DNA from: Candidatus Spongiisociaceae bacterium
GTDB lineage: Bacteria > Actinomycetota > Acidimicrobiia > Spongiisociales > Spongiisociaceae
Assembly (NCBI GenBank): GCA_965219685.1
Contig: CBDCOH010000002.1
Location: forward strand, 4,256,001-4,320,000
DNA: 64,000 bases
Reading direction: 5' to 3'
Shown here: in pieces, positions 1 to 64,000 of the stretch
How the letters are laid out: each line of letters opens with the position of its first letter
Numbering within the stretch: the first letter of the stretch is position 1
The notes under the pieces: model-generated
Told to the model about the DNA's origin: nothing
Database searches by the model: none
Seen by the model: only the letters and a program-made list of their open reading frames with translations
Translations under genes and position numbers: made by a program

Positions 1-12
1 CCTAGGCTCGTC

Positions 13-1656
13 TCAGCCGCGGCCTGCCGTCTCTACCTTCCGGTAGAGGGGTGATACCGATCCCAGGGTGGTTCCGGCGGGCACCGGAGCGCCGACCCAT
101 CCCTGCTCCGCGACGGCTCCCGGAAGGCCCAGCATGGAATGGAGCCGTTGGGTGGTCACCGGGAGGTAGGGAGCCAGCGCCACTTTCAGGTGGTTGATGG
201 CGTCCAGAGCGGTCTTCAGCACCGTTGCCGTGCGCTCGAGGTCCGTCTTGGCCGTCTTCCAGGGCTCGGTGGCGTTCAGGTAGGCGTTGATCTGCCCGGC
301 GGTTTCCATGGAGCTCCGCAGTCCGGCCCTCAATTCGACCTTCTCGACGCGGTCGGCCACCCGGTCCAGGAGCTGCGTGGCTGCTAGCCGGACCGCGCGG
401 TCCTCCGGCGCTTCGTCGCCGGGCTCGGGAATCCGGCCTCCGAAGTTGGACCGGGTCATCGACAGCACCCGGTTGACGAGGTTGCCCCAGGTGGCGACCA
501 ACTCGTCGTTGATGCGGCGGTCGATTTCGTCCTCGGTCATCTCGGTGTCGCTGTTCTCCGGGAGGTTGGCGGCCAAGGCATAGCGGAGGGAGTCGGGTTC
601 GTAGATGTCCAGCGCCCCGCCGACGGTGAGGCCGATTCCCCGGCTGGCCGATGCCTTGCCTCCCCGGAACGTAACGTACTGGTTGGCGGGAACGTTGGTT
701 GGGAGTTCCAGGCCGCCGTAGCCGAGCAGCATGGCGGGCCAGATGATGGTGTGGAAGGGGATGTTGTCCTTGCCGATGAAGTAGTAGTGCTCGGCGTCGG
801 GGTTCTCCCACCAGTCCTTCCACGCTTCGGGAGTTCCCTGGATCTGGGACCACTCCTTCGAGGCCGACAGGTAGCCGATCACCGCGTCGAACCAGACGTA
901 GATCTTCTTGCCGGGTCCCAGACCCTCGACCGGGATGTCGATTCCCCAGTCGATGTCGCGTGTGATGGCCCGGTCCTGCAGCCCCTCCTCGATCCACCCG
1001 AGCGAGAAGTTGAGCACGTGCTTGCGCCAGCCTTTCCGGGAGTGCAGCCACTCCTCCAGCCGGTCGGAGAAGTCGGGCAGGCGCAGGTAGAAGTGGTCGG
1101 TCTTGCGGCTCACCGGGGTGGCGCCCGACAGCTTGGAGCGGGCGTCGATCAGGTCCACGGGATCGAGGGTCCGCCCGCACGAATCGCACTGGTCGCCCCG
1201 CGCCTCGCCGTACGCGCAATGCGGGCAGGTTCCCTCCACGTAGCGGTCGGGAAGGAAGCGACGCGACTCCGGATCGTAGAACTGTTCGGAGGTGCGCCGT
1301 TCGATGTATCCGTTCTCGTGCAGCGTGCGGAAGATGTCCTGGGTCACCTCGTGGTGGTTGGGAGTGCCGGTCATGGTGAACAGTTCCCACTGGATCGCCA
1401 GGTCCTCCCAGTTGGCCACGAACTCGGCGTGGTAGCGATCGACGATCTCCTGGGGCGTCACCCCTTCCTGGTCGGCCCGCACCGTGATCGGCGTCCCGTA
1501 CACGTCGCTCCCCGACACCATCAGGACCCGGTCACCGGCGAGCCGGTGGTAGCGGGCGAAGATGTCGGCCGGGAGGTAGGCGCCGGCCAGGTGGCCCAGA
1601 TGGCGCGATCCGGATGCGTAGGGCCAGGCGACGGAGACGAGGATATGTCGGTTCAT
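13..1656 (-). CDS. metG: Methionine--tRNA ligase
   Basis: HIGH-like HLGH after WPYASG, SGSDVYGTP, CPHC/CDSC knuckle, YVWFDA, IGKDNIPFH, KMSKS-like KASAS; TACCCT -10 lies 7 nt before the ATG. Confidence 0.96.
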   Translation of the reverse strand: MNRHILVSVAWPYASGSRHLGHLAGAYLPADIFARYHRLAGDRVLMVSGSDVYGTPITVRADQEGVTPQEIVDRYHAEFVANWEDLAIQWELFTMTGTPNHHEVTQDIFRTLHENGYIERRTSEQFYDPESRRFLPDRYVEGTCPHCAYGEARGDQCDSCGRTLDPVDLIDARSKLSGATPVSRKTDHFYLRLPDFSDRLEEWLHSRKGWRKHVLNFSLGWIEEGLQDRAITRDIDWGIDIPVEGLGPGKKIYVWFDAVIGYLSASKEWSQIQGTPEAWKDWWENPDAEHYYFIGKDNIPFHTIIWPAMLLGYGGLELPTNVPANQYVTFRGGKASASRGIGLTVGGALDIYEPDSLRYALAANLPENSDTEMTEDEIDRRINDELVATWGNLVNRVLSMTRSNFGGRIPEPGDEAPEDRAVRLAATQLLDRVADRVEKVELRAGLRSSMETAGQINAYLNATEPWKTAKTDLERTATVLKTALDAINHLKVALAPYLPVTTQRLHSMLGLPGAVAEQGWVGAPVPAGTTLGSVSPLYRKVETAGRG

Positions 1657-1746
1657 GGGCCGCAGGGTAACGGAGGGGCAGGGTTACTCGCTAGCCGCGA
1701 TTCGCCCGACTCCGTGTCGGATCACCCTTCCGCCTACGATTGGAGC

Positions 1747-2463
1747 ATGAGGGTTGGGGTGGCCTTCCTGGCCGGGCTGGTGGCCACGCTGTTCTTCCTG
1801 GACCTGCTGCGCGCATACCGCCGGTCGCGGCGGCCGCACACCGCGGCCTACATGGCCGGAATCGGGTTCTTCGCCGTTGCGACCTGGGCGCTGTTCGCCG
1901 GTTCGGTCTTCGGTTGGACTTCGGCCAGCTACCGGGCCTTCTTCCTGTTCGGCGCCATCGTCAACATCCCGGTCCTGGCGCTGGGGTCGATGTTCCTGGT
2001 CGTCGGGCCGCGAGCCGGTCATGCCATGCTCCTGGCTCTGTTCCCCTTCTTCGCCATCTCGATACCGATGACCCTCGCGGAGCCGTTCGACGCCGGCTCC
2101 CTGCCGGCGGACGGGGTACCGGGCGGTCGGGAACTCTGGGCGGAGATGTTCGGCCCCCGGCTGTGGGCGGCGATCGGGGGCGGGATGGGAGCCACCATCA
2201 TCATCGTGCTCGCGCTGGTGTCGGTCGTCCGCTTCTGGCGCAGGAACCGCCGCTTGGTGTCGGGCAACATGCTGATCGTGGCGGGCACCCTGGCCGCCTC
2301 AACGGGGGGGACCATCCTGGCTCTCGGCATCGACTGGGGGTTTTCTGCCTCGCTGTTACTGGCGGCGACCCTCATCTGGGCAGGCTTCCGGGTAGCCGTA
2401 AGCGCCCGCCGCGCGGTGTCGATGTCATCTGGGCGGGAGGCAACTCCGGTCCGGCGGGATTGA
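1747..2463 (+). CDS. Hypothetical integral membrane protein (about 7 TM)
   Basis: Hydrophobic segments only from MRVGVAFL onward; TACGAT -10 lies 6 nt before ATG 1747. Confidence 0.75.
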   Translation: MRVGVAFLAGLVATLFFLDLLRAYRRSRRPHTAAYMAGIGFFAVATWALFAGSVFGWTSASYRAFFLFGAIVNIPVLALGSMFLVVGPRAGHAMLLALFPFFAISIPMTLAEPFDAGSLPADGVPGGRELWAEMFGPRLWAAIGGGMGATIIIVLALVSVVRFWRRNRRLVSGNMLIVAGTLAASTGGTILALGIDWGFSASLLLAATLIWAGFRVAVSARRAVSMSSGREATPVRRD

Positions 2464-2504
2464 TCCTTAGCATGGAGTAGGCAGGGGCCCGCGCCAAGAT
2501 CTAT

Positions 2505-2531
2505 CTATTACTAATAGTTATAGGCCTATAA
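2505..2531. promoter_or_regulatory. Two adjacent AT-rich palindromes upstream of the Fic gene (putative promoter/operator)
   Basis: CTATTA-C-TAATAG at 2505-2517 and TTATAGGCCTATAA at 2518-2531, which contains TATAAT-like sequence. Confidence 0.5.
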
Positions 2532-2569
2532 TTTAATAGGGTCGAGTCCAGTTAAGGAAAACTGAACAG

Positions 2570-3736
2570 ATGGACCGCGGAGAGACGGGACGCTACGAGG
2601 TCACTTCTCACGGGGGCGAAAAGGTTCGCGCCTTCATCCCGGTACCGCTGCCGCCCGTACCCCCGCTCGTTCTAGACGGATCTCTCCTGCAGCTGCTGGA
2701 GGCCGCCAACCTCGCCCTCGGGCGTCTCGATGGGGTCACGACCCTGCTACCCGACAAGTCCCTCTTCCTGTATCACTACGTGCGCAAGGAAGCGTTACTC
2801 TCGTCACAGATTGAAGGAACGCAGTCTTCGCTCGCCGATCTATTACAGCACGAGCGGGACGACGCCCCGGGGGTCCCTAAAGACGACGTAGCCGAGGTTT
2901 CACGATATGTCGAGGCACTTGATCACGGTCTGAGGCGGCTCCGGGTCGACGACTTCCCGTTGTCGAACCGGCTGATCAGGGAAGTACACGGCATCCTGCT
3001 CTCGTCGGGGCGCGGTAGCAACCAGACGCCCGGCGAGTTCCGGCTCTCGCAAAACTGGATCGGCGGTACCCGGCCTGGTAACGCCGCCTTCGTCCCTCCT
3101 CCTCACGCTTGGGTGGAGGACTGCATGACAGCGCTGGAGAGCTTCCTCCACACGACCGACGACGGTCTACCGGTCCTCGTGCGGATCGGCCTGGCCCACG
3201 TGCAATTGGAGACCATTCACCCGTTTCTCGACGGCAACGGCCGGATCGGGCGGATGCTCATCACCTTCCTCCTCTGCCATGCCGGCGTGCTTCAGGACCC
3301 GCTTCTCTACCTGAGCCTGTATCTGAAGCAGAACCGCTCGGAGTACTACCGGTTACTCAGCGAGGTCCGATTCAACGGCAACTGGGAAGAATGGCTTGAG
3401 TTCTTCTTGATGGGCATCCTCGAGACGGCGGAGGCAGCCGTTTCTACAGCCCGGTACCTGAGCGAGTTGTTTGCTACGGACAAGGAGCGAATCTCGCAAC
3501 TCGGCCGCCAGGCCGGCTCCGCTCTGCGAGTTCACGAAGCGCTCATGGCGCTGCCTATCCGCAGCATTCCCGACGTGTCCAGGATCGCGGGGCTGTCGTT
3601 CCCCGGCGCGTCGGCGGGCATGCAACGCCTCGTCGACCTCGGGATAGCGAGGGAGATCACCGGAGGACGCCGTGGCCGTCTTTTCGTCTACACCGAGTAC
3701 CTGGGAATCCTGAGTGAGGGAACCGAACCTCTCTGA
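2570..3736 (+). CDS. Fic family protein with C-terminal HTH
   Basis: HPFLDGNGRIGR Fic motif, N-terminal SSQIEG inhibitory-type motif, C-terminal HTH-like segment. Confidence 0.92.
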   Translation: MDRGETGRYEVTSHGGEKVRAFIPVPLPPVPPLVLDGSLLQLLEAANLALGRLDGVTTLLPDKSLFLYHYVRKEALLSSQIEGTQSSLADLLQHERDDAPGVPKDDVAEVSRYVEALDHGLRRLRVDDFPLSNRLIREVHGILLSSGRGSNQTPGEFRLSQNWIGGTRPGNAAFVPPPHAWVEDCMTALESFLHTTDDGLPVLVRIGLAHVQLETIHPFLDGNGRIGRMLITFLLCHAGVLQDPLLYLSLYLKQNRSEYYRLLSEVRFNGNWEEWLEFFLMGILETAEAAVSTARYLSELFATDKERISQLGRQAGSALRVHEALMALPIRSIPDVSRIAGLSFPGASAGMQRLVDLGIAREITGGRRGRLFVYTEYLGILSEGTEPL

Positions 3737-3792
3737 GCGATCCCCAACCGGGCCGTAGCCGGGCTTGCATCGTACTCACGATCCAGGGGGGC

Positions 3793-4935
3793 TCATGTCA
3801 CCATGAGGCGAGGCATACGGGCGGCTGGCTCGGCGTCCGCCGCATCCTCGAGGGCTTGCTGACCGGACCGGTTCTTGAGTTCCTCTATCCGGTCCAGTTG
3901 CCGCTCGAGTTGGTTGCGGCGGGTCGAGGACAGGTCGTCGAAGGCGGAGTTGAGCCGGCCCAGGTGCAGTCCCACCAGATCGAACTTCTTCACGTACCTC
4001 TGCCACTGGTCTGTGAATCCGCCCAGGTGGTCGAGGATCTCGCGGGACGACCTTTCCATGGCGAGTGTGTCCATGGCCTGGCGCACCAGTGCCAGCATGG
4101 CGAACAGCGTGGCCGGGGAGCAGATGACCACGCGGCTCTCGAGGGCCTCGTCGAACACTTTGCGGTGATGCTCGTGGATGAAGGCGTAGATGCCGTCGTT
4201 GGGAACGAACATCAGGACGTAGCCCACGGTGGTGACCGACTCCTTGTAGGCGTCTCGGGAAGCTAGCGTTCTCACGTGCCCGAGAACCGCGGTGCCGAAG
4301 TCCCGTAGTTCCTTCCGCCTCTCCAGGTCCGAGGTGGTCTCCACGTAGCGGGCATAGGCCTCGAGGGGGAACTTGACGTCCATGTGTAGCAACTGGCCGT
4401 CGGGAAGCAGGAAGGTGAAGTCGGGACGGGTCCCGGCCGCGGTGGTCCGCTGCTTGTGGTAGTTGATCCCCTCCACCATGCCGGCGGCCCGCAGGATGTC
4501 GTCGGCCATGCGCTCGCCCCACTGTCCCCTCGCTTGGCGGTTGACCAGGATGTCGTTCAGCCGCCGGGTGGAGCGCAGGAGGAGGTCCTGCTGCCGGGCG
4601 GCGTTGCGCAGGTTCTCGGTGAGCCCCGCATGCTGTGCCGCGCGCTCCTTCTGCAGCTCGGCGAACAGGTCGCGAAGTTCGTGTAGCTCCTCGTTGACCT
4701 TGGTGGTGACCCCGTCCCACTTCTGATCGATGATCGCCCGCTGGTGTTCGAGCTGGGCCCTCCCGGTTGCGAGGTGGGCCTGGAAGGTCCGGTCGGCCAC
4801 GCCCACCAGCCTCTCGAGCATGGCCTCGGGGTCGACGGCCGGTTCCGAGCGGCGCTGCCGGTCCCACGCCAGGGCGAACCCGATCGCGGTGAGCGCGGCG
4901 ATGACGAGTGCTGTGATGAGAAGGATTGTTTCCAT
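3793..4935 (-). CDS. rmuC: DNA recombination protein RmuC
   Basis: N-terminal TM, coiled coil, RGQWGE, RPD...DVKFP, MFVPN, SPATL; TACGAT -10 lies 7 nt before ATG 4935. Confidence 0.9.
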   Translation of the reverse strand: METILLITALVIAALTAIGFALAWDRQRRSEPAVDPEAMLERLVGVADRTFQAHLATGRAQLEHQRAIIDQKWDGVTTKVNEELHELRDLFAELQKERAAQHAGLTENLRNAARQQDLLLRSTRRLNDILVNRQARGQWGERMADDILRAAGMVEGINYHKQRTTAAGTRPDFTFLLPDGQLLHMDVKFPLEAYARYVETTSDLERRKELRDFGTAVLGHVRTLASRDAYKESVTTVGYVLMFVPNDGIYAFIHEHHRKVFDEALESRVVICSPATLFAMLALVRQAMDTLAMERSSREILDHLGGFTDQWQRYVKKFDLVGLHLGRLNSAFDDLSSTRRNQLERQLDRIEELKNRSGQQALEDAADAEPAARMPRLMVT

Positions 4936-5160
4936 ATGGAACATCGTACGGAGGGGGTGTGACAGATTGGTGGCAAACGGCCGAGCAGTCCCGCATCGGG
5001 CCAATTCGGGATCGGTGTCAGACACGCAGAGAGGCACCGGGGACTCCTCGCAGTTCCTGGACTCGGACCCCGGCGGCCGCTTCGTGAATAGCTTCCCTCG
5101 GCGTAAACGCGAGACGCAAGCAGCGCTGTGGAGGATGACAAATGATCCGATATTACGGTA

Positions 5161-5209
5161 ACTACCGATTACTGACTCAAAACTAACGACTACCGACTAA
5201 CAACTAATC
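5161..5209. repeat. Degenerate heptamer tandem repeat (7 units, consensus ACTAMCG)
   Basis: ACTACCG ATTACTG ACTCAAA ACTAACG ACTACCG ACTAACA ACTAATC. Confidence 0.7.
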
Positions 5210-5225
5210 ATCTAGGCTGGGGTCG

Positions 5226-6188
5226 ATGTCGGTTCCCGCAGCCACCGTCGCCGACTCTCCGGTGCTCGGCCCCCCGGTCACCGCGCTGAGCGTCGCGTCG
5301 TACCTGCGGGCCGTTCCCACGGTGGACGAGGTGGGAGTGTCCGAGCGGGCCGGCGCTCTGTCCACCCGGTCGGTGAAGCGGGAGTCGAAGCTGGCCGCGC
5401 TCGATCTGGCCATCCGCATGTGCGACCTGACCACCCTCGAAGGCCGGGACACTCCCGGGAAGGTCATACAACTGGCCTCCAAGGCGGTCCGCCCGGACCC
5501 CGGCGATCCCACGATCCCGCCGGTGGCCGCCCTGTGCGTGTACCCGAACATGGTGCCGTACGCGGTGGAGGCCCTGCAGGGCAGCCGGGTGGCGGTGGCG
5601 TCCGTAGCCACCTACTTCCCGTCGGGACAGGCGCCCATCTCGGTCAAGACCGCCGATGTCTCCTGGGCAGTCGGGCAGGGCGCCGACGAGATCGACATGG
5701 TCATCGATCGGGGGGCCTTCCTGTCCGGCGACTACCTGAAGGTGTACGAGGAGGTGGTGGCGGTCAAGGAGGCCTGCGGAGGCGCCCACCTCAAGGTGAT
5801 CCTCGAGACCGGTGAGTTGAGCACCTACGACAACGTGCGCAGGGCGTCGATGCTGGCCATGGCGGCCGGCGCGGACTTCATCAAGACATCGACCGGCAAG
5901 ACGCCGTCGAACGCCACCCTCCCGGTGACGCTCGTGATGCTGGAGGCGATCCGCGACTTCTACACGGCGACGGGCCGGGCGGTCGGCATGAAGCCGGCCG
6001 GGGGGATCAGCACCGCCAAGGTCGCCATCCGCTACCTGGTGCTGCTCTCGGAGACGCTGGGAGCGTCCTGGCTTTCCCCGTACCGGTTCCGGTTCGGAGC
6101 CTCCAGCCTCCTCAACGATCTTCTCATGCAGATCCGGTGGCTCCGCGAGGGCCGTTACCAATCGCCCGACTACTTCACCAAGGACTGA
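5226..6188 (+). CDS. deoC: Deoxyribose-phosphate aldolase
   Basis: DLTTL, EIDMV, LKVILETGEL, DFIKTSTGK, KPAGGI, RFGASSLL; TAGGCT -10 lies 7 nt before the ATG. Confidence 0.93.
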   Translation: MSVPAATVADSPVLGPPVTALSVASYLRAVPTVDEVGVSERAGALSTRSVKRESKLAALDLAIRMCDLTTLEGRDTPGKVIQLASKAVRPDPGDPTIPPVAALCVYPNMVPYAVEALQGSRVAVASVATYFPSGQAPISVKTADVSWAVGQGADEIDMVIDRGAFLSGDYLKVYEEVVAVKEACGGAHLKVILETGELSTYDNVRRASMLAMAAGADFIKTSTGKTPSNATLPVTLVMLEAIRDFYTATGRAVGMKPAGGISTAKVAIRYLVLLSETLGASWLSPYRFRFGASSLLNDLLMQIRWLREGRYQSPDYFTKD

Positions 6189-6191
6189 CCC

Positions 6192-7679
6192 GTGCCGGAC
6201 CGGACACCAGCCACCCCTGAGGGACCCGAGATAGTCCCGACCGGCCTCGACTACGTCGAGTCCCGTGAGTCCACCGAGGTCGTCTCCATCGAAGACAGCT
6301 ACGACCTGTGGATAGGTGGGGAACCGTCCCCGCCCACCGCCAGCCGCTACTTCCCGTCCGTGAACCCGGCCACCGAGAACACCCTCAGCCGGGTCGCCGA
6401 GGCCGGTGCCGAGGATGTGGACCGGGCGGTGGCGGCGGCGAGGGACGCCTACTCCGGGGTCTGGGGAGGGATGGACGGCGCGGAGCGATCCAAGTACCTG
6501 TTCCGGCTGGCCAGGATGCTCCAGGAGCGGTCGCGCGAGTTCGCCGTGCTCGAGACCCTCGACGGGGGCAAACCGATCAAGGAGTCGCGCGACGTCGACC
6601 TCCCCCTGGCCGCGGCCCACTTCTTCTACTACGCCGGATGGGCCGACAAGTTGGAGTACGCGTTCCCCGGCCTCGACGCGACGCCTCTGGGGGTGGCGGG
6701 CCAGGTGATCCCCTGGAACTTCCCGATGCTGATGCTCGCCTGGAAGGTTGCGCCCGCCCTCGCCACCGGCAACACGGTGGTGCTGAAGCCGGCGGAGACC
6801 ACCCCTCTCAGCGCGCTGGCCTTCGCGCGACTCGCGTCCGAGGCGGGTCTGCCTCCAGGTGTCCTCAACATCGTCACCGGCGACGGCAGGGCGGGCGCAG
6901 AGTTGGTGGCCCACCCGGGGGTGGACAAGGTGGCTTTCACCGGCTCCACCGAGGTCGGCAAGATCATCCAGCGGAAGCTGGCCGGCACCGGCAAGCGGCT
7001 GACACTGGAACTCGGCGGCAAGGCGCCGCACGTGATATTCGACGACGCGCCGCTCGACCAGGCTATCGAGGGGGTCATCAACGGGATCTTCTTCAACCAG
7101 GGCCACGTGTGCTGCGCCGGGAGCCGCCTGCTCGTACAGGAGTCGGTCTACGACACCCTCATGGACAAGCTCAAGGTACGCCTGGCGAGCCTGAGAGTGG
7201 GGGATCCGCTCGACAAGAACACCGATGTGGGCGCGATCAACAGCAGGGCCCAGCTGGAGCGGATCACGGACCTCGTGGAGGTCGGCGTGGCGGAGGGCGC
7301 CGAGATGTACCAGCCCCCCTGCGAGCTACCCGACCGGGGCTACTGGTTCGCTCCCACGCTCTTCACCGGCGTATCGCAGAGCCACCTGATCGCCCGGGAG
7401 GAGATCTTCGGCCCGGTGTTGTCGATCATGACGTTCCGCACCCCTGCCGAAGCTGTGGAAAAGGCCAACAACACCCCCTACGGGCTGTCCGCCGGGGTGT
7501 GGACCACCAAGGGATCCCGGATCCTCTGGATGGCGGACCGCCTGAAGGCCGGGGTGGTGTGGGCAAACACCTACAACAAGTTCGATCCCTCCTCCCCGTT
7601 CGGGGGCTTCCAGGAGTCGGGCTTCGGTCGGGAGGGTGGCCGCCACGGCCTGCTCCCCTACCTGCGGGGTGGCGCGTGA
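6192..7679 (+). CDS. Aldehyde dehydrogenase (full length)
   Basis: IPWNFP, KPAE, FTGSTEVG, LELGGK, FNQGHVCCAG, EEIFGP. Confidence 0.93.
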   Translation: MPDRTPATPEGPEIVPTGLDYVESRESTEVVSIEDSYDLWIGGEPSPPTASRYFPSVNPATENTLSRVAEAGAEDVDRAVAAARDAYSGVWGGMDGAERSKYLFRLARMLQERSREFAVLETLDGGKPIKESRDVDLPLAAAHFFYYAGWADKLEYAFPGLDATPLGVAGQVIPWNFPMLMLAWKVAPALATGNTVVLKPAETTPLSALAFARLASEAGLPPGVLNIVTGDGRAGAELVAHPGVDKVAFTGSTEVGKIIQRKLAGTGKRLTLELGGKAPHVIFDDAPLDQAIEGVINGIFFNQGHVCCAGSRLLVQESVYDTLMDKLKVRLASLRVGDPLDKNTDVGAINSRAQLERITDLVEVGVAEGAEMYQPPCELPDRGYWFAPTLFTGVSQSHLIAREEIFGPVLSIMTFRTPAEAVEKANNTPYGLSAGVWTTKGSRILWMADRLKAGVVWANTYNKFDPSSPFGGFQESGFGREGGRHGLLPYLRGGA

Positions 7680-8545
7680 GCAGGATCGGGGTTCGCAAGA
7701 CCTACAAGCTCTTCGTGGACGGCGGCTTCCCCAGGTCCGAGTCGGGGCGGACCTATCCCGCTCTCGACCACCGGGGGGAGATCATCGCCCGGGTGGCGGC
7801 CGGAACCCGCAAGGACCTCCGGCACGCGGTCCGGTGTGCCCGCCGGGCGCAGGACGCGTGGGCCGGCCGTAGCGGGTACAACCGGGGCCAGATCCTGTAC
7901 CGGATCGCCGAGATGGTGGAGGACCGGGCGGCGACTTTCGCGGCCCACCTCCGGGACACCGGCCTGGGCGGTCCCGCCGCCGACCGGGAGGTGGCTTGTG
8001 CCGTGGACCGTCTCGTATGGTATGCCGGATGGGCCGACAAGTACCAGCAGGTGCTGGGCAACCTCAACCCGGTCTCGGGACCGTTCTTCAACATCTCGAC
8101 GCCGGAGCCGACCGGAGTGGTGGGGGTCATCGCCCCCGAGGAGCCCGCCCTGCTGGGTCTGGTGTCGCGGATCGCTCCGGTCGTCGTGTCGGGCAACACC
8201 GCGGTGGTACTGGTCTCGGAGCGCTGGCCCATTCCAGCTATCACGCTGGCCGAGGCGATGGCCACCGCCGACGTCCCCGGCGGTGTGGTCAACCTGCTCA
8301 CCGGCCCCAAGGCCGCCATGGTCCCCTATCTGGCGTCGCACCTCGATGTCAACGCCGTGGACGCATGCGGGGCCGGCCCCGACATGGTGGCCGGGGTGGA
8401 GGAAGCCGCGGCGGGCGGGGTGAAGCGGGTGGTGCGCCCGCCTGGGGGCGGGCTCGACTGGGCCGACAACCGTGAGGCTCAGAGTCCTTACTTCATCTCG
8501 GCGTTCACCGAGATCAAGACGGTGTGGCATCCCAAGGGCCTCTGA
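7676..8545 (+). CDS. Short ALDH-like protein (NAD-binding domain only, no catalytic domain)
   Basis: GTG overlaps the upstream stop; KTYKLFVDGGFPRSESGR start, WYAGWADK, ends EIKTVWHP; no LELGGK or catalytic Cys. Confidence 0.85.
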   Translation: MSRIGVRKTYKLFVDGGFPRSESGRTYPALDHRGEIIARVAAGTRKDLRHAVRCARRAQDAWAGRSGYNRGQILYRIAEMVEDRAATFAAHLRDTGLGGPAADREVACAVDRLVWYAGWADKYQQVLGNLNPVSGPFFNISTPEPTGVVGVIAPEEPALLGLVSRIAPVVVSGNTAVVLVSERWPIPAITLAEAMATADVPGGVVNLLTGPKAAMVPYLASHLDVNAVDACGAGPDMVAGVEEAAAGGVKRVVRPPGGGLDWADNREAQSPYFISAFTEIKTVWHPKGL

Positions 8546-8629
8546 ACAGAGTTGCCTCTCCTGCGAGCGAGTGGTTTCCCGGCGCGAGGCGTTCATGTAC
8601 GGTCCCTACCGGTCCGTCAACACAGACGG

Positions 8630-10954
8630 CTAGGAAAGCTGGAGCGCCCGCGCCAGGAAGGCGGCCATCTGGGCCCGGGTGACGCCGGTGTCGGGGCAGT
8701 AGTGCTGGTTCTCGGCTGAGCAGCCTTGGGTTATGCCGGCTTGGGCGAGCCGGTTGATGTCGTCTTCGTGGGTGGTTCCGTCGTCGTCGGTGAAGAAGTC
8801 GCGGTCGGCTGCGGGCAGTTCCAGTGCTCGGGCGAGGAAGGCGGCCATCTGGGCCCGGGTGACGCCGGTGTCGGGGCAGTAGTGCTGGTTCTCGGCTGAG
8901 CAGCCTTGGGTTATGCCGGCTTGGGCGAGCCGGTTGATGTCGTCTTCGTGGGTGGTTCCGTCGTCGTCGGTGAAGAAGTCGCGGTCGGCTGCGGGCAGTT
9001 CCAGTGCTCGGGCGAGGAAGGTGGCCATCTGTCCTCGCGTCACGCGGCCGTCAGGGCAGTAAAGCGTGTTGGCAGGCGGGTTGCATCCCCTGGTTATGCC
9101 CAAGCGGGCGATGAGTTCGATGCTCGTCCGGTGGGCACTCCCCCTGATATCGGCAAAGGCGAAGCCGCCCGCGTTCAAGGTCTTGACATCGCCGACGAGA
9201 TGCAGAGGGTCGGGTCCGACAGCCTCGTGCGTCAACATGGCGTCGAGGCCGGATGCGAGACCGATGGTCGCCCGGCCGGGATGGATAGAGTTGGCGGGAA
9301 GGCTGATCCCGTCCGTGTCGGAATCCCCCGGTTGCACCGTGTATTCGAAGATCAACCCGGATGTTCCGGAGCCCGTCTTGTAGAGAGCGCCCCTGGGCCC
9401 GTCTCCAAACTGGATCCGGAGGGTCGGCGTGCTTCCCTGCCTTCCGACGACCACCGGGGAATCGAAGGTTGCAGTGACGGTTATGACATCCCCGTTGACG
9501 TACGAGCCCCCGGCGGGGGGTTCGGAAGTGATCGCCACGCCGGTGACGCGTGGGCGGATGGCGGAGATCGCCTGTCGCGCCACCTCCTCCGGCAGGAGGC
9601 AGGACGGCAGGGCCATCAGTACGTCCGGTTCGAATCCGCCGGTGGCGTTCCGGAAGTCGGGGGTTAGCCATCTGAGGGTGGTGAGGTGAAGGACGCCGAG
9701 CAGCGTTCCGTCCGGCTCGAAGTGGTACGAGGTCTGGCCGCTGTTCTTGCCGAAGGTCCGCTGCCCGACCACGGTGGCCCGCTCATGGTCCTTCAGGGCC
9801 CCGGTCACGATCTCCGAGGCGGAGGCACTGTTGCCGTCCACGACCACCACCATGGGGAGAGTCGCCGGATCGGGCGCCACGTCCCTGCCGCGTGCCCGCA
9901 CGGTTTCGACCTCGTCCCTGCCCACCAGGTGCACGATGACGGACAGGTCGGGGAGGAAGACACCCGCGGCGCCGACCGCCGAGTCCACGTACCCGCCCGG
10001 GTTGCCCCGCAGATCCAGGACCAGACCGCTGACGGAACCACCCGTCAGATCTGTCAGCACGTCCGCCAACTCTTCATGTCCTGTCGAACTGAAGACGTCC
10101 AGGCGGAGGTGGCCGATGTCCCCGTCGACCACCCTCCCGCGGGCTACGGGGATGGCGAGGTCCGTCGCGGTCAAGGTGGTCGTGATCGTGTCCTCTCCGC
10201 GCAGCACCGTGACCGTCACCTGCTCGCCCGACTCGAACCTATCCAACTCCGGGACGTCCTGGCACGCCAGGTCGGCCGGGAACGGCTCGCCGAATCGCAC
10301 GAGAACGTCGCCTTCCCGGAGCCCCGCCCGGTGAGCCGGACTCCCCGCATAGACTTCGGCGATGGCCGGTCGGCAGGTGTCCGATACTTCGGAACAAGGC
10401 TCGCCGTCGTCGGCGAGGCCGACGGCCACACCCAGGCCGCTGGTGCCCTTGTTCTCCAGGCTCACCCGGAACCGCCGGTACTGCTCGGTGGTCAGCCAAT
10501 ACGAGTTCCGGTCCAGAGATCGGGCCATTCCCCGGATGGCCTCCTCGACCGCCGCAGCCGTGTCCTCGGCAGCGTCGATGGCGGCGCACAACTCCTCGAA
10601 GTCGGGGGTCGGCAAGGGGCAGGCGGGCGGTTCCCCGGATGTTCGCGCGGCGAGGTCGGCATTCCTGACCCGCTCCGCGGCCGCCTCCGCAAGGTCCCGG
10701 CCCCCCACTTCGTCCACGTAGTCGCTGATGATCAGCTCGTAGGCCGTGCAGAGTATGCGGAACACATCAGGTGCCTCATCGCACGTCACACGACCACCCG
10801 GAGCGGGGTGGTGGTCGGTGTCCCGGTCCGCCTGAGAGGTGGGACGGCTGTCCGGGGGGCCGGAACCCGAAGCCCCGATGGGGGAGGCAACTGCAACTGC
10901 GAGCACCGCTGCGGTCAGCACCAATGCCGAGGCGGTCCGTCCGCGCGCCCTCAC
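8630..10954 (-). CDS. Secreted S41 (CtpA-like) protease with PDZ, Ig-like domain and C-terminal SLH repeats
   Basis: Signal peptide; PDZ (GSPAHRAGL); DLRGNPGG, SASASE, TFGK; SLH motifs ITRGC/ITQGC...VTRAQMAAFLARAL. Confidence 0.88.
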   Translation of the reverse strand: MRARGRTASALVLTAAVLAVAVASPIGASGSGPPDSRPTSQADRDTDHHPAPGGRVTCDEAPDVFRILCTAYELIISDYVDEVGGRDLAEAAAERVRNADLAARTSGEPPACPLPTPDFEELCAAIDAAEDTAAAVEEAIRGMARSLDRNSYWLTTEQYRRFRVSLENKGTSGLGVAVGLADDGEPCSEVSDTCRPAIAEVYAGSPAHRAGLREGDVLVRFGEPFPADLACQDVPELDRFESGEQVTVTVLRGEDTITTTLTATDLAIPVARGRVVDGDIGHLRLDVFSSTGHEELADVLTDLTGGSVSGLVLDLRGNPGGYVDSAVGAAGVFLPDLSVIVHLVGRDEVETVRARGRDVAPDPATLPMVVVVDGNSASASEIVTGALKDHERATVVGQRTFGKNSGQTSYHFEPDGTLLGVLHLTTLRWLTPDFRNATGGFEPDVLMALPSCLLPEEVARQAISAIRPRVTGVAITSEPPAGGSYVNGDVITVTATFDSPVVVGRQGSTPTLRIQFGDGPRGALYKTGSGTSGLIFEYTVQPGDSDTDGISLPANSIHPGRATIGLASGLDAMLTHEAVGPDPLHLVGDVKTLNAGGFAFADIRGSAHRTSIELIARLGITRGCNPPANTLYCPDGRVTRGQMATFLARALELPAADRDFFTDDDGTTHEDDINRLAQAGITQGCSAENQHYCPDTGVTRAQMAAFLARALELPAADRDFFTDDDGTTHEDDINRLAQAGITQGCSAENQHYCPDTGVTRAQMAAFLARALQLS
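8655..9021. repeat. Exact 180-bp tandem duplication encoding two identical SLH modules
   Basis: 8655-8841 reads identical to 8835-9021. Confidence 0.9.
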
Positions 10955-11226
10955 AACAGCCGCGCCGACCTGTCGGGGGCCTTCCTGGATTCCATCTCGG
11001 CACTCCCTCGTCGGGCGGCGAGGATGATAGCCAACCGACCGGTCTACCAGGGCATCTCCAGGGGAGGGCTCCTCCAGGCGGCGGTTCCGGATGCCTGCGG
11101 AGTCGCACGCATCGGCCGGACCGTCCGGCAGGGAAGGACGAGTAGTTCCAGGCCATCCGGCCGGAAGGGATCACCCCGACCATCGGTGGCAGCGACGCAC
11201 AACACAGATTCGACTCGCATACGCCG

Positions 11227-11324
11227 GTCACCAGACACGCGACACGCGACACCCGACGCAACCGGCAACCGGCAACCGGCAACCGGCCCGACACCCGACA
11301 CCCGACACCTGCCACCCGGCATCT
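11227..11324. repeat. Composite heptamer array (GACACGC, GCAACCG x4, GACACCC)
   Basis: 7-bp periodic blocks between the divergent S41 protease and glycosylase genes. Confidence 0.8.
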
Positions 11325-11382
11325 GGTACGGCGGAGATCCGCATGCCACTCCGTGTCACGGGGGACTGTTAGCTTGTGCAGA

Positions 11383-12297
11383 ATGCAGAACTGCCCGACC
11401 CGAGAGGCGCGGTCTCTGGTACTTCCCCTCAGCCGGCCGCTGGATCTTCGCGCCACCCTGGCGGTGAAGGGTCTGAACGGCCCCTCGCTCAGCGTCCGTC
11501 CGGACGGGTTGTGGAGGTCCACCCGTACCAGCCGCGGGCCTGCCACGGTGTGGATGAGGCTGAGAGGGAGGGAACTCCTGGTCGATGCGTGGGGTGAGGG
11601 CGCCGACCATGCCCTCGAGAGAGTTCCGGCGTGGGTGGGGGAGTTCGACGAGCCTGCGGCGCTGGTTCCGGCCCACGCGGCCGTGCAGCGGGCCGCCCGG
11701 TGCGGCCTAGGTATGAGGATGGCGTCGGTCGGTGGGCTGGTGGAGGTGCTGATCCCGACCATCCTGGCCCAGAAGGTGACCGGCATCGAAGCGGCCCGCA
11801 GCTACCGGCAGTTGGTGGCCCGTTACGGGGATCCGGCCCCCGGACCCGCCGGGCTCCGCCTCCCGCCCGACCCCGCTCGGCTGGCCGCACTCCGGTACTT
11901 CCACTTCCATCCGCTGGGGGTGGAACAACGCAGGGCGGAGACGATAATCCGGGTCTGCCGGGAGGCGGATCGCATTGAGGCGACCGCCGGGCGGGGCCTG
12001 GAGATGGCCTACCGGTTCCTTCATCACCTTCGAGGGATCGGACCCTGGACCAGCGCCTCGGCCTTGATGGTGGCGAGAGGCGATCCCGACGCGGTGCCGG
12101 TAGGTGACTTCCATCTCCCCAACATCGTCGCCTGGGCCCTGGCGGGCGAGCCGAGGGGAACCGACGAGCGGATGTTGGAACTCCTCGCCCCGTACGGGGG
12201 GCAGCGGGGCAGGGTGGTCCGGCTGCTGGAACGGTATGCGGGACGGGCGCCCGCCTACGGTCCCCGGTACGCACCGCGCGACTTCCGGCGGTTCTGA
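11383..12297 (+). CDS. HhH-GPD (AlkA-like) DNA glycosylase family protein
   Basis: ILAQKV, HhH LRGIGPWTS, GDPDAVPVGD; start uncertain (11353 or 11383). Confidence 0.85.
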   Translation: MQNCPTREARSLVLPLSRPLDLRATLAVKGLNGPSLSVRPDGLWRSTRTSRGPATVWMRLRGRELLVDAWGEGADHALERVPAWVGEFDEPAALVPAHAAVQRAARCGLGMRMASVGGLVEVLIPTILAQKVTGIEAARSYRQLVARYGDPAPGPAGLRLPPDPARLAALRYFHFHPLGVEQRRAETIIRVCREADRIEATAGRGLEMAYRFLHHLRGIGPWTSASALMVARGDPDAVPVGDFHLPNIVAWALAGEPRGTDERMLELLAPYGGQRGRVVRLLERYAGRAPAYGPRYAPRDFRRF

Positions 12298-13163
12298 GCC
12301 TCCCCGTACGCCCACCGCTCCAGCAGGAGATGGATGGCCCAGTTACCCCCGTCCCCCCAGGAGTCGGTGGCGGCCCGCACATCGGGTTCTGGCAGGACCT
12401 CCTCCACGCCGGCCACGTACCGGGAGACCACCTTGCGAACCCCCAGGTCCCCGGCCGCGATCGCGTCCGGCCGGCCCAGGCAACGCGCCAGGAACCACTC
12501 GGCTGTCCACCTGCCCAGGCCTCGGATGGCTGTTATCCGTCGCAGAGCCCGCTCGTTGCTGTCGTGCTGCAGGCCGTCGAGGTCGCCCGCCACCAGGTGC
12601 CGGGCCAGCCCCACGATGTAGGACGACTTGCGGGTGGTGAACTGCATCGCCCGGATGTCGGCCTCGTCCGCGGCGCCCAGCCTCTCGGCGGAGGGGAAGC
12701 GCCAGACAGGGACCCCGTCCAGTTCCAGCGGTTCCCCGTATCTCTCCACCAGGCGGTTCAGAGTGGTGGCGGCCCAGCGCATGTTCACCTGCTGGGAGCA
12801 GATCGACGTGACCAGCACCTCCGCGACCGCCGGGTTGAGCGGTGGCCGGTATCCGGGAGTGCGGCGGAACTGGTCGGCGACCGCCGGAACGCGCTCGGAT
12901 ACGTCGAGCAGGGGTTCGACCGGGAGCGTCTCGCCCAGGCGAAACCGGGACTCCGCGACCGCTAGATCGAGGCTACGAGGGGCGCCGACCTCGACATCGC
13001 CACCGTCCAGTTGGCGGACCCGGTAGGGGATCCCGGCAGTGGTGGTCCTGTACAGGTACTCGCCCGAGACCACGTTCAACAGGTTCGGTCCGTACCGGGT
13101 GTGGCGCGCTATGGATCTGGACAGATCGAGCGGTGACTCGGGGGTCCACCGGGCTACCCTCAC
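12255..13163 (-). CDS. AlkA-like DNA-3-methyladenine glycosylase
   Basis: ICSQQV, FPSAE, HhH IRGLGRWTAE, DAIAAGDLG. Confidence 0.88.
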   Translation of the reverse strand: MRVARWTPESPLDLSRSIARHTRYGPNLLNVVSGEYLYRTTTAGIPYRVRQLDGGDVEVGAPRSLDLAVAESRFRLGETLPVEPLLDVSERVPAVADQFRRTPGYRPPLNPAVAEVLVTSICSQQVNMRWAATTLNRLVERYGEPLELDGVPVWRFPSAERLGAADEADIRAMQFTTRKSSYIVGLARHLVAGDLDGLQHDSNERALRRITAIRGLGRWTAEWFLARCLGRPDAIAAGDLGVRKVVSRYVAGVEEVLPEPDVRAATDSWGDGGNWAIHLLLERWAYGEAQNRRKSRGAYRGP

Positions 13164-13912
13164 GCGTGGCCCAGGAGAGAGGCGGCAGCCTCGTCCACCA
13201 GCCAGGTTACGGGTGCATCTCCGGCCATCAGGAGACGGGCGGGGAGTGGAGCAGGGCCGGTCGGGTACAGGACCTCGGAAAGGGCCACCGCCTTGGAGCC
13301 GCCCGACACCAGCGCGTAGATCCGCCTGGCCCGGTGGACCAGCGGGTAGGTGGCGGTGAGCCTCCAGGCGTGGGCGGCTTCGACCTTGCCGGCGACGTAC
13401 CAGCGATCGGTCACGTCGAGTAGGGGCGAGCCGGGGAACAGCGACAGAGTGTGGCCGTCTCCCCCCATCCCCACCAGGACCAGATCGGGCCGCGGTCCAC
13501 CGGGGTCGTGCGCGATCTCCTCAAGCAACCGCTCCTCGTACAGAGCCGCGGCACGGGTAGGGGAACGTCCCTCCTTCCATGGTACGCGGAGGAAGCGAGC
13601 GCCGGTGCCGTCCAGCAGTTCGCGCCCGATCATGGACCCGTTGCTGTCCCGATGGACGGGCGGTACGTAGCGTTCGTCGCCCACCCACGCGCAGACCCTA
13701 TCCCAGGGCACGTCCATGCCTGCGAGCCGCCGATAGGCCGCCACCGGGGTGGAACCGCCAGCCATCGCCACCGTGACGCGGCGCGAGCCGGGGCGGTTGG
13801 TAGCGTGCTGCCTGATGAACCCGGCGATCCGATCAGACGCAGCGATAGCCAGTTCGTCGGCATCGGCGAAGACCTCGACGTCGGCCGGGCAAGATTCGAG
13901 TCGGTTTGCCAT
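13160..13912 (-). CDS. pgl: 6-phosphogluconolactonase
   Basis: AGGSTP, GDERYVP, DSN, GMGGDGHTLSLFP, GGSKA; TAATCT -10 lies 7 nt before ATG 13912. Confidence 0.9.
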   Translation of the reverse strand: MANRLESCPADVEVFADADELAIAASDRIAGFIRQHATNRPGSRRVTVAMAGGSTPVAAYRRLAGMDVPWDRVCAWVGDERYVPPVHRDSNGSMIGRELLDGTGARFLRVPWKEGRSPTRAAALYEERLLEEIAHDPGGPRPDLVLVGMGGDGHTLSLFPGSPLLDVTDRWYVAGKVEAAHAWRLTATYPLVHRARRIYALVSGGSKAVALSEVLYPTGPAPLPARLLMAGDAPVTWLVDEAAASLLGHA

Positions 13913-13959
13913 GGACGGCAGATTACCGGTGGTGTGGGTCTCTCGATCCGGGCAGCGGC

Positions 13960-14616
13960 GTGGCTGAGCGGGTGCCGATAGATTGGTCCGGCGGAACGGT
14001 GTCGGGCCGTTGGGCATGTCCCCGCCGTCCGGCAGGCCGCGCGGTGCTCCTCGCGCACGGCGCCGGTGCCGGCCAGGACCATCCGGGAGTGACTGCCATC
14101 CGTGATGGTCTCGTGGTCAGAGGGCACCCGGTTCTGACTTTCAACTATCCCTATACGGAAGCCGGCCGACGGTTCCCGCCCGACCGCCGCGACGTCCTGC
14201 TGGCGTGCCATCGAGCGGCGGCGGAGTGGCTACGCACCAGGTTCCCCAGCATGGTGATGGCAGGACGTTCGATGGGAGGGCGCATGGCGTCCTACCTGGC
14301 CGCGGCGGGCGAGCCCTGCGACGGCCTGGTGCTCTACGCATATCCCCTCCACCCCTCCGGGAAGCCCGACCGCCTCCGAGCCGACCACCTCCCAGAAGTC
14401 GGGGTCCCGATGCTGTTCTTCACCGGAAGCCGCGATGCGCTGGCACTGCCACATCTCGTGGACCGGTGGCTGGCGCCTCTAGATAGAGCCACCATCGAGA
14501 TCATCCCGGATGCCGACCACTCGTTCCGGGTTCCGAAACGCAGCGGGCGGAGCGGCGAGGAGGTGATCGAGTGGATGGTGGCCAGGACGTCGAAGTGGAT
14601 GGACACACTGGATTAG
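13960..14616 (+). CDS. Alpha/beta hydrolase (KANL3/Tex30-like)
   Basis: LAHGAGA, GRSMGGR, YPLHP, GSRD, ADHSF. Confidence 0.88.
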   Translation: MAERVPIDWSGGTVSGRWACPRRPAGRAVLLAHGAGAGQDHPGVTAIRDGLVVRGHPVLTFNYPYTEAGRRFPPDRRDVLLACHRAAAEWLRTRFPSMVMAGRSMGGRMASYLAAAGEPCDGLVLYAYPLHPSGKPDRLRADHLPEVGVPMLFFTGSRDALALPHLVDRWLAPLDRATIEIIPDADHSFRVPKRSGRSGEEVIEWMVARTSKWMDTLD

Positions 14617-14650
14617 TTGTCCGTTGTCCGTTGTCCGTTGTCCGTTGGGA
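14616..14650. repeat. Heptamer tandem repeat (GTTGTCC)x4 starting at the stop codon
   Basis: Directly visible. Confidence 0.85.
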
Positions 14651-14718
14651 CTCTGAACGGTGTCCGATTATCGAGGTAGGTCCGCGTCGCGATGAGCCAT
14701 GTGTAGTAGCCGAGTTCG

Positions 14719-14746
14719 GGCACCTGGCACCCGGTACCCGGCACCC
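14719..14746. repeat. Heptamer repeat GGYACCY x4
   Basis: GGCACCT GGCACCC GGTACCC GGCACCC. Confidence 0.7.
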
Positions 14747-14782
14747 GCACTATGGTCTGCGGTCTTTGGCACGAGGAGTCTG

Positions 14783-15178
14783 ATGAACGTGGATCAGATG
14801 AACCATTACAAGAGCAAGCTCGACTTCGAGATGGACTCGTGGGATGTCCAGGAGGCGTTGAGCAACGGTGAGCGGCTGGTGGTGGTGGATGGTCGGGCCG
14901 CCGGGGCCTACGCCCGGGAGCACATACCCGGCGCGTTGAGCCTGCCGCACCGAGGCATCGATGCCGAGTCGACGGCTTCGCTGGACCCCTCACGGGTCTA
15001 TGTGTGCTATTGCGACGGGATCGGGTGCAACGCTTCGACCAAGACGGCGTTGAAGCTGCTAATGCTGGGCTTCGAGGTGCGGGAGTTGATCGGTGGCCTC
15101 GATTGGTGGAAGCGCGACGGCTACCCCACCGAGGGTGACAACCCTTCTCTCGGCGAGCAGGTCGTGTGCGGCTGCTGA
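14783..15178 (+). CDS. Rhodanese-like domain protein
   Basis: GAGGAG RBS; VVDGR, HIPGA, YCDGIGCNAS, GGLDWW. Confidence 0.9.
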   Translation: MNVDQMNHYKSKLDFEMDSWDVQEALSNGERLVVVDGRAAGAYAREHIPGALSLPHRGIDAESTASLDPSRVYVCYCDGIGCNASTKTALKLLMLGFEVRELIGGLDWWKRDGYPTEGDNPSLGEQVVCGC

Positions 15179-15202
15179 CCCGTCCAGCGTTCGGCTAGGT
15201 CC

Positions 15203-16573
15203 ATGACCTTCGGTCGCGTTCCGGGGGCCTGGTCGGTCCTGCACCTGGTGGGCCTCGCCGTCGCGGTGGTCGTGTTTGCATCCGGGTGCGGCACGGGGGG
15301 TGATGCACCCCAGCCCGCCACTTCAGCCGGATCGGTTGTGTCGGAATCGACGTCGACCGATACAGTCGCCAACGGTCTCGGGTCGGTGAGCGGGGATGCC
15401 CGTTCCCTTGTGGAGAGTTGGCGTCGGGCGGTGTCGGCATCGGCCGGCATCTGGCCGGGTTACGAACTCGCGGCAGTTCCCACGGTGTTGGTCTCGGTTG
15501 ATCCGGAGGGGAACGTCGAGGCGGTTGTAGCCTTCAACCACCCGGACCCGCAGGCGTTGGGCAGTCCCGTCCGCGGGTTCGACATGGACGGCCACCGAGT
15601 GGTGGTTGTCGAAGAAGTGGCCAATCCGGACGAGTTGGCGTCCATGGCGCCCTTCGACTTCTTTGCCGACGTTGGCGGTACCGAGACCTTCGTGTTGGTT
15701 GGCCGATCCGGGGAACCCGGCATGGAACCCGGCACGCCCGAGTTTGTAGCGTTGCTTGCCCACGAGGCATTCCACCGGTACCAGTTCGACCACTGGGTCC
15801 CCGGCACCGCCTTCCAAGATGTAGAGGGCTACGACTTCGGGGCGGAGAATCTTGAGCTGGCGCTCCTTGAGAACCGCATCCTGATCGCCGCCTACGAGGC
15901 GGTCAACGCGGCTGAGACCGAGCGCCTGGCGCGCCAGTTCGCTGGGGTTCGCGCCTTCCGGCACCAACGAGATCCCAGGATCGCTCTCGACGAGCAGCAG
16001 GAGCGTATTGAGGGCTCCGCCCGCTGGATCGAGCACGGCATGGGCGACGCGATCGGGAGCGTCTACACGTCGGCCAACCACACCAGCGAGATAGGCCACC
16101 TCGATGACGGTCTCGATGACCCTGGGGCGGTCATAGGGAGCGTCAAGTCGTTTCTCGGGTTCGGCCGCTTCTACAGCAGCGGAGCCACCCTGCTGGCGCT
16201 GCTCGACCGCCTCCGCGTGGCGAGCCAGGATGTCGCCGAGCGGCTCCGGGCGGGCGACACCCCCGCGCAGTTGTTGGAACAGCGCATCGCACCCCTCGGC
16301 GACAGGGCCGACGTCGTCGGCGCCGCTCGTGCAGAGCACGACCCGCACAGCCGACTCGGCGCAGCCGCGGTGGTTCTAGCCGAACTCGCGGCGGGCGAGG
16401 GAGAGACCGACTTCGGTACCACCGACGTTCTCCCAGAGACATCCACCGGCAGCTTCGAACCCAGCGCCGACCAGATCGCCTGCCTCGAAGACCACGGTCT
16501 CGACCTGAGTGCCGACGCCCTCACAATTCCCGACGAAGTCGCCGGCGCCTGCTTCGACGAGCCAGAGCCCTGA
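15203..16573 (+). CDS. Acidic lipoprotein, putative gluzincin metallopeptidase
   Basis: Lipobox FASG-C, HEAFH and downstream ERIEGSA. Confidence 0.7.
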   Translation: MTFGRVPGAWSVLHLVGLAVAVVVFASGCGTGGDAPQPATSAGSVVSESTSTDTVANGLGSVSGDARSLVESWRRAVSASAGIWPGYELAAVPTVLVSVDPEGNVEAVVAFNHPDPQALGSPVRGFDMDGHRVVVVEEVANPDELASMAPFDFFADVGGTETFVLVGRSGEPGMEPGTPEFVALLAHEAFHRYQFDHWVPGTAFQDVEGYDFGAENLELALLENRILIAAYEAVNAAETERLARQFAGVRAFRHQRDPRIALDEQQERIEGSARWIEHGMGDAIGSVYTSANHTSEIGHLDDGLDDPGAVIGSVKSFLGFGRFYSSGATLLALLDRLRVASQDVAERLRAGDTPAQLLEQRIAPLGDRADVVGAARAEHDPHSRLGAAAVVLAELAAGEGETDFGTTDVLPETSTGSFEPSADQIACLEDHGLDLSADALTIPDEVAGACFDEPEP

Positions 16574-16707
16574 CCCGTTCACGGATCCGAGATACCATTG
16601 TAACTAGTGCTAATAGCTAATACATAATATAAATAAATCACTTGTTCGGACAGCGGTTACCTCTACAGGAAGGACCACAGAGCCGATCCCAGGCGTTGAG
16701 CCACGCC

Positions 16708-16987
16708 TTAACCCGAACCATCCGATGCTTGCTCAGCGACGTGCCGGTCGAACCAACTGTGAACTTCGGCCACGAATGATCCGGACATCTCCAGTATTGG
16801 TGCCGTATTGTCGCTCCGCCACTTCTCTCTGAAGCCCAGGTCGTAGTCGGTCTTGCCCCGCTGTTCGGCGAGATAGGCCAGGGCCTTGGCTATCTCAGCG
16901 GGGAAGTCCGACCCGAGGACCGCCAACTCCCCGAACCTGCTGATGACACCCGAGTACGTATTGGGATCCCTCTCTCTCGTCGATTCT
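16708..16987 (-). pseudogene. 5'-truncated HEPN (UPF0332-like) gene remnant
   Basis: Frame reads DPNTYSGVISRFGE...FPAEIAKAL...RGKTDYD; in-frame stop immediately upstream and no N-terminus. Confidence 0.55.
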
Positions 16988-17122
16988 GATCAGATCCCTT
17001 GGGACTACTCGTCTATACGAGGACACGGGTACCTATCAGTGACCCCCTACCGCCACGGCGGCGACCTACGGTCACGAATCGGCCGCCGACTGACGCTTCG
17101 CGACATGCCCTGAATCCTTCTT

Positions 17123-18538
17123 TCAGGAGACGCGGACGAAGCCGATCCCGAGGAATCGGGCCACCATCTCGACCTGGTCGGCGATGTGGCCGGGCGCAGC
17201 GGCGCTGTGGTGGTTGACGCCTGCTTCGGCCCACCGCTGCCAGGCGACCTCGACCGGCACCGTACCCGAGAAGCGGAACGCCCCGCCCACCGTGGGACTG
17301 TCGGGGAAGGACCTACCCGTCAGCTCGCCCTCAGCAGCTATCAAACGGAAGCCGCTCGGTTCGCCGTGGAATGGTGTGAACCCGACCAGGGTGGCCGGCC
17401 CGGGGGCGAGTTCGAACCAGACGGCGGCGCCCGCCAAGGGGTCCTGGACGTACCAGGGATTCTGCTGCAGCCGGGGCCGGCCTCCCGGCGAGCACCATTC
17501 GAGGTCATGCTCGCCCGAGTTGGCGATCACCACTTCTCCCGTCTCGAAGTCGATGGCTTCGATCTCGTGGTACAGGGCGGCGCCGCCGAGCTGTTTGGCC
17601 ACCAGCATCGCGACCGCGGTGAGCACGTCCCCGGAACAGGTCCATGGAACGCCCCGCGTGGTCTCCCGGCCCAGACCGAAGCAAGGCGTCACTCCGGGAT
17701 CACGGCCGAAGCGGATCTCCGCTACATGGCAGTTCATGGCGCCGGCGTCGAGGACGTGAGCGTCGTCCAGTTCCTCCATCGCCCTCGCCAGACGCAGGGA
17801 TCGGGTCCTGCCTCGGGCTGAGGTGGTGAGGTCCTCGAATCCGGCGTCGATCTCCTTCTCGAGGGCAGAGACATCGGATACGCCGAGGTAACGGTCCCGG
17901 ATCTCCGCGGGATCTATCGGCACCAGTTCGACTCCTGCCGCGGCCCGCAGGCGCCGGTCGTCGACGTCCACGCAGTCATACCCATCGATCGGGCGACCTA
18001 CCCGGGCTATCCGGGACCGCGAGACCGACCGGGCGACCGCCCCCGCGTGGAGAGTTCGAACCAGACGGTCCGTCACCGAAGCATCCGAAGTGCTCCCGAC
18101 GACCAACTCGAACGGTCGTCCCCGGCGTCCCAGGATGTTGGTCAGCATCGGGGTGCCCACCGTCGCCCCCAGCGTCGTGATATCCGACTGGTCGAAACCG
18201 GATCTGAGAGAGCGGCTTCGCTGGACCGCCCACACCACGACGGGCAGATCCTCGAGGACGTCGAGAGCCGCCATGGCATGGATTGGTGGCACCGCCATGG
18301 ACTGGACGACCAGTACCGCGCCGGCCCCATCCAGCCGGATCCGCGCTGCCGCCTCGGCACCGGCCTCAGCCGAATGGACCAGACCGCTCCACGCGACTTC
18401 CACACCGGAACCACTGAGAAGGTCCACCACCTCCTCGAGCAGGCACTGGCGCTCGGCTCGGAATGCATGGCCTCCGGCGCTCGCCTCCCAGAAGCCCCAG
18501 TAAGGATGAATCACAGCGATGGAGTGCTTCTCTCGCAC
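17123..18538 (-). CDS. L-fucose/L-arabinose isomerase-like protein
   Basis: AGAMNCH, CSGDVLTA, ANSGEHD, GPATL, GVNHHSA. Confidence 0.75.
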   Translation of the reverse strand: MREKHSIAVIHPYWGFWEASAGGHAFRAERQCLLEEVVDLLSGSGVEVAWSGLVHSAEAGAEAAARIRLDGAGAVLVVQSMAVPPIHAMAALDVLEDLPVVVWAVQRSRSLRSGFDQSDITTLGATVGTPMLTNILGRRGRPFELVVGSTSDASVTDRLVRTLHAGAVARSVSRSRIARVGRPIDGYDCVDVDDRRLRAAAGVELVPIDPAEIRDRYLGVSDVSALEKEIDAGFEDLTTSARGRTRSLRLARAMEELDDAHVLDAGAMNCHVAEIRFGRDPGVTPCFGLGRETTRGVPWTCSGDVLTAVAMLVAKQLGGAALYHEIEAIDFETGEVVIANSGEHDLEWCSPGGRPRLQQNPWYVQDPLAGAAVWFELAPGPATLVGFTPFHGEPSGFRLIAAEGELTGRSFPDSPTVGGAFRFSGTVPVEVAWQRWAEAGVNHHSAAAPGHIADQVEMVARFLGIGFVRVS

Positions 18539-18706
18539 GAGTCCCTTCCCGCTTGGCGAACCATGCCATGCCCCGAAGCCTCACGGCCAACCGTCCCCAT
18601 CGAGCCCTTCCGTTGGGGTGGGCGACACCGGGATTAGGGTACGGTACCGGAGCGCTGCCCACACGACCGCGGCCCCTGAGCGGCCGATCCCAGGAATGGA
18701 GGCAAT

Positions 18707-19828
18707 ATGACCACCGAGACGCGAATCGAGTTCTCCGACGTGCTGGGCCGGCGAGTCCGCCTCGGTTCTTGGCAGGATCAGAAGATCGGCACGTACCGGA
18801 AGATCCAGGAGGCGGTGGCCGACAGCCGCTGGGACGACGCCGCGGATCTCGCCGACTACTTCGTTGACGAGGCCAGCGTCTGCTTCCTCCTCTACCGGCA
18901 GTGGATAAACGACCTGAGTGGGTTCCTGAAGCGCAAGGGCGCGACGAGCGAGGACGTGGATGCCGTGAACGCCGGAATCGTCGAGAAGATCGCGCTTCCC
19001 GACGGTTCGCCGTGGAAGCCTCGAAAGCACTGGGACCGGTTCAAGCAGGAACAGAGGAAGCTCCTCGCCCACATCTACCGGGAGGAGCCCGATGCGGCCC
19101 TTGAGGCGCTAGCTGCCATGAAGGAGACCTGGCGCCAGACCCATGACCGGGATGTGGACCACACTTACGGACTCATGTCGGAGATCTACGAGCGTCACGG
19201 CGGCCCTGGGTTGGTCGACATGTACGACGTCGTCCTCATCCCCCTGTTCGCATGGCGCTACCAGAAGTTCGACATCGACCAGCACCCGTGGGACGAGGCG
19301 CTCGAGACCCTCATGCTGGTGGCTTGCGAATCGATGCGGGGCCATCTCGTCGGACCCGAGCGGACGGGCGACTTCGAGTTGATAGAGACCGACGACCGCT
19401 TCATCCTCCGCTTCGACCCGTGCGCTTCCGGCCAGCGGACCATACGAGGTGACTGGGTGGAGGGCACGCCGCCCCGCATGGAACCCCCTTACAACTGGGC
19501 GGTCAGCAAGGAGGAGGCCTCGTGGAACCACTACACGAAGGGCATCTGCCTCTACTGCGTCCACTGCATCATCCTGATGGAGGAGATGCCCATGGATCGC
19601 TTCGGCTACCCGGTCCGAACCGTCGATCCGCCGGTCTACCCGGACACCGATCGGGATCCGGACGTCCGCCAGCAGTGCCAGTGGGAGATGTTCAAGGACC
19701 CCACCCAGGTTCCCGAGGAGTACTACACGAGGGTCGGGCGGAAGAAGCCAAAGGTGTTCGGCTCGTCGAACTTCCAAGCGATCCCCCTGCCCGACGCCGG
19801 ATCACTCGGATTGCCCGGAACCGGGTGA
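18707..19828 (+). CDS. Uncharacterised protein with Cys motifs (DPCASG, CLYCVHC, CQW)
   Basis: GGAGG RBS, GC3-rich codon usage, first gene of an operon. Confidence 0.8.
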   Translation: MTTETRIEFSDVLGRRVRLGSWQDQKIGTYRKIQEAVADSRWDDAADLADYFVDEASVCFLLYRQWINDLSGFLKRKGATSEDVDAVNAGIVEKIALPDGSPWKPRKHWDRFKQEQRKLLAHIYREEPDAALEALAAMKETWRQTHDRDVDHTYGLMSEIYERHGGPGLVDMYDVVLIPLFAWRYQKFDIDQHPWDEALETLMLVACESMRGHLVGPERTGDFELIETDDRFILRFDPCASGQRTIRGDWVEGTPPRMEPPYNWAVSKEEASWNHYTKGICLYCVHCIILMEEMPMDRFGYPVRTVDPPVYPDTDRDPDVRQQCQWEMFKDPTQVPEEYYTRVGRKKPKVFGSSNFQAIPLPDAGSLGLPGTG

Positions 19829-19832
19829 AACG

Positions 19833-20858
19833 GTGCGGGCCGCCGTACTGACCGGCTACGACCGGCCCCTCGAACTCGCCGAGTTACCCGACCCGACTCC
19901 TGGTCCGGGCGAGGTGGTGGTCGATGTCCGGGCGTGCGGGGTGTGCGGAAGCGACACCTTCCTGCAGAAGGGCGGCTTCGCTTCGGTGTTGCCGGTCGTG
20001 CCCGGTCACGAGGCGGCGGGGACCGTCTCGGCGGTGGGTCGCGATGTGTGCTCGGTAGAGGTGGGCCAGCCGGTGGCCCTCTACTACATCGACCACTGCG
20101 GCGCCTGCCGCTCGTGCAGGAACGGGCGGGTGAACATGTGCCTGGGTCTCCGGAGGATGGGCGTCGAGTTCAACGGGGCCTTCGCCGAGCGAGCCGTTCT
20201 GGGCGCAGAGTGTCTAGTCCCGGTCGATCCCGGTGACGATCCGGCTGCCGTAGCCGTGCTCACCGACGCGGTGGCCACTCCCTACCACGCCCTGGTCCGC
20301 ATCGCCCGCGCCCGCGAAGGGGAGACCGTGGTGGTGTTCGGGATCGGCGGGTTAGGCTCCAACGCGGTCCAGGTGGCCGCCTACCTGGGGTGCCGGGTGA
20401 TCGCGGTGAGCCGGTCCGACGCCAACCTCGAGCTCGCCACCCGGATGGGCGCCGACACCGTTGTGAAGGGCGGCGCCGGCGCCGTCGAGCGGATCGCCGG
20501 TGTCGTCGAGCCGGGCGGTCCGGACGTGATCATCCAGACGGTGGGATCTCCGGACGTGTACCGCCAGGCAATCGCCGCGGCTGGGATCGGGTGCCGCGTG
20601 GTCGCAGTCGGATCCACGCTCGAACCGTTCCCGGTCAACGCCATGGACCTCGTCTGGCGGGAAGCGACCCTGGCCGGCTCACGCGGCTACACGCCCCAGG
20701 ACATCCGGGACGTGGTCGATCTACACCGCCGGGGCGTGCTGACGACCGATCACCTGGTGGAGAATCCGAGACCCCTGGACGAGGTCAACGAAGCCCTCGA
20801 CGATCTACGCCGCGGGACCGTGCTGCGCTCGGTCATCACCTTCGGCAGCGGCTGGTAG
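19833..20858 (+). CDS. Zn-dependent alcohol dehydrogenase (MDR)
   Basis: CGSD, GHE, CGACRSC...C, GIGGLG. Confidence 0.92.
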   Translation: MRAAVLTGYDRPLELAELPDPTPGPGEVVVDVRACGVCGSDTFLQKGGFASVLPVVPGHEAAGTVSAVGRDVCSVEVGQPVALYYIDHCGACRSCRNGRVNMCLGLRRMGVEFNGAFAERAVLGAECLVPVDPGDDPAAVAVLTDAVATPYHALVRIARAREGETVVVFGIGGLGSNAVQVAAYLGCRVIAVSRSDANLELATRMGADTVVKGGAGAVERIAGVVEPGGPDVIIQTVGSPDVYRQAIAAAGIGCRVVAVGSTLEPFPVNAMDLVWREATLAGSRGYTPQDIRDVVDLHRRGVLTTDHLVENPRPLDEVNEALDDLRRGTVLRSVITFGSGW

Positions 20859-20959
20859 GTAACTCATGCCTCAGCCGGCTCAACGGTACGAGAGGGCTCA
20901 CCTGACCAGCGCTGAACCCCGCCGGTCCCGCCGGACCGTATCCTGGCGCCTGCCACACC

Positions 20960-22048
20960 ATGGTTGAAGCGAGCCGGACCGAACACCGGGCGATGACGGT
21001 GCGGGGGCCGGTTCCCGTATCCCGCCTGGGCCCGACGCACATTCACGAGCACCTGTACATCGACTTCCGACCGCTCCTCAGCCTGCACCCGTATGCGGTG
21101 GTCTCCGACGAACCGCTCACCATCCACACCGCGGCTGAAGCCAGGTGGAATCCCGGCGGGTTCCCGGACAACTACCACCAGACCGACGTGGACCAGGTGG
21201 TCGAGGAGTTGGCGCCCTTCCACGCCGCCGGGGGCAGGACCATCGTCGAGGTCACCCCGAGCCACATGTCGCGGGACCCGCTGGTCCTCCGGGAGATCTC
21301 GGAACGGACCGGGGTGCATGTGGTCATGGGCGGTGGCTACTACCTGGCGGGCAGCCATCCGGCCGGTACGGCTGAGCGCTCGCCGGAGGACATTGCACAG
21401 GAACTGGTCGGCGAGTGGACCGATGGGGTCGAGGACACCGGGATCCGACCGGGGATACTGGGCGAGATCGGAACGGGGGACCCGGTCCGGCCCGAGGAGA
21501 TCCGCGTTCTGCGGGCGGTCGCGTGGGCGCACCTGGAGACCGGCCTTCCTATCAGCGTCCACCTGCACCCCTGGGGATTCGAGGGCTTGAAGGTGCTCGA
21601 CGTTCTCGTCTCGGAGGGTGTGGACCCGTCGCGGGTGGTGCTGGGGCACATGAACACGGCCATCGCCGACGAGTCCTACCAGGTCGAACTCCTGGAACGC
21701 GGGGCGAACCTCGCCTACGACCTGATGGGCTTCGACCACTCGCTCATCGGTCTCGGCAAGTACCCTCCCAGCGACTTCGACATAGTCGCCGGCGTGGCGG
21801 CGCTGGCCGAACGCGGTTACCTCGGGCAACTGTTCGTATCCCAGGACATGGGCGGTGTTAAGACCCGGCTCCTCGCCTACGGTGGATGGGGATACGCCCA
21901 CATCCTCGACCACGTGATCCCCCTGTTCCGGGACGCCGGCTGGGGTGACACCGAGGTCGAGACTCTGATGGTTGCCAATCCGGCCCGCGTCCTCCGGATT
22001 CCCGGACTTGCGCCCATGGGAGGCCCAACCGCCGGCACGGTGGAGTAA
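20960..22048 (+). CDS. Phosphotriesterase-like amidohydrolase/lactonase (Php-like)
   Basis: HEH, GEIG (Glu bridge), VHL, GHM, SQD, ANPAR. Confidence 0.88.
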   Translation: MVEASRTEHRAMTVRGPVPVSRLGPTHIHEHLYIDFRPLLSLHPYAVVSDEPLTIHTAAEARWNPGGFPDNYHQTDVDQVVEELAPFHAAGGRTIVEVTPSHMSRDPLVLREISERTGVHVVMGGGYYLAGSHPAGTAERSPEDIAQELVGEWTDGVEDTGIRPGILGEIGTGDPVRPEEIRVLRAVAWAHLETGLPISVHLHPWGFEGLKVLDVLVSEGVDPSRVVLGHMNTAIADESYQVELLERGANLAYDLMGFDHSLIGLGKYPPSDFDIVAGVAALAERGYLGQLFVSQDMGGVKTRLLAYGGWGYAHILDHVIPLFRDAGWGDTEVETLMVANPARVLRIPGLAPMGGPTAGTVE

Positions 22049-22050
22049 CC

Positions 22051-22854
22051 GTGAACCCGGGGCCGGAGGCGCCGATGCTCACGGATCCCTCGTGGAGCCT
22101 GGGCGCCGGTTTGGAGGGGCGGGGGGTGATAGTGACCGGCGCCGCCAGCGGGATCGGCCGGGCCACCGCCCGGATGATGGCAGCCGCGGGGGCGCGCGTG
22201 GCGGCGGTTGACGTGGACCGCGACGGTCTGGACGAGACGATGGCGACCCTCGAAGGCCGGGACGGCCATCTGGCCATCCCCTTCGATCTCGCCGACACCG
22301 GTTCGATCCCGGATCTGGTGTCCGGAGTAGTCGAGGAGTTCGGCGATCTCTGGGCACTTGCCAACGTGGCGGCTGTCCTGCGCCGCCGGCGCCTCGACGA
22401 CGTGACCGAGCAGGATTGGGACGTGCAGATGGACGTCAACCTCAAGGCGTCGTTCTTCCTCAACCGGGAGGCGGGCAACGTGATGGTCGCCGGCGGCGGG
22501 GGAGGCCGGATCATCAACTTCGCGTCGATGGCCTGGCTGGTGGGTCCGCTCCTCGGGAGCGACGCCTATGTGATCAGCAAGGCCGGGATCGTATCGATGA
22601 CCAGAGGGTTTGCCCGGGCCTTCGGTCCCCACGGGATCCTGGTGAACACCGTGTCCCCGGGCCAGATCGACACGCCGATGCAGCACCAGGAGAACACCCC
22701 CGAGGTGATGGAACGTGCCATGGCGATGTGCCCACTCGGCCGGATGGGCCAGCCGGAGGAACTCGCCGCGGTGGTCCTGTTCCTGGCCTCCCGCCACTCC
22801 ACCTTCGTGAACGGCGCCACGATCAACGTGAGCGGCGGCCTGATTATGTACTAG
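22051..22854 (+). CDS. Short-chain dehydrogenase/reductase
   Basis: TGAASGIG, YVISK, PGQIDT; start may be 22075. Confidence 0.92.
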   Translation: MNPGPEAPMLTDPSWSLGAGLEGRGVIVTGAASGIGRATARMMAAAGARVAAVDVDRDGLDETMATLEGRDGHLAIPFDLADTGSIPDLVSGVVEEFGDLWALANVAAVLRRRRLDDVTEQDWDVQMDVNLKASFFLNREAGNVMVAGGGGGRIINFASMAWLVGPLLGSDAYVISKAGIVSMTRGFARAFGPHGILVNTVSPGQIDTPMQHQENTPEVMERAMAMCPLGRMGQPEELAAVVLFLASRHSTFVNGATINVSGGLIMY

Positions 22855-22855
22855 G

Positions 22856-22876
22856 AGTGGTGAGTGGTGAATGGTG
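22856..22876. repeat. Short heptamer run AGTGGTG x2 + AATGGTG (reverse complement of the arrays at 23.8 and 24.3 kb)
   Basis: Begins directly after the SDR stop codon. Confidence 0.65.
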
Positions 22877-23652
22877 GGCTGGTGGTCGAACCCGCTGCCC
22901 GTAAGGTGCGTGGTCCCGATCTGGAGGTCGAACGAAGCCTGTTGGAGGCGGGCCACGCCGTGGTCGCGGGGGTTGACGAGACCGGCTGGGGAGCATGGGC
23001 CGGACCACTGTCGGTCGGGGCCGCAGTCATTCCTCAGGACCAGCCGATCCCGAAGGGCCTGAGGGACTCCAAAGACCTCAGTCGGGGTCAGCTAGGAACC
23101 CTCTTCGATCTGACGCGGGAGTGGTGTACGCACTGGGCGGTTGGCCACGCCACCCACGCGGAGTGTGACGAGATGGGTTTCTCGGAGGCACGGAGCCTGG
23201 CGGCATGCCGGGCGCTGAAGGCTCTGCCGGTCGAACCCGACCACATCCTTGTGGACGGCAACAGGGACTTCGTGGATACCGGCAACACCACCTGTCTGGT
23301 CAAGGGCGACGCCATCTCTATTTCCATTGCAGCGGCATCCGTACTGGCCAAGGTAGTACGTGATCGGATCATGCGCGACTTGTCGCGCCATTTCTCCGGT
23401 TACGGCTTCGAATCCAACAAGGGATATCACTCGCCACATCACAGGGCCGCGCTCCTCAACTTGGGGCCGTCGCCTGTCCACCGGGGCAGTGTGAGGCTAA
23501 GGGTGAAGTTGCAGGATCTCCCGATGATCGGCAGTCCTCGCCATAGGCGGTATGGATTAGCGGAACCTCCACCGGACTCCGCTGACTACTCCGAACTGAG
23601 TAGGTGGATAGATCTGGATGGAGTCACCCGGCCGCCGACGGTGGCGAACTGA
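22864..23652 (+). CDS. rnhB: Ribonuclease HII (variant GWG instead of GRG)
   Basis: GVDE, AGP, DSK, VDG, KGDA, SIAAASVLAKV-RD, KGY, HR; start uncertain. Confidence 0.85.
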   Translation: MVNGGLVVEPAARKVRGPDLEVERSLLEAGHAVVAGVDETGWGAWAGPLSVGAAVIPQDQPIPKGLRDSKDLSRGQLGTLFDLTREWCTHWAVGHATHAECDEMGFSEARSLAACRALKALPVEPDHILVDGNRDFVDTGNTTCLVKGDAISISIAAASVLAKVVRDRIMRDLSRHFSGYGFESNKGYHSPHHRAALLNLGPSPVHRGSVRLRVKLQDLPMIGSPRHRRYGLAEPPPDSADYSELSRWIDLDGVTRPPTVAN

Positions 23653-23769
23653 TCGCCGTCCAAGCGTCGTGATCACGTAATGGGTTTAGACTTGTGATTA
23701 GGTATGAACATTACGTAATACCTGTCAGCGTTTTAGCACCTTCGCTATCCGCCAACCACCGGGCACCGA

Positions 23770-23860
23770 GCAACCGGCAACTGGCTACCACTCACCACTC
23801 ACCACTCACCACTCACCACTCACCACTCACCATTCACCATTCACCATTCACTATTCACCA
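23770..23860. repeat. Heptamer array GCAACYG x2, GCTACCA, CTCACCA x6, TTCACYA x4
   Basis: Directly visible; ends at the stop of the DUF4242 gene. Confidence 0.92.
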
Positions 23861-23862
23861 AC

Positions 23863-24147
23863 CTAACCCTTCTCGGTCGTGGGGTCGATCATCTTGCGGA
23901 CTTCGGTGACCACTGTGGCCGGGAAGCCGCTGCGCTCGGCGTGCTCGTCGATCAGCCCCGGGTTGTCGGAGACATAGATGCAGAAGGTCTTGTCGCCCGC
24001 TACGTAGCTTTGCTCCCACTGGATGTGCTTGCCCTCGGACTGCATGGCGTGCAGAACCGAATTGGACTTCTCGGCTGCGGCGCGCAGTTGCTCTCGCTCG
24101 GCGGATCCGATGTCAGGGATGTCCCGTTCGATGACGAAGCGTTGCAT
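23863..24147 (-). CDS. DUF4242 / SCO4226-like nickel-binding protein
   Basis: GGGAGG RBS; FVIERDIP, SYV...KTFCIY, HAERSGFPA. Confidence 0.85.
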   Translation of the reverse strand: MQRFVIERDIPDIGSAEREQLRAAAEKSNSVLHAMQSEGKHIQWEQSYVAGDKTFCIYVSDNPGLIDEHAERSGFPATVVTEVRKMIDPTTEKG

Positions 24148-24228
24148 GGTCCTCCCTTGGTGCTTGGTCCTGACTCTAGACCCTCCGGGATGTGCGAGGT
24201 GTCGGGGGTCGGGTGCACGGTGACGCAG

Positions 24229-24361
24229 GATACGATTCACGATTCACGATTCACGATTCACGATTCACCATTCACGATTCACCATTCACCATTCACCATT
24301 CACCATTCACCACTCACCACTCACCACTCACCACTCACCACTCACCACTCACCACTCACCG
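24229..24361. repeat. 19-unit heptamer array grading TTCACGA -> TTCACCA -> CTCACCA
   Basis: Directly visible. Confidence 0.95.
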
Positions 24362-24409
24362 TGTACCCTGTCGGCCTAAGTATCTGCACCTCTCGGGAAG
24401 AGGAGTGAA

Positions 24410-25504
24410 ATGGGCGAACAGTTCAGGCGGCTCTCAGGAGAGTGGATGACGCCCCGGCGTCGTTTCCTATCCGCGCTGTACGGCGGACGGGTCGACAAGG
24501 TGCCGGCGATGACCCTCAGTTCGGTGATGACCCTGGAGGCGATGGACATCGCCGACGCCGAGTTCCCGGAGGCTCACCTGGATGCCGAGAAGATGGCGCG
24601 CCTCGCAGCCACCGCCCATGAGAACCTGGACCTGGACACGATCATGCCGGTCTTCCACTCCCAACTCGAGGCCGACGCTCTCGATGCGTCCACATGGTGG
24701 GGCACCAAGGACAACTGGCCCGCCACCGACGACCACGTGCTCACGGACCCCGAGGACTTCAAGATCCCGTCCGACTACCTCGAGAGGCGATCGTTCAAGG
24801 CGGTGCTCGGGGCCATCAGGCTGCTGCGGAAGCGTTACCCGGACGTGGGCATCGTCGGCAAGGTGTACGGCCCCTGGTCGGTGGGCTTCCACATGGTGGG
24901 CATCGAGAACTTCCTCATGGACACCATCCTGGATCCCGGCAAGATACGCCGCTACCTCGAGGTGCTGCTGCCCGCGTCGATGATGTCGGCCCACGCACAG
25001 TTGGAAGCAGGCGCCGACGCCATCATGTGGGCCGACCACGCCAACCGGGAACTGGTGAGCCCGGACATGTACCGGGACTTCCTGCTGGAGATGCACCAGG
25101 GGGTGACCGAAGAGATCGGTGGGCCGAGCATCCTGCACTGCTGTGGCGAGACCACCGACCGGATTGACTACTTCGCCGAGGCGGGTTGGGACTGCTTCCA
25201 CTTCGAGTCCCAGGTCGATCCCAACGTCGCCAAGGAGATCGTCGGTGACCGCATGTCGCTCATGGGGAACATAAACAATCCTACGACGCTGTTCAGCGGC
25301 ACCTACGAAGACACGTACGAGGCGTGTATGAAGGTGCTCGAGGCAGGCGTGAACGGGGTCGCTCCCGAAGGATCGGTCCCGCTCGGAACGAAGATGGAAG
25401 TGCTCCAAGCCCTCGCGGACTCGGCGCGCGACTACTCGAACGCGCACCGGCCGGACGGGCGTCTCATCGTTCACGACCCTCCAGCGACGACCTCAGACTC
25501 CTGA
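24410..25504 (+). CDS. MtaA/CmuA-family (UroD-fold) corrinoid methyltransferase
   Basis: GAGGAG RBS; FPEAHLDAEKMARLA, GPWS, EAGADAI, ILHCCG, LMGNINN. Confidence 0.88.
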   Translation: MGEQFRRLSGEWMTPRRRFLSALYGGRVDKVPAMTLSSVMTLEAMDIADAEFPEAHLDAEKMARLAATAHENLDLDTIMPVFHSQLEADALDASTWWGTKDNWPATDDHVLTDPEDFKIPSDYLERRSFKAVLGAIRLLRKRYPDVGIVGKVYGPWSVGFHMVGIENFLMDTILDPGKIRRYLEVLLPASMMSAHAQLEAGADAIMWADHANRELVSPDMYRDFLLEMHQGVTEEIGGPSILHCCGETTDRIDYFAEAGWDCFHFESQVDPNVAKEIVGDRMSLMGNINNPTTLFSGTYEDTYEACMKVLEAGVNGVAPEGSVPLGTKMEVLQALADSARDYSNAHRPDGRLIVHDPPATTSDS

Positions 25505-25534
25505 TCCCCGCCCGGCGAGACCTTTCCCCTACCT

Positions 25535-25563
25535 TTGCACGACTGCGCGGCCCGGTATACGCT
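25535..25563 (+). promoter_or_regulatory. Putative sigma70 promoter for the corrinoid protein gene
   Basis: TTGCAC-17 bp-TACGCT. Confidence 0.55.
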
Positions 25564-25633
25564 GGGCAGATCACTGGAAAGGTTTCCAGGACCCAGTTCC
25601 GGAACTGAGCGAGTGCATGGATGACGGAGCCCG

Positions 25634-26386
25634 ATGGCCCAGCTTTCTGATATAGCGAACGACACGATACGCGCCGAGATCGAGGAGTTCCTCGAGCGGC
25701 CCGAAGAGATCGAGTACAACGTCGAGTTATTCAACCGCGCGTCGCCGGAAATGCAAGACATCGCGGCCGCCCTGATCGAGGGGGACAACGTGACGGTCGA
25801 TCGGTTGACCGCGCAGGCGCTAGAGGACGGTGTCCATGCCCTCGAGATCATGGACGACGGGCTGATAGCCGGAATGGGAATCGTGGGGATCAAGTTCCGC
25901 GAGGGGTTCGTGTTCGTTCCGGAGGTGCTCGTCTCCGCCCGGGCGATGAAGGCGGGGATGGCGCACATCGAACCGATCTTGGCGGCGTCCGGCGTGGAAC
26001 CGATCGGAACGGTGATCATGGGCACCGTGCAGGGCGACCTCCACGACATCGGCAAGAACCTCTGCATCATGATGCTCCGGGGTGGGGGATTCACGGTGAT
26101 CGACCTCGGTGTCAACACCGCGCCCGCCGAGTTCCTCGAGGCGGTCACGTCCAGCGAGGCCCGCCTAGTCGGGATGTCGGCGCTGCTGACCACCACCATG
26201 CCCAACATGGCCAAGACCGTGGAGGCGTTCAAGGACGCCGGTATTCGCGACGAGGTCAGGTTCATGGTGGGTGGCGCCCCGGTGACTCCGGAGTTCGGCC
26301 GGGAGGTGGGGGCCGATGGCTACGGCAAGGACGCTCTCGCCTGTGTGGAGTTGGCCAAGAAGCTGGCAGTCGAGGTCGGCTCCTAG
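25634..26386 (+). CDS. Corrinoid (cobalamin-binding) protein, MtaC/MttC-like
   Basis: Cap domain FVPEVL, GDLHDIGKN (DxHxxG), MSALLTTT, VGGAP. Confidence 0.93.
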   Translation: MAQLSDIANDTIRAEIEEFLERPEEIEYNVELFNRASPEMQDIAAALIEGDNVTVDRLTAQALEDGVHALEIMDDGLIAGMGIVGIKFREGFVFVPEVLVSARAMKAGMAHIEPILAASGVEPIGTVIMGTVQGDLHDIGKNLCIMMLRGGGFTVIDLGVNTAPAEFLEAVTSSEARLVGMSALLTTTMPNMAKTVEAFKDAGIRDEVRFMVGGAPVTPEFGREVGADGYGKDALACVELAKKLAVEVGS

Positions 26387-26730
26387 TGGCCGTCTCCGAC
26401 GGTGACGCAGATGCCTACCAGGAGAGGCTCGACCGGATCGCGGCTATCTTCACGGACCTGGTAGCCCACGCCGAGGTTTCGTCCCGCACCCGCTGCCCTT
26501 ACCGGGACCGGCACGATCTGTGTACGGCGCTGTTCCGGTGCCGCAACCAACTCGCCACGCCCGACGATGCGGACCGGCTGACCTGCGGCCACGACGGCAC
26601 CTTCGACTACCGGACCGCCTGGGAGGCCCACCCGCGGTCTCGGGTCCGCGCCAGGGAGAAGATCGCCAGGATCAAGCGGGACGCCGAGTCGCGCCGGATG
26701 GATCCGGCCGGGAACGGTCACTCCCCGTGA
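26386..26730 (+). CDS. Small uncharacterised protein with 4 Cys (CPY-x6-C-x5-C-x14-C)
   Basis: Overlaps both neighbouring genes (translational coupling) and fills the gap exactly. Confidence 0.75.
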   Translation: MAVSDGDADAYQERLDRIAAIFTDLVAHAEVSSRTRCPYRDRHDLCTALFRCRNQLATPDDADRLTCGHDGTFDYRTAWEAHPRSRVRAREKIARIKRDAESRRMDPAGNGHSP

Positions 26731-28412
26731 GCACGGTCTCCCACCAGGGCAAGTCCCGGCCGCTGGTTCTCGACCGCACCGTGTTCGACTACGCGGACGA
26801 GTTGGCAGTGGAGGTTCCCACCTCGTGTCGGCGCACGGGACAGTGCCACGAGTGCGTCGTCGAAGTAACCGGCGGCATGGAGTCGCTGGTTCCGAGGACG
26901 GAGACCGAGGGGTTCCTGCGCGGCGACTACCGGCTCGCCTGCCAGGCCCGGATCGTGCGCGATGACCTCGACATCGAGTTCGCTCCGCTGAGAAGGCGGC
27001 CGAGGATCCTGGAGCCGGGAGGAGACCGGACCGGGCCGGATCGCGTGAACCCGATGGTGGCCAGGGTGGGGGAGGAGGTCTGGTACGGAGACAATGTGAT
27101 GGATGTGTACCGGGGCGCCATCTACGGTCTGGCGGTGGACCTCGGTACGACGACCGTGGTCCTGGAGTTGGTGGATCTCGAGAACGGGCGGAGCATGGCC
27201 GTCAGCAGCTTCGAGAACCCCCAGCAGTTCGGCGGCAGCGACGTGATGAACCGTATCTCCTACGAGGCCCGCCGGGGTGTGAGGGGTGAACTCCAGAACG
27301 CGGTCGTGACCGCGATCAACCAGGGAATCCGTGAAATGGTCGCCCACCTCGGAAGGCGCCCGCCGCACGTGTACGAGATCGTGGTGGCCGCCAACTCGAC
27401 GATGCGGGACATCCTGTTCGGGCTGGATGTGCAGAGCATCGGCCAGAAGCCTTACAAGTCGCTCGTCGAGCACGACTACCTGGACGGCGGTCGCCGCCAC
27501 ACCGCCCTGGTAGCAGATAGTCGCGAGCTCGGGCTGCGCGCCAACCGCAAGGCGAAGATCTACGGGCTCCCGCTGATCGCCAGCCATGTGGGCGCCGATG
27601 CGGTGGCCTGCCTGGAGACGGTGCAGCTCGGCAGCACGGGCCGCACCGAGATGCTTGTCGACATGGGAACCAACACCGAAGTCGTCCTCCACCACCGGGG
27701 TCGCCTGTACGCGGCGTCGTGCCCGGCCGGACCGGCCTTCGAGGGCGGCCTGGTCACCTACGGCATGAGGGCCTACGACGGCGCCATCGAGTCCATCGGC
27801 CTGGCGCCGGACGGGACGACCCTGCGCTACGCCACTATCGGCGACGAGCCGCCCACGGGCATATGCGGCTCTGGCCTCGCCGACCTGCTCGCGGAGTTGC
27901 GCCGCCACGGGCTGATGACCCCACTCGGCGTGTTCACCAAGGACCGCAAACTGTTCGCCATCGATGTGATCCCCGAACGGGGTATCACCTTCTCGAAGCA
28001 GGATGTCGGAAACCTGGCCCAGGCCAAGGCGGCCAACTACTGCGGCCAGTTCATCGTGATGAGGACGGCAGGGGTCGAACCCGCCCAGATCGAGCGCCTG
28101 TACCTGGCGGGAGGATTCGCCACGTACCTCGACGTGCGCAACGCAGTCGACATCGGCCTGATCGCTCCGGTCCCCGAGGAGCGAGTCGTCAAGGTGGGCA
28201 ACGCCGCCATCGACGGCGCCCGGGCGCTCCTGCTCGACCGCTCGAAGCGCCGTATCGCCGAGGAACGGGCCAAGAGGGTCACCCACTTAGAGCTGGAGAC
28301 CACTCCTGACTTCTTCGAGATATTCGTCGAGGGGTGCCAGCTCAAGCCGATGCCGGCCGAGTTGCCGCCCGACCCGTCCATGGAACTGGTGGGGGAGCTG
28401 GTGGGATCGTGA
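26727..28412 (+). CDS. ATP-dependent reductive activator of corrinoid proteins (RACo/DUF4445, 2Fe-2S + ASKHA)
   Basis: CxxxGxCxxC...RLACQ, DLGTTT, GSDVMNRI, DMGTNTE, AGPAFEG, GICGSG, LAGGF, GNAA. Confidence 0.92.
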   Translation: MSTVSHQGKSRPLVLDRTVFDYADELAVEVPTSCRRTGQCHECVVEVTGGMESLVPRTETEGFLRGDYRLACQARIVRDDLDIEFAPLRRRPRILEPGGDRTGPDRVNPMVARVGEEVWYGDNVMDVYRGAIYGLAVDLGTTTVVLELVDLENGRSMAVSSFENPQQFGGSDVMNRISYEARRGVRGELQNAVVTAINQGIREMVAHLGRRPPHVYEIVVAANSTMRDILFGLDVQSIGQKPYKSLVEHDYLDGGRRHTALVADSRELGLRANRKAKIYGLPLIASHVGADAVACLETVQLGSTGRTEMLVDMGTNTEVVLHHRGRLYAASCPAGPAFEGGLVTYGMRAYDGAIESIGLAPDGTTLRYATIGDEPPTGICGSGLADLLAELRRHGLMTPLGVFTKDRKLFAIDVIPERGITFSKQDVGNLAQAKAANYCGQFIVMRTAGVEPAQIERLYLAGGFATYLDVRNAVDIGLIAPVPEERVVKVGNAAIDGARALLLDRSKRRIAEERAKRVTHLELETTPDFFEIFVEGCQLKPMPAELPPDPSMELVGELVGS

Positions 28413-29431
28413 GCCGTCCCGAGTTCACCGTCGTCGGGGAGAACGTCCACACGACCCGGATCGTGCTTCGGAAGGGCAAGCGCTTCGCCATCCGCAACGG
28501 GGTGGAGGGGGTGCCTTTCGAGTCGGTCGACGGGGTTCCCCGGCTTCTCCGCGCCTCGGAGAAGATGCGCCGGAGCCAGGCTTACGAGGAGGGCCGGGTC
28601 AAGCACATAGCCTTAGCCGTCGAGGCGGCCATGGGAGGCGGTGCGGACGCGGAGGACGGGCTCGAGTACCTGCGGCGGGTGGTGGTGGACCAGGAGCGGG
28701 CCGGCGCCCACTACCTCGACGTGAACGTCGACGAGATATCCCTCAAGACCGCCGAGCAGCGCGAGGCGATCGCCTGGCTGGTCGGGTTCGTTCGTTCGGT
28801 CAGTTCCCTTCCTATCTCGGTCGACTCCTCAGACATCACGGTGATCGAGAGCGGCCTGAAGGCGTGCAGCGGAGCGGAAAGCCGACCGATGCTCAACTCC
28901 GCCTCCCTCGAACGGGTCGAGGCTCTTGACCTCGCCGTCCGGTACGGAGCGAAGGTCATCGTCACCGCGGCCGGCGGAGCCGGGATGCCGGCGAGCGCCG
29001 GCGAGCGGGTCGACAACGCATCCCGCATGGTGGAGGCGGCCGTGGAGAAAGGGATCCCGATGGCCGATCTATTCGTCGATCCGCTGGTCTTTCCGATATC
29101 GGTCGACGGCAACTTCGGACTCCACACCCTCGACGCCATCCGGATCATCCGTAGCCGTTACGGCCCTGAGATACACATAACCGGAGGAATGAGCAACGTG
29201 TCGTTCGGTATCCCGGCCCGCAAGCTGATGAACACCGCCTTCATCAACCTGGCGGTCGATGCGGGGGCGGACAGCGGGATCATCGACCCGGTGATGAATC
29301 CACTCTCCGCCGTGTTCGCCGCCGACCGGGACTCGGTTCCCTACCGGCTGGCCGAGGACACCCTCCTGGGCAGGGACGACTTCTGCGCCAACTACATCAA
29401 AGCCTGGCGCAAGGGCATCCTGAACGGGTGA
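28409..29431 (+). CDS. Methyltetrahydrofolate:corrinoid methyltransferase (AcsE/MeTr, pterin-binding)
   Basis: VGEN, LDVN, SVDS, MLNS, VDPL, GGMSNVSFG, IIDP. Confidence 0.88.
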   Translation: MSRPEFTVVGENVHTTRIVLRKGKRFAIRNGVEGVPFESVDGVPRLLRASEKMRRSQAYEEGRVKHIALAVEAAMGGGADAEDGLEYLRRVVVDQERAGAHYLDVNVDEISLKTAEQREAIAWLVGFVRSVSSLPISVDSSDITVIESGLKACSGAESRPMLNSASLERVEALDLAVRYGAKVIVTAAGGAGMPASAGERVDNASRMVEAAVEKGIPMADLFVDPLVFPISVDGNFGLHTLDAIRIIRSRYGPEIHITGGMSNVSFGIPARKLMNTAFINLAVDAGADSGIIDPVMNPLSAVFAADRDSVPYRLAEDTLLGRDDFCANYIKAWRKGILNG

Positions 29432-29637
29432 GCGGGTAGTTCACCAGGGCTCCGGCCGAGACCTGGGACCGGGTCCTGAAATGGGGGTCTTCCCCTTCGG
29501 ACTCATGTTTCCAAGCCGCGGCTCGGGGCTCGCCGGCGCGTTTCCCCCCGAGCGGCGCCGCTTTTGCCGCGCCATCGGCTGTAGTCGGCGTCCTTCTCTC
29601 CGTGACACGTGTGGCATTCTGATGCTATGATTGTGGC

Positions 29638-29874
29638 ATGCCCAGGATACGCATCAGCACCACCGTAAGCGACGAACTCCTTGCGCAGGCTCGCGCTGCT
29701 TTGCCGGATCTCAATGACGCCACCCTGCTCGATCGTGCCTTGGCGTCACTCTGCGCCGAGCATCGCGCCGCTGAGATTGACCGGTCCTACGAGGCCTACG
29801 ATACGCTTCCGCTCGACACCGAGGACGAGTGGGGGAACCTGGCCGATCTGCTCGATGCGGCCGCCACTGCGTGA
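29638..29874 (+). CDS. Antitoxin (RHH-like, MazE-type)
   Basis: RISTTV...LL N-terminus, acidic DEWG tail, overlaps the toxin; TATGAT -10 lies 6 nt upstream, flanked by TGTGGCAT direct repeats. Confidence 0.8.
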   Translation: MPRIRISTTVSDELLAQARAALPDLNDATLLDRALASLCAEHRAAEIDRSYEAYDTLPLDTEDEWGNLADLLDAAATA

Positions 29875-30197
29875 GCGGGTTGCCCCGAAGGGGCGAGTTG
29901 TGGTGGTACGAGGCTCCGGACAAACGCCCCCGCCCCGTGGTAGTGCTGTCGAGGAATGCGGCAATTCCGAAGCTCCGACGAGTGATCGTTGCTCCGTGCA
30001 GCACAGTGATCCGCAACCTCGCTACTGAGGTTGGGCTTGAACCGGGCGAAGAACCGATATGGCTGCCGAGTGTCGTGCAACTCGATTCGATGTTCAATGT
30101 CTCGGTGGCACATCTCACGTCGCGTCTTGGCAGGCTCAGCTACGAACGGATGGACCAGGTCTGCGGAGCTCTGTCCATCGCCGTGGACTGCGGGTAG
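29871..30197 (+). CDS. PemK/MazF family toxin
   Basis: RRGELWW, RPVVVLSR, VAPCST, LGRLS. Confidence 0.88.
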   Translation: MSGLPRRGELWWYEAPDKRPRPVVVLSRNAAIPKLRRVIVAPCSTVIRNLATEVGLEPGEEPIWLPSVVQLDSMFNVSVAHLTSRLGRLSYERMDQVCGALSIAVDCG

Positions 30198-30333
30198 TCG
30201 GTTACGCAAGCGGGCAGGTGGTCAACCATCTCAACCCTAACTCCCCATCAGCAGGTCTATTTTGAAGGGCTCCCCATGGCGGGACCATGGAATCCGGACA
30301 GCGCTACTGTGACCGGAAACTACCCGGTCTGAC

Positions 30334-30364
30334 GCTAATCAGCTATTACCTACTAGCAACTAGC
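30334..30364. repeat. Degenerate heptamer run at the 3' end of the cupin gene
   Basis: GCTAATC AGCTATT ACCTACT AGCAACT. Confidence 0.45.
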
Positions 30365-30758
30365 AAAACTCTGCTTCGATCACTTCTCGTTCGGCGCCCG
30401 ACGGGCTATACATCCAGAACAGCCTGACCGGGGTATCGCCGGTATTGAAGAACTGGTGGCTCACCCCCGGGGGGGTGTAGACGACCGATCCGGGGCCGGT
30501 GACGATCTCCAGATCGCCTACGACCGCCCTCCCCTCGCCCTCGGAGAACATCCATATCTCGGCGGCGTCCGGATGGGTGTGGAGGCTGCCCTTCTGGTGG
30601 GGCGGCACCTCGCACGACCCGACCGCGAAGTCACCGATCCCTTCCTGCAGGAACGGTGACAGGAGGACCTTCACATGGCGGACGTACGGCTCGGGGGTGG
30701 TCAGCCCGATCCCGTCGGCATCGGTGACGACGATCGGTGTTTCCGATGAGTTGCTCAT
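30360..30758 (-). CDS. Cupin domain protein
   Basis: HTHPDAAE...GEG, PPGVSHQFFN; GGAGG RBS. Confidence 0.9.
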   Translation of the reverse strand: MSNSSETPIVVTDADGIGLTTPEPYVRHVKVLLSPFLQEGIGDFAVGSCEVPPHQKGSLHTHPDAAEIWMFSEGEGRAVVGDLEIVTGPGSVVYTPPGVSHQFFNTGDTPVRLFWMYSPSGAEREVIEAEFC

Positions 30759-30833
30759 TGCTCAACCTCCTCCGCCGACTTAGCGTCCCGAACCGGTGGG
30801 ATCATCCGCCCCGCCGGGATACCGCCGGTACCT

Positions 30834-32201
30834 CTACTCATTCGACTCATCCGCTACCAAGTCGTCCCAACGAGGGCCGACCTCCAGTATGGAGGAGCGT
30901 AGAGCGGAGACACCGCGTTCCAGATCGTCGACACCGATCGTGAGGGCCGGGTTGACGCTGACCACATCCCCCACCAGGGCGCTTCCGTGGTGCATCGCCC
31001 GGGACAGGAAACCCCGTCGCCACATCGCTTCGGGAACCACTGAGCCGACAGCGGCCTCGGGCGGCAGCGGAGTTCGTGAGGCCTTGTCCGCGACCAGTTC
31101 GATCCCCCGGCAGAGGCCGCGCCCGCGCACGTCCCCCACCCAGGGGAGGTCGGCTATCTGCTCGGCCAGGAGGGCCGACAGCATCTCATCCAACTTTGCA
31201 GACTGCTCCGCCAGGCCCTCCTCCTCGATCGCGTCGAGGACCGCCAGCCCCACCGCGCACGACTGCGCGCTGCCGCTGTAGGTGTGGACCTCCGCCATGC
31301 GCCGGTTCTCGGCGGCGATGGTACCGGCGACGGCTCCGGTGATCAGCGTGGCCCCCAACGGCGCGTAACCCGCTCCCAGCCCCTTGGCCATGGTCGTGAT
31401 GTCGGCCACCACGTCCGCGTGGTCGAGGGCCAGGAAACGACCGGTCCGCCACATGCCGGTGATCACCTCGTCGGCTATGAACAGCACACCGTGGTGGTCA
31501 CAGACCTCCCGGACGCGACGCCAGTACTGGTCGGGGGGCACCGCCATCCCGGTGGAGAGAGCGATCGGCTCGGCGATGAAGGCGGAGACCGAGTGCGCCC
31601 CTTCGCTCTCGATGGCGGCGTCCAGCGCCCCCGCCGCCCGCCTCACCACCTCCTCCGGCGCAAGCCCCGCGTACGGACCCCGGTACGTGATCGGGGCAGG
31701 GACCTTTGGGGTCCGGAACACGTACGGTTGGTAGCTCCGGTTGATGTCCCAGCGCCCGGTCATCGACAGTGCCCCGGCGGTGGCGCCGTGGTAGCTGGGA
31801 GAGAGACCGACCACCTTCCACCGGGCGGGCTCCCCCCGGGCCAGGTGGTACTGGCGGGCGATGCGGAGGGCTATCTCGTTGGCCTCGCTGCCCCCCGAGC
31901 TGAACATGACCCGGTCGACCCCGTCAGGCGCCAGGTCGACCAGCCGGCGGGCGAGTTGCTCCTGAGCGCGGGTAGTGCCGGCCACCGTGTGCATGTACGA
32001 AAGGCGCCGGACCTGCTCCACCATGGCCCGGGCGATGTCATCCCGTCCCTGGCCGATGATCGCCGCGCCCGAAACGCCGCTGGTGAGATCCACCAACTCG
32101 TGGCCGGCGTCGTCCCACAGCCGGCAGCCCTCGGCCCGCACGAACAGGGGGTACTCGTCGCCGGGGCTCCGGTAGAAGACCGCCGACGGGAACCTATCCA
32201 T
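30834..32201 (-). CDS. Class III PLP aminotransferase
   Basis: GGSEANE, SYHG, FIADEVITG, AKGLG, HTYSG. Confidence 0.92.
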   Translation of the reverse strand: MDRFPSAVFYRSPGDEYPLFVRAEGCRLWDDAGHELVDLTSGVSGAAIIGQGRDDIARAMVEQVRRLSYMHTVAGTTRAQEQLARRLVDLAPDGVDRVMFSSGGSEANEIALRIARQYHLARGEPARWKVVGLSPSYHGATAGALSMTGRWDINRSYQPYVFRTPKVPAPITYRGPYAGLAPEEVVRRAAGALDAAIESEGAHSVSAFIAEPIALSTGMAVPPDQYWRRVREVCDHHGVLFIADEVITGMWRTGRFLALDHADVVADITTMAKGLGAGYAPLGATLITGAVAGTIAAENRRMAEVHTYSGSAQSCAVGLAVLDAIEEEGLAEQSAKLDEMLSALLAEQIADLPWVGDVRGRGLCRGIELVADKASRTPLPPEAAVGSVVPEAMWRRGFLSRAMHHGSALVGDVVSVNPALTIGVDDLERGVSALRSSILEVGPRWDDLVADESNE

Positions 32202-32548
32202 CGTCGACGGTGTGGTCGCAAACGAATACTGCGGGGTTGGCTACGCGGCAAACTACCTGGTCCGGAGGTTGTGGGCCGGCGAGCGACCCCCTTCGCAGGC
32301 ACCCGTCGATCACCTTCATCGGGATGCGCCCTCCTTCCTCCACTCGCGGTATGACACCTGATCAGCCTCGCCATACTCTATTATTCATGCTTATGTGTCG
32401 TCTGGATCGGGTGAGCGGAGGAACCGATGCGGCTCAGGAGTGCATCCCCTCACGGCTCCAACCCCACCCGGTCGATGTCACCCTAGACGGCCCGGCCACC
32501 CCGACAGCCACCGCTTCTAGTTCGGACACGTAGCACGGGTCCGCTTGT

Positions 32549-33922
32549 ATGGACGCACTTAGGGGTCGGCTATCCCCCACCGCCATTCTGGCGATGGCAG
32601 CCGCGGCCGTCTTCCTGACCGTAGCCAAGACTTCCGCGGCGGCCGTCTCCCAACCCGCTATCGCACACGCCTTCGACGCCGGTCCGGCCGATGTCGGGTG
32701 GGTCGTCTTCGGCTTCTCGGGTACGTTCGCCGTCGCCACTGCCGTCTACGGGCCGCTCGCGGTACGTTTCGGGGTGGGGAGAACCCTTGCGTTCGGAATC
32801 CTGCTCCTTGCGTTCGGATCTCTCATCGCGCTCGTAGCTCCGACGCTGCAGATCGTGATCGCCGCCCGGATGATCCAAGGAGCCGGTTCGGGTGCCTTAC
32901 CGACCCTCTTCCTGGCAATCCTCGCCACGAGGTTTCCCCCGGAGCGGCGGCCCTTCGCCTACGCGGTCATCACCGCCATGCTGGGAATTGCCCAGACGCT
33001 CGGTCCCATCATCGGCGGCCTGCTGGTCGAATTCGTCAGCTGGCGAGCCGCCCTGGCCATCGGGCTGCTCATCTCACCCGCAGCAGCCTTCGTCTGGTAC
33101 GACCTCCCGGAGCCGGGGGACCCGAGCCGGCGGCTCGACTATGCCGGAGCGGCATCCGCAGTCCTCGTGATCGGAAGCTTCGTCTACATTCTGAACCGGC
33201 TCCCCGTCGACGGCGCCACGCTCCTCACGGGGAGCGCCATCCTGGCCGCCGCCGTGGGATCGTTGTTCTCCACGATCTGGGCGAATCGTCACCCGGCGCC
33301 GTTCATCCCGTGCTCGATGGTGCTCGACCGCAGCTACATCGTGCTCGTGACTGCCGGCTTCGTGGGGACCGCCTGCTACCTGGGGACGATCATGGCCCTG
33401 CCGTCCGCACTGGCGAGAGTCCACACGATCGATGCGGTCGGGATCGGACTCGTCATTGTTCCGACCGGCGTTTCGGTAGCGCTCGGGTCAGCAGCGACCG
33501 GCGTCGTGATACGCCGGTTGGGAGATACCGGCGCCGCAATACTGTCACTGCTGTTCCTGTCAGCCGGAACCGGACTGTTCGCCGTGCTCGGCGTGGACAG
33601 GAGCCTCGTCTCGGTGGCCCTGGCCGGGATCCCCATGGGCATGGGGTTGGGACTTCTGAACCCTCCGCTGGTGAACGCCGTGACGCAGCGCTTCGTGGGG
33701 CCCTCCCAGCCGATCGCAATCGGCATCTTCTACCTGGGGTTCTTCTTCGGCGGCGCCGCGGGCGGCGCGGTGACGACCGCGATAGTCCAACGCGACCTGT
33801 CGGTCCCGCTGCTCGGTACAGGGTTTCCGGTAGGCGAGGCAGGGCTGGCTCTCCTGGCTCTCGCCGGAGCCGTCATCATGGCTAGGTCGCTCAACAACAA
33901 CTACGCCACCATCCGCGCGTGA
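32549..33922 (+). CDS. MFS transporter (DHA2-like), paralogue of 55892-57265
   Basis: ARMIQGAG, GPIIGGLL, LDYAG; many TM segments. Confidence 0.88.
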   Translation: MDALRGRLSPTAILAMAAAAVFLTVAKTSAAAVSQPAIAHAFDAGPADVGWVVFGFSGTFAVATAVYGPLAVRFGVGRTLAFGILLLAFGSLIALVAPTLQIVIAARMIQGAGSGALPTLFLAILATRFPPERRPFAYAVITAMLGIAQTLGPIIGGLLVEFVSWRAALAIGLLISPAAAFVWYDLPEPGDPSRRLDYAGAASAVLVIGSFVYILNRLPVDGATLLTGSAILAAAVGSLFSTIWANRHPAPFIPCSMVLDRSYIVLVTAGFVGTACYLGTIMALPSALARVHTIDAVGIGLVIVPTGVSVALGSAATGVVIRRLGDTGAAILSLLFLSAGTGLFAVLGVDRSLVSVALAGIPMGMGLGLLNPPLVNAVTQRFVGPSQPIAIGIFYLGFFFGGAAGGAVTTAIVQRDLSVPLLGTGFPVGEAGLALLALAGAVIMARSLNNNYATIRA

Positions 33923-34025
33923 GACCCTGCCCGAGAGGGTGCGCGCATAGGCGGGCACGACTGCCGTGGCCCACCCTGCGTGGGACATCTGCACGGAAGG
34001 TAGATGCCCCGCAGGCTCCCGATGT

Positions 34026-35258
34026 TCAGGAATGGTCTGAGTGCCGGATGCGTCGCGCCAGGTACACGGCTCCGAGCAGGACGGGTATCGCCATGACCAG
34101 CGCTGCCGCTCTCACGTTCACGAGGGTGGCTACCGAGCCGTCGATCAGGCTTGCCACCGGCCGGAGGCCCAGGAAGGCCACGCCCCATAGAGCCATCACC
34201 CGGCCGCGATGCTCCTCAGCGACGTTCATCTGTACCAGGGTGGTGGACAGGGTCACCGAGATGATGTACATGATCCCGCCGACGAACAATGCGGCGAGAC
34301 CCATGTTCGGGTGGGTGGACAACCCGAAGAGCGCAATCGCCGTACCTAGGCCGGCCATACCGATTGCGATGCTCCGGAAGGAGGCTCTCACCTTCGTCAC
34401 CGCTAGGGCGGCGGTAAGCGCCGCTCCCAGCCCGAACGCACCGATGAGCACACCCGTGAAGGTGTCCGGCCTCCCGTATATCTCCACGGTGAACGCCGGC
34501 GTCAGATTGCTTACGGGGTCCACCGCGACCGAAACGGCAGCAACCGCGATCAGCAGCGGACCGAGCAGCGGATCCTTGCGGACGACGGTGATCGTCTCCC
34601 GCAGCTTGGCGCGTTCCGCGGGCCGGTCACCCTGGCGCCGCTCGATCCTGAGGATCATCACCGCCCCGGCCAGGGCCAGGTAGGAAAGGGCGTTGATCGA
34701 AAAGGCCCATGTGAACCCGAGGGTAAGGATGATCCCTGCACCCACGACCGGTCCGATCGCCCTGGCAAGGTTGAAGCTGATCGAGCTCAGAGCTACCGCG
34801 GCTTGCAGATCCTTCCGCTCCACGAGGTGCGGAACCAGGGCCTGCTGCGCCGGGAGCAGGAATGCCTTCGTGACGCTGAAGAGCAGGGCAGCCCCTATCA
34901 GCCACATGGGGGTGACCAGCCCGAGATAGTTGACAAGGGCAAGCACCCCGCCTGCTAGTGCAGCCGCCACTTGAGTGACGAAGATCAGCGTGCGCCGATC
35001 GAAGCGGTCGGCCACCGGGCCGGTCCAGGGAGCGAGCACGATCAAGCCCAGGAACTGGGAGAAGGTGGTCATCGCCACCAGGAAGGTCGACCCCGTTAGC
35101 CGGAAGATGAGCAGTGCCAGAGCGATGTTCTGGACCCACGTGCCCATGTTTGATGCCAGGTTTCCGAAGAAGTATGGCCCGAAGTTCCTTCGGAGCAGCA
35201 GGCTCAGAGGCGGGCTGGGCGTGATGTCCGGTTGGGTGGTGTCGATGTCTGAGTCCAT
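34026..35258 (-). CDS. MFS transporter (DUF894-like)
   Basis: SNMGTWVQ, GPVADRFDRR, FNLARAIGP, RGRVMAL. Confidence 0.88.
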   Translation of the reverse strand: MDSDIDTTQPDITPSPPLSLLLRRNFGPYFFGNLASNMGTWVQNIALALLIFRLTGSTFLVAMTTFSQFLGLIVLAPWTGPVADRFDRRTLIFVTQVAAALAGGVLALVNYLGLVTPMWLIGAALLFSVTKAFLLPAQQALVPHLVERKDLQAAVALSSISFNLARAIGPVVGAGIILTLGFTWAFSINALSYLALAGAVMILRIERRQGDRPAERAKLRETITVVRKDPLLGPLLIAVAAVSVAVDPVSNLTPAFTVEIYGRPDTFTGVLIGAFGLGAALTAALAVTKVRASFRSIAIGMAGLGTAIALFGLSTHPNMGLAALFVGGIMYIISVTLSTTLVQMNVAEEHRGRVMALWGVAFLGLRPVASLIDGSVATLVNVRAAALVMAIPVLLGAVYLARRIRHSDHS

Positions 35259-35335
35259 TTACCCCGACCCTGAACAGTAGTGGTTACAGCGCGGGCCGCC
35301 CGACCCGGCGCCTGGAATCCCGGGACGATCTCCGA

Positions 35336-36328
35336 TCAGTTCGCCAGACCCAGTTCTCGCAACCGGGGCAGGACTTGATCACCGAGCAACTCGATCGACT
35401 CGAACCACCGGTCGAACCGGAGACGCAGATCGAACACCAGGTGTTCCACTTCGACCTCGGCGAACTTGGTCACCTCCTGCACGACCTCTTCGGGCGACCC
35501 GGCGATGAGGGACCCCTGGATGTCCTCGGCTGTCCTGAAGACGCCGGAAGGAGGCTTCACCCACCACTTGCCCCGTTCGTTCGCCCAGCGGAGCAGCCCG
35601 TCGATGTTGAGGCCGTCGAACGCCTCCTCATGGGTCTTGGCGATCGAGGTGGGGGGGATCACGGCAACCGTGGGGCGGGAGCGGCCTGCCTCGGCGGCCA
35701 TCCTGTCCATCGCCTCCACCCGCTTGGCGATAGTGGCCAGGGTGGTCCTTCCCGGCATCCAGCCGTCGCAGTAGCGCACCGCCCGCCGCGCCGAGGCGGG
35801 GGTCGATCCGCAGTACCAGAAGGGGACATGGCCGGACGGCTTCGGCTCGATCGAGATCTCCTTGAGCTCGTAGTGGGCGTCCCGGTAGTCGACCCGGTCC
35901 TCGGTGAACAGACGCTTGAGGATGTTGGCGTTCGACTCGACCAGTTCGGGACGGAAGATGCCTGGCATACCGATCGCCTCGAATTCGTGATCGAAGGTGC
36001 CGGCGCCGTAACCGATGATGATCCGGTCACCGACCAGTTGGGCGAGTGACCCGACCGACAGGGCGGTGTGGATCGGATGGCGGAAGGGGATCAGGGATCC
36101 CGTTCCGAGCGTGATCCGGTCGGTCACCGCACCGACCGCGGTGAGGGTGGTCAGGGCTTCGTAGAACACGATGTTCGGGTTCTCGAGTTCCTCATGGGGC
36201 TCGAAGACCAAATGGTCTCGTACCCAGAGAGAGTCGAAACCCAACTCTTCGGCGAGCCGGGAACCGACGAGTATCCGCTCGCGGTTGGCGTACGCGCCGA
36301 AGTGGGGTAGGAGCAGGCCGAATTGCAT
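35336..36328 (-). CDS. LLM-class flavin/F420-dependent oxidoreductase (paralogue 1)
   Basis: FGLLLPHFG, AEELGFDSLWVRDH, DGWMPG, GSPEEV. Confidence 0.88.
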   Translation of the reverse strand: MQFGLLLPHFGAYANRERILVGSRLAEELGFDSLWVRDHLVFEPHEELENPNIVFYEALTTLTAVGAVTDRITLGTGSLIPFRHPIHTALSVGSLAQLVGDRIIIGYGAGTFDHEFEAIGMPGIFRPELVESNANILKRLFTEDRVDYRDAHYELKEISIEPKPSGHVPFWYCGSTPASARRAVRYCDGWMPGRTTLATIAKRVEAMDRMAAEAGRSRPTVAVIPPTSIAKTHEEAFDGLNIDGLLRWANERGKWWVKPPSGVFRTAEDIQGSLIAGSPEEVVQEVTKFAEVEVEHLVFDLRLRFDRWFESIELLGDQVLPRLRELGLAN

Positions 36329-36347
36329 GGCGGTGAGTCCCCTTCCT

Positions 36348-37721
36348 CTAATTGCCGGGCTTCGCGTGACGGCCGTATCCGGGTTCCCCCTTGACGGTCC
36401 CGTCACCGTATACCTCGTTACCCCTCAGGAAAGTGCGTTCGACGGCCCCGACAACCCGACGCCCGTCATATGCGGTCCATCCGATCTTGGACAGCACGTC
36501 CTCGTTGCGGATGGTCCACTCCTTGGCGGGGTCGACGATCAGCAGATCGGCGTCGAAGCCCGGCCGAAGGTATCCCTTGGAACCGATGTCGAAGGACCGG
36601 GCGGGTGCTTCGGCTATCAACTCGACCACCCGTTCGACGGTGAGCTTGCCCTGGTTGGCGGCATCGAGCAGCAGCGGCACCTGGTGCTGGACTCCGGGAG
36701 TGCCGGTATGGGCGGCCCACATGTCCTCCCAGCCCACATCTTTCTCCGCCCGGGTATGGGGCGCGTGATCGGAGGAGACCATGTCTATGGTTCCATCGTT
36801 CAAGGCCTCCCAGATGGCGGCGCGGTGGTGGTCGGGCACCCAGTAGGACAGGCAGTAGGGCCCGAGTTCGAGCACGTCCTCCCACGTGCTGAGGAACAGG
36901 GCCCAGTGGTTGACCTCGCCCGTGACCGGGATGCCCTCGTCCTTGGCCCGGCGGATCATCTCTATCCCCTCGGTGGTCTGGACGTGGACGATGTGGAGGC
37001 GGCAGCCGGTGGCCTTCGCCATCCGCAGCAGGGTGGCGGTGGCGGTGTCCCAGATGATGCCGTCGTAGGCGGCCAGGGTCTTGGCGTATGCTTCCGGGCT
37101 GCGGTCCCCCCTCTTCCAGTAGCCCTGCTCGACGTGGTCCATCAGGGCTTGGTCGTGCGGGTGGACCATGAACACGCGGCCCGTTTCCTTTACGTCCTCG
37201 AACATCTGCAGCAGGTGGCCGTGGTCGTGGATACCCGTGCCCGCCGGATGGGGATAGGTGCGGCCGGTGTCCACCACCATATACACCTTGAAGGCGGCCA
37301 CTCCGGCCTCGGCCATGGCATCGGTCTCGCCATGGGTGGGTACCGGGTTGTGGTTGTAGTCGACGATGCTCTTGGCTTTGTAGAGGTCCAGGACTTCGTC
37401 TAGGTAGGTCCTGGTCACGGTGGGGGGATCGAGGTTGGGCATCCCGAAGATCGTGGTTACGCCGCCTGCCGCCGCAGCTTCGGTGCAAGTGATCAGGTCT
37501 TCCTTGTGGGTATAGCCTGGTTCGCGGGTGTGAACGTGAACATCCACCATGCCGGGCAGAACCAGTTTGCCGGTGGCGTCCACCACCCGGTCCGCCTCCG
37601 CGCCGGTACCGCTACCAGCGGCGACCTCGACTATCCGCCCGCCGGAGACGAGGATGTCCGCCCGCCGCCGACCCGAACCGGACACGAGAGTTCCTCCGAC
37701 TACGGCCAGATCGTAGGTCAT
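36348..37721 (-). CDS. Cyclic amidohydrolase (dihydroorotase/allantoinase family)
   Basis: PGMVDVHVH, AAAGGVTT, FKVYM, HIVH, SDHAPH, GFDADL. Confidence 0.9.
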   Translation of the reverse strand: MTYDLAVVGGTLVSGSGRRRADILVSGGRIVEVAAGSGTGAEADRVVDATGKLVLPGMVDVHVHTREPGYTHKEDLITCTEAAAAGGVTTIFGMPNLDPPTVTRTYLDEVLDLYKAKSIVDYNHNPVPTHGETDAMAEAGVAAFKVYMVVDTGRTYPHPAGTGIHDHGHLLQMFEDVKETGRVFMVHPHDQALMDHVEQGYWKRGDRSPEAYAKTLAAYDGIIWDTATATLLRMAKATGCRLHIVHVQTTEGIEMIRRAKDEGIPVTGEVNHWALFLSTWEDVLELGPYCLSYWVPDHHRAAIWEALNDGTIDMVSSDHAPHTRAEKDVGWEDMWAAHTGTPGVQHQVPLLLDAANQGKLTVERVVELIAEAPARSFDIGSKGYLRPGFDADLLIVDPAKEWTIRNEDVLSKIGWTAYDGRRVVGAVERTFLRGNEVYGDGTVKGEPGYGRHAKPGN

Positions 37722-38644
37722 GATGTCGCTCCAGGGTCATGGTTGATCGTTACTGGTTCTCTTCGCAGGTGCGTGCTGAACCAGTCGGTGATCTGGGGGA
37801 TCACCGTGTCCGCGTGCTGCGCGTAGGCGCCGTAGTGGGTGGTGTGGCGCTGCATGAGCAGCTTCTTGGGAGGGCGCGCGCGCTCGTACAGGGCCACCGC
37901 ATGGTCGGTGGGGGTAACAGGGTCGTCCTCAACCCCGATGATAAGGAGGGGGGCATCGTCGATCCTGCTGACCGCTTCGATCGGCTTGTACGCGAGTATC
38001 CCGTCCACGCTCCTTAGCTGCACCCGGGTGGGCACGCGGGAGTCCACGTCCTTCTTCACCTTCGTAGCCCTGCGCTCGGGTGTCTGCAGCATGATGTCCT
38101 CGCGAGGATGGACGAGCGCACTCTTCCCCGTCAGGACCCGGTTCGTACGGTCGGCATGGAGGGACTCCAGCAGTTCGTACCATTCGTACTCGCGGCGCAT
38201 CCGCCGCAACCAGTCCTCCCCGTCGGCCACCGGCACCTGCGAGACGGCGCAGCGGATGCGGGAGTCAGCTGCGGCCAGCATTATGGCGTTCCCGCCGCCG
38301 GTTCCTCCGCTCCCGAAAGTGCCGATGCTGTCCTGGTCGACATCCGGCCGTGACGCCATGTAGGTCACCGCGTTGATCAGGTCCTCCAGCTGGCGGGAGG
38401 GCAGCAGGAGATCGCTCGCTCCCTCCGAGGATCCGAAGCCGCGGTAGTCAAAGATGAGCACCGCGATGCCGGCATCGGTGAGGGCTTCGTGGTAGGGGAG
38501 GTAGAGCCGAGCGTCCTTGAGGCCCAGCCAGCCGGGTCCCTGGACCACCGCTGCGTAGGGACCGTCGCCTGTCCGGTCGGGGAGCCGGAGGAGTGCCGAG
38601 ACGCGCTCCCCTTCCGAATAGAACGAAACATCCTCGGCCCTCAC
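37718..38644 (-). CDS. Alpha/beta hydrolase fold protein with atypical nucleophile elbow
   Basis: FDYRGFGSSEG, GTFGSGGTGGG, EDDPVTP, THY. Confidence 0.85.
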   Translation of the reverse strand: MRAEDVSFYSEGERVSALLRLPDRTGDGPYAAVVQGPGWLGLKDARLYLPYHEALTDAGIAVLIFDYRGFGSSEGASDLLLPSRQLEDLINAVTYMASRPDVDQDSIGTFGSGGTGGGNAIMLAAADSRIRCAVSQVPVADGEDWLRRMRREYEWYELLESLHADRTNRVLTGKSALVHPREDIMLQTPERRATKVKKDVDSRVPTRVQLRSVDGILAYKPIEAVSRIDDAPLLIIGVEDDPVTPTDHAVALYERARPPKKLLMQRHTTHYGAYAQHADTVIPQITDWFSTHLRREPVTINHDPGATS

Positions 38645-38764
38645 CGTCTACCCTTCGCCGCCGCTCACACCGGGGGAGTATAGATAGCCCGATATACGGT
38701 ATACAGGTGCCGGATGTGACGTGCCAGGTTTCCGTAGAAGCCACTATCTGCTGTCCACCATCCG

Positions 38765-40033
38765 CTAACCACAGATTTCGGCGATGCACTGCGCATAGAC
38801 CTTGGTGCAGCTGACCAGGTTGTCGATGGAAACTATCTCCCCGTACTGGTCGTACACGTCGTAGACGCCGTCCTTGCGGATGCCGCCCGGACCGTAGGTG
38901 AGGGAGGGCACCCCGTATTCGTGGAGTATCGACGTATCGGCCGAGACGTCGTAGCGGTACGGTTCCACTTTGCGGGAGGGCTCTCCGAACACCGCGTGAT
39001 GGGCACGTCCCACCGTCTGGACCAAGGGCTCGTCATCGGTGATCTCGTAGCCGTTCCGGCACAGGAAGAAGGAGAGTTCGGTCTCCAGTTCCGGGTCGTC
39101 CTCCCGGAGGTCATCCAGGAACCCCCTGACCTGCCGGTGGATATCCATGATGGTTGCGGTGGGAGGGAAGCGGAAGTCGAGGTACAGGGTGCAACTGCGA
39201 GCCGGGTTGACCGCCGGCTGGAAGGGGTTCCCACCCCGGATCGCCCCGAATCCGATTCTCGAACCCATAGTCGGATGAGCGTGCGAGGCGGCGAACTCCG
39301 GCTCCCACGCCCGGAAGGCGTCCAGCACCCGGACCCCCTTGTCGATGGCATCGTCCCCGTGCTCCTTCGACCAGGTGTGGCGGGAGAGACCTCGTGTGGT
39401 GACCTTGGCGAAGATGTAGCTCGAGTTGCCGGTCTGGACCCTCAGGCCGGTCGGCTCGCCGATGATCGCCGCGTCCGCCACGACTCCGTGCTGGGCGGCG
39501 TACATGGTGCCCCAACCTCCGGCCCGGTAGGCCGGTCCGGAGAACTCGTCGGTGGGGGACTTCTCCGTCTCTCCGATCACGCCGGCCACGATGATGTCGC
39601 CCCGGATTTCGATGTTTGACTCCTGCACCGCCCGGATCGCTCCGTGGTAGGCGGCGAAGGCCGACTTCATGTTGGACACCCCGAGACCGTAGATCCACCC
39701 TGTCCCATCAAGGGTCGCCTTGGGAAGCAGCCCGAACGGCATACCCGGATCCTTGCCGGTCATCCCCGTGTCGAAGTGGGCTCCGAGCAGGAGGCTCCGG
39801 CCACGGCCGCTACCCCTCAGGCGGCCGATCACGTTGTAACGGTCGGGTTCGACCTCCTGCAGTTCGATGTCCATCCCGTCGATCTCCCGGAACCGCTGCG
39901 CCACGTAGTCGGCGATCGCGCCCTCCTCCCCTGTAGGGCTGGGAATGTCCACGAGGTCGCATGTCATGCCCACCATCTCGTCCCGGAGGTCGGGGGTGAA
40001 AGCCGGAAGCAACCGGTCGAGTAGTTCGTTCAT
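38765..40033 (-). CDS. M20/ArgE-fold enzyme, NaaA-like aminohydrolase subtype
   Basis: SPTGEE, HFDT, GVSNMK, GETEKSPTDEF, GEPT, GAIRGG, PSLTYGPG. Confidence 0.85.
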   Translation of the reverse strand: MNELLDRLLPAFTPDLRDEMVGMTCDLVDIPSPTGEEGAIADYVAQRFREIDGMDIELQEVEPDRYNVIGRLRGSGRGRSLLLGAHFDTGMTGKDPGMPFGLLPKATLDGTGWIYGLGVSNMKSAFAAYHGAIRAVQESNIEIRGDIIVAGVIGETEKSPTDEFSGPAYRAGGWGTMYAAQHGVVADAAIIGEPTGLRVQTGNSSYIFAKVTTRGLSRHTWSKEHGDDAIDKGVRVLDAFRAWEPEFAASHAHPTMGSRIGFGAIRGGNPFQPAVNPARSCTLYLDFRFPPTATIMDIHRQVRGFLDDLREDDPELETELSFFLCRNGYEITDDEPLVQTVGRAHHAVFGEPSRKVEPYRYDVSADTSILHEYGVPSLTYGPGGIRKDGVYDVYDQYGEIVSIDNLVSCTKVYAQCIAEICG

Positions 40034-40170
40034 AGTCGGGGTCTCTCTTCTATCTCGTAATGCTCGGGTTACGCAGGCAACGCGGTGGGCCTGCCGCCCG
40101 GTCGACTAACAAGGCTCGACCGGGTGGAGCGGCTGCATCCCGGTCGTCTGAACCTTCTCAAGCAGGGACT

Positions 40171-40572
40171 TCAACCCGCCCAGCCAACCAATGCGTCGAT
40201 GCTTATCTGGCCGGGACCCTGCATGAGGATGACCACACCCACGATGATGAGCGTGAACGGCCAGTCCCACCCATCCACGAAGCCCTGCTTCCACTTCACC
40301 ATCGGTATCGCCAGGATGAGAACCAGGATCAACGGGATGACCGCCACCCGGGTCGCCAGACCGACGACCAGCAGGATGCCGCACAGGGTCTCGACATATC
40401 CGGCAAGCAACGCCACCGCGGCGGGGTAGGGGACCCCCTTGCTCCGCAAGAGGTTCTCGGTGCGACGCGGGCCGTGGCCGGTGTCGGCGCTTCTGAAGAT
40501 CTTCGGCCATCCATGCGCTATGAAGACGGCACCCATCGTGGCCCGCAGCAACCCTATGCCGAGGTCCTCCAC
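40171..40572 (-). CDS. DoxX family membrane protein
   Basis: LLR...FIAHGWPK, E...G...GLATR, GPGQISID. Confidence 0.88.
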   Translation of the reverse strand: MEDLGIGLLRATMGAVFIAHGWPKIFRSADTGHGPRRTENLLRSKGVPYPAAVALLAGYVETLCGILLVVGLATRVAVIPLILVLILAIPMVKWKQGFVDGWDWPFTLIIVGVVILMQGPGQISIDALVGWAG

Positions 40573-40666
40573 CGTTTCTCCTCCCGCCGTCCGCCACTCC
40601 GGAGCTCTGCTAGCGGCCTATCCGGCCGGTGGATCGTGCCCGCCCCGCATCGGATACTCTAACCGG

Positions 40667-41533
40667 GTGAAGCCCCCGCCCTTCAGCTACGCCTCGCCGA
40701 CCACCGTTACCGAGGCAACCAACATGCTGGACCGAGATAGTGGCGGTGCACGCGTGCTCGCGGGGGGCCAGAGCCTGATTCCGATGCTTCGCCGGCGCCT
40801 GGTAGAACCCGACACGCTGGTGGATCTCCGCGGGATCAACGCCCTGCACCGTATCTCCTTCGACGGGATCTGCACGCTCCGGCTGGGGGCGATGGTCACC
40901 CACGTCGCCATCGAGCGATGGGCTTCCGACCATGGGGAAGTTCTCCTCACCGATGCCGCCGCGCATATCGGTCACAGTTCGGTCAGGACTATGGGCACCG
41001 TGGTAGGAAGCCTGGCCCACGCGGATCCCGCAGCCGAGTGGAGCGCAATCGCCCTCGTCCTCCAAGGTGTATGCGACGTCGCCGGACCGGACGGAGAGCG
41101 GCAGGTGGCGATCGGCCGGTTGTTCACCGGCCCGTACTCGACCAGCCTTGGCCAAGCGGAACTGATCACCTCGTTGACCCTCAACCTGCCCGGTCCCGCG
41201 ACCGGAGCCGGCTTCGCGGAGGTGGCGCCCCGCCGAGGTGACCCGGCCGTGGCCGGTGCGGCCGCTGTTGTTGCCCTCGACGGGCCGGAGGTGAGGAGGG
41301 CCCGCGTGGCTCTCATCGGCCTGGCCCCCACCCCTTGCCGGGCGCCGTCGGTCGAAGCCGCCCTCACCGGCCGCCCGGCCTCGGTCGGCGTCGAAGCGGC
41401 CGCGCAAGCCGTGGAGGACGACACATCTCCATTGGGAGACATCCACGGTTCCGGGGACTACCGCCGGCGGGTGGCGCCGGTCGTGGTCACCCGCGCCCTG
41501 AAATCGGCGCTTGGCCGGGCTACGAAGGGCTGA
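40667..41533 (+). CDS. Mo-hydroxylase FAD subunit (CoxM-like)
   Basis: KPPPFSY, LAGGQSLIP, GSLAHADPAAE, DIHGSGDYRR; TACTCT -10 lies 6 nt before the GTG. Confidence 0.92.
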   Translation: MKPPPFSYASPTTVTEATNMLDRDSGGARVLAGGQSLIPMLRRRLVEPDTLVDLRGINALHRISFDGICTLRLGAMVTHVAIERWASDHGEVLLTDAAAHIGHSSVRTMGTVVGSLAHADPAAEWSAIALVLQGVCDVAGPDGERQVAIGRLFTGPYSTSLGQAELITSLTLNLPGPATGAGFAEVAPRRGDPAVAGAAAVVALDGPEVRRARVALIGLAPTPCRAPSVEAALTGRPASVGVEAAAQAVEDDTSPLGDIHGSGDYRRRVAPVVVTRALKSALGRATKG

Positions 41534-41535
41534 TC

Positions 41536-42021
41536 GTGAACCAGTCCGTCCAGGTCACGATGCTCGTGAACGGCGTCGAGCACACCCTGGCGGTAGAGCC
41601 CCGCATGGTTTTGGCCGACGTGTTGAGGGAACGCCTCGATCTGCACAGCATCCACCTGGGATGCGAGGAGGGAGTCTGCGGCGCCTGCACCGTGCTCGTG
41701 GACGGGGAGCCGGCTACGTCGTGCCTGGTCCTGGCAGTGCAGGTGGAAGGTCGATCGATCACCACGCTGGAAGGGTTGGACGGCGAGGCGACCATGACAG
41801 CCTTGCAGACCTCCTTCCATGAGAACTTCGCGCTCCAGTGCGGCTTCTGTACCCCCGGCATGCTGGTGAACCTGTTCTCCCTGCTCGAGGAGCGGGCAGA
41901 GCCCCCGGCTCCCTCCGAGGAAGAAGTTCGTCTCCGCCTCAACGGAAACCTCTGCCGGTGCACCGGCTACCAGAGCATCGTCGCGGCGGCTTTGCAGGCG
42001 GCCGGGCGGGAGGATCCGTGA
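41536..42021 (+). CDS. Mo-hydroxylase 2Fe-2S subunit (CoxS-like)
   Basis: GCEEGVCGACT, QCGFCTPG, GNLCRCTGY. Confidence 0.94.
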   Translation: MNQSVQVTMLVNGVEHTLAVEPRMVLADVLRERLDLHSIHLGCEEGVCGACTVLVDGEPATSCLVLAVQVEGRSITTLEGLDGEATMTALQTSFHENFALQCGFCTPGMLVNLFSLLEERAEPPAPSEEEVRLRLNGNLCRCTGYQSIVAAALQAAGREDP

Positions 42022-44426
42022 CGGCCGGCACGACCTTCGGCAAGCCGGTCCTCCGCCGGGAGGACGGCAGGTTCCTCAAGGGCAAGGGGGTCTACGTACC
42101 CGATGTCGTGTTGCCCGGTACGGCGGAAGCGGTCGTCGTGCGCAGCCCCCACGCTCATGCCCTGATCAGGGATCTCGACGTCTCAGAGGCAACCGTTGCG
42201 CCCGGCGTGGTCGCGGTCGTAACCGCCCGCGACCTGAGCGATACCGGGGTCTACCGGCCCTACCACAAGTCGCCGCCCGCATTCGCCGACCTGCTCCAAC
42301 CGCTCGAGAAGGGCCACGACGTGCCGCTCCTGGCCGCCGAGCGGGTGAGGAGGGTCGGCGAACCGGTCGCCTTGGTCGTGGCGGAGAACCGCTACCTCGC
42401 CGAGGACGCCGCCGGGCTGGTACGAGTCGATTACGAACCGCTGGAGCCGGTGGTGGACGCCGAGGCGGGCTTGCGGCCGGATGCTCCGGTGATCCACGAG
42501 GAGTTGGGGGACAACGTCCAGAGCCGGGTCAGGGTGGCGGTCGGCGACCCGGAAGGGGCAATGGCCGCCGCCGATCACACCGCCACGTTCCGGTTCACGA
42601 TCCGGCGCCAGATCGGGAGCCCGCTGGGACCCAGGGCCGTGCTGGCCCGGTTCGACCCGGAGGAGCGTCGTCTGGCTGTCTGGTCCGCCACCCAGATGCA
42701 GCACCTGGCCCGCAAGGTGATCGGGGGGATTCTCGGGCTTGCCGAGGACCGGATCCGGGTCGTCTGCCCGGACATGGGCGGCAGCTTCGGCGGGGGCGTC
42801 TACTACGAGGACATCCTGATCCCGTACCTGGCCCGCCGGATCGGCCGCCCGGTGCGCTGGGTCGAGGACCGCAGGGAGAACCTGGTCAACGCCCGCCACG
42901 CCCGTGACCAGACCCACGATGTCGAGGTCGGGTTCGACAGCCGGGGCCGGGTCCTGGCCCTTCGCGACCGGATCCTCGTCGACATGGGCATCGCCAACTT
43001 CTACGGGCTGGTGGTGCCCTACAACACGATCTCGCATCTGAAGAGCCAGTACCGGATCGACAACTACGAGGCGGAGGCGACCTGCGTGATCACCAACAAG
43101 ACTCCCAACGCCCCCGCCAGGGGAGCGGGGCGGGTCACGGCTGCATTCGTGATCGAGCGGGTGCTGGAGAGGGTGGCCCGCCGGCTCGACCTCGATCCGG
43201 CCGAAGTGAGGAGGATCAACCTCATTCCCTCCGATGCCATGCCCTTCGACACCGGGGTGCCGTACCGGGACGGGAAGCCCTCGGTGTACGACAGCGGCGA
43301 CTTTCCCGCGCAACTCGAGATGGCTTTGGAGGGGATCGGCTACCACGACTTCCGCGCCCGCCAGGCCCGGCTTCGGGCCGAGGGCCGCTGCGTCGGGATA
43401 GGTATTGCCGCTCACATGGAGGGAACCGGTTTCGGTCCCCCCGAGAGCGCCATCGTCAGGGTTGACGGATCTGGAGGCGTGACGATCCTCAGCGGCTCCA
43501 ACAACCACGGCCAGAGCCACGAGACCACCCTCGCCCAGGTGTGCGCCGACGTGCTTGGCGTGGACATCGACACCATCACCCTGCGGGACGGCGACACCGC
43601 CCTGATCCGCCACGGAGGCGGCACGTTCGCCAGCCGGACCGCGGTCACCGGGAGCATGGCGGTGACGGGCGCGGCCGGCAAACTCCGTCAGAAGGCCATC
43701 GAGATCGCCGCCCGCCTCCACGGACTGGATGCCGGCGGACTGACCGTGATCCGCGGGGTCATCCGGGACGGGTCCACCCGGATCATGACGCTCGCCGACG
43801 TGGCCCGGGTAGCGGGCGACGAGGCAGGGGACCTGGCGCGGCCGGCTGTGGAAGCGTGCTTGGAGGCGATCGACTCCTTCGCGTCGCCCACCGTCACCTG
43901 GGCATCGGGAACCCACGTCGTCACCCTGGAGGTGGATCGTGACACCGGACACGTCAAGCTGGAGCGCTACGTAATCGCCCACGACGCGGGCAACATCATC
44001 AACCCGGCGGTGGTCGAAGGCCAGATCGTGGGCGGCGTGGTGCACGGCATCGGCAACGCACTGTCGGAGGAGGCAATCTACGACGAGGCCGGCAACGTGC
44101 TCACCAGCAGCTTCACGGACTACCGGCTACCGCGCGCCATCGACGTCCCACCCATCGAGGTTCTCCACCAAGAGTTCCCCTCCGCGCTGAACGAACTCGG
44201 GATCAAGGGCTGCGGCGAGGGTGGAACAGTGGGGGCGCCCGCCGCCATCGTCAACGCCGTCGAGGACGCCCTCCGCCCCCTAGACCTACGGATAACCGAG
44301 ATGCCCCTCCAACCGGAGAAGCTACTGCGATACATTCATGAGGCCGAAGCAGCGTCCCGCATGGCAGGTCCGCAGCGCAGCTTGACGAGTAGTCCAACGG
44401 ATCGGACGACCGGCAATTCTGCTTGA
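42018..44426 (+). CDS. Xanthine dehydrogenase-family molybdopterin subunit (CoxL-like, not form I CODH)
   Basis: RREDGRF, GGSFG, PARGAGR, HGQSHET, GTFASR, GQIVGG, KGCGEGG. Confidence 0.92.
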   Translation: MTAGTTFGKPVLRREDGRFLKGKGVYVPDVVLPGTAEAVVVRSPHAHALIRDLDVSEATVAPGVVAVVTARDLSDTGVYRPYHKSPPAFADLLQPLEKGHDVPLLAAERVRRVGEPVALVVAENRYLAEDAAGLVRVDYEPLEPVVDAEAGLRPDAPVIHEELGDNVQSRVRVAVGDPEGAMAAADHTATFRFTIRRQIGSPLGPRAVLARFDPEERRLAVWSATQMQHLARKVIGGILGLAEDRIRVVCPDMGGSFGGGVYYEDILIPYLARRIGRPVRWVEDRRENLVNARHARDQTHDVEVGFDSRGRVLALRDRILVDMGIANFYGLVVPYNTISHLKSQYRIDNYEAEATCVITNKTPNAPARGAGRVTAAFVIERVLERVARRLDLDPAEVRRINLIPSDAMPFDTGVPYRDGKPSVYDSGDFPAQLEMALEGIGYHDFRARQARLRAEGRCVGIGIAAHMEGTGFGPPESAIVRVDGSGGVTILSGSNNHGQSHETTLAQVCADVLGVDIDTITLRDGDTALIRHGGGTFASRTAVTGSMAVTGAAGKLRQKAIEIAARLHGLDAGGLTVIRGVIRDGSTRIMTLADVARVAGDEAGDLARPAVEACLEAIDSFASPTVTWASGTHVVTLEVDRDTGHVKLERYVIAHDAGNIINPAVVEGQIVGGVVHGIGNALSEEAIYDEAGNVLTSSFTDYRLPRAIDVPPIEVLHQEFPSALNELGIKGCGEGGTVGAPAAIVNAVEDALRPLDLRITEMPLQPEKLLRYIHEAEAASRMAGPQRSLTSSPTDRTTGNSA

Positions 44427-44775
44427 TCATCGGTAAATGACAAGATCGGCCGGCAATCTTCCATCAGCTGGTTTGAACCTCGGGTCAGGTGGAGTTCGGC
44501 TGCCACCCGGCACCCTTGAGTAGGACCGAGTCGGCGACGCGGATGGGCAGCGACGACCATCCGACGGGGCAGACCCAGAGCGGGGGGTCGGCTCGATCTG
44601 ATCGCCCCGCACGGCGAAACGATTCCAACTAAGAGCGTGCGCGGATAGCTCCTGACCTGGGTAAACACACGACCGCCGATAATCGAGTCACTGGTTCTGA
44701 CCAGGGATTTCGAAGTCCGATCCAGTGTCGACACACTGACAGCGACCACGGAAACCCCACCTATCCGCGCATCCT

Positions 44776-46236
44776 CTAAGACCCTCGATCGTCAACTGTG
44801 TCCAGCAACAGCGGTGGACGGTAACCCCCTGCGGCTGTCTCGTAGGCAGCCGCAGCGCGTAGCAACTGCGGTTCTTGGAGCCGGTGAGCCGAGAGCTGCA
44901 AGCCGACCGGGAGGCCGTCGGAATGGCGGCCGGACGGGAAAGAGATGGCGGGTACACCGACCACGTTCCAGGGCAGGGTTAGCCGCGTGGTGAGGCGGCT
45001 CTGCGCCCCGGGCTGATTCAGGTCGATGTACCTTCCACCACCGATCCCCACCTGCCGGGAGTCGATGGGGAAGGCCACCGTCGAGTTGCAGGGGGTGAGC
45101 ACGACGTCCACTGTCTCGAACACCGTCGCAATCGTGGCGCGCATCTCGTTACGCAACTGCATACCCCTGCGTTGGTCGGCCGCTGTGACGAACTCACCGG
45201 CCAGAATGCGGAAGCGGATCTCCGGGGTGGCGAAGCCGTCAGGACGCGAAAGGGCGTATGGCAGGAGAACAGCCTGTGACTCGTGCTGAGCGGCCGCCAG
45301 CGCCAAAGGGATCTCGTAGAAGGTCGACAGGTCGACTTCCTCCACGGTCGCTCCTAGACCCTCGAAGACACGGGCCGCCTCGCGGACAGTCTCCTCGATC
45401 CCGGGCAATGCGTCGTCGAAGAAGAAGGAGGAAGGGACGCCCACCCTCAGACCGCTCATCCCACTTGCCAGGCCGTCCTGGTAGGAGCCCTCGAAGCCGG
45501 CACGGATGGACGTCGGATCTTTCGGATCGTATCCGGCCATGACGTCCAGCATGGTTGCGGCATCGCGGACCGTCCGGGCTATCGGGCCGATCGTGTGATG
45601 CCACGAACTGGTGGGTGGTAGCTCCCCGAAGCGGCTGGCCAGTCCGTGGGTGGGCATCAGACCCACCACGCCGCAGTAGGAAGCCGGGGTGCGGATCGAG
45701 CCCCACCCGTCGGTGCCCACCGCAGCCCACGCCATCCCGGCGCTCACCGCCGCAGCGGACCCTCCACTCGAACCGCCGGGTATGCGGGCCGGGTCCCACG
45801 GGTTGCGCACCGTACCGAAATACATGTCCTTGCAGGTGCCTCCCATGCCCCACTCGTGCATGTTGTTCTTCCCGAGCACGATTGCCCCGGCTTGCCGGAG
45901 GCGGGTCACGACCTCCGCATCGAAGTCGGTCGTGTGATCGGCCCACAGCACCGACCCGTTGGTGGTCGGGTGGCCGGCTACCGCCACGTTGTCCTTCACC
46001 GCGACCGGAATCCCGTGCAAGGGGCCGCGGTAAGCACCTTTCCCGATCTCGACTTCGGCGACCTGCGCTTCGGCCAGGGCGTCTTTCGCAAGCACAGTTA
46101 TGAAAGAATTCAGAAGGGGATCCAGGGTCCGGATCCGGTCGAGCACTGCCGTGACCAACTCGACTGGTGAAACCTCCCGGGACGAGATACGGGGCGCCGT
46201 CTCGCTGATGGGGGCGATCGTGATGTCGTCGGTCAA
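44776..46236 (-). CDS. Amidase signature family enzyme (GatA/AtzE-like)
   Basis: GPLHGIPVAVKD, GGSSGGS, GTDGWGSIRTPAS. Confidence 0.92.
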   Translation of the reverse strand: MTDDITIAPISETAPRISSREVSPVELVTAVLDRIRTLDPLLNSFITVLAKDALAEAQVAEVEIGKGAYRGPLHGIPVAVKDNVAVAGHPTTNGSVLWADHTTDFDAEVVTRLRQAGAIVLGKNNMHEWGMGGTCKDMYFGTVRNPWDPARIPGGSSGGSAAAVSAGMAWAAVGTDGWGSIRTPASYCGVVGLMPTHGLASRFGELPPTSSWHHTIGPIARTVRDAATMLDVMAGYDPKDPTSIRAGFEGSYQDGLASGMSGLRVGVPSSFFFDDALPGIEETVREAARVFEGLGATVEEVDLSTFYEIPLALAAAQHESQAVLLPYALSRPDGFATPEIRFRILAGEFVTAADQRRGMQLRNEMRATIATVFETVDVVLTPCNSTVAFPIDSRQVGIGGGRYIDLNQPGAQSRLTTRLTLPWNVVGVPAISFPSGRHSDGLPVGLQLSAHRLQEPQLLRAAAAYETAAGGYRPPLLLDTVDDRGS

Positions 46237-47408
46237 GGCGCGCTCGCGTACATTGCGGTCCGGGGATCGGCCGAGGCCGCAACGCGCTCGGCCAGCTTGC
46301 CCGACCGGCGGAGGATCTGGACGACGTACGGAACCAGATCGCCATGGTCGTCGGGGTTCACCGCGTCGCCGAACCGGTCCCGGATCAGTAGCCGGGCACG
46401 CGCCGCAAGGTCGGGATCCTCGCTGGGAGGCTCCTCCTCGTTTCTGGCCTCGTCACCCGCGTCTCCCTCGGGAGACCCACCCTTCCGGCCCCAGGTGAGC
46501 CGGAGGAGGTCGGGTCTGTCGTACTGGCGGTTCACAAGCTGCGCCCACGTTCCGGCGCCGGGGTCGATGTCGGCATATAGGATGCCCTCGCCGCGCTGGG
46601 GACCGGCCAGGATCCTGCCTCCGGGAGCGTAGATCATCGACCCAGGCTCCTCGGTCATCGCAACGAGGTTCTCCCGGAGGACCGGGTCGGCCCCGACCCG
46701 GTCGACAGCCTCCGTATCGGATGCAGCGGCCGCCGCCAGCACGTGGGCCGTGTTCTGGTAGGCAACCGCCCTCCCCGTGATCGCCACCACGTTCTGCATG
46801 ACCCCCGGAGCGTGGAAGTGGGGCGGCCACAGGGCTACGTGTACCCGGGCTCCGAGACTCCTCATCGCGTAGGTGAGAAGCGGGTTGGAGTTCTCGCCTC
46901 CCGCCAGCACGCTCACCGGTCCCCACGGTGAATCGAATACCCGGATCGACTCACCGTCCCCCGGATGGAAGAAGACTCGCTCACCCACGGCCGGCACCAG
47001 CTTTCGTCTCACCCCGAGCAGTTCGCCGTCCGGAGACACAACCATCTGGCTGTCGAACACCACGCTCACCCGAGGGTCGGGTCGCTCGACGAAACCGATG
47101 ACGACCATTGCTCCCGCGCGAGAGGCCGCCTCGCACAGGCGATCGCTCTCGGCGCCGGGGACCGTCAGGGCATTCTCCACCATTGAGGAGGCGAGTTGGC
47201 GGGAACGCCCGGAGGTCGGTGGCAGGGCATGGAACCAGATGGGATGGCCGGGAAGGGAGTTCTCACCGAAGGCGACCAGGCGGGCTCCTTCCGCTCCGGC
47301 CTCCCCGATCAGGTCGCAGGCCTTCTGCACGGACGCATCCCGATCGAGAAACACCGGGGCCACCTGCACGGCGGCCACCCGGACGGGTACTTCGGTTCCG
47401 GCAGGCAC
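46233..47408 (-). CDS. Nitrilase-family protein lacking the catalytic Cys, with a C-terminal extra domain
   Basis: VAAVQ, GE, RRKLVP, LAGGENSNP (Cys->Gly), YDRPD; start set at GTG 47408 from TACGAT 6 nt upstream (alternative 47444). Confidence 0.85.
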   Translation of the reverse strand: MPAGTEVPVRVAAVQVAPVFLDRDASVQKACDLIGEAGAEGARLVAFGENSLPGHPIWFHALPPTSGRSRQLASSMVENALTVPGAESDRLCEAASRAGAMVVIGFVERPDPRVSVVFDSQMVVSPDGELLGVRRKLVPAVGERVFFHPGDGESIRVFDSPWGPVSVLAGGENSNPLLTYAMRSLGARVHVALWPPHFHAPGVMQNVVAITGRAVAYQNTAHVLAAAAASDTEAVDRVGADPVLRENLVAMTEEPGSMIYAPGGRILAGPQRGEGILYADIDPGAGTWAQLVNRQYDRPDLLRLTWGRKGGSPEGDAGDEARNEEEPPSEDPDLAARARLLIRDRFGDAVNPDDHGDLVPYVVQILRRSGKLAERVAASADPRTAMYASAP

Positions 47409-47414
47409 GGGCTG

Positions 47415-47426
47415 ATCGTATACGAT
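47415..47426. promoter_or_regulatory. Palindrome ATCGTATACGAT = back-to-back TACGAT -10 elements (bidirectional promoter)
   Basis: Lies between the divergent nitrilase-like and LLM genes. Confidence 0.55.
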
Positions 47427-47453
47427 GCCTGTACGGATGGACACCCGGCCGCG

Positions 47454-48422
47454 ATGACGCTCAGCTTCGGTCTTCTAGTGCCACACTTCGGCCCGCACTC
47501 GACCTGGGACCGGGTGTTCGCCATCGCTCCGCGCCTGGAGGAACTGGGGTTCTCGAGCGTCTACTTCCGGGACCAACTGGGCTTCACTGGCGGAGTCTCG
47601 TTCGAGAATCCCAGTCACCACTTCGTAGATCCTTTCGTGGCCATGAGCGCCGTGGCGGCAACCACCGAGTTGACCGTGGGCATGGCGACCCTGACCCCGA
47701 TACGCCCGCCCGTTCTCCTCGCCCAGATGGTGGGATCCCTTTCCTACCTGGCTCGCGGGAAGCTGGTGCTCGGAGTCGGGTTGGGGGGCCAGCCCAACGC
47801 ATTCCGCCTGGCCGGGCTTTCGATCGATGACCGGATCGCCCTGTTCGAGGAGATGGTGACGGTCCTGCGCGCCACGTCCCATCCTGATGCCTCCCACAAC
47901 GGCTCCCTGATCGGCTTCGAAGGCCTCACTCTCGACCCGGCCCCGCCCGGGGATCTCACGCTTCTCTACTGCGGTTCCAGCCTGGCGGCTATCAAGCGGG
48001 CTGTCCGTTTCACCGATGGCTGGTTCCCCGGACGGTGTCCCCTCCGGGTGTTCGACCGCCTGCACGGAAGGCTCCGGGAGGAGGCCGGCGCCGAGGGCAA
48101 GACGATGCGGATCGCCATCGTCCCCCTGGTCTCGATCGACCGGAGCCGGGAACGGGCCCTTGCCAAGGTCAATGTCGACGGGATTCTCGAGGAGTCCCGC
48201 AGGAAGCCGGCCTGGCGCACGGACGGACCCTTCCTCACGGCGGAGGATCTGCGGGGGGCGCTGATCGCCGGGACGTCCGCCGACGTGGTGGAGGACCTCC
48301 ACGAGTTGGAACATCGCGGGATACACGAGGTGGTCCTCGACCTGCGGGAGAGGATGGAAGCTTTCGAGGAAGGCATCGAGCGTCTCGGGGCCGAGGTTCT
48401 CCCGTCTTTCGTGACCGGGTAA
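47454..48422 (+). CDS. LLM-class oxidoreductase (paralogue 2)
   Basis: FGLLVPHFG, EELGFSSVYFRDQL, DGWFPG. Confidence 0.87.
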   Translation: MTLSFGLLVPHFGPHSTWDRVFAIAPRLEELGFSSVYFRDQLGFTGGVSFENPSHHFVDPFVAMSAVAATTELTVGMATLTPIRPPVLLAQMVGSLSYLARGKLVLGVGLGGQPNAFRLAGLSIDDRIALFEEMVTVLRATSHPDASHNGSLIGFEGLTLDPAPPGDLTLLYCGSSLAAIKRAVRFTDGWFPGRCPLRVFDRLHGRLREEAGAEGKTMRIAIVPLVSIDRSRERALAKVNVDGILEESRRKPAWRTDGPFLTAEDLRGALIAGTSADVVEDLHELEHRGIHEVVLDLRERMEAFEEGIERLGAEVLPSFVTG

Positions 48423-48531
48423 ACAAGCCGGGCTGCTGGGAGGGACCTGCCGCCCACGGCCACGCAACACCAACGCCACCACGCGAGCCCTTGCACGGGG
48501 TGGCAAGAAGGGTCTTAGAACCGGTAATCAG

Positions 48532-48560
48532 TTGCACGGGTAGGTCGCGCTGTATACATT
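48532..48560 (+). promoter_or_regulatory. Sigma70 promoter of the ABC operon, with TGTATACA overlapping the -10
   Basis: TTGCAC-17 bp-TACATT. Confidence 0.6.
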
Positions 48561-48659
48561 ATGCCTAAGTCGATTGGCTACGTGCCCGATGCGGTTCGTA
48601 GCGCCGTACCACCGGTGGCGGGGCTCCTCGCTCACCGACCAGCTACGGGAGGAGTTCAG

Positions 48660-50810
48660 ATGAAATACAAGAGGCTGCTAGCGCTGGTGCTCGGGTTCGC
48701 CTTATTGGCTGCGGCCTGCGGTGGAGACGAGGAACCAGCCGCTACCACCCAGGGGACGACTGCAACGCAGGCAACCCAGGCAACCCAGCCCCCGGCCGAG
48801 GAGACGCCCGCCGAGACCTCTCCGTCGGAGGACGAGATGATGGATGCGGATTCCATGATCGCCGATATCCGGTCTCGTATCGAGGGCCAGTCGGTGGTGG
48901 TGGGGAGTTCGGGATTCCCGAACGCTTCGTTGACGGGGGCGTTCCGGACTATGGACTTCCTCCGTGACGACTTCGGTCTCGACGTCGAGTTCCGGCTGCT
49001 GGACTCGGATCCGCTGGTAGCGGCGACCATCGCCGGTGAGGTGGAGGTCGGTCAGCTTTCCCTGGCTGGTATGGCCAACGCGGTGTCGGCCGGTTCGGAC
49101 TTTGTGGCGTTCGGTGGTGACGATCAGAAGAACTCGTTCATAATCGCTGCCAAGGCGCCGGTCAGCTCGATGGAGGAGTTGCGCGGCCAGCCGGTTGCGG
49201 CCACCCAGAGCCTGAACCAGATCACCGGCCAGACCCTCCAGAAGTGCTTAGCCGACGCAGGCATGACCGTCGACGACGTGCAGCTGGTCCGCCTCGCGCA
49301 TACCGGTGAGGCAACCCAGGCGATCTCGTCAGGACAGGTTGTCGGTGGTATCTCGGCGACATGGCGTCTCACCCAGTTGACCCTCAACGAGGGCCCAGGC
49401 GCATACAACATGCTTTGTGCAGGCTGGGAGGCCGCTCCCCAGATCTCGTCGGTGTGGTACGCCGAGCGGGCCTGGGTCGAGGCCAACCCGGACATCGCAC
49501 TGGCGTTCAACATCGCTTCGCTGAAGTCCGCCCGCTGGGCACAGGAGGACAAGCAGCGGTGGATCGACTACGCGCTGTCCAAGATCGAACGGCTCACCCC
49601 CGAAGCAGCCGCCATCGACTACGACAGCCTCTTGGGCGACCTTGACATGTGGCCGGTCAACGGGTCCCTTGACCACGACCTGCTGCAGACCACCCTCGAC
49701 ACCTCGCTCGAGTTCGAAGCCATCGACCGGGCCTACACCGTCGGCGAACTCGTCACCTTCGAGTTCCAGGACAAAGCACTCGAGATCCTCGGGGTCGCCG
49801 AGCGCAACCCCGACATTTCCATGGCCGAGGAGTCCGGCGATGCGATGATGGATGCGGATGCGATGATCGCCGATATCCGGTCTCGTATCGAGGGCCAGTC
49901 GGTGGTGGTGGGGAGTTCGGGGTTCCCGAACGCTTCGTTGACGGGGGCGTTCCGGACTATGGACTTCCTGCGTGAGGAGTTCGGTCTCGACGTCGAGTTC
50001 CGGCTGCTGGACTCGGATCCGCTGGTAGCGGCGACCATCGCCGGTGAGGTGGAGGTCGGTCAGCTTTCCCTGGCTGGTATGGCCAACGCGGTGTCGGCCG
50101 GTTCGGACTTTGTGGCGTTCGGTGGTGACGATCAGAAGAACTCGTTCATAATCGCTGCCAAGGCGCCGGTCAGTTCGATGGAGGAGTTGCGGGGCCAGCC
50201 GGTTGCGGCGACCCAGAGCCTGAACCAGATCACCGGCCAGACCCTCCAGAAGTGTCTGGCGGACGTGGGCATGACCGTGGACGATGTTCAGTTGGTTCGT
50301 TTGGCGCATACGGGTGAGGCGACCCAGGCGATCTCGTCGGGGCAGGTTGTCGGTGGTATTTCGGCGACTTGGCGTCTTACGCAGTTGACGCTCAATGAGG
50401 GTGAGGGCGCATACAACATGCTGTGCGCGGGTTGGGAGTCCAATCCCCAGATCTCGTCGGTGTGGTACGCCGAGCGGGCCTGGGTGGAAGCCAACCCGGA
50501 CATGGCACTGGCGTTCAATATCGCTTCGCTGAAGTCGGCCCGCTGGGCGCGGGAGGACAAGCAGCGGTGGATCGACTATGCGCTGTCCAAGATCGAGCGC
50601 CTGACCCCTGAAGCAGCCGCCATCGACTACGACGGACTCATCCACGAGTTGGACATGTGGCCGGTCAACGGGTCTCTCGACTATGACCTGATGCAGACCA
50701 CCCTCGACACGTCCCTCGCGTTCGAAGCCGTCGACCGGGCCTACACCGTCGAGGAACTCGTCACCTTCGAGTTCCAGGACAAGGCACTGGAAATCCTCGG
50801 GCATATGTAG
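48660..50810 (+). CDS. ABC substrate-binding lipoprotein (NMT1/SsuA/TauA-like) with two tandem binding domains
   Basis: GGAGGAG RBS, lipobox LAAA-C, low-complexity linker, two roughly 320-aa near-identical domains. Confidence 0.88.
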   Translation: MKYKRLLALVLGFALLAAACGGDEEPAATTQGTTATQATQATQPPAEETPAETSPSEDEMMDADSMIADIRSRIEGQSVVVGSSGFPNASLTGAFRTMDFLRDDFGLDVEFRLLDSDPLVAATIAGEVEVGQLSLAGMANAVSAGSDFVAFGGDDQKNSFIIAAKAPVSSMEELRGQPVAATQSLNQITGQTLQKCLADAGMTVDDVQLVRLAHTGEATQAISSGQVVGGISATWRLTQLTLNEGPGAYNMLCAGWEAAPQISSVWYAERAWVEANPDIALAFNIASLKSARWAQEDKQRWIDYALSKIERLTPEAAAIDYDSLLGDLDMWPVNGSLDHDLLQTTLDTSLEFEAIDRAYTVGELVTFEFQDKALEILGVAERNPDISMAEESGDAMMDADAMIADIRSRIEGQSVVVGSSGFPNASLTGAFRTMDFLREEFGLDVEFRLLDSDPLVAATIAGEVEVGQLSLAGMANAVSAGSDFVAFGGDDQKNSFIIAAKAPVSSMEELRGQPVAATQSLNQITGQTLQKCLADVGMTVDDVQLVRLAHTGEATQAISSGQVVGGISATWRLTQLTLNEGEGAYNMLCAGWESNPQISSVWYAERAWVEANPDMALAFNIASLKSARWAREDKQRWIDYALSKIERLTPEAAAIDYDGLIHELDMWPVNGSLDYDLMQTTLDTSLAFEAVDRAYTVEELVTFEFQDKALEILGHM
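48837..50801. repeat. Internal direct duplication with 1008-bp period
   Basis: 48837-49793 vs 49845-50801. Confidence 0.92.
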
Positions 50811-50985
50811 GTAGGGCGAGGCCAGGACCCCCGAGGGATCGTCAGCTCAACGATCCTTCCGGGGGTTCCGGCGCTAGGGTTCTCGGAGGGTGCTGGACAC
50901 CCGCCGTCGGGCCACAGAAACGCGGGCGAGGGGCGGATGCCCGACCTCTTCCAGCCGCAATGATCGCACGGGGAGAAAACCGGAG

Positions 50986-51831
50986 ATGGCAGCAGTAGAG
51001 ACGCTGGGCGCCCAGGAGCGCGGTTTCACCTCCCTGGCCTCCAGAGTCGCCGGCCCCTTGATGCGTGCGCTGGAGGTCTTCCAGTCGAGTTGGACGATCC
51101 GGGTGCTCACGCTGGCAGTCATCCTCACCGGATGGGAAGTCTTCGGACGGCGTACCAGCACCGTCACGTTCGCGTCGGCAACCAGGACGCGTGACGCCCT
51201 CTGGGAGATGACCGTCAGCGGCGACTTGTGGAAGGCCTGGCGAGCTGACCTGGCCATCATGTTCACTGCCCTGGCAATCTCGGCAGTGGCCGGTATCCTG
51301 CTCGGCTTCCTGCTGGGACGCTACCGCTCGATAGACACGACTGTGGAACCGGTCTTCGTGGGTGTGTTCATGACGCCCAAGATCGCCCTGCTCCCGATCA
51401 TCGCCCTGTGGCTCGGTTACCAGTTCAATGCCAAGGTGCTCGTCGTGGTCCTGTTCAGCTTCTTCGAGGTCTTCTTCACCGTTCGTGACGGGATCAAGGT
51501 GACCAACGCCGAGTACGTGGACGTTGCGAGGTCCTACTCCATTCCCGAAGGCATGATCCTCACCAAGATCGTCGCGCCGGCCACCGCTCCCTACATCATC
51601 ACAGGGCTCCGGCTCGGCCTCCTCCACGGAATGGTCGGAGTGGTGCTGGCCGGATTCTTCCTCGAGGCGAACGGTATCGGCGGCCTCATCAGCAACCAGA
51701 CCAACGAGTTCCGGATGCATACGACTTTCGCCGCGATGCTGACCGTCATGGCGGTTGGAGTCGCCATCAACCTGAGCCTGCGCCTGCTGGAGCGCTGGGT
51801 GACACCTTGGAGTATCAAGGAGACGACATGA
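50986..51831 (+). CDS. ABC permease (SsuC/TauC-like)
   Basis: TPKIALLP, EAA-like VDVARSY, PYIITGLRLG. Confidence 0.9.
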   Translation: MAAVETLGAQERGFTSLASRVAGPLMRALEVFQSSWTIRVLTLAVILTGWEVFGRRTSTVTFASATRTRDALWEMTVSGDLWKAWRADLAIMFTALAISAVAGILLGFLLGRYRSIDTTVEPVFVGVFMTPKIALLPIIALWLGYQFNAKVLVVVLFSFFEVFFTVRDGIKVTNAEYVDVARSYSIPEGMILTKIVAPATAPYIITGLRLGLLHGMVGVVLAGFFLEANGIGGLISNQTNEFRMHTTFAAMLTVMAVGVAINLSLRLLERWVTPWSIKETT

Positions 51832-52841
51832 CCGCCCAACGTTCGCCGGAGGAATCGGGCTCGCTCCCAGGCGGAGAATCGCGGCGCCCGTTCCGGCTGA
51901 GCCGTGTGAGGGTTCTGCAGTTGAGCGGCATCGTGGTGTTCCTGGCGTTCTGGCAGGTGTTCGGAGGTCGCAAGCCTGAGTGGTATTCCCAGCCCACCAG
52001 GACGCTGACCGAGCTCTGGTATCTGCTCGGGGCCGAAGAGGTACTCCCTTACATCGAGGGGAGCTTCTGGGAGCTATTCCTCAAGTCCTTGGGAGCGCTG
52101 TTGGTGGGCATCGTGCTCTCGTTCATCGTCGGGGTGACCCTCGGCTTTCTCATCGGCCGTTACCGCGTATTCCGGGTCGCGCTCGATCCCTACCTGGCGG
52201 CTGTCTACTCGGTGCCCCGGGTGGCGTTCGTGCCGATCATGGTGGTCTGGTTCGGTATCGCGGACAGCTTTCTGGCGGTGGGGGTCGAGGTCCCCCTTTC
52301 CAGGTTCGTGATAGCCAGCGTTGTGGTGGCTTGCTCGGTCCTGATCGCATTCTCCACCGCGGCGGGAGTGCACGAGCTCATGAAGGAGTACAACGAGGTG
52401 GCCTACGCCTTCAACCTCCGGGGCGGCAAGGGGGTAGTCGAGGAATGGGTGGGAGCAATCCTGCTCATCGTCGCCTTTCTTGCCACCGCAGCCGGATGGC
52501 TCAGCCTGATACAGGGTCTGGCGCTGGTGTTCGCCACGGTCGGTCTCCTGGTAGTCCGCGACCGGCACATGTTCTGGAAGATCCTCCTACCCGGAGCCGT
52601 ACCGTTCCTGGCGACCGGTCTGCGCATCGCGGTTCAGCGCGCCCTCATCGCGGTGATAGTGGCCGAGTTCCTGATCGGTGTGCCCGGACTCGGGTTCGTG
52701 ATACGCGACGCCCGCGCCGCTTACCACACCGACCGGCTCTTCGCCATGGCCCTACTCCTGATGGTGCTGGGCGGGACCATCGTCACCATCACGAAGGCAG
52801 TGGAGTCCCGGTTGTCCTCCTGGCGGCCCAGAGCATTCTGA
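51828..52841 (+). CDS. ABC permease (SsuC/TauC-like) with insertion
   Basis: VPRVAFVP, LPGAVPFLATGLR, IVAEF...GLG. Confidence 0.88.
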   Translation: MTAQRSPEESGSLPGGESRRPFRLSRVRVLQLSGIVVFLAFWQVFGGRKPEWYSQPTRTLTELWYLLGAEEVLPYIEGSFWELFLKSLGALLVGIVLSFIVGVTLGFLIGRYRVFRVALDPYLAAVYSVPRVAFVPIMVVWFGIADSFLAVGVEVPLSRFVIASVVVACSVLIAFSTAAGVHELMKEYNEVAYAFNLRGGKGVVEEWVGAILLIVAFLATAAGWLSLIQGLALVFATVGLLVVRDRHMFWKILLPGAVPFLATGLRIAVQRALIAVIVAEFLIGVPGLGFVIRDARAAYHTDRLFAMALLLMVLGGTIVTITKAVESRLSSWRPRAF

Positions 52842-53001
52842 ACAACCAGGAACGGGGGGATCCGATGCGATCCAGATGGCACGGAAGCGGGCTTGTCTCC
52901 CCTCCCGTCGATCGATTGGGGGATCCCGCCCACCCGCTCGCCCCGGGGCGTTTGTGAGCCGGCGCCCGGATACCCATCCGCTCCGGAGACCGGAGAGGGG
53001 G

Positions 53002-54003
53002 ATGACCTTCGGGGTGCTGCTCCCGCACTTCGGTCCGCACGCCTCCCGGTCCCGCCTGATCGAAGGCGTCAAGCTCATCGAAGATTTGGGATTCGACGCG
53101 GTGTGGGCCCGCGATCACCTTCTCTGGCACCCGCACAGCCACGAGGAGCACACCGACATGACCTTCCTCGAACCCTTCACGACGCTGGTCGGGCTGGGAA
53201 CCCTGGTGGAACGGTTGGTCATCGGGACCGGCGTGATGATCCCGGTGCGCCACCCGATCCGGGTCGCCCAGCAGTACATGACCCTCTCCTATCTCACCGG
53301 CGGACGGGTCATTGCCGGCTTCGGGGCCGGTCACGGGGGTGAGTTGCGGGCCGCGGGGATCGACCCCGACCGGAAACACCAGGCCGTGCTGGAGATGATC
53401 GAGATCGTTCGCCGGCTGTGGGTAGAGAACGGGGTCACTTTCGAGGGGGAGATCTTCAGGGTTCACCACGCTTCGCTCGAGCCCAAGCTCGAGCATCCGC
53501 TGCCAATCCTCTATGGGGGCCCCTCGCGGCGGGCAGCGCGGATAGCCGCCTGCCATGCGGACGGCTGGCTGGCCGGCACCGTCCCGCTCACCACGGTCGA
53601 CGCCCGGCTCTCCTACATGCGGGAACTTCTGGGCAGCATCGACCATCTATTTCTGTCGGTCACGCCCCGCACGATTCTCGACGAGGACCGGGATCTGGCC
53701 CGCAGCCGGGTGGACGTGGAGCGGATGTCGAGAGACGGCAAGCGAAACTGGGTGACCCCACCGCGGGGCGCCTTCCGGACCCTCGAGGACATCCGGGGCG
53801 TGGTGGTGGTTGGCGACGCCCATGACGTGGCGGCCGGCGTCCTCGAGTACTACAACCGTGGGTTCGACCACTTCACGTTCGACGTGCGCAACCAGTTCGA
53901 TCGCTTCGAGGAGACCCTCGAGGCGGTCAGCGGGTCAGTGCTGCCGATCGTTCGGGCGCAGATCGCCCGGGCGGACATGCCTCAAGCAGACAGGAGGAAA
54001 TAG
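53002..54003 (+). CDS. LLM-class oxidoreductase (paralogue 3)
   Basis: FGVLLPHFG, EDLGFDAVWARDHL, DGWLAG. Confidence 0.88.
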   Translation: MTFGVLLPHFGPHASRSRLIEGVKLIEDLGFDAVWARDHLLWHPHSHEEHTDMTFLEPFTTLVGLGTLVERLVIGTGVMIPVRHPIRVAQQYMTLSYLTGGRVIAGFGAGHGGELRAAGIDPDRKHQAVLEMIEIVRRLWVENGVTFEGEIFRVHHASLEPKLEHPLPILYGGPSRRAARIAACHADGWLAGTVPLTTVDARLSYMRELLGSIDHLFLSVTPRTILDEDRDLARSRVDVERMSRDGKRNWVTPPRGAFRTLEDIRGVVVVGDAHDVAAGVLEYYNRGFDHFTFDVRNQFDRFEETLEAVSGSVLPIVRAQIARADMPQADRRK

Positions 54004-54006
54004 ACG

Positions 54007-54579
54007 ATGGGGATCGTCGATCACGGCAAGCTGAAGTCCAACTACCTGGGTGTGGTGGAGAAGTTGGCCGGCAACCACGCGGCCGGCCTTGTCCATCCCT
54101 ACGTGTCGGCCGTGACCATCGAGGACGTGAGCGTCCGATCGTCCTTCATCCAGTACGACCGGGAGTTCACCTTCTTCGGGGATGAGGCCTTCGAGCGGGG
54201 CGGGCACGAGCGAGGCCCGAGCCCCATCCGGTACTTCCTCAGCGGGATCGCCTTCTGCATGCTCGGCTGGTACGCCAAGGGCGCCGCATTCGCGGATTGC
54301 GAGGTCGAGGGTATGCGTATGAACATCACCACCCACCTCGACCTGCGCGGTGAGCACGGCTTCGAGGACAAGCCGATCCACATCCAGTGGCTGGTGTTCG
54401 ACGTCCACGTGGACAGTCCTTCCTCCGCCGAATCCGTGCTGGCCATGATCGACTGGGGCGACGCCCGGTGCCCGCTCGGCGCCTTCTCCCGGCGGGCGGT
54501 ACCCGTGTACACGGTCGTGCACCACAACGGAGCCACCATCCGGGATACGGTCCCGCGGGGGCATCGCAGCCAGGACTAG
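54007..54579 (+). CDS. OsmC/Ohr-like protein
   Basis: AGGAGG RBS; DE..GG..GPSP...FC and RCP, both Cys retained. Confidence 0.82.
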   Translation: MGIVDHGKLKSNYLGVVEKLAGNHAAGLVHPYVSAVTIEDVSVRSSFIQYDREFTFFGDEAFERGGHERGPSPIRYFLSGIAFCMLGWYAKGAAFADCEVEGMRMNITTHLDLRGEHGFEDKPIHIQWLVFDVHVDSPSSAESVLAMIDWGDARCPLGAFSRRAVPVYTVVHHNGATIRDTVPRGHRSQD

Positions 54580-54843
54580 TTGGTGATCGGTGGTTAAGTG
54601 TTGGATCGGGTCGTTTCCGGTCTCAGTCAGCGCGGCTCGGGTTCGTGGTCGCACCGACGAGGGCTCTCACGACGCGGAAGCGAGGGGATTCCGAGTCCAA
54701 GGACACGTGTAGACGAGCTGACAGATGCGTTGCGCGTGGTTGTGTGCCGATAGTACGGCGTAGCCGCTTCCGGTGAGACCCTTGGAACCGCTCGCGGGGT
54801 CGGGGCGGCCATGAGCGGGCTCCGGGCCCGGTCATGGCAGGAG

Positions 54844-55662
54844 TCAGTTCTCGACCTTTTGGCCCGGGAGCAGCTTGTTCCAGATGTCGTAGCGCATGTC
54901 GGCGAACACCGGGTCGCGCTTGAGATCTCCCTCGGTCCGCGGGTAAGCGAACGGTACGTCTATGACTTCGTTGACCGTGCCGGGGTGCGCAGACATGATG
55001 GCGATCCTCCGGGATAGGAAGAGGGCCTCGTCGACGCTGTGGGTGACGAACACGACCGTCTTGCGGGTCTTCTCCCAGATCCTGAGTAACTCGATCTGCA
55101 TGAGCTCGCGTGTCTGGGCGTCCAGCGCCCCGAACGGCTCGTCCATCAACAGGATCTCGGGGTCCACGGCGAGCGCTCTCGCTATGCCGACCCGCTGCTG
55201 CATCCCTCCTGACAGCTCATGGGGATGGAGGCTCGCGAAGCTCTCCAATCCCACCATCCGTATGTACGTCCAGGCGATCTCCTCGCGCTCCGCCCTCGAC
55301 TTGCCCGCGGCCTCGAGGGGGAGGGTCACGTTGCCCATGACCGTCCGCCAGGGGAACAACCCGAATTGTTGGAACACGAAGGACCGGTCACGGCCGGGAC
55401 CGGTCACCGGTCTACCCGAAACCCTCACCTCGCCGACATCGTAGGGAACCAAGCCGTCCAGCACCTTCAGGAGGGTGGTCTTGCCGCAGCCGCTCGGACC
55501 GATCAGGCTGACGAACTCTCCGTCGGCCACGGTCAGGCTGGCGTCCCGCAGCGCCTGAACGGTCCCATGCTGCCTTCCCCGTCTGCCGAAGCGCGTGGAG
55601 GTCGTGCTGGCCTTCCGGTAGTACTTGTCGACGTGCTCGATCTCGATCTTCGGCCTGGCCAC
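54844..55662 (-). CDS. ABC ATP-binding protein (SsuB/TauB-like)
   Basis: GPSGCGKT, LSGGMQQR, MDEPFGALD, VTH. Confidence 0.94.
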   Translation of the reverse strand: MARPKIEIEHVDKYYRKASTTSTRFGRRGRQHGTVQALRDASLTVADGEFVSLIGPSGCGKTTLLKVLDGLVPYDVGEVRVSGRPVTGPGRDRSFVFQQFGLFPWRTVMGNVTLPLEAAGKSRAEREEIAWTYIRMVGLESFASLHPHELSGGMQQRVGIARALAVDPEILLMDEPFGALDAQTRELMQIELLRIWEKTRKTVVFVTHSVDEALFLSRRIAIMSAHPGTVNEVIDVPFAYPRTEGDLKRDPVFADMRYDIWNKLLPGQKVEN

Positions 55663-55728
55663 CGGCCCACTCCTCCCCGAACTGACAGAGCGACAAGAGG
55701 CGGACGTCAGAGGGACGTCCCGCTCATG

Positions 55729-55750
55729 TGTATACAGTGCTCTGTATACA
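55729..55750. promoter_or_regulatory. Tandem TGTATACA palindromes (GntR/FadR-like operator candidate)
   Basis: TGTATACA at 55729-55736 and 55743-55750, between divergent genes. Confidence 0.55.
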
Positions 55751-55891
55751 GACTAGCGGAGGCACGGACCCTGCTCGTAAGAAACCACGATTCCGGTGGG
55801 CACTCCCGCTCATTCCCGCCCACCGTACCCGACGCGGGGACTCCTGATCACGCGTCCGGTCCATCCGCACGGCCCCCGCAGGACCGGCTGC

Positions 55892-57265
55892 GTGGACACC
55901 GATAGAGGTCGGCTGTCCGCGACCGCCGTCCTGGCCATGGTGGCCGCGGCCGTGTTCCTGACCGTGGCCAACACCTCGGCATCGGCGGTCTCCCAACCCG
56001 CCATAGCTCAGACCTTCGGAGCGGGCCCGGCGGATGTCGGTTGGGTCGTCTTCGGTTACTCAGGTACCTTCGCCGTATCCACCGCCCTGTACGGGAGGCT
56101 TGCCGCCCGTTTCGGAGTGGGGAGAACCCTCTCGTTCGGGATCCTGCTGCTCGCGTCCGGTTCCCTGGTCGCGGTCGTGGCGCCGACCTTGCCGCTGGTG
56201 ATCGCAGCCCGGGTGATCCAGGGAGCGGGTTCCGGGGCCATCCCGACCCTCTCGGTAGCCATCCTCGCCACCAGGTTCCCGCCGGAACGGCGCCAGTTCG
56301 CCTACGGGATCGTCACCGCGGTCGTGGGCATCGCCCAGGCGCTGGGACCGATGATCGGTGGCCTGCTCGTGGACCTCATCAGTTGGCGGGCGGCGGTGGC
56401 AATCGGGATGCTGATCTCACCCGTTGCTGCGTTCATATGGTACGACCTGCCCCAGCGAGGGGACCCTACCCGCCGCCTGGACTACGCGGGTGCCGGCTCG
56501 GTCATGCTCATGATCGGCGGCTTCGTCTACGCCATCAACCGGTTCCCGGTAGACGGCGCCACGCTGCTGACCGGGGGCGCAGTGCTGATCGCCGTTCTGG
56601 GCAGCGTGCTCACCGCCTCTCGGGCGAAGCGCCACCCGGCACCGTTCATCCCCCTCTCGGTCGTGTGCGACCGGGGGTTTCTTCCCCTGGCAATCGCCGC
56701 CTTCGTGGGCAGTGCTTCCTACCTGGGTACGATCGTTGCGCTGCCGTCCGCCCTGTCCCGGGTCTACGAGATAGACGCGGTGGGGATCGGCCTGGTCATC
56801 GTTCCCGCCGCGGCCTCGGTCGCCGTCGCATCCACAGCGACCAGCCATGCAGTACGCCGCCTGGGCCATGCGGCTACGACGCTGGTTTCGCTGCTGTTCC
56901 TGATGGCCGGAGCGGGGTTGCTGGCCGCACTGGGGATCGAGCGCGGCCTGGGTTCGGTGGCCCTCATGGGGATACCGCTGGGTATCGGATTCGGACTGCT
57001 GACTCCCCCGCTGGTGGACGCGGTGACGAAACGCTTCGAAGGTCCGTCCCAGTCGATCGCCATCGGGATCTTCTACCTCGGATTCTTCCTGGGTGGATCA
57101 TCGGGTGGAGCGGTCACGACCGGGATCGTCCAACGCGACCTGTCCCTCCCCCTGCTGGGTTCGGGGTTTCCGGTCGGCGAAGCCGGGCTGGCTGCCTTGG
57201 CCTTGGCAGGCGTCATCATGATGGCGCGTCTGCTCAACCCGGATCCCCAACAGGGTGGAAGCTGA
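55892..57265 (+). CDS. MFS transporter (DHA2-like), paralogue of 32549-33922
   Basis: Colinear high similarity (GPADVGWVVFG, RFPPERR, GFPVGEAGLA). Confidence 0.88.
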   Translation: MDTDRGRLSATAVLAMVAAAVFLTVANTSASAVSQPAIAQTFGAGPADVGWVVFGYSGTFAVSTALYGRLAARFGVGRTLSFGILLLASGSLVAVVAPTLPLVIAARVIQGAGSGAIPTLSVAILATRFPPERRQFAYGIVTAVVGIAQALGPMIGGLLVDLISWRAAVAIGMLISPVAAFIWYDLPQRGDPTRRLDYAGAGSVMLMIGGFVYAINRFPVDGATLLTGGAVLIAVLGSVLTASRAKRHPAPFIPLSVVCDRGFLPLAIAAFVGSASYLGTIVALPSALSRVYEIDAVGIGLVIVPAAASVAVASTATSHAVRRLGHAATTLVSLLFLMAGAGLLAALGIERGLGSVALMGIPLGIGFGLLTPPLVDAVTKRFEGPSQSIAIGIFYLGFFLGGSSGGAVTTGIVQRDLSLPLLGSGFPVGEAGLAALALAGVIMMARLLNPDPQQGGS

Positions 57266-57384
57266 CCAGTGTCCCTCGGAGGCCGCTGTCAAGGAGTGGG
57301 ATCGCAGAGCGGTATCCTCGAGTACCGTGACCCGCCGAGACCACCGGACTCGAGGCAGATGAGCCAACTCGCGCAGGGAAACCC

Positions 57385-58461
57385 TTGAGCACCCCCAATA
57401 CCATGCGGGCGATGGCCCTGGCGAGAGTCGGAGGTCCCCAGCACATCGTCGCGACGAACCTGCCCGTACCGGAACCGGCAGACGACGACGTGCTGATCCG
57501 GGTCAGGACGGTGGCAGTCAACCACCAGGACCTCTTCACCATGTCGGGCCGGGCCCACAAGGCCAACCTCTCCTTTCCCCATGTCATGGGGATCGACCCG
57601 TCGGGAGTGGTGGCCGGATACGGATCCCGGGTCACCTCCCTGGGGATCGGGCAACGGGTGGTCGTCAAACCCCCCATAGCCTGCGACGCTTGCGACTTCT
57701 GCGCCCGGGGCGAGGACGACTCCTGCCCCTCCCTCCACAACGTGGGAGTGCACCGCTGGGGCGGCCACGCCGAATACGTCACGGTGCCCGAACGCAGCGT
57801 GTTCCCCATCGCGGGCGGCGTGGCCCACACCAATGCGACCGCGCTGGCCCACTCGTTTCCCGTCGCCGAGCAGATGTTCACGCGGGTGGGGCTCACTGCG
57901 GACGACGTGGTGCTGGTAGGGGGGGCGTCCGGCGCTATCGGCTCCGCCGCCGTCCAACTCGCCAAGCTCGCCGGGGCGTTCGTGATCGGTGCAGCCGGCT
58001 CGCCCGATCGGACCGCACGAGCGGCCATGGCAGGCGCGGACGCGACCATCGACTACACCGCTGAACCCGAGTTCTCGGCCCGGATTCGCGGGATCGCCCC
58101 CGAGGGGGTCACCGTCTTCCTCGACCCCGCCAGCAACCCCCGCGTGTGGGACGAGGTGCTCAAGACGCTACGGAGCCGCGCCCGGGTGGTGGTCTGCGGG
58201 TCGCATGCCGGCCCGATGGTCCGACTCAACAACAACTGGTTGTTCCGGTCGAGGGTGGCCATCTATGGAAGTGCGGGATCCACTCGTCGGGGGATGCAGC
58301 GGTGCCTCGATCTGGCGGCAGCAGGCCGGATCGCCCCGGCGATCGACTCGGTCCGGCCGCTCAGCAGCATCCGGGAGGCGTACGCCGACCTGGGTTCGAG
58401 GCGCAACGTAGGCAAGATCGTCCTAACCGTATCGGACGGGGACGTGCAACAACGCGGCTGA
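57385..58461 (+). CDS. Zn-binding MDR oxidoreductase
   Basis: VNHQD, CDACDFC...C, GASGAIG, GKIVL; catalytic Zn ligands absent (reductase-like). Confidence 0.88.
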   Translation: MSTPNTMRAMALARVGGPQHIVATNLPVPEPADDDVLIRVRTVAVNHQDLFTMSGRAHKANLSFPHVMGIDPSGVVAGYGSRVTSLGIGQRVVVKPPIACDACDFCARGEDDSCPSLHNVGVHRWGGHAEYVTVPERSVFPIAGGVAHTNATALAHSFPVAEQMFTRVGLTADDVVLVGGASGAIGSAAVQLAKLAGAFVIGAAGSPDRTARAAMAGADATIDYTAEPEFSARIRGIAPEGVTVFLDPASNPRVWDEVLKTLRSRARVVVCGSHAGPMVRLNNNWLFRSRVAIYGSAGSTRRGMQRCLDLAAAGRIAPAIDSVRPLSSIREAYADLGSRRNVGKIVLTVSDGDVQQRG

Positions 58462-58969
58462 TGGGTCAGCCGCCCGTCTCTGGACTGCCTGGGAAGCGCT
58501 TCAAGAACTCTACCAGCTGTACGAGGCTGACGACCGGAGCAGACCAACAAGGCAACGAGCCGATTCGCTGATCCCGCGACAGGCCGGATTCCCGAATACC
58601 GCAAGATCGTGGACTCGATCATCGCTCGGGGAGAAGAAATCTTGGTATATCGCGACAGCAGACGAGCATCCAACGGGGCCTCTCGAGGGGGATCAACAAT
58701 CTCCTCTAGGTCCTACACCGCGTCGCTCACGGGTTCACGAACTATGACAAACTACACAGCCCGGAGAATCCTTGTAACGTGACCCCTAAACACCGACAAC
58801 AGCAGCACCCAACCCCACGAAGTCGTGCAGCCTCAACACCTAGGACGCCGGTTACCAGAATCCTAAAGGCTGGCGGGAGCTATTCTGACAGGCGGATTGC
58901 TACGGTCAGCAGTAAGGGCGGTCACGGCCCGCCCATCCGCGTACTCTCTATCGTCGTAAAGAGCCTTCC

Positions 58970-61327
58970 TCAGGACACATGTGAGCAACCGGCCTCGTTG
59001 CATGTGTCATCGAGCAACCCTCTAATACCGGGCGACATATCAAGCTTTGTACGGAATCTCACTATCTCACCGTACAATTCGTCCGGGGCACGACTGATCC
59101 TGCCCCGATTACCCTCAACGAGGTAGCCAGCACGTATTGCCTCCCGAACGATGTCTTCCCGATGCTCAACAATACGCTTGCCCCGCTGTAACGCTCGTGT
59201 AGCGATGTCCTTTCGTCTCCCCCTCCCGGTCTCCTCCACGAACTTACCGAAGAGATGCCTCAGCTGTCGAGCTGCAGCACACGCAGGTTCTGTTACCTTG
59301 ACACTAAGGTGGTCTTTTCCGATCACCTCGCAGAACTGCGCGAAGTCATCCACAAAGCTATCGCCAACATAAGCTGAGTAGAATCTACGTATGTCGCCAA
59401 ACTGAACACTTCTGAGCATTTCTACATTAGAATCGAACCTAGTGCCTTTGATGAGACAGTTGTCTAGACTACTATTAGTGAGATCCGCTTGACGGAAGTC
59501 GGTGTTGGTAAGGTCGGCACCGTCGATTCTGGCTCCACGCAGAACAACGCGCCCGAATCGCATACCTGAAAGATTCAGACCAGCAAACTGGATATCCATG
59601 ATTCGCTTCGTATCTGCGGACATCTGAATCGCTAGTCGTCGAGCGTTCCTTCCGGCTACTGTATCCTCCCTAGTCTTCGCGACCAGCAGCCGCCAGATAT
59701 CATCAACAACGTTGGGATCGATGCATTTGTACATGAGCCGCATAACATTTTCTGGAAGTTCATATTTTTCCCAATCGTGGCCCAGATTACGTGGATGTGA
59801 TTGAAGATTCTGTGCCAAATACTTCGCCGCCGAATAGTGTTTCAACGCTTCGTGTGTAAACCTAAGTCGTCCATCATATCCAGGAGTGAATACAGCAATC
59901 TGTCCCATCTGTGTGATGAGCCTGCTTCCCTCCTCTTCGGTACAGTCAGGTATTACCAGTGCAGCGAACTCTCGGACATCTTCAATCAAGATACCACCCT
60001 CAAAGAGATCAGTGGTAGCACAAGTCCCTATGAACTCATGAACATCTTTGTCAGGTATGCCTAATAGAAGATCCTTCTCACGCTCACGGGCTACGATCCG
60101 TGTGAGCGCTTGCTGAAGAATATGGATTTCGGAACTGTCAGGCTGGAGACCCCCCGCGATATACTCCTCCGTGAGTAGTTTACAGTAATATGGTGTGGAA
60201 GCAAGGTCGTCAAGCACCGGATCGCTGGTTAGGCTCTCAATGAACCTTGCTACGTCGCTCCTCGAAGGTAGCCGCATACTGGCATAGTCGGTCTTAGACT
60301 GCTGTTGCCAGCCTTCCAGTTGATATACAATGACGTAGCTGCTGCAGTCCCCCTCGGAGAAGGCCTTCAGACCGCGATGTGTTTCCAATAAGGAGTCGCG
60401 GACACAAATGACAATAGAAGGTGGTGTTACACCTGAGGGCATAGTCATCAAGTCTTCCAAGTAATCGAAGAATGTCTCATCACGTTCAAGAATCTCATCA
60501 AGTCCGTCCAACAGCCATATTCCTAGTCCATGAATGAGCCTCCAGTTAAACATGTCGCGATCCATCGGCCTAGCGAGTTCAGTCCGAAGATATGCGTCTA
60601 GTAATGAACCTATCGTGGGGGCGGTGGCATCGTATAGGTGTTCAGGTAGCAAGGCAAAGGGTCTGGCGGAGAGTTGTTGTGCACGTTTGTTGGATTGAAA
60701 ATCATCGTACAGGTGTGCGTAAAGAGAAGCGAAGAGAAATGACTTGCCCATACCAGCTGGGCCGACGACAATATGGATTGTCGGGCGCTCAGTATTGCTT
60801 AGCGGTTTGCGAAGTTCACCTCTTAACCTGTCTAATAGATCGGAGCCGGTTCCGTCGCCGTTCGAGCTGGGGGACTGGATGACTCGGAAGGGCTGAGCTA
60901 TTCGTTTGTGAGCGATTTCGCTACCCCGCTTGCGGAGCTCGCTGGTTGCAGACGCGGTCCGTTCATCGCTTTCCCACCTAAAGTTGCGGTCGAAGAACTG
61001 TGCAGGGACGAGGATCCTGACTCCATGCCATCGGCGGGCACCTCTGCGAAACTCTGTACTGAGGCCCTCAAGTGTCGGTACGAGGAGTATCTTTTCCGCA
61101 GCTGGATGCTCAACCATTGCCTCTTCGAAACGGCGCAAATATGGACCTTCACGGGTGCTAAAGCTACCCCCCATGTGTGCTGGAACCCAGACGTAAATGT
61201 AGTCCTTCTCGTCGTCGCCGTGCCTACTATCGCGATTACCGTGTAACAGATCATGGCCACGGGTGCTAACGGCCCAGCCGTCAGCTTCCAAGTAGCTCTT
61301 AGCCAACGTCAAATAGTCCTCTATCAA
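58970..61327 (-). CDS. STAND/NACHT-like NTPase with pentapeptide repeats
   Basis: Walker A GPAGMGKS, Walker B WLLDGLDE, TPYY, pentapeptides (GADLT NTDFR QADLT); AGGAGG RBS, extended -10 TGaTATACT; visibly lower GC. Confidence 0.85.
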   Translation of the reverse strand: MIEDYLTLAKSYLEADGWAVSTRGHDLLHGNRDSRHGDDEKDYIYVWVPAHMGGSFSTREGPYLRRFEEAMVEHPAAEKILLVPTLEGLSTEFRRGARRWHGVRILVPAQFFDRNFRWESDERTASATSELRKRGSEIAHKRIAQPFRVIQSPSSNGDGTGSDLLDRLRGELRKPLSNTERPTIHIVVGPAGMGKSFLFASLYAHLYDDFQSNKRAQQLSARPFALLPEHLYDATAPTIGSLLDAYLRTELARPMDRDMFNWRLIHGLGIWLLDGLDEILERDETFFDYLEDLMTMPSGVTPPSIVICVRDSLLETHRGLKAFSEGDCSSYVIVYQLEGWQQQSKTDYASMRLPSRSDVARFIESLTSDPVLDDLASTPYYCKLLTEEYIAGGLQPDSSEIHILQQALTRIVAREREKDLLLGIPDKDVHEFIGTCATTDLFEGGILIEDVREFAALVIPDCTEEEGSRLITQMGQIAVFTPGYDGRLRFTHEALKHYSAAKYLAQNLQSHPRNLGHDWEKYELPENVMRLMYKCIDPNVVDDIWRLLVAKTREDTVAGRNARRLAIQMSADTKRIMDIQFAGLNLSGMRFGRVVLRGARIDGADLTNTDFRQADLTNSSLDNCLIKGTRFDSNVEMLRSVQFGDIRRFYSAYVGDSFVDDFAQFCEVIGKDHLSVKVTEPACAAARQLRHLFGKFVEETGRGRRKDIATRALQRGKRIVEHREDIVREAIRAGYLVEGNRGRISRAPDELYGEIVRFRTKLDMSPGIRGLLDDTCNEAGCSHVS

Positions 61328-61386
61328 GTTGTCCTCCTGATCAATGGTGAGGCGAGGTCAAGAGTCAGTATATCAAGAACGCCCCC

Positions 61387-62550
<1,164 letters not shown>

Positions 62551-62552
62551 TC

Positions 62553-63519
62553 GCAGCAGCATCGTGAACCGGGTCGTGCTCTCTACCAGTGTCCCGATAG
62601 CGGAACTCCGAACTGCAAAGGTTCAAGTCACCTTCCCTGTGTCCCGGCACTTCCCGGTCGGCGGCCTCGGCCGGTCGTTCGCTGATCATGATCTCGGGCG
62701 TGACGAACTTGCGGGCCCTGCGGCCGGGTCCGCACCCGCGGAACACGCAACGCTCGCCCGGTTCGCAGACTGCCACCAACTCCCGCGGCAGCCCGCCTAA
62801 GCCCTACACCTAAGCTGCCTGGTAGATCGCCTCGTGAGAGATACGCACAGACCTCATTGGGGGAATCGATCCGCAGGTGCCTCGGAGATCTGCTCGGGGC
62901 TCCAAGACGTTTCCCAGCGGTGATCAGCCCGCCGTCCCGGACGGCGACCTGACCACTTGACCGGCCGTGCTGGCACAACCGATCCTGCACATAGCGGCGG
63001 AGTTCGTCGTTGGCAGCCAGCTTGGAGACGTTCGGGCGGCTGGCGCGCCGTTCCGCGTGCCACTGCGCAGTCGTCGCCCGATCAACCACCCCACGGCTGC
63101 CGTGGACGCGTTCCGCCGCAACTCCCGGGAGATAGTCGACGCCGAACGGCCCAGCCGGCGGCCGACCTCCCGCAACTCCACACCCTGCGCATGCAGAATC
63201 GCGATCTCTTCCCGTTCCCCAGACGACAGAAACGGCCTGACTCCGGACCCAGAGAGATCGGCGGCATCCCACCCGCCTGCCGGAACCACCTCGACCCACC
63301 CGCAGACGACACCCCAGCCTCTGGGGCCTGGCGTCCTCACTCGATACACCCCGAGCGATCGCTTCCCAGATCCGGAGCCGGTCCTCACGCCGCGCTGTCG
63401 ACGGTCGACCAGGCGACCGCATCTGACCAGCCATCGCCTGAATCCCCTCCCGGCGCTTCACAACACTCACCATGAACCTCCTTCATCACCAAGTGTTGCG
63501 ACCACCAATTGAATCCGCC
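62553..63519 (-). mobile_element. Degraded IS30-family element, 3'-truncated
   Basis: Frameshifted pieces FLSSGEREEIA, LGRSASTISRELRRN, WSPEQIS, MISERPAEAADREVPGHREGDL; end sequence GGCGGATTCAATTGGTGGTCGCAACAC. Confidence 0.88.
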
Positions 63520-63625
63520 CAATACCTATCCATCCGCTACAGCAGCCAGCTCACCGAAGCTGAACCGCCCCTTCCCATGGCGGTGTGACCGAGGCCTGAA
63601 GAGTAAGGCTAAACGAGTCCCAGAA

Positions 63626-64000
63626 TCAGGACACTAAGGAGGGTGATGAGCGGATCGCCTGCCAGACCCGGGCCGGCGTGAGGGGGAAGTCCAGGGATGT
63701 CACCCCGTCCTCGCGAAGGGCGTCGTAGACGGCGTTTAGGATCGCGGGCGGAGCCCCGATACACCCGGCCTCGCCCGTTCCCTTGGCGCCGAGAGGATTG
63801 CCGGGTGAGGGGGTCGTGGTCCGCCGGATGGTCAGCGGGAAGGGCTGGATAGCGGTGGGGACGAGGTAGGCGGCCAGGTTGGCGTTCATCGGCTGCCCGT
63901 CGGGGTCGTATATGACCTCCTCGAGCAACGCCTCCCCGACTCCCTGCATGATCGAGCCGTGGACCTGGCCCTCGACGATCATCGGGTTAAGAACGTTGCC
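63626..64000 (-). CDS. C-terminal part of a second xanthine dehydrogenase-family Mo subunit (runs off the window)
   Basis: NPMIVEGQVHG, NPLGAKGTGEAG, PLTPARVW. Confidence 0.88.
   Translation of the reverse strand, partial: GNVLNPMIVEGQVHGSIMQGVGEALLEEVIYDPDGQPMNANLAAYLVPTAIQPFPLTIRRTTTPSPGNPLGAKGTGEAGCIGAPPAILNAVYDALREDGVTSLDFPLTPARVWQAIRSSPSLVS

Follow-up and report, generated by a model that had tools for sequence, protein, structure and literature searches.

Genes of the locus

The window (the whole stretch of 64,000 nucleotides that was analysed) contains a run of 23 genes spanning 28 kb, whose starts were refined after initial calling; coordinates below are window positions, followed by strand. 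All of the families listed in a first-pass annotation were detected by Pfam and NCBIfam searches (23/23 genes), DoxX being one extra gene absent from that list. None of the matches listed for the cluster proteins reaches an NCBIfam curated cut-off, no regulator was found with Pfam among the genes inside the cluster, and a search of the locus for riboswitches found none. The GC content is 0.63-0.70 both within and beyond the region, so the locus, at first called an 'island', is not one by composition. Three of the 36 luciferase-like oxidoreductase (LLM) matches in the genome lie within these 28.1 kb (Poisson P 0.0017), and the presence of one of its 30 Mo hydroxylases is unremarkable (Poisson P 0.17); with these genome-wide numbers, part of the adjacency could mirror gene density.

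The leftmost genes are the least constant. The cupin (a monocupin of 132 aa; 30360-30758, -; Pfam Cupin_2 8e-17) has no tblastn match in the 40-kb stretches of relatives, and a bicupin replaces it in Limnocylindrales and metagenome clusters. The first MFS transporter (DHA2-like; 32549-33922, +; MFS_1 2e-44) is paralogous to the MFS at 55796, and in relatives it matches only the position of that third MFS (67-72%). Neither gene, both previously counted as cluster members, has a counterpart adjoining the cluster in relatives. The class III (omega) aminotransferase between them (30834-32201, -; Aminotran_3 2.6e-77; best NCBIfam match 365 bits against a cut-off of 485) is a variable member: an orthologue (83%) adjoins the next transporter in only two of the five relatives with a visible flank (G001 and G002). 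That transporter, MFS2 (MFS_3 family, EntS-like; 34026-35258, -; MFS_3 1.8e-49), has orthologues (79-87%) adjoining LLM1 in G001, G021, G023, G005 and G006 and forms the left end of the conserved block. The right end is a medium-chain (Zn) dehydrogenase/reductase, MDR (57385-58461, +; ADH_N and ADH_zinc_N), with homologues in G001, G002 and G023 (82-86%) and beside OsmC-M20 in Limnocylindrales (37-40%). It is preceded by the third MFS (MFS3, DHA2-like; 55796-57265, +; Pfam), which has orthologues in G001, G002, G003 and G023 (76-87%) and in loci L038 and L040 (39-43%); all three MFS proteins fall in efflux-type NCBIfam families.

LLM1 (35336-36328, -; Bac_luciferase 1.3e-45) starts at an ATG at 36328 preceded by GGAAGGGGA. 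It lies next to a cyclic amidohydrolase (36348-37721, -), placed by structure and model matches among the hydantoinase, dihydropyrimidinase and dihydroorotase-like enzymes, and the two are co-conserved, as also in L079 and genome G008. The closest solved relative of the amidohydrolase is L-hydantoinase 1gkr (8.4e-62), with which the HxH, Lys, His, His and Asp metal ligands all align. Its NCBIfam scores are 308 bits for dihydroorotase, 286 for allantoinase, 256 for dihydropyrimidinase and 278.1 for pyrC_multi (cut-off 279.05), no equivalog cut-off being reached, and its sequence makes it a candidate for the ring-opening step. The adjoining alpha/beta hydrolase (37718-38644, -) had been described as atypical, and indeed carries GSGGTGGG in place of GxSxG, with its Thr at the position that the nucleophilic Ser occupies in 7qjm; 13/13 of the close homologues listed share the motif, and a metagenome locus (L147) encodes a homologue at 59%.

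The M20 metallohydrolase (38765-40033, -) is NaaA-like as first proposed, with 5-nitroanthranilate aminohydrolase as its closest solved relative (5k8p, 1.2e-52). It is followed by DoxX, a small membrane protein (40171-40572, -; DoxX 2.4e-17), and by the FAD (40667-41533, +), 2Fe-2S (41536-42021, +) and MoCo (42018-44426, +) subunits of a Mo hydroxylase, all identified with Pfam. The closest solved relatives of the hydroxylase are CoxL (8uem), quinoline 2-oxidoreductase (1t3q) and a ketone dehydrogenase (7dqx), at 1e-130 to 1e-122; the AYR motif is absent from its sequence. DoxX adjoins M20 and the Mo hydroxylase in 8/8 close loci and likewise in Dormibacteria (L039), and in the Limnocylindrales locus L119 it adjoins MoL; DoxX may possibly be the quinone-side partner of the hydroxylase.

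An amidase-signature amidase (GatA/AtzE-like; 44776-46236, -; Amidase 1e-115) matches the GatA (317 bits) and AtzE-family (289 bits) models, neither at cut-off, and has an intact catalytic core, K81, S156 and S180 being invariant in 10 sequences. Its start overlaps by 4 bases the stop of a nitrilase homologue (CN_hydrolase by Pfam and NCBIfam; 46233-47444, -), which lacks the catalytic Cys, as the first-pass annotation had noticed: Gly stands at that position (VLAGGENSNPL), and Glu and Lys are retained. This protein is part of a compact Cys→Gly/Ala clade that invariably adjoins an amidase, and it has a conserved C-terminal tail matching nothing in Pfam or NCBIfam, which in three relatives is encoded in another frame than the nitrilase core. 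Modelling predicts that the nitrilase homologue docks on the amidase through this tail, with a score of 0.79 (best of three controls 0.18), at least 65% of contacts agreeing between runs and a partner pLDDT of at least 81. Of 157 solved complexes, 116 attain the docking mark, as do 2 of 215 mismatched pairs; these counts are only approximate, the alignments being our own. The pass may stem from resemblance to complexes of known structure in which an amidase has a small partner (GatCAB, AtzEG). Rather than a separate pathway step, the Cys-less nitrilase is probably a partner of the amidase that has no catalytic role.

Divergently transcribed from the nitrilase homologue is LLM2 (47454-48422, +; Pfam and NCBIfam), the first gene of the importer operon. 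The operon continues with an NMT1/SsuA-type substrate-binding lipoprotein (48660-50810, +; NMT1 1.8e-21), which starts at an ATG at 48660 with a signal ending LLAAAC and is an internal tandem duplication with halves 92% identical; its only solved relative is SsuA (3.8e-4). Two ABC permeases (50890-51831, + and 51828-52841, +; both BPD_transp_1), LLM3 (53002-54003, +; Pfam and NCBIfam) and an OsmC-like protein (54007-54579, +; OsmC 2.2e-7; NF041052 76.8 bits, cut-off 95) with two Cys, in AFCML and ARCPL, come next. The NitT/TauT-type ABC ATPase (54844-55662, -; ABC_tran 1.2e-30) scores 246.9 bits against the TauB model, for which the cut-off is 357.

By sequence, the three LLMs are closer to F420-type oxidoreductases than to FMN monooxygenases. 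TIGR03619 (the F420 Rv2161c family) is the top NCBIfam family for all three (155.9 bits for LLM1, cut-off 166.9), the closest solved relatives of LLM1 are F420 enzymes, and that of LLM3 is an F420-dependent hydroxymycolate dehydrogenase (3.6e-21; RutA 5e-7). The genome encodes cofH above cut-off and a cofD match of 250 bits (cut-off 257); the top match to the Fgd model scores 181 bits (cut-off 420), and nothing exceeds the cut-off of the F420:NADPH oxidoreductase model (best 22 bits).

Conservation among relatives and in another phylum

The nitrilase homologue (74-83%), M20 (90-95%) and LLM3 (84-90%) all have orthologues in one and the same set of seven relatives out of 40 (G001, G002, G003, G005, G006, G021 and G023), which represent two genera; two of the eight genomes of the second genus carry the three markers. 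Five of the seven have the entire block from MFS2 to OsmC, in the same order, within a single 40-kb stretch. In G002 about 34 kb separate the cluster halves, which in G003 fall on two contigs through assembly, and variable inserts lie between them in relatives. G004 retains a remnant of M20 that contains a stop codon, and G023 has a xanthine/uracil-family (Xan_ur) permease within the cluster, a hint of a heterocyclic substrate. G008 encodes LLM1 (63%), the cyclic amidohydrolase (60%) and the alpha/beta hydrolase (54%) together with a CoA-transferase, Amidohydro_2 and a dienelactone hydrolase.

For about 15 of the 23 proteins, a single stretch of about 30 kb on a Limnocylindrales contig (L119 and L040) encodes homologues (36-67%). 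These are MoFeS/FAD/MoL (41-45%), permease 1 (54%), permease 2 (36%), the binding protein (53%), LLM2 (55%), the nitrilase homologue (49%), the amidase (54%), MFS3 (39%), MDR (40%), OsmC (55%), M20 (62%), the ATPase (67%) and LLM3 (49%), and DoxX, a bicupin and an alpha/beta hydrolase are recognized at the Pfam level. The divergent core is kept: the amidase and Cys-less nitrilase stand opposite an LLM, the binding protein, the two permeases and a second LLM. L120 and L121 repeat this core. Among metagenome loci with a visible flank the divergent LLM2 lies upstream in 10/11 and the amidase downstream in 11/11. Four Limnocylindrales loci have M20 orthologues (62-67%) adjoining OsmC and the ABC ATPase, with OsmC (52-59%) immediately upstream of M20 and the ATPase at 67-71%. 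LLM1 and the cyclic amidohydrolase are absent from the Limnocylindrales stretches examined. M20 has 268 homologues at E<=1e-30, and 45 of 80 loci anchored on such homologues have no further cluster gene; the family is thus not bound to this toolkit. M20 has Mo hydroxylases as neighbours in loci of Dormibacteria, Clostridia and other Acidimicrobiia, which also hints at a heterocycle.

Resemblance to described systems

The families are compatible with the chemistry first attributed to them (hydroxylation, redox, ring opening and C-N hydrolysis), and the statement that they match no known pathway holds for NCBIfam, where there is no equivalog-level assignment to rut, pyd, puc/all, hyu or nic. A logic of hydroxylation, reduction and hydrolysis is found in anaerobic nicotinate fermentation by Eubacterium barkeri and in reductive pyrimidine degradation (PydA/B/C). 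The likeness lies in a Mo hydroxylase or reductase that prepares the ring, opening by a cyclic-amidohydrolase fold, and, later, transamination and the hydrolysis of amide or carbamoyl groups. Here, however, F420-type LLMs are the candidate reductases, whereas those systems use ferredoxin or NAD(P)H enzymes; no dihydropyrimidinase, nic or pyd equivalog is reached, and OsmC, the NaaA-like M20, the Cys-less nitrilase with its amidase and the TauT-type importer are additional conserved parts. Parallels with the Rut system for uracil (RutA-G) can be drawn on paper: LLM with RutA, amidohydrolase with RutB, OsmC with RutC (peroxy or reactive intermediates), alpha/beta hydrolase with RutD, MDR with RutE (a reductase) and transporter with RutG. 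The LLMs nevertheless score only 29-30 bits on the RutA model (cut-off 498) and reach 5e-7 against RutA structures, no isochorismatase-type RutB is found in the window, and no flavin reductase is found in the cluster with Pfam, the nearest in the genome being megabases away.

Amidase-signature enzymes that depend on a small partner protein are known from GatA-GatC and AtzE-AtzG. The amidase here is likewise topped by the GatA and AtzE-family models and, according to the docking model, would bind a short helical tail, but this tail is joined to a Cys-less protein of the nitrilase fold, and its likeness to the genome's own GatC is weak (in-register alignment; hhalign P 0.006, probability 5.9%). 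Plant NIT4 nitrilases are heteromeric, an active isoform being supported by an inactive one; similarly, a Cys-bearing paralogue (42-48%) lies directly downstream of the Cys-less nitrilase and amidase in most loci outside the lineage of the window, whereas the genome of the window has no Cys-bearing paralogue above 35% identity. NaaA (PDB 5k8m-5k8p; residues 16-421 aligned) is a known case of an M20 enzyme that takes an amino group off a ring by hydrolysis, with a kinship at family level only; M20 homologues at 35-50% identity occur in quite different neighbourhoods (Opp transporter, Amidohydro_3, polysaccharide deacetylase), and the NaaA reaction is therefore not transferable. The lum (lumichrome) operon of Nocardioides simplex is also an actinobacterial cluster with hydrolytic pyrimidine opening, ureido/amidine hydrolases and a xanthine-oxidase-type hydroxylase; the P450, thiamin-dependent decarboxylase, Rieske dioxygenase and extradiol dioxygenase families reported there are absent by Pfam among the 23 genes here (PMC12746152).

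A proposed route and its alternatives

We consider it somewhat better than an even bet that these operons together form a single conserved locus for the catabolism of a nitrogen-rich cyclic compound, whether an N-heterocycle or a cyclic amide or ureide, and that the locus matches no described pathway. With a probability of roughly 55%, it encodes an importer-fed route, as yet undescribed, in which such a compound is first hydroxylated, then reduced and finally hydrolysed; pyrimidine/orotate-, purine-, hydantoin- and pyridine-like substrates all fit. The substrate would be taken up by the NitT/TauT-type ABC importer with its NMT1-like lipoprotein, and the Mo hydroxylase would place a hydroxyl (oxo) group on the ring beside a nitrogen, with DoxX perhaps relaying its electrons to the membrane. 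The F420-type LLMs would reduce or otherwise activate the ring, which the hydantoinase-like enzyme would open hydrolytically; M20, the alpha/beta hydrolase and the amidase, the last held by the tail of the nitrilase homologue, could then remove amino, carbamoyl or amide nitrogen. OsmC, MDR and, in some genomes, the aminotransferase may handle reactive or carbonyl products.

The locus might instead be a mosaic of at least two unrelated systems lying side by side, each with its own substrate: hydantoinase, LLM1, hydrolase, M20 and Mo hydroxylase in one, importer, two LLMs, OsmC, amidase and nitrilase homologue in the other. The separation in G002, the variable inserts, the other partners of the LLM1 group in G008 and the lack of LLM1 and cyclic amidohydrolase in Limnocylindrales all point that way. 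We nonetheless think it unlikely, as 7 of 40 relatives carry markers of both halves and the other 33 carry none at that identity (the M20 remnant of G004 aside), both sets are together on the G041 contig, and in 4/4 Limnocylindrales loci M20, a gene of the first half, is flanked by OsmC and the ABC ATPase, both from the second. Rather improbable is a lineage-specific variant of a known nucleobase or ureide route with non-orthologous enzymes. This would be either purine-to-allantoin-type breakdown or reductive pyrimidine/orotate degradation, in which an F420 LLM replaces dihydropyrimidine dehydrogenase, followed by dihydropyrimidinase/dihydroorotase-like opening, M20 decarbamoylation and beta-amino-acid transamination. 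It accords with the amidohydrolase scores, the LLM1-amidohydrolase pair, the aminotransferase and MDR, the Xan_ur permease in G023, and a genome that has no HIU hydrolase or urease alpha match and hence no canonical ureide route evident elsewhere. It accords poorly with scores under the equivalog cut-offs for allantoinase, dihydropyrimidinase, XdhA/PucD large subunits and RutA (30 against 498 bits), with the lack of any NCBIfam match to AllC/carbamoylase-type M20 models, and with a beta-ureidopropionase-type fold that is without Cys; the aminotransferase, moreover, adjoins the cluster in only two of the five relatives with a visible flank, and the ring-opening enzyme lies outside the conserved cross-phylum core.

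It is very doubtful that the importer half scavenges organosulfur compounds (sulfonates or sulfones) in the manner of ssu, tau or sfn, with LLMs releasing sulfite. The transporter parts do match taurine, sulfonate and nitrate models best (TauB, as above; SsuA family 78.5 bits; SsuC/TauC about 69 bits), SsuA is the one solved relative of the binding protein, and the LLMs weakly match SfnG and SsuD; but the scores are far under curated cut-offs (SsuD-type 36-48 against 510-518 bits, SfnG 41-61 against 383), F420-type families and structures top the LLM rankings, and the genes conserved alongside encode C-N hydrolases (amidase, nitrilase homologues, M20, M24) as well as Mo hydroxylases, with no sulfur enzymes among them. 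We give scarcely any credence to a non-catabolic function, in which a secondary metabolite or toxic host compound is tailored, exported or detoxified. Three efflux-type MFS proteins would suit it, and aminotransferases, LLMs and hydrolases occur in biosynthetic clusters too, yet no NRPS, PKS, terpene or RiPP core family is found with Pfam among the 23 genes, Mo hydroxylases are as a rule catabolic, and the binding-protein-dependent importer belongs to the conserved core.

The first-pass interpretation of a catabolic locus is partly sustained, by gene co-occurrence both in relatives (7/40, order kept) and across phyla, and by the lack of a pathway match in NCBIfam; the amino-substituted substrate and the complete route also proposed there are conjectural, and island status by composition and membership of the cupin and first MFS find no support. 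The toolkit is re-used in another phylum, and this 28-kb gene run is common to an uncultured actinobacterium and distant soil bacteria.

Gene organization of the cluster and its surroundings

With the true frames of the window's genes chosen by codon-position GC, the 23 genes between 30360 and 58461 are held by at least six transcription blocks. A cupin and a class III aminotransferase form a minus-strand block and a first MFS transporter lies on the plus strand; MFS_3, the luciferase-like oxidoreductase LLM1 (35336-36328), a cyclic amidohydrolase, an alpha/beta hydrolase, an M20 protein and a DoxX protein form another minus-strand block, divergent from the plus-strand genes for the FAD, 2Fe-2S and MoCo subunits of a Mo hydroxylase. 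An amidase and a CN_hydrolase protein (the nitrilase homologue), encoded on the minus strand with overlapping stop and start, are divergent from a plus-strand block of LLM2 (47454-48422), an NMT1-type binding lipoprotein, two permeases, LLM3 (53002-54003) and OsmC. An ABC ATPase (minus strand), then an MFS transporter and an MDR dehydrogenase (plus strand), are the last genes of the cluster. Each of the gene families named in the first-pass annotation was recovered here with Pfam and NCBIfam, and the list is extended by DoxX, which it had lacked.

No regulator or riboswitch was found within the cluster using Pfam families and an Rfam scan, and there are no tRNA genes in the window. The Rfam gathering scan of the whole window returned only an IS3-type ALIL pseudoknot (61696-61811), which gives no clue to a ligand. 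No public RNA run is listed as covering 36348-46236; other runs match 0.05-0.10 of words, and the labels of some read sponge, marine or coral metagenome, but neither habitat nor expression can be concluded from such matches.

The binding protein (48660-50810) is an internal tandem duplication, with DNA repeats (48824-49123 and 49832-50131) that are 96% identical and protein halves that are 92% identical; one repeat corresponds to residues 95-418 or so in the 749-aa frame. In relatives, within-genome identity of the two halves (G002 97%, G005 98%, G023 94%) exceeds that between genomes (85-94%), which suggests gene conversion between the halves. It is single-copy in G001, G021 and G003, where repeat collapse could explain this if the assemblies are from short reads.

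The GC content of the window is 0.63-0.70, with the exception of 58-62 kb (0.56). This low-GC insertion (58500-62600) separates the MDR gene from the next Mo hydroxylase paralogue, and carries a minus-strand gene (58970-61327) for a 785 aa NTPase containing pentapeptide repeats, together with an IS3-type element recognizable by the ALIL frameshift pseudoknot; it is missing from the relative G001, where a 35% paralogue of the Mo large subunit comes straight after MDR. The window closes with a MoCoBD_2 fragment (63626-64000). A MazF/PemK-type toxin gene (29829-30197) abuts the cluster on its left, and a small frame upstream of it has a stop codon in one reference. A corrinoid-dependent methyltransferase set (24410-29431; URO-D/MtaA-like protein, B12-binding protein, RACo reductive activator and pterin-binding methyltransferase) was ruled out as part of the cluster, since it has no matches beside the cluster in relatives. 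At 8630-10954 there is an S41 peptidase with PDZ and S-layer-homology domains.

Co-occurrence in relatives and in other phyla

The 4.42 Mb genome has 30 matches to MoCoBD_1 (Mo-hydroxylase large subunit) and 36 to LLMs, and is so crowded with Mo hydroxylases that one in 28 kb is unremarkable (P 0.17); three LLMs in 28 kb are more than chance would give (P 0.0017). Conservation is a stronger argument than these gene-density statistics for a grouping beyond chance. The same seven of 40 relatives (G001, G002, G003, G005, G006, G021 and G023) carry orthologues of the nitrilase homologue, M20 and LLM3; the 40 include the unpublished G028, which has no match to any of the three. The carriers comprise five of the seven genomes of the window's genus and two of the eight of a second genus; because they are kin and not independent, they represent two or a few events rather than seven.

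The block from MFS_3 to OsmC is found within one 40-kb stretch and in the window's order in G001, G021, G023, G005 and G006; its two halves – the unit with the hydantoinase and Mo hydroxylase, and the importer unit – are about 34 kb apart in G002 and on two contigs in G003. Next to the cluster, relatives lack counterparts of the cupin and of the first MFS gene, and only G001 and G002 have one of the aminotransferase.

Selfish inserts (AAA_14/DUF4143, TnpB and toxin-antitoxin genes) are present at two operon junctions in relatives, which seem to be preferred sites for such elements. Sites with TnpB/IS605-type and AAA_14-DUF4143 inserts include L016:253-1569 (G021), L011:15990-17141 (G001) and L019:15414-16678 (G005); in G023 a xanthine/uracil-family permease lies at such a junction. 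A further relative has an M20 remnant (G004:C1:1060200-1060967; C-terminal 256 residues only, 91% identity, with an in-frame TAA) that resembles a cluster copy in decay.

We compared 80 loci anchored on M20 homologues with the window's proteins. Eight repeat the window's arrangement at 90-95%, and in four Limnocylindrales (Chloroflexota) loci OsmC (52-59%) is directly upstream of M20 (62-67%), with an ABC ATPase (67-71%), MDR, MFS, a GntR regulator and a Mo hydroxylase nearby. A Dormibacteria locus has the order Mo FAD, Mo FeS, triple RidA protein, DoxX, M20, Mo large subunit, Amidohydro_2. Forty-five of the 80 loci contain no other cluster gene, so the M20 family as such is not tied to the toolkit.

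A matching gene set lies within about 30 kb on contig C5 of the Limnocylindrales genome G041. Its upstream part holds isochorismatase, Mo hydroxylase (41-45%), SDR, DoxX, bicupin, perm2, perm1, binding protein and LLM2; divergent from this are the Cys-less nitrilase homologue, the amidase and a Cys-bearing paralogue; further on are a second NMT1-type protein, a fused MoCo/FeS protein, MFS, GntR, MDR, OsmC, M20, alpha/beta hydrolase, ATPase and LLM3. Sequence-level homologues of about 15 of the 23 window proteins are present there, and DoxX, cupin and hydrolase match by family; a search of these Limnocylindrales stretches gave no LLM1, cyclic amidohydrolase, MFS_3 or aminotransferase.

The core recurs in 16 metagenome loci anchored on the Cys-less clade: divergent LLM2 is upstream in 10 of the 11 with a visible flank (the exception is L149), the amidase is downstream in 11 of 11, and a Cys-bearing paralogue then follows in six. 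The longer loci also carry a bicupin, an M24 creatinase-like protein and a Mo hydroxylase. Gemmatimonadota and Solirubrobacterales records also appear in the lists of homologues. Beyond the window's lineage, in L140, L142-L144, L147, L148 and the Limnocylindrales locus L119, the Cys-bearing paralogue (42-48%) comes after the Cys-less homologue and amidase, often with NMT1_2 and the M24 creatinase-like protein next; the window's genome has no such paralogue above 35% identity. The genes thus do co-occur in other genomes, as the first-pass annotation required: in seven of 40 relatives, in Limnocylindrales and in metagenome loci.

Enzyme identities and comparison with known pathways

None of the NCBIfam rows listed for the 23 proteins passes its curated cut-off, and hence no named enzyme has an equivalog among the cluster proteins. 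Of solved proteins, 5-nitroanthranilate aminohydrolase is the one closest to M20 (E 1.2e-52), and the proposed likeness to NaaA holds at the family level only (182.7 bits); the conserved H86, D88, E155, E157, H219 and H345 fit a putative metal site in the alignment. The cyclic amidohydrolase is closest among solved proteins to L-hydantoinase 1gkr (8.4e-62), with six metal-ligand positions aligning (vdvHvH, fKvy, mvHp, ivHv, sDH); we take the binuclear ligands of cyclic amidohydrolases to be HxH, a carboxylated Lys, His, His and Asp. It falls under the equivalog cut-offs of TIGR03178 (AllB; 286.4 vs 357.85) and TIGR02033 (dihydropyrimidinase; 256.4 vs 393.25), and scores 242.8 against the ErtD model NF058539 (cut-off 650). 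The alpha/beta hydrolase is atypical, as had been noted: in place of a GxSxG elbow it has GGTGG, its Thr pairing with the GISLGG Ser of 7qjm in the alignment, and this motif is kept in 13 rows down to 54% identity.

The claim that the cluster matches none of rut, pyd and puc is borne out by equivalog-level NCBIfam tests, in which none of these is reached. Against RutA (TIGR03612; cut-off 498.3) LLM1 scores 30.3 and LLM2 29.0 bits, and LLM3 matches RutA structures at 5e-7, arguing against a rut pathway. A purine/ureide route (xdh/puc/all) was rejected on XdhA/PucD-type models (NF043082, 369 vs 780; TIGR03196, 307 vs 784); no AllC/carbamoylase-type model is among the NCBIfam matches of M20, and the genome (96.7% complete) has no match to HIU hydrolase PF00576. 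The Mo large subunit has as its closest solved relatives CoxL 8uem, quinoline 2-oxidoreductase and 6-hydroxypseudooxynicotine dehydrogenase (1e-130 to 1e-122). Forms I and II of CoxL have the active-site loop AYRCSFR or AYRGAGR; the AYR motif is absent from this subunit's sequence, and together with scores of 473.7 vs 991 (TIGR02416) and 682 vs 950 (NF040766) this excludes aerobic CO dehydrogenase.

Sulfonate or taurine use (ssu/tau) is likewise rejected, with the SsuA family at 78.5 vs 163.5, SsuD models at 36-48 vs 510-518 and TauB at 246.9 vs 357, and a lumichrome pathway is ruled out by enzyme families. The oxidative pyrimidine route requires an AtzD-type barbiturase, and the 23 genes include no family of this type. 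By these sequence-based membership tests the cluster is without identity to rut, pyd, puc/all, hyu, ssu/tau or aerobic CODH. Neither a description of its gene set nor, in work on nitrilase-superfamily pseudoenzymes, the Cys-less clade was found in the open-access papers searched.

All three LLMs fall under the 166.9 cut-off of the F420-dependent family TIGR03619 (LLM1 155.9, LLM3 130.0, LLM2 115.5 bits), and the closest solved relatives of LLM1 and LLM3 are F420-dependent enzymes. For F420 biosynthesis the genome has cofH over its cut-off and cofD at 250.3 vs 257.45; a genome search gave no match to Fno and an Fgd match under cut-off. F420 dependence of the LLMs seems likely from family ranking, solved relatives and cofH/cofD, although the Fno and Fgd results speak against it.

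Hydroxylation, reduction or activation, and then hydrolysis is the logic of pyrimidine, purine and anaerobic nicotinate breakdown. The conserved catalysts of the cluster are all Mo hydroxylases, LLMs or C-N hydrolases, and Pfam finds no aromatic ring-cleaving dioxygenase family among its enzymes except the small cupin; by analogy, the set would fit this logic and not oxygenolytic routes. OsmC has two Cys and adjoins LLM3 or M20, suggesting that it may handle a reactive intermediate, and the adjacency of DoxX and the Mo hydroxylase, seen in three phyla, points to a possible membrane electron outlet.

The Cys-less nitrilase homologue and the neighbouring amidase

The nitrilase homologue was described as Cys-less at the outset, and alignment agrees: Gly in VLAGGENSNPL takes the place of the nucleophilic Cys (CWE/CGE motif), aligned to ALCCAEH of 6zby and NCWEH of 8uxu, while Glu (AFGEN) and Lys (RRKL) are kept. 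Gly or Ala occupies this position in 105 of the 120 homologues listed (43-89% identity; 100 Gly-Gly and 5 Ala-Gly), all at 49% identity or more, and the 16 Cys-keeping ones are the most distant (43-48%) among the matches listed. In a 50%-clustered library the three nearest representatives, full-length or partial, carry the Gly/Ala motif, as do a few more of the best 150, for which a loose pattern gives C 83, G 6, A 2 and no match 59. An ESM Atlas search returned generic CN_hydrolase clusters only.

The amidase has the triad of the signature family, with K81, S156/S157 and S180 invariant in 10 aligned sequences, the consensus GGSSGGSAAAV and a Pfam Amidase match of 1e-115. Complex prediction on purpose-built alignments gave a score of 0.79 for the two proteins together, against 0.18 for the best of three controls; in benchmarking, 116 of 157 solved complexes reach the mark used, as against 2 of 215 mismatched pairs. 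Runs share at least 65% of contacts, partner pLDDT is at least 81, and the confident predicted interface joins residues 350-388, in the conserved C-terminal extension of the Cys-less clade, to amidase 310-361 and 408-410. The model supports binding of the nitrilase homologue to the amidase.

The amidase resembles GatA and AtzE-family enzymes (NCBIfam), which need small partners (GatC and AtzG), and the score may reflect that likeness. The 75-residue tail aligns with the genome's own GatC in register, if weakly (hhalign; P 0.006, probability 5.9%), and matches no Pfam or NCBIfam family at E up to 10. In G003, G005 and G006 it is in a different frame from the core, which would fit an independent module.

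The whole is a putative catabolic cluster for a nitrogen ring compound, and three features make it stand out: a distribution over uncultured lineages, LLMs of the F420 type and the probable pseudoenzyme partner of the amidase. More tentatively, and we think rather doubtfully, it may be a widespread unrecognized catabolic system of uncultured Acidimicrobiia, Limnocylindria and neighbours, acting on a common, probably nucleobase-like N-heterocycle through F420-linked LLM chemistry in place of known flavin or NAD(P)H enzymes, with an amidase complexed to a catalytically dead nitrilase-fold protein whose fused tail took a GatC/AtzG-type role.

A symbiont-genome survey reports that more than half of CoxL-type proteins have no known substrate (PMC8941161). 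The carriers are mostly uncultured lineages with many Mo hydroxylases and LLMs without assigned substrates, and a toolkit conserved across two phyla is a defined, testable unit. If true, the Cys-less nitrilase-amidase pairing would be a case of a pseudoenzyme partner in a superfamily defined by its Cys, and might explain how a GatA/AtzE-type amidase is stabilized without a separate small subunit; if the LLMs are F420-dependent, the catabolic roles of F420 would extend to ring nitrogen compounds.
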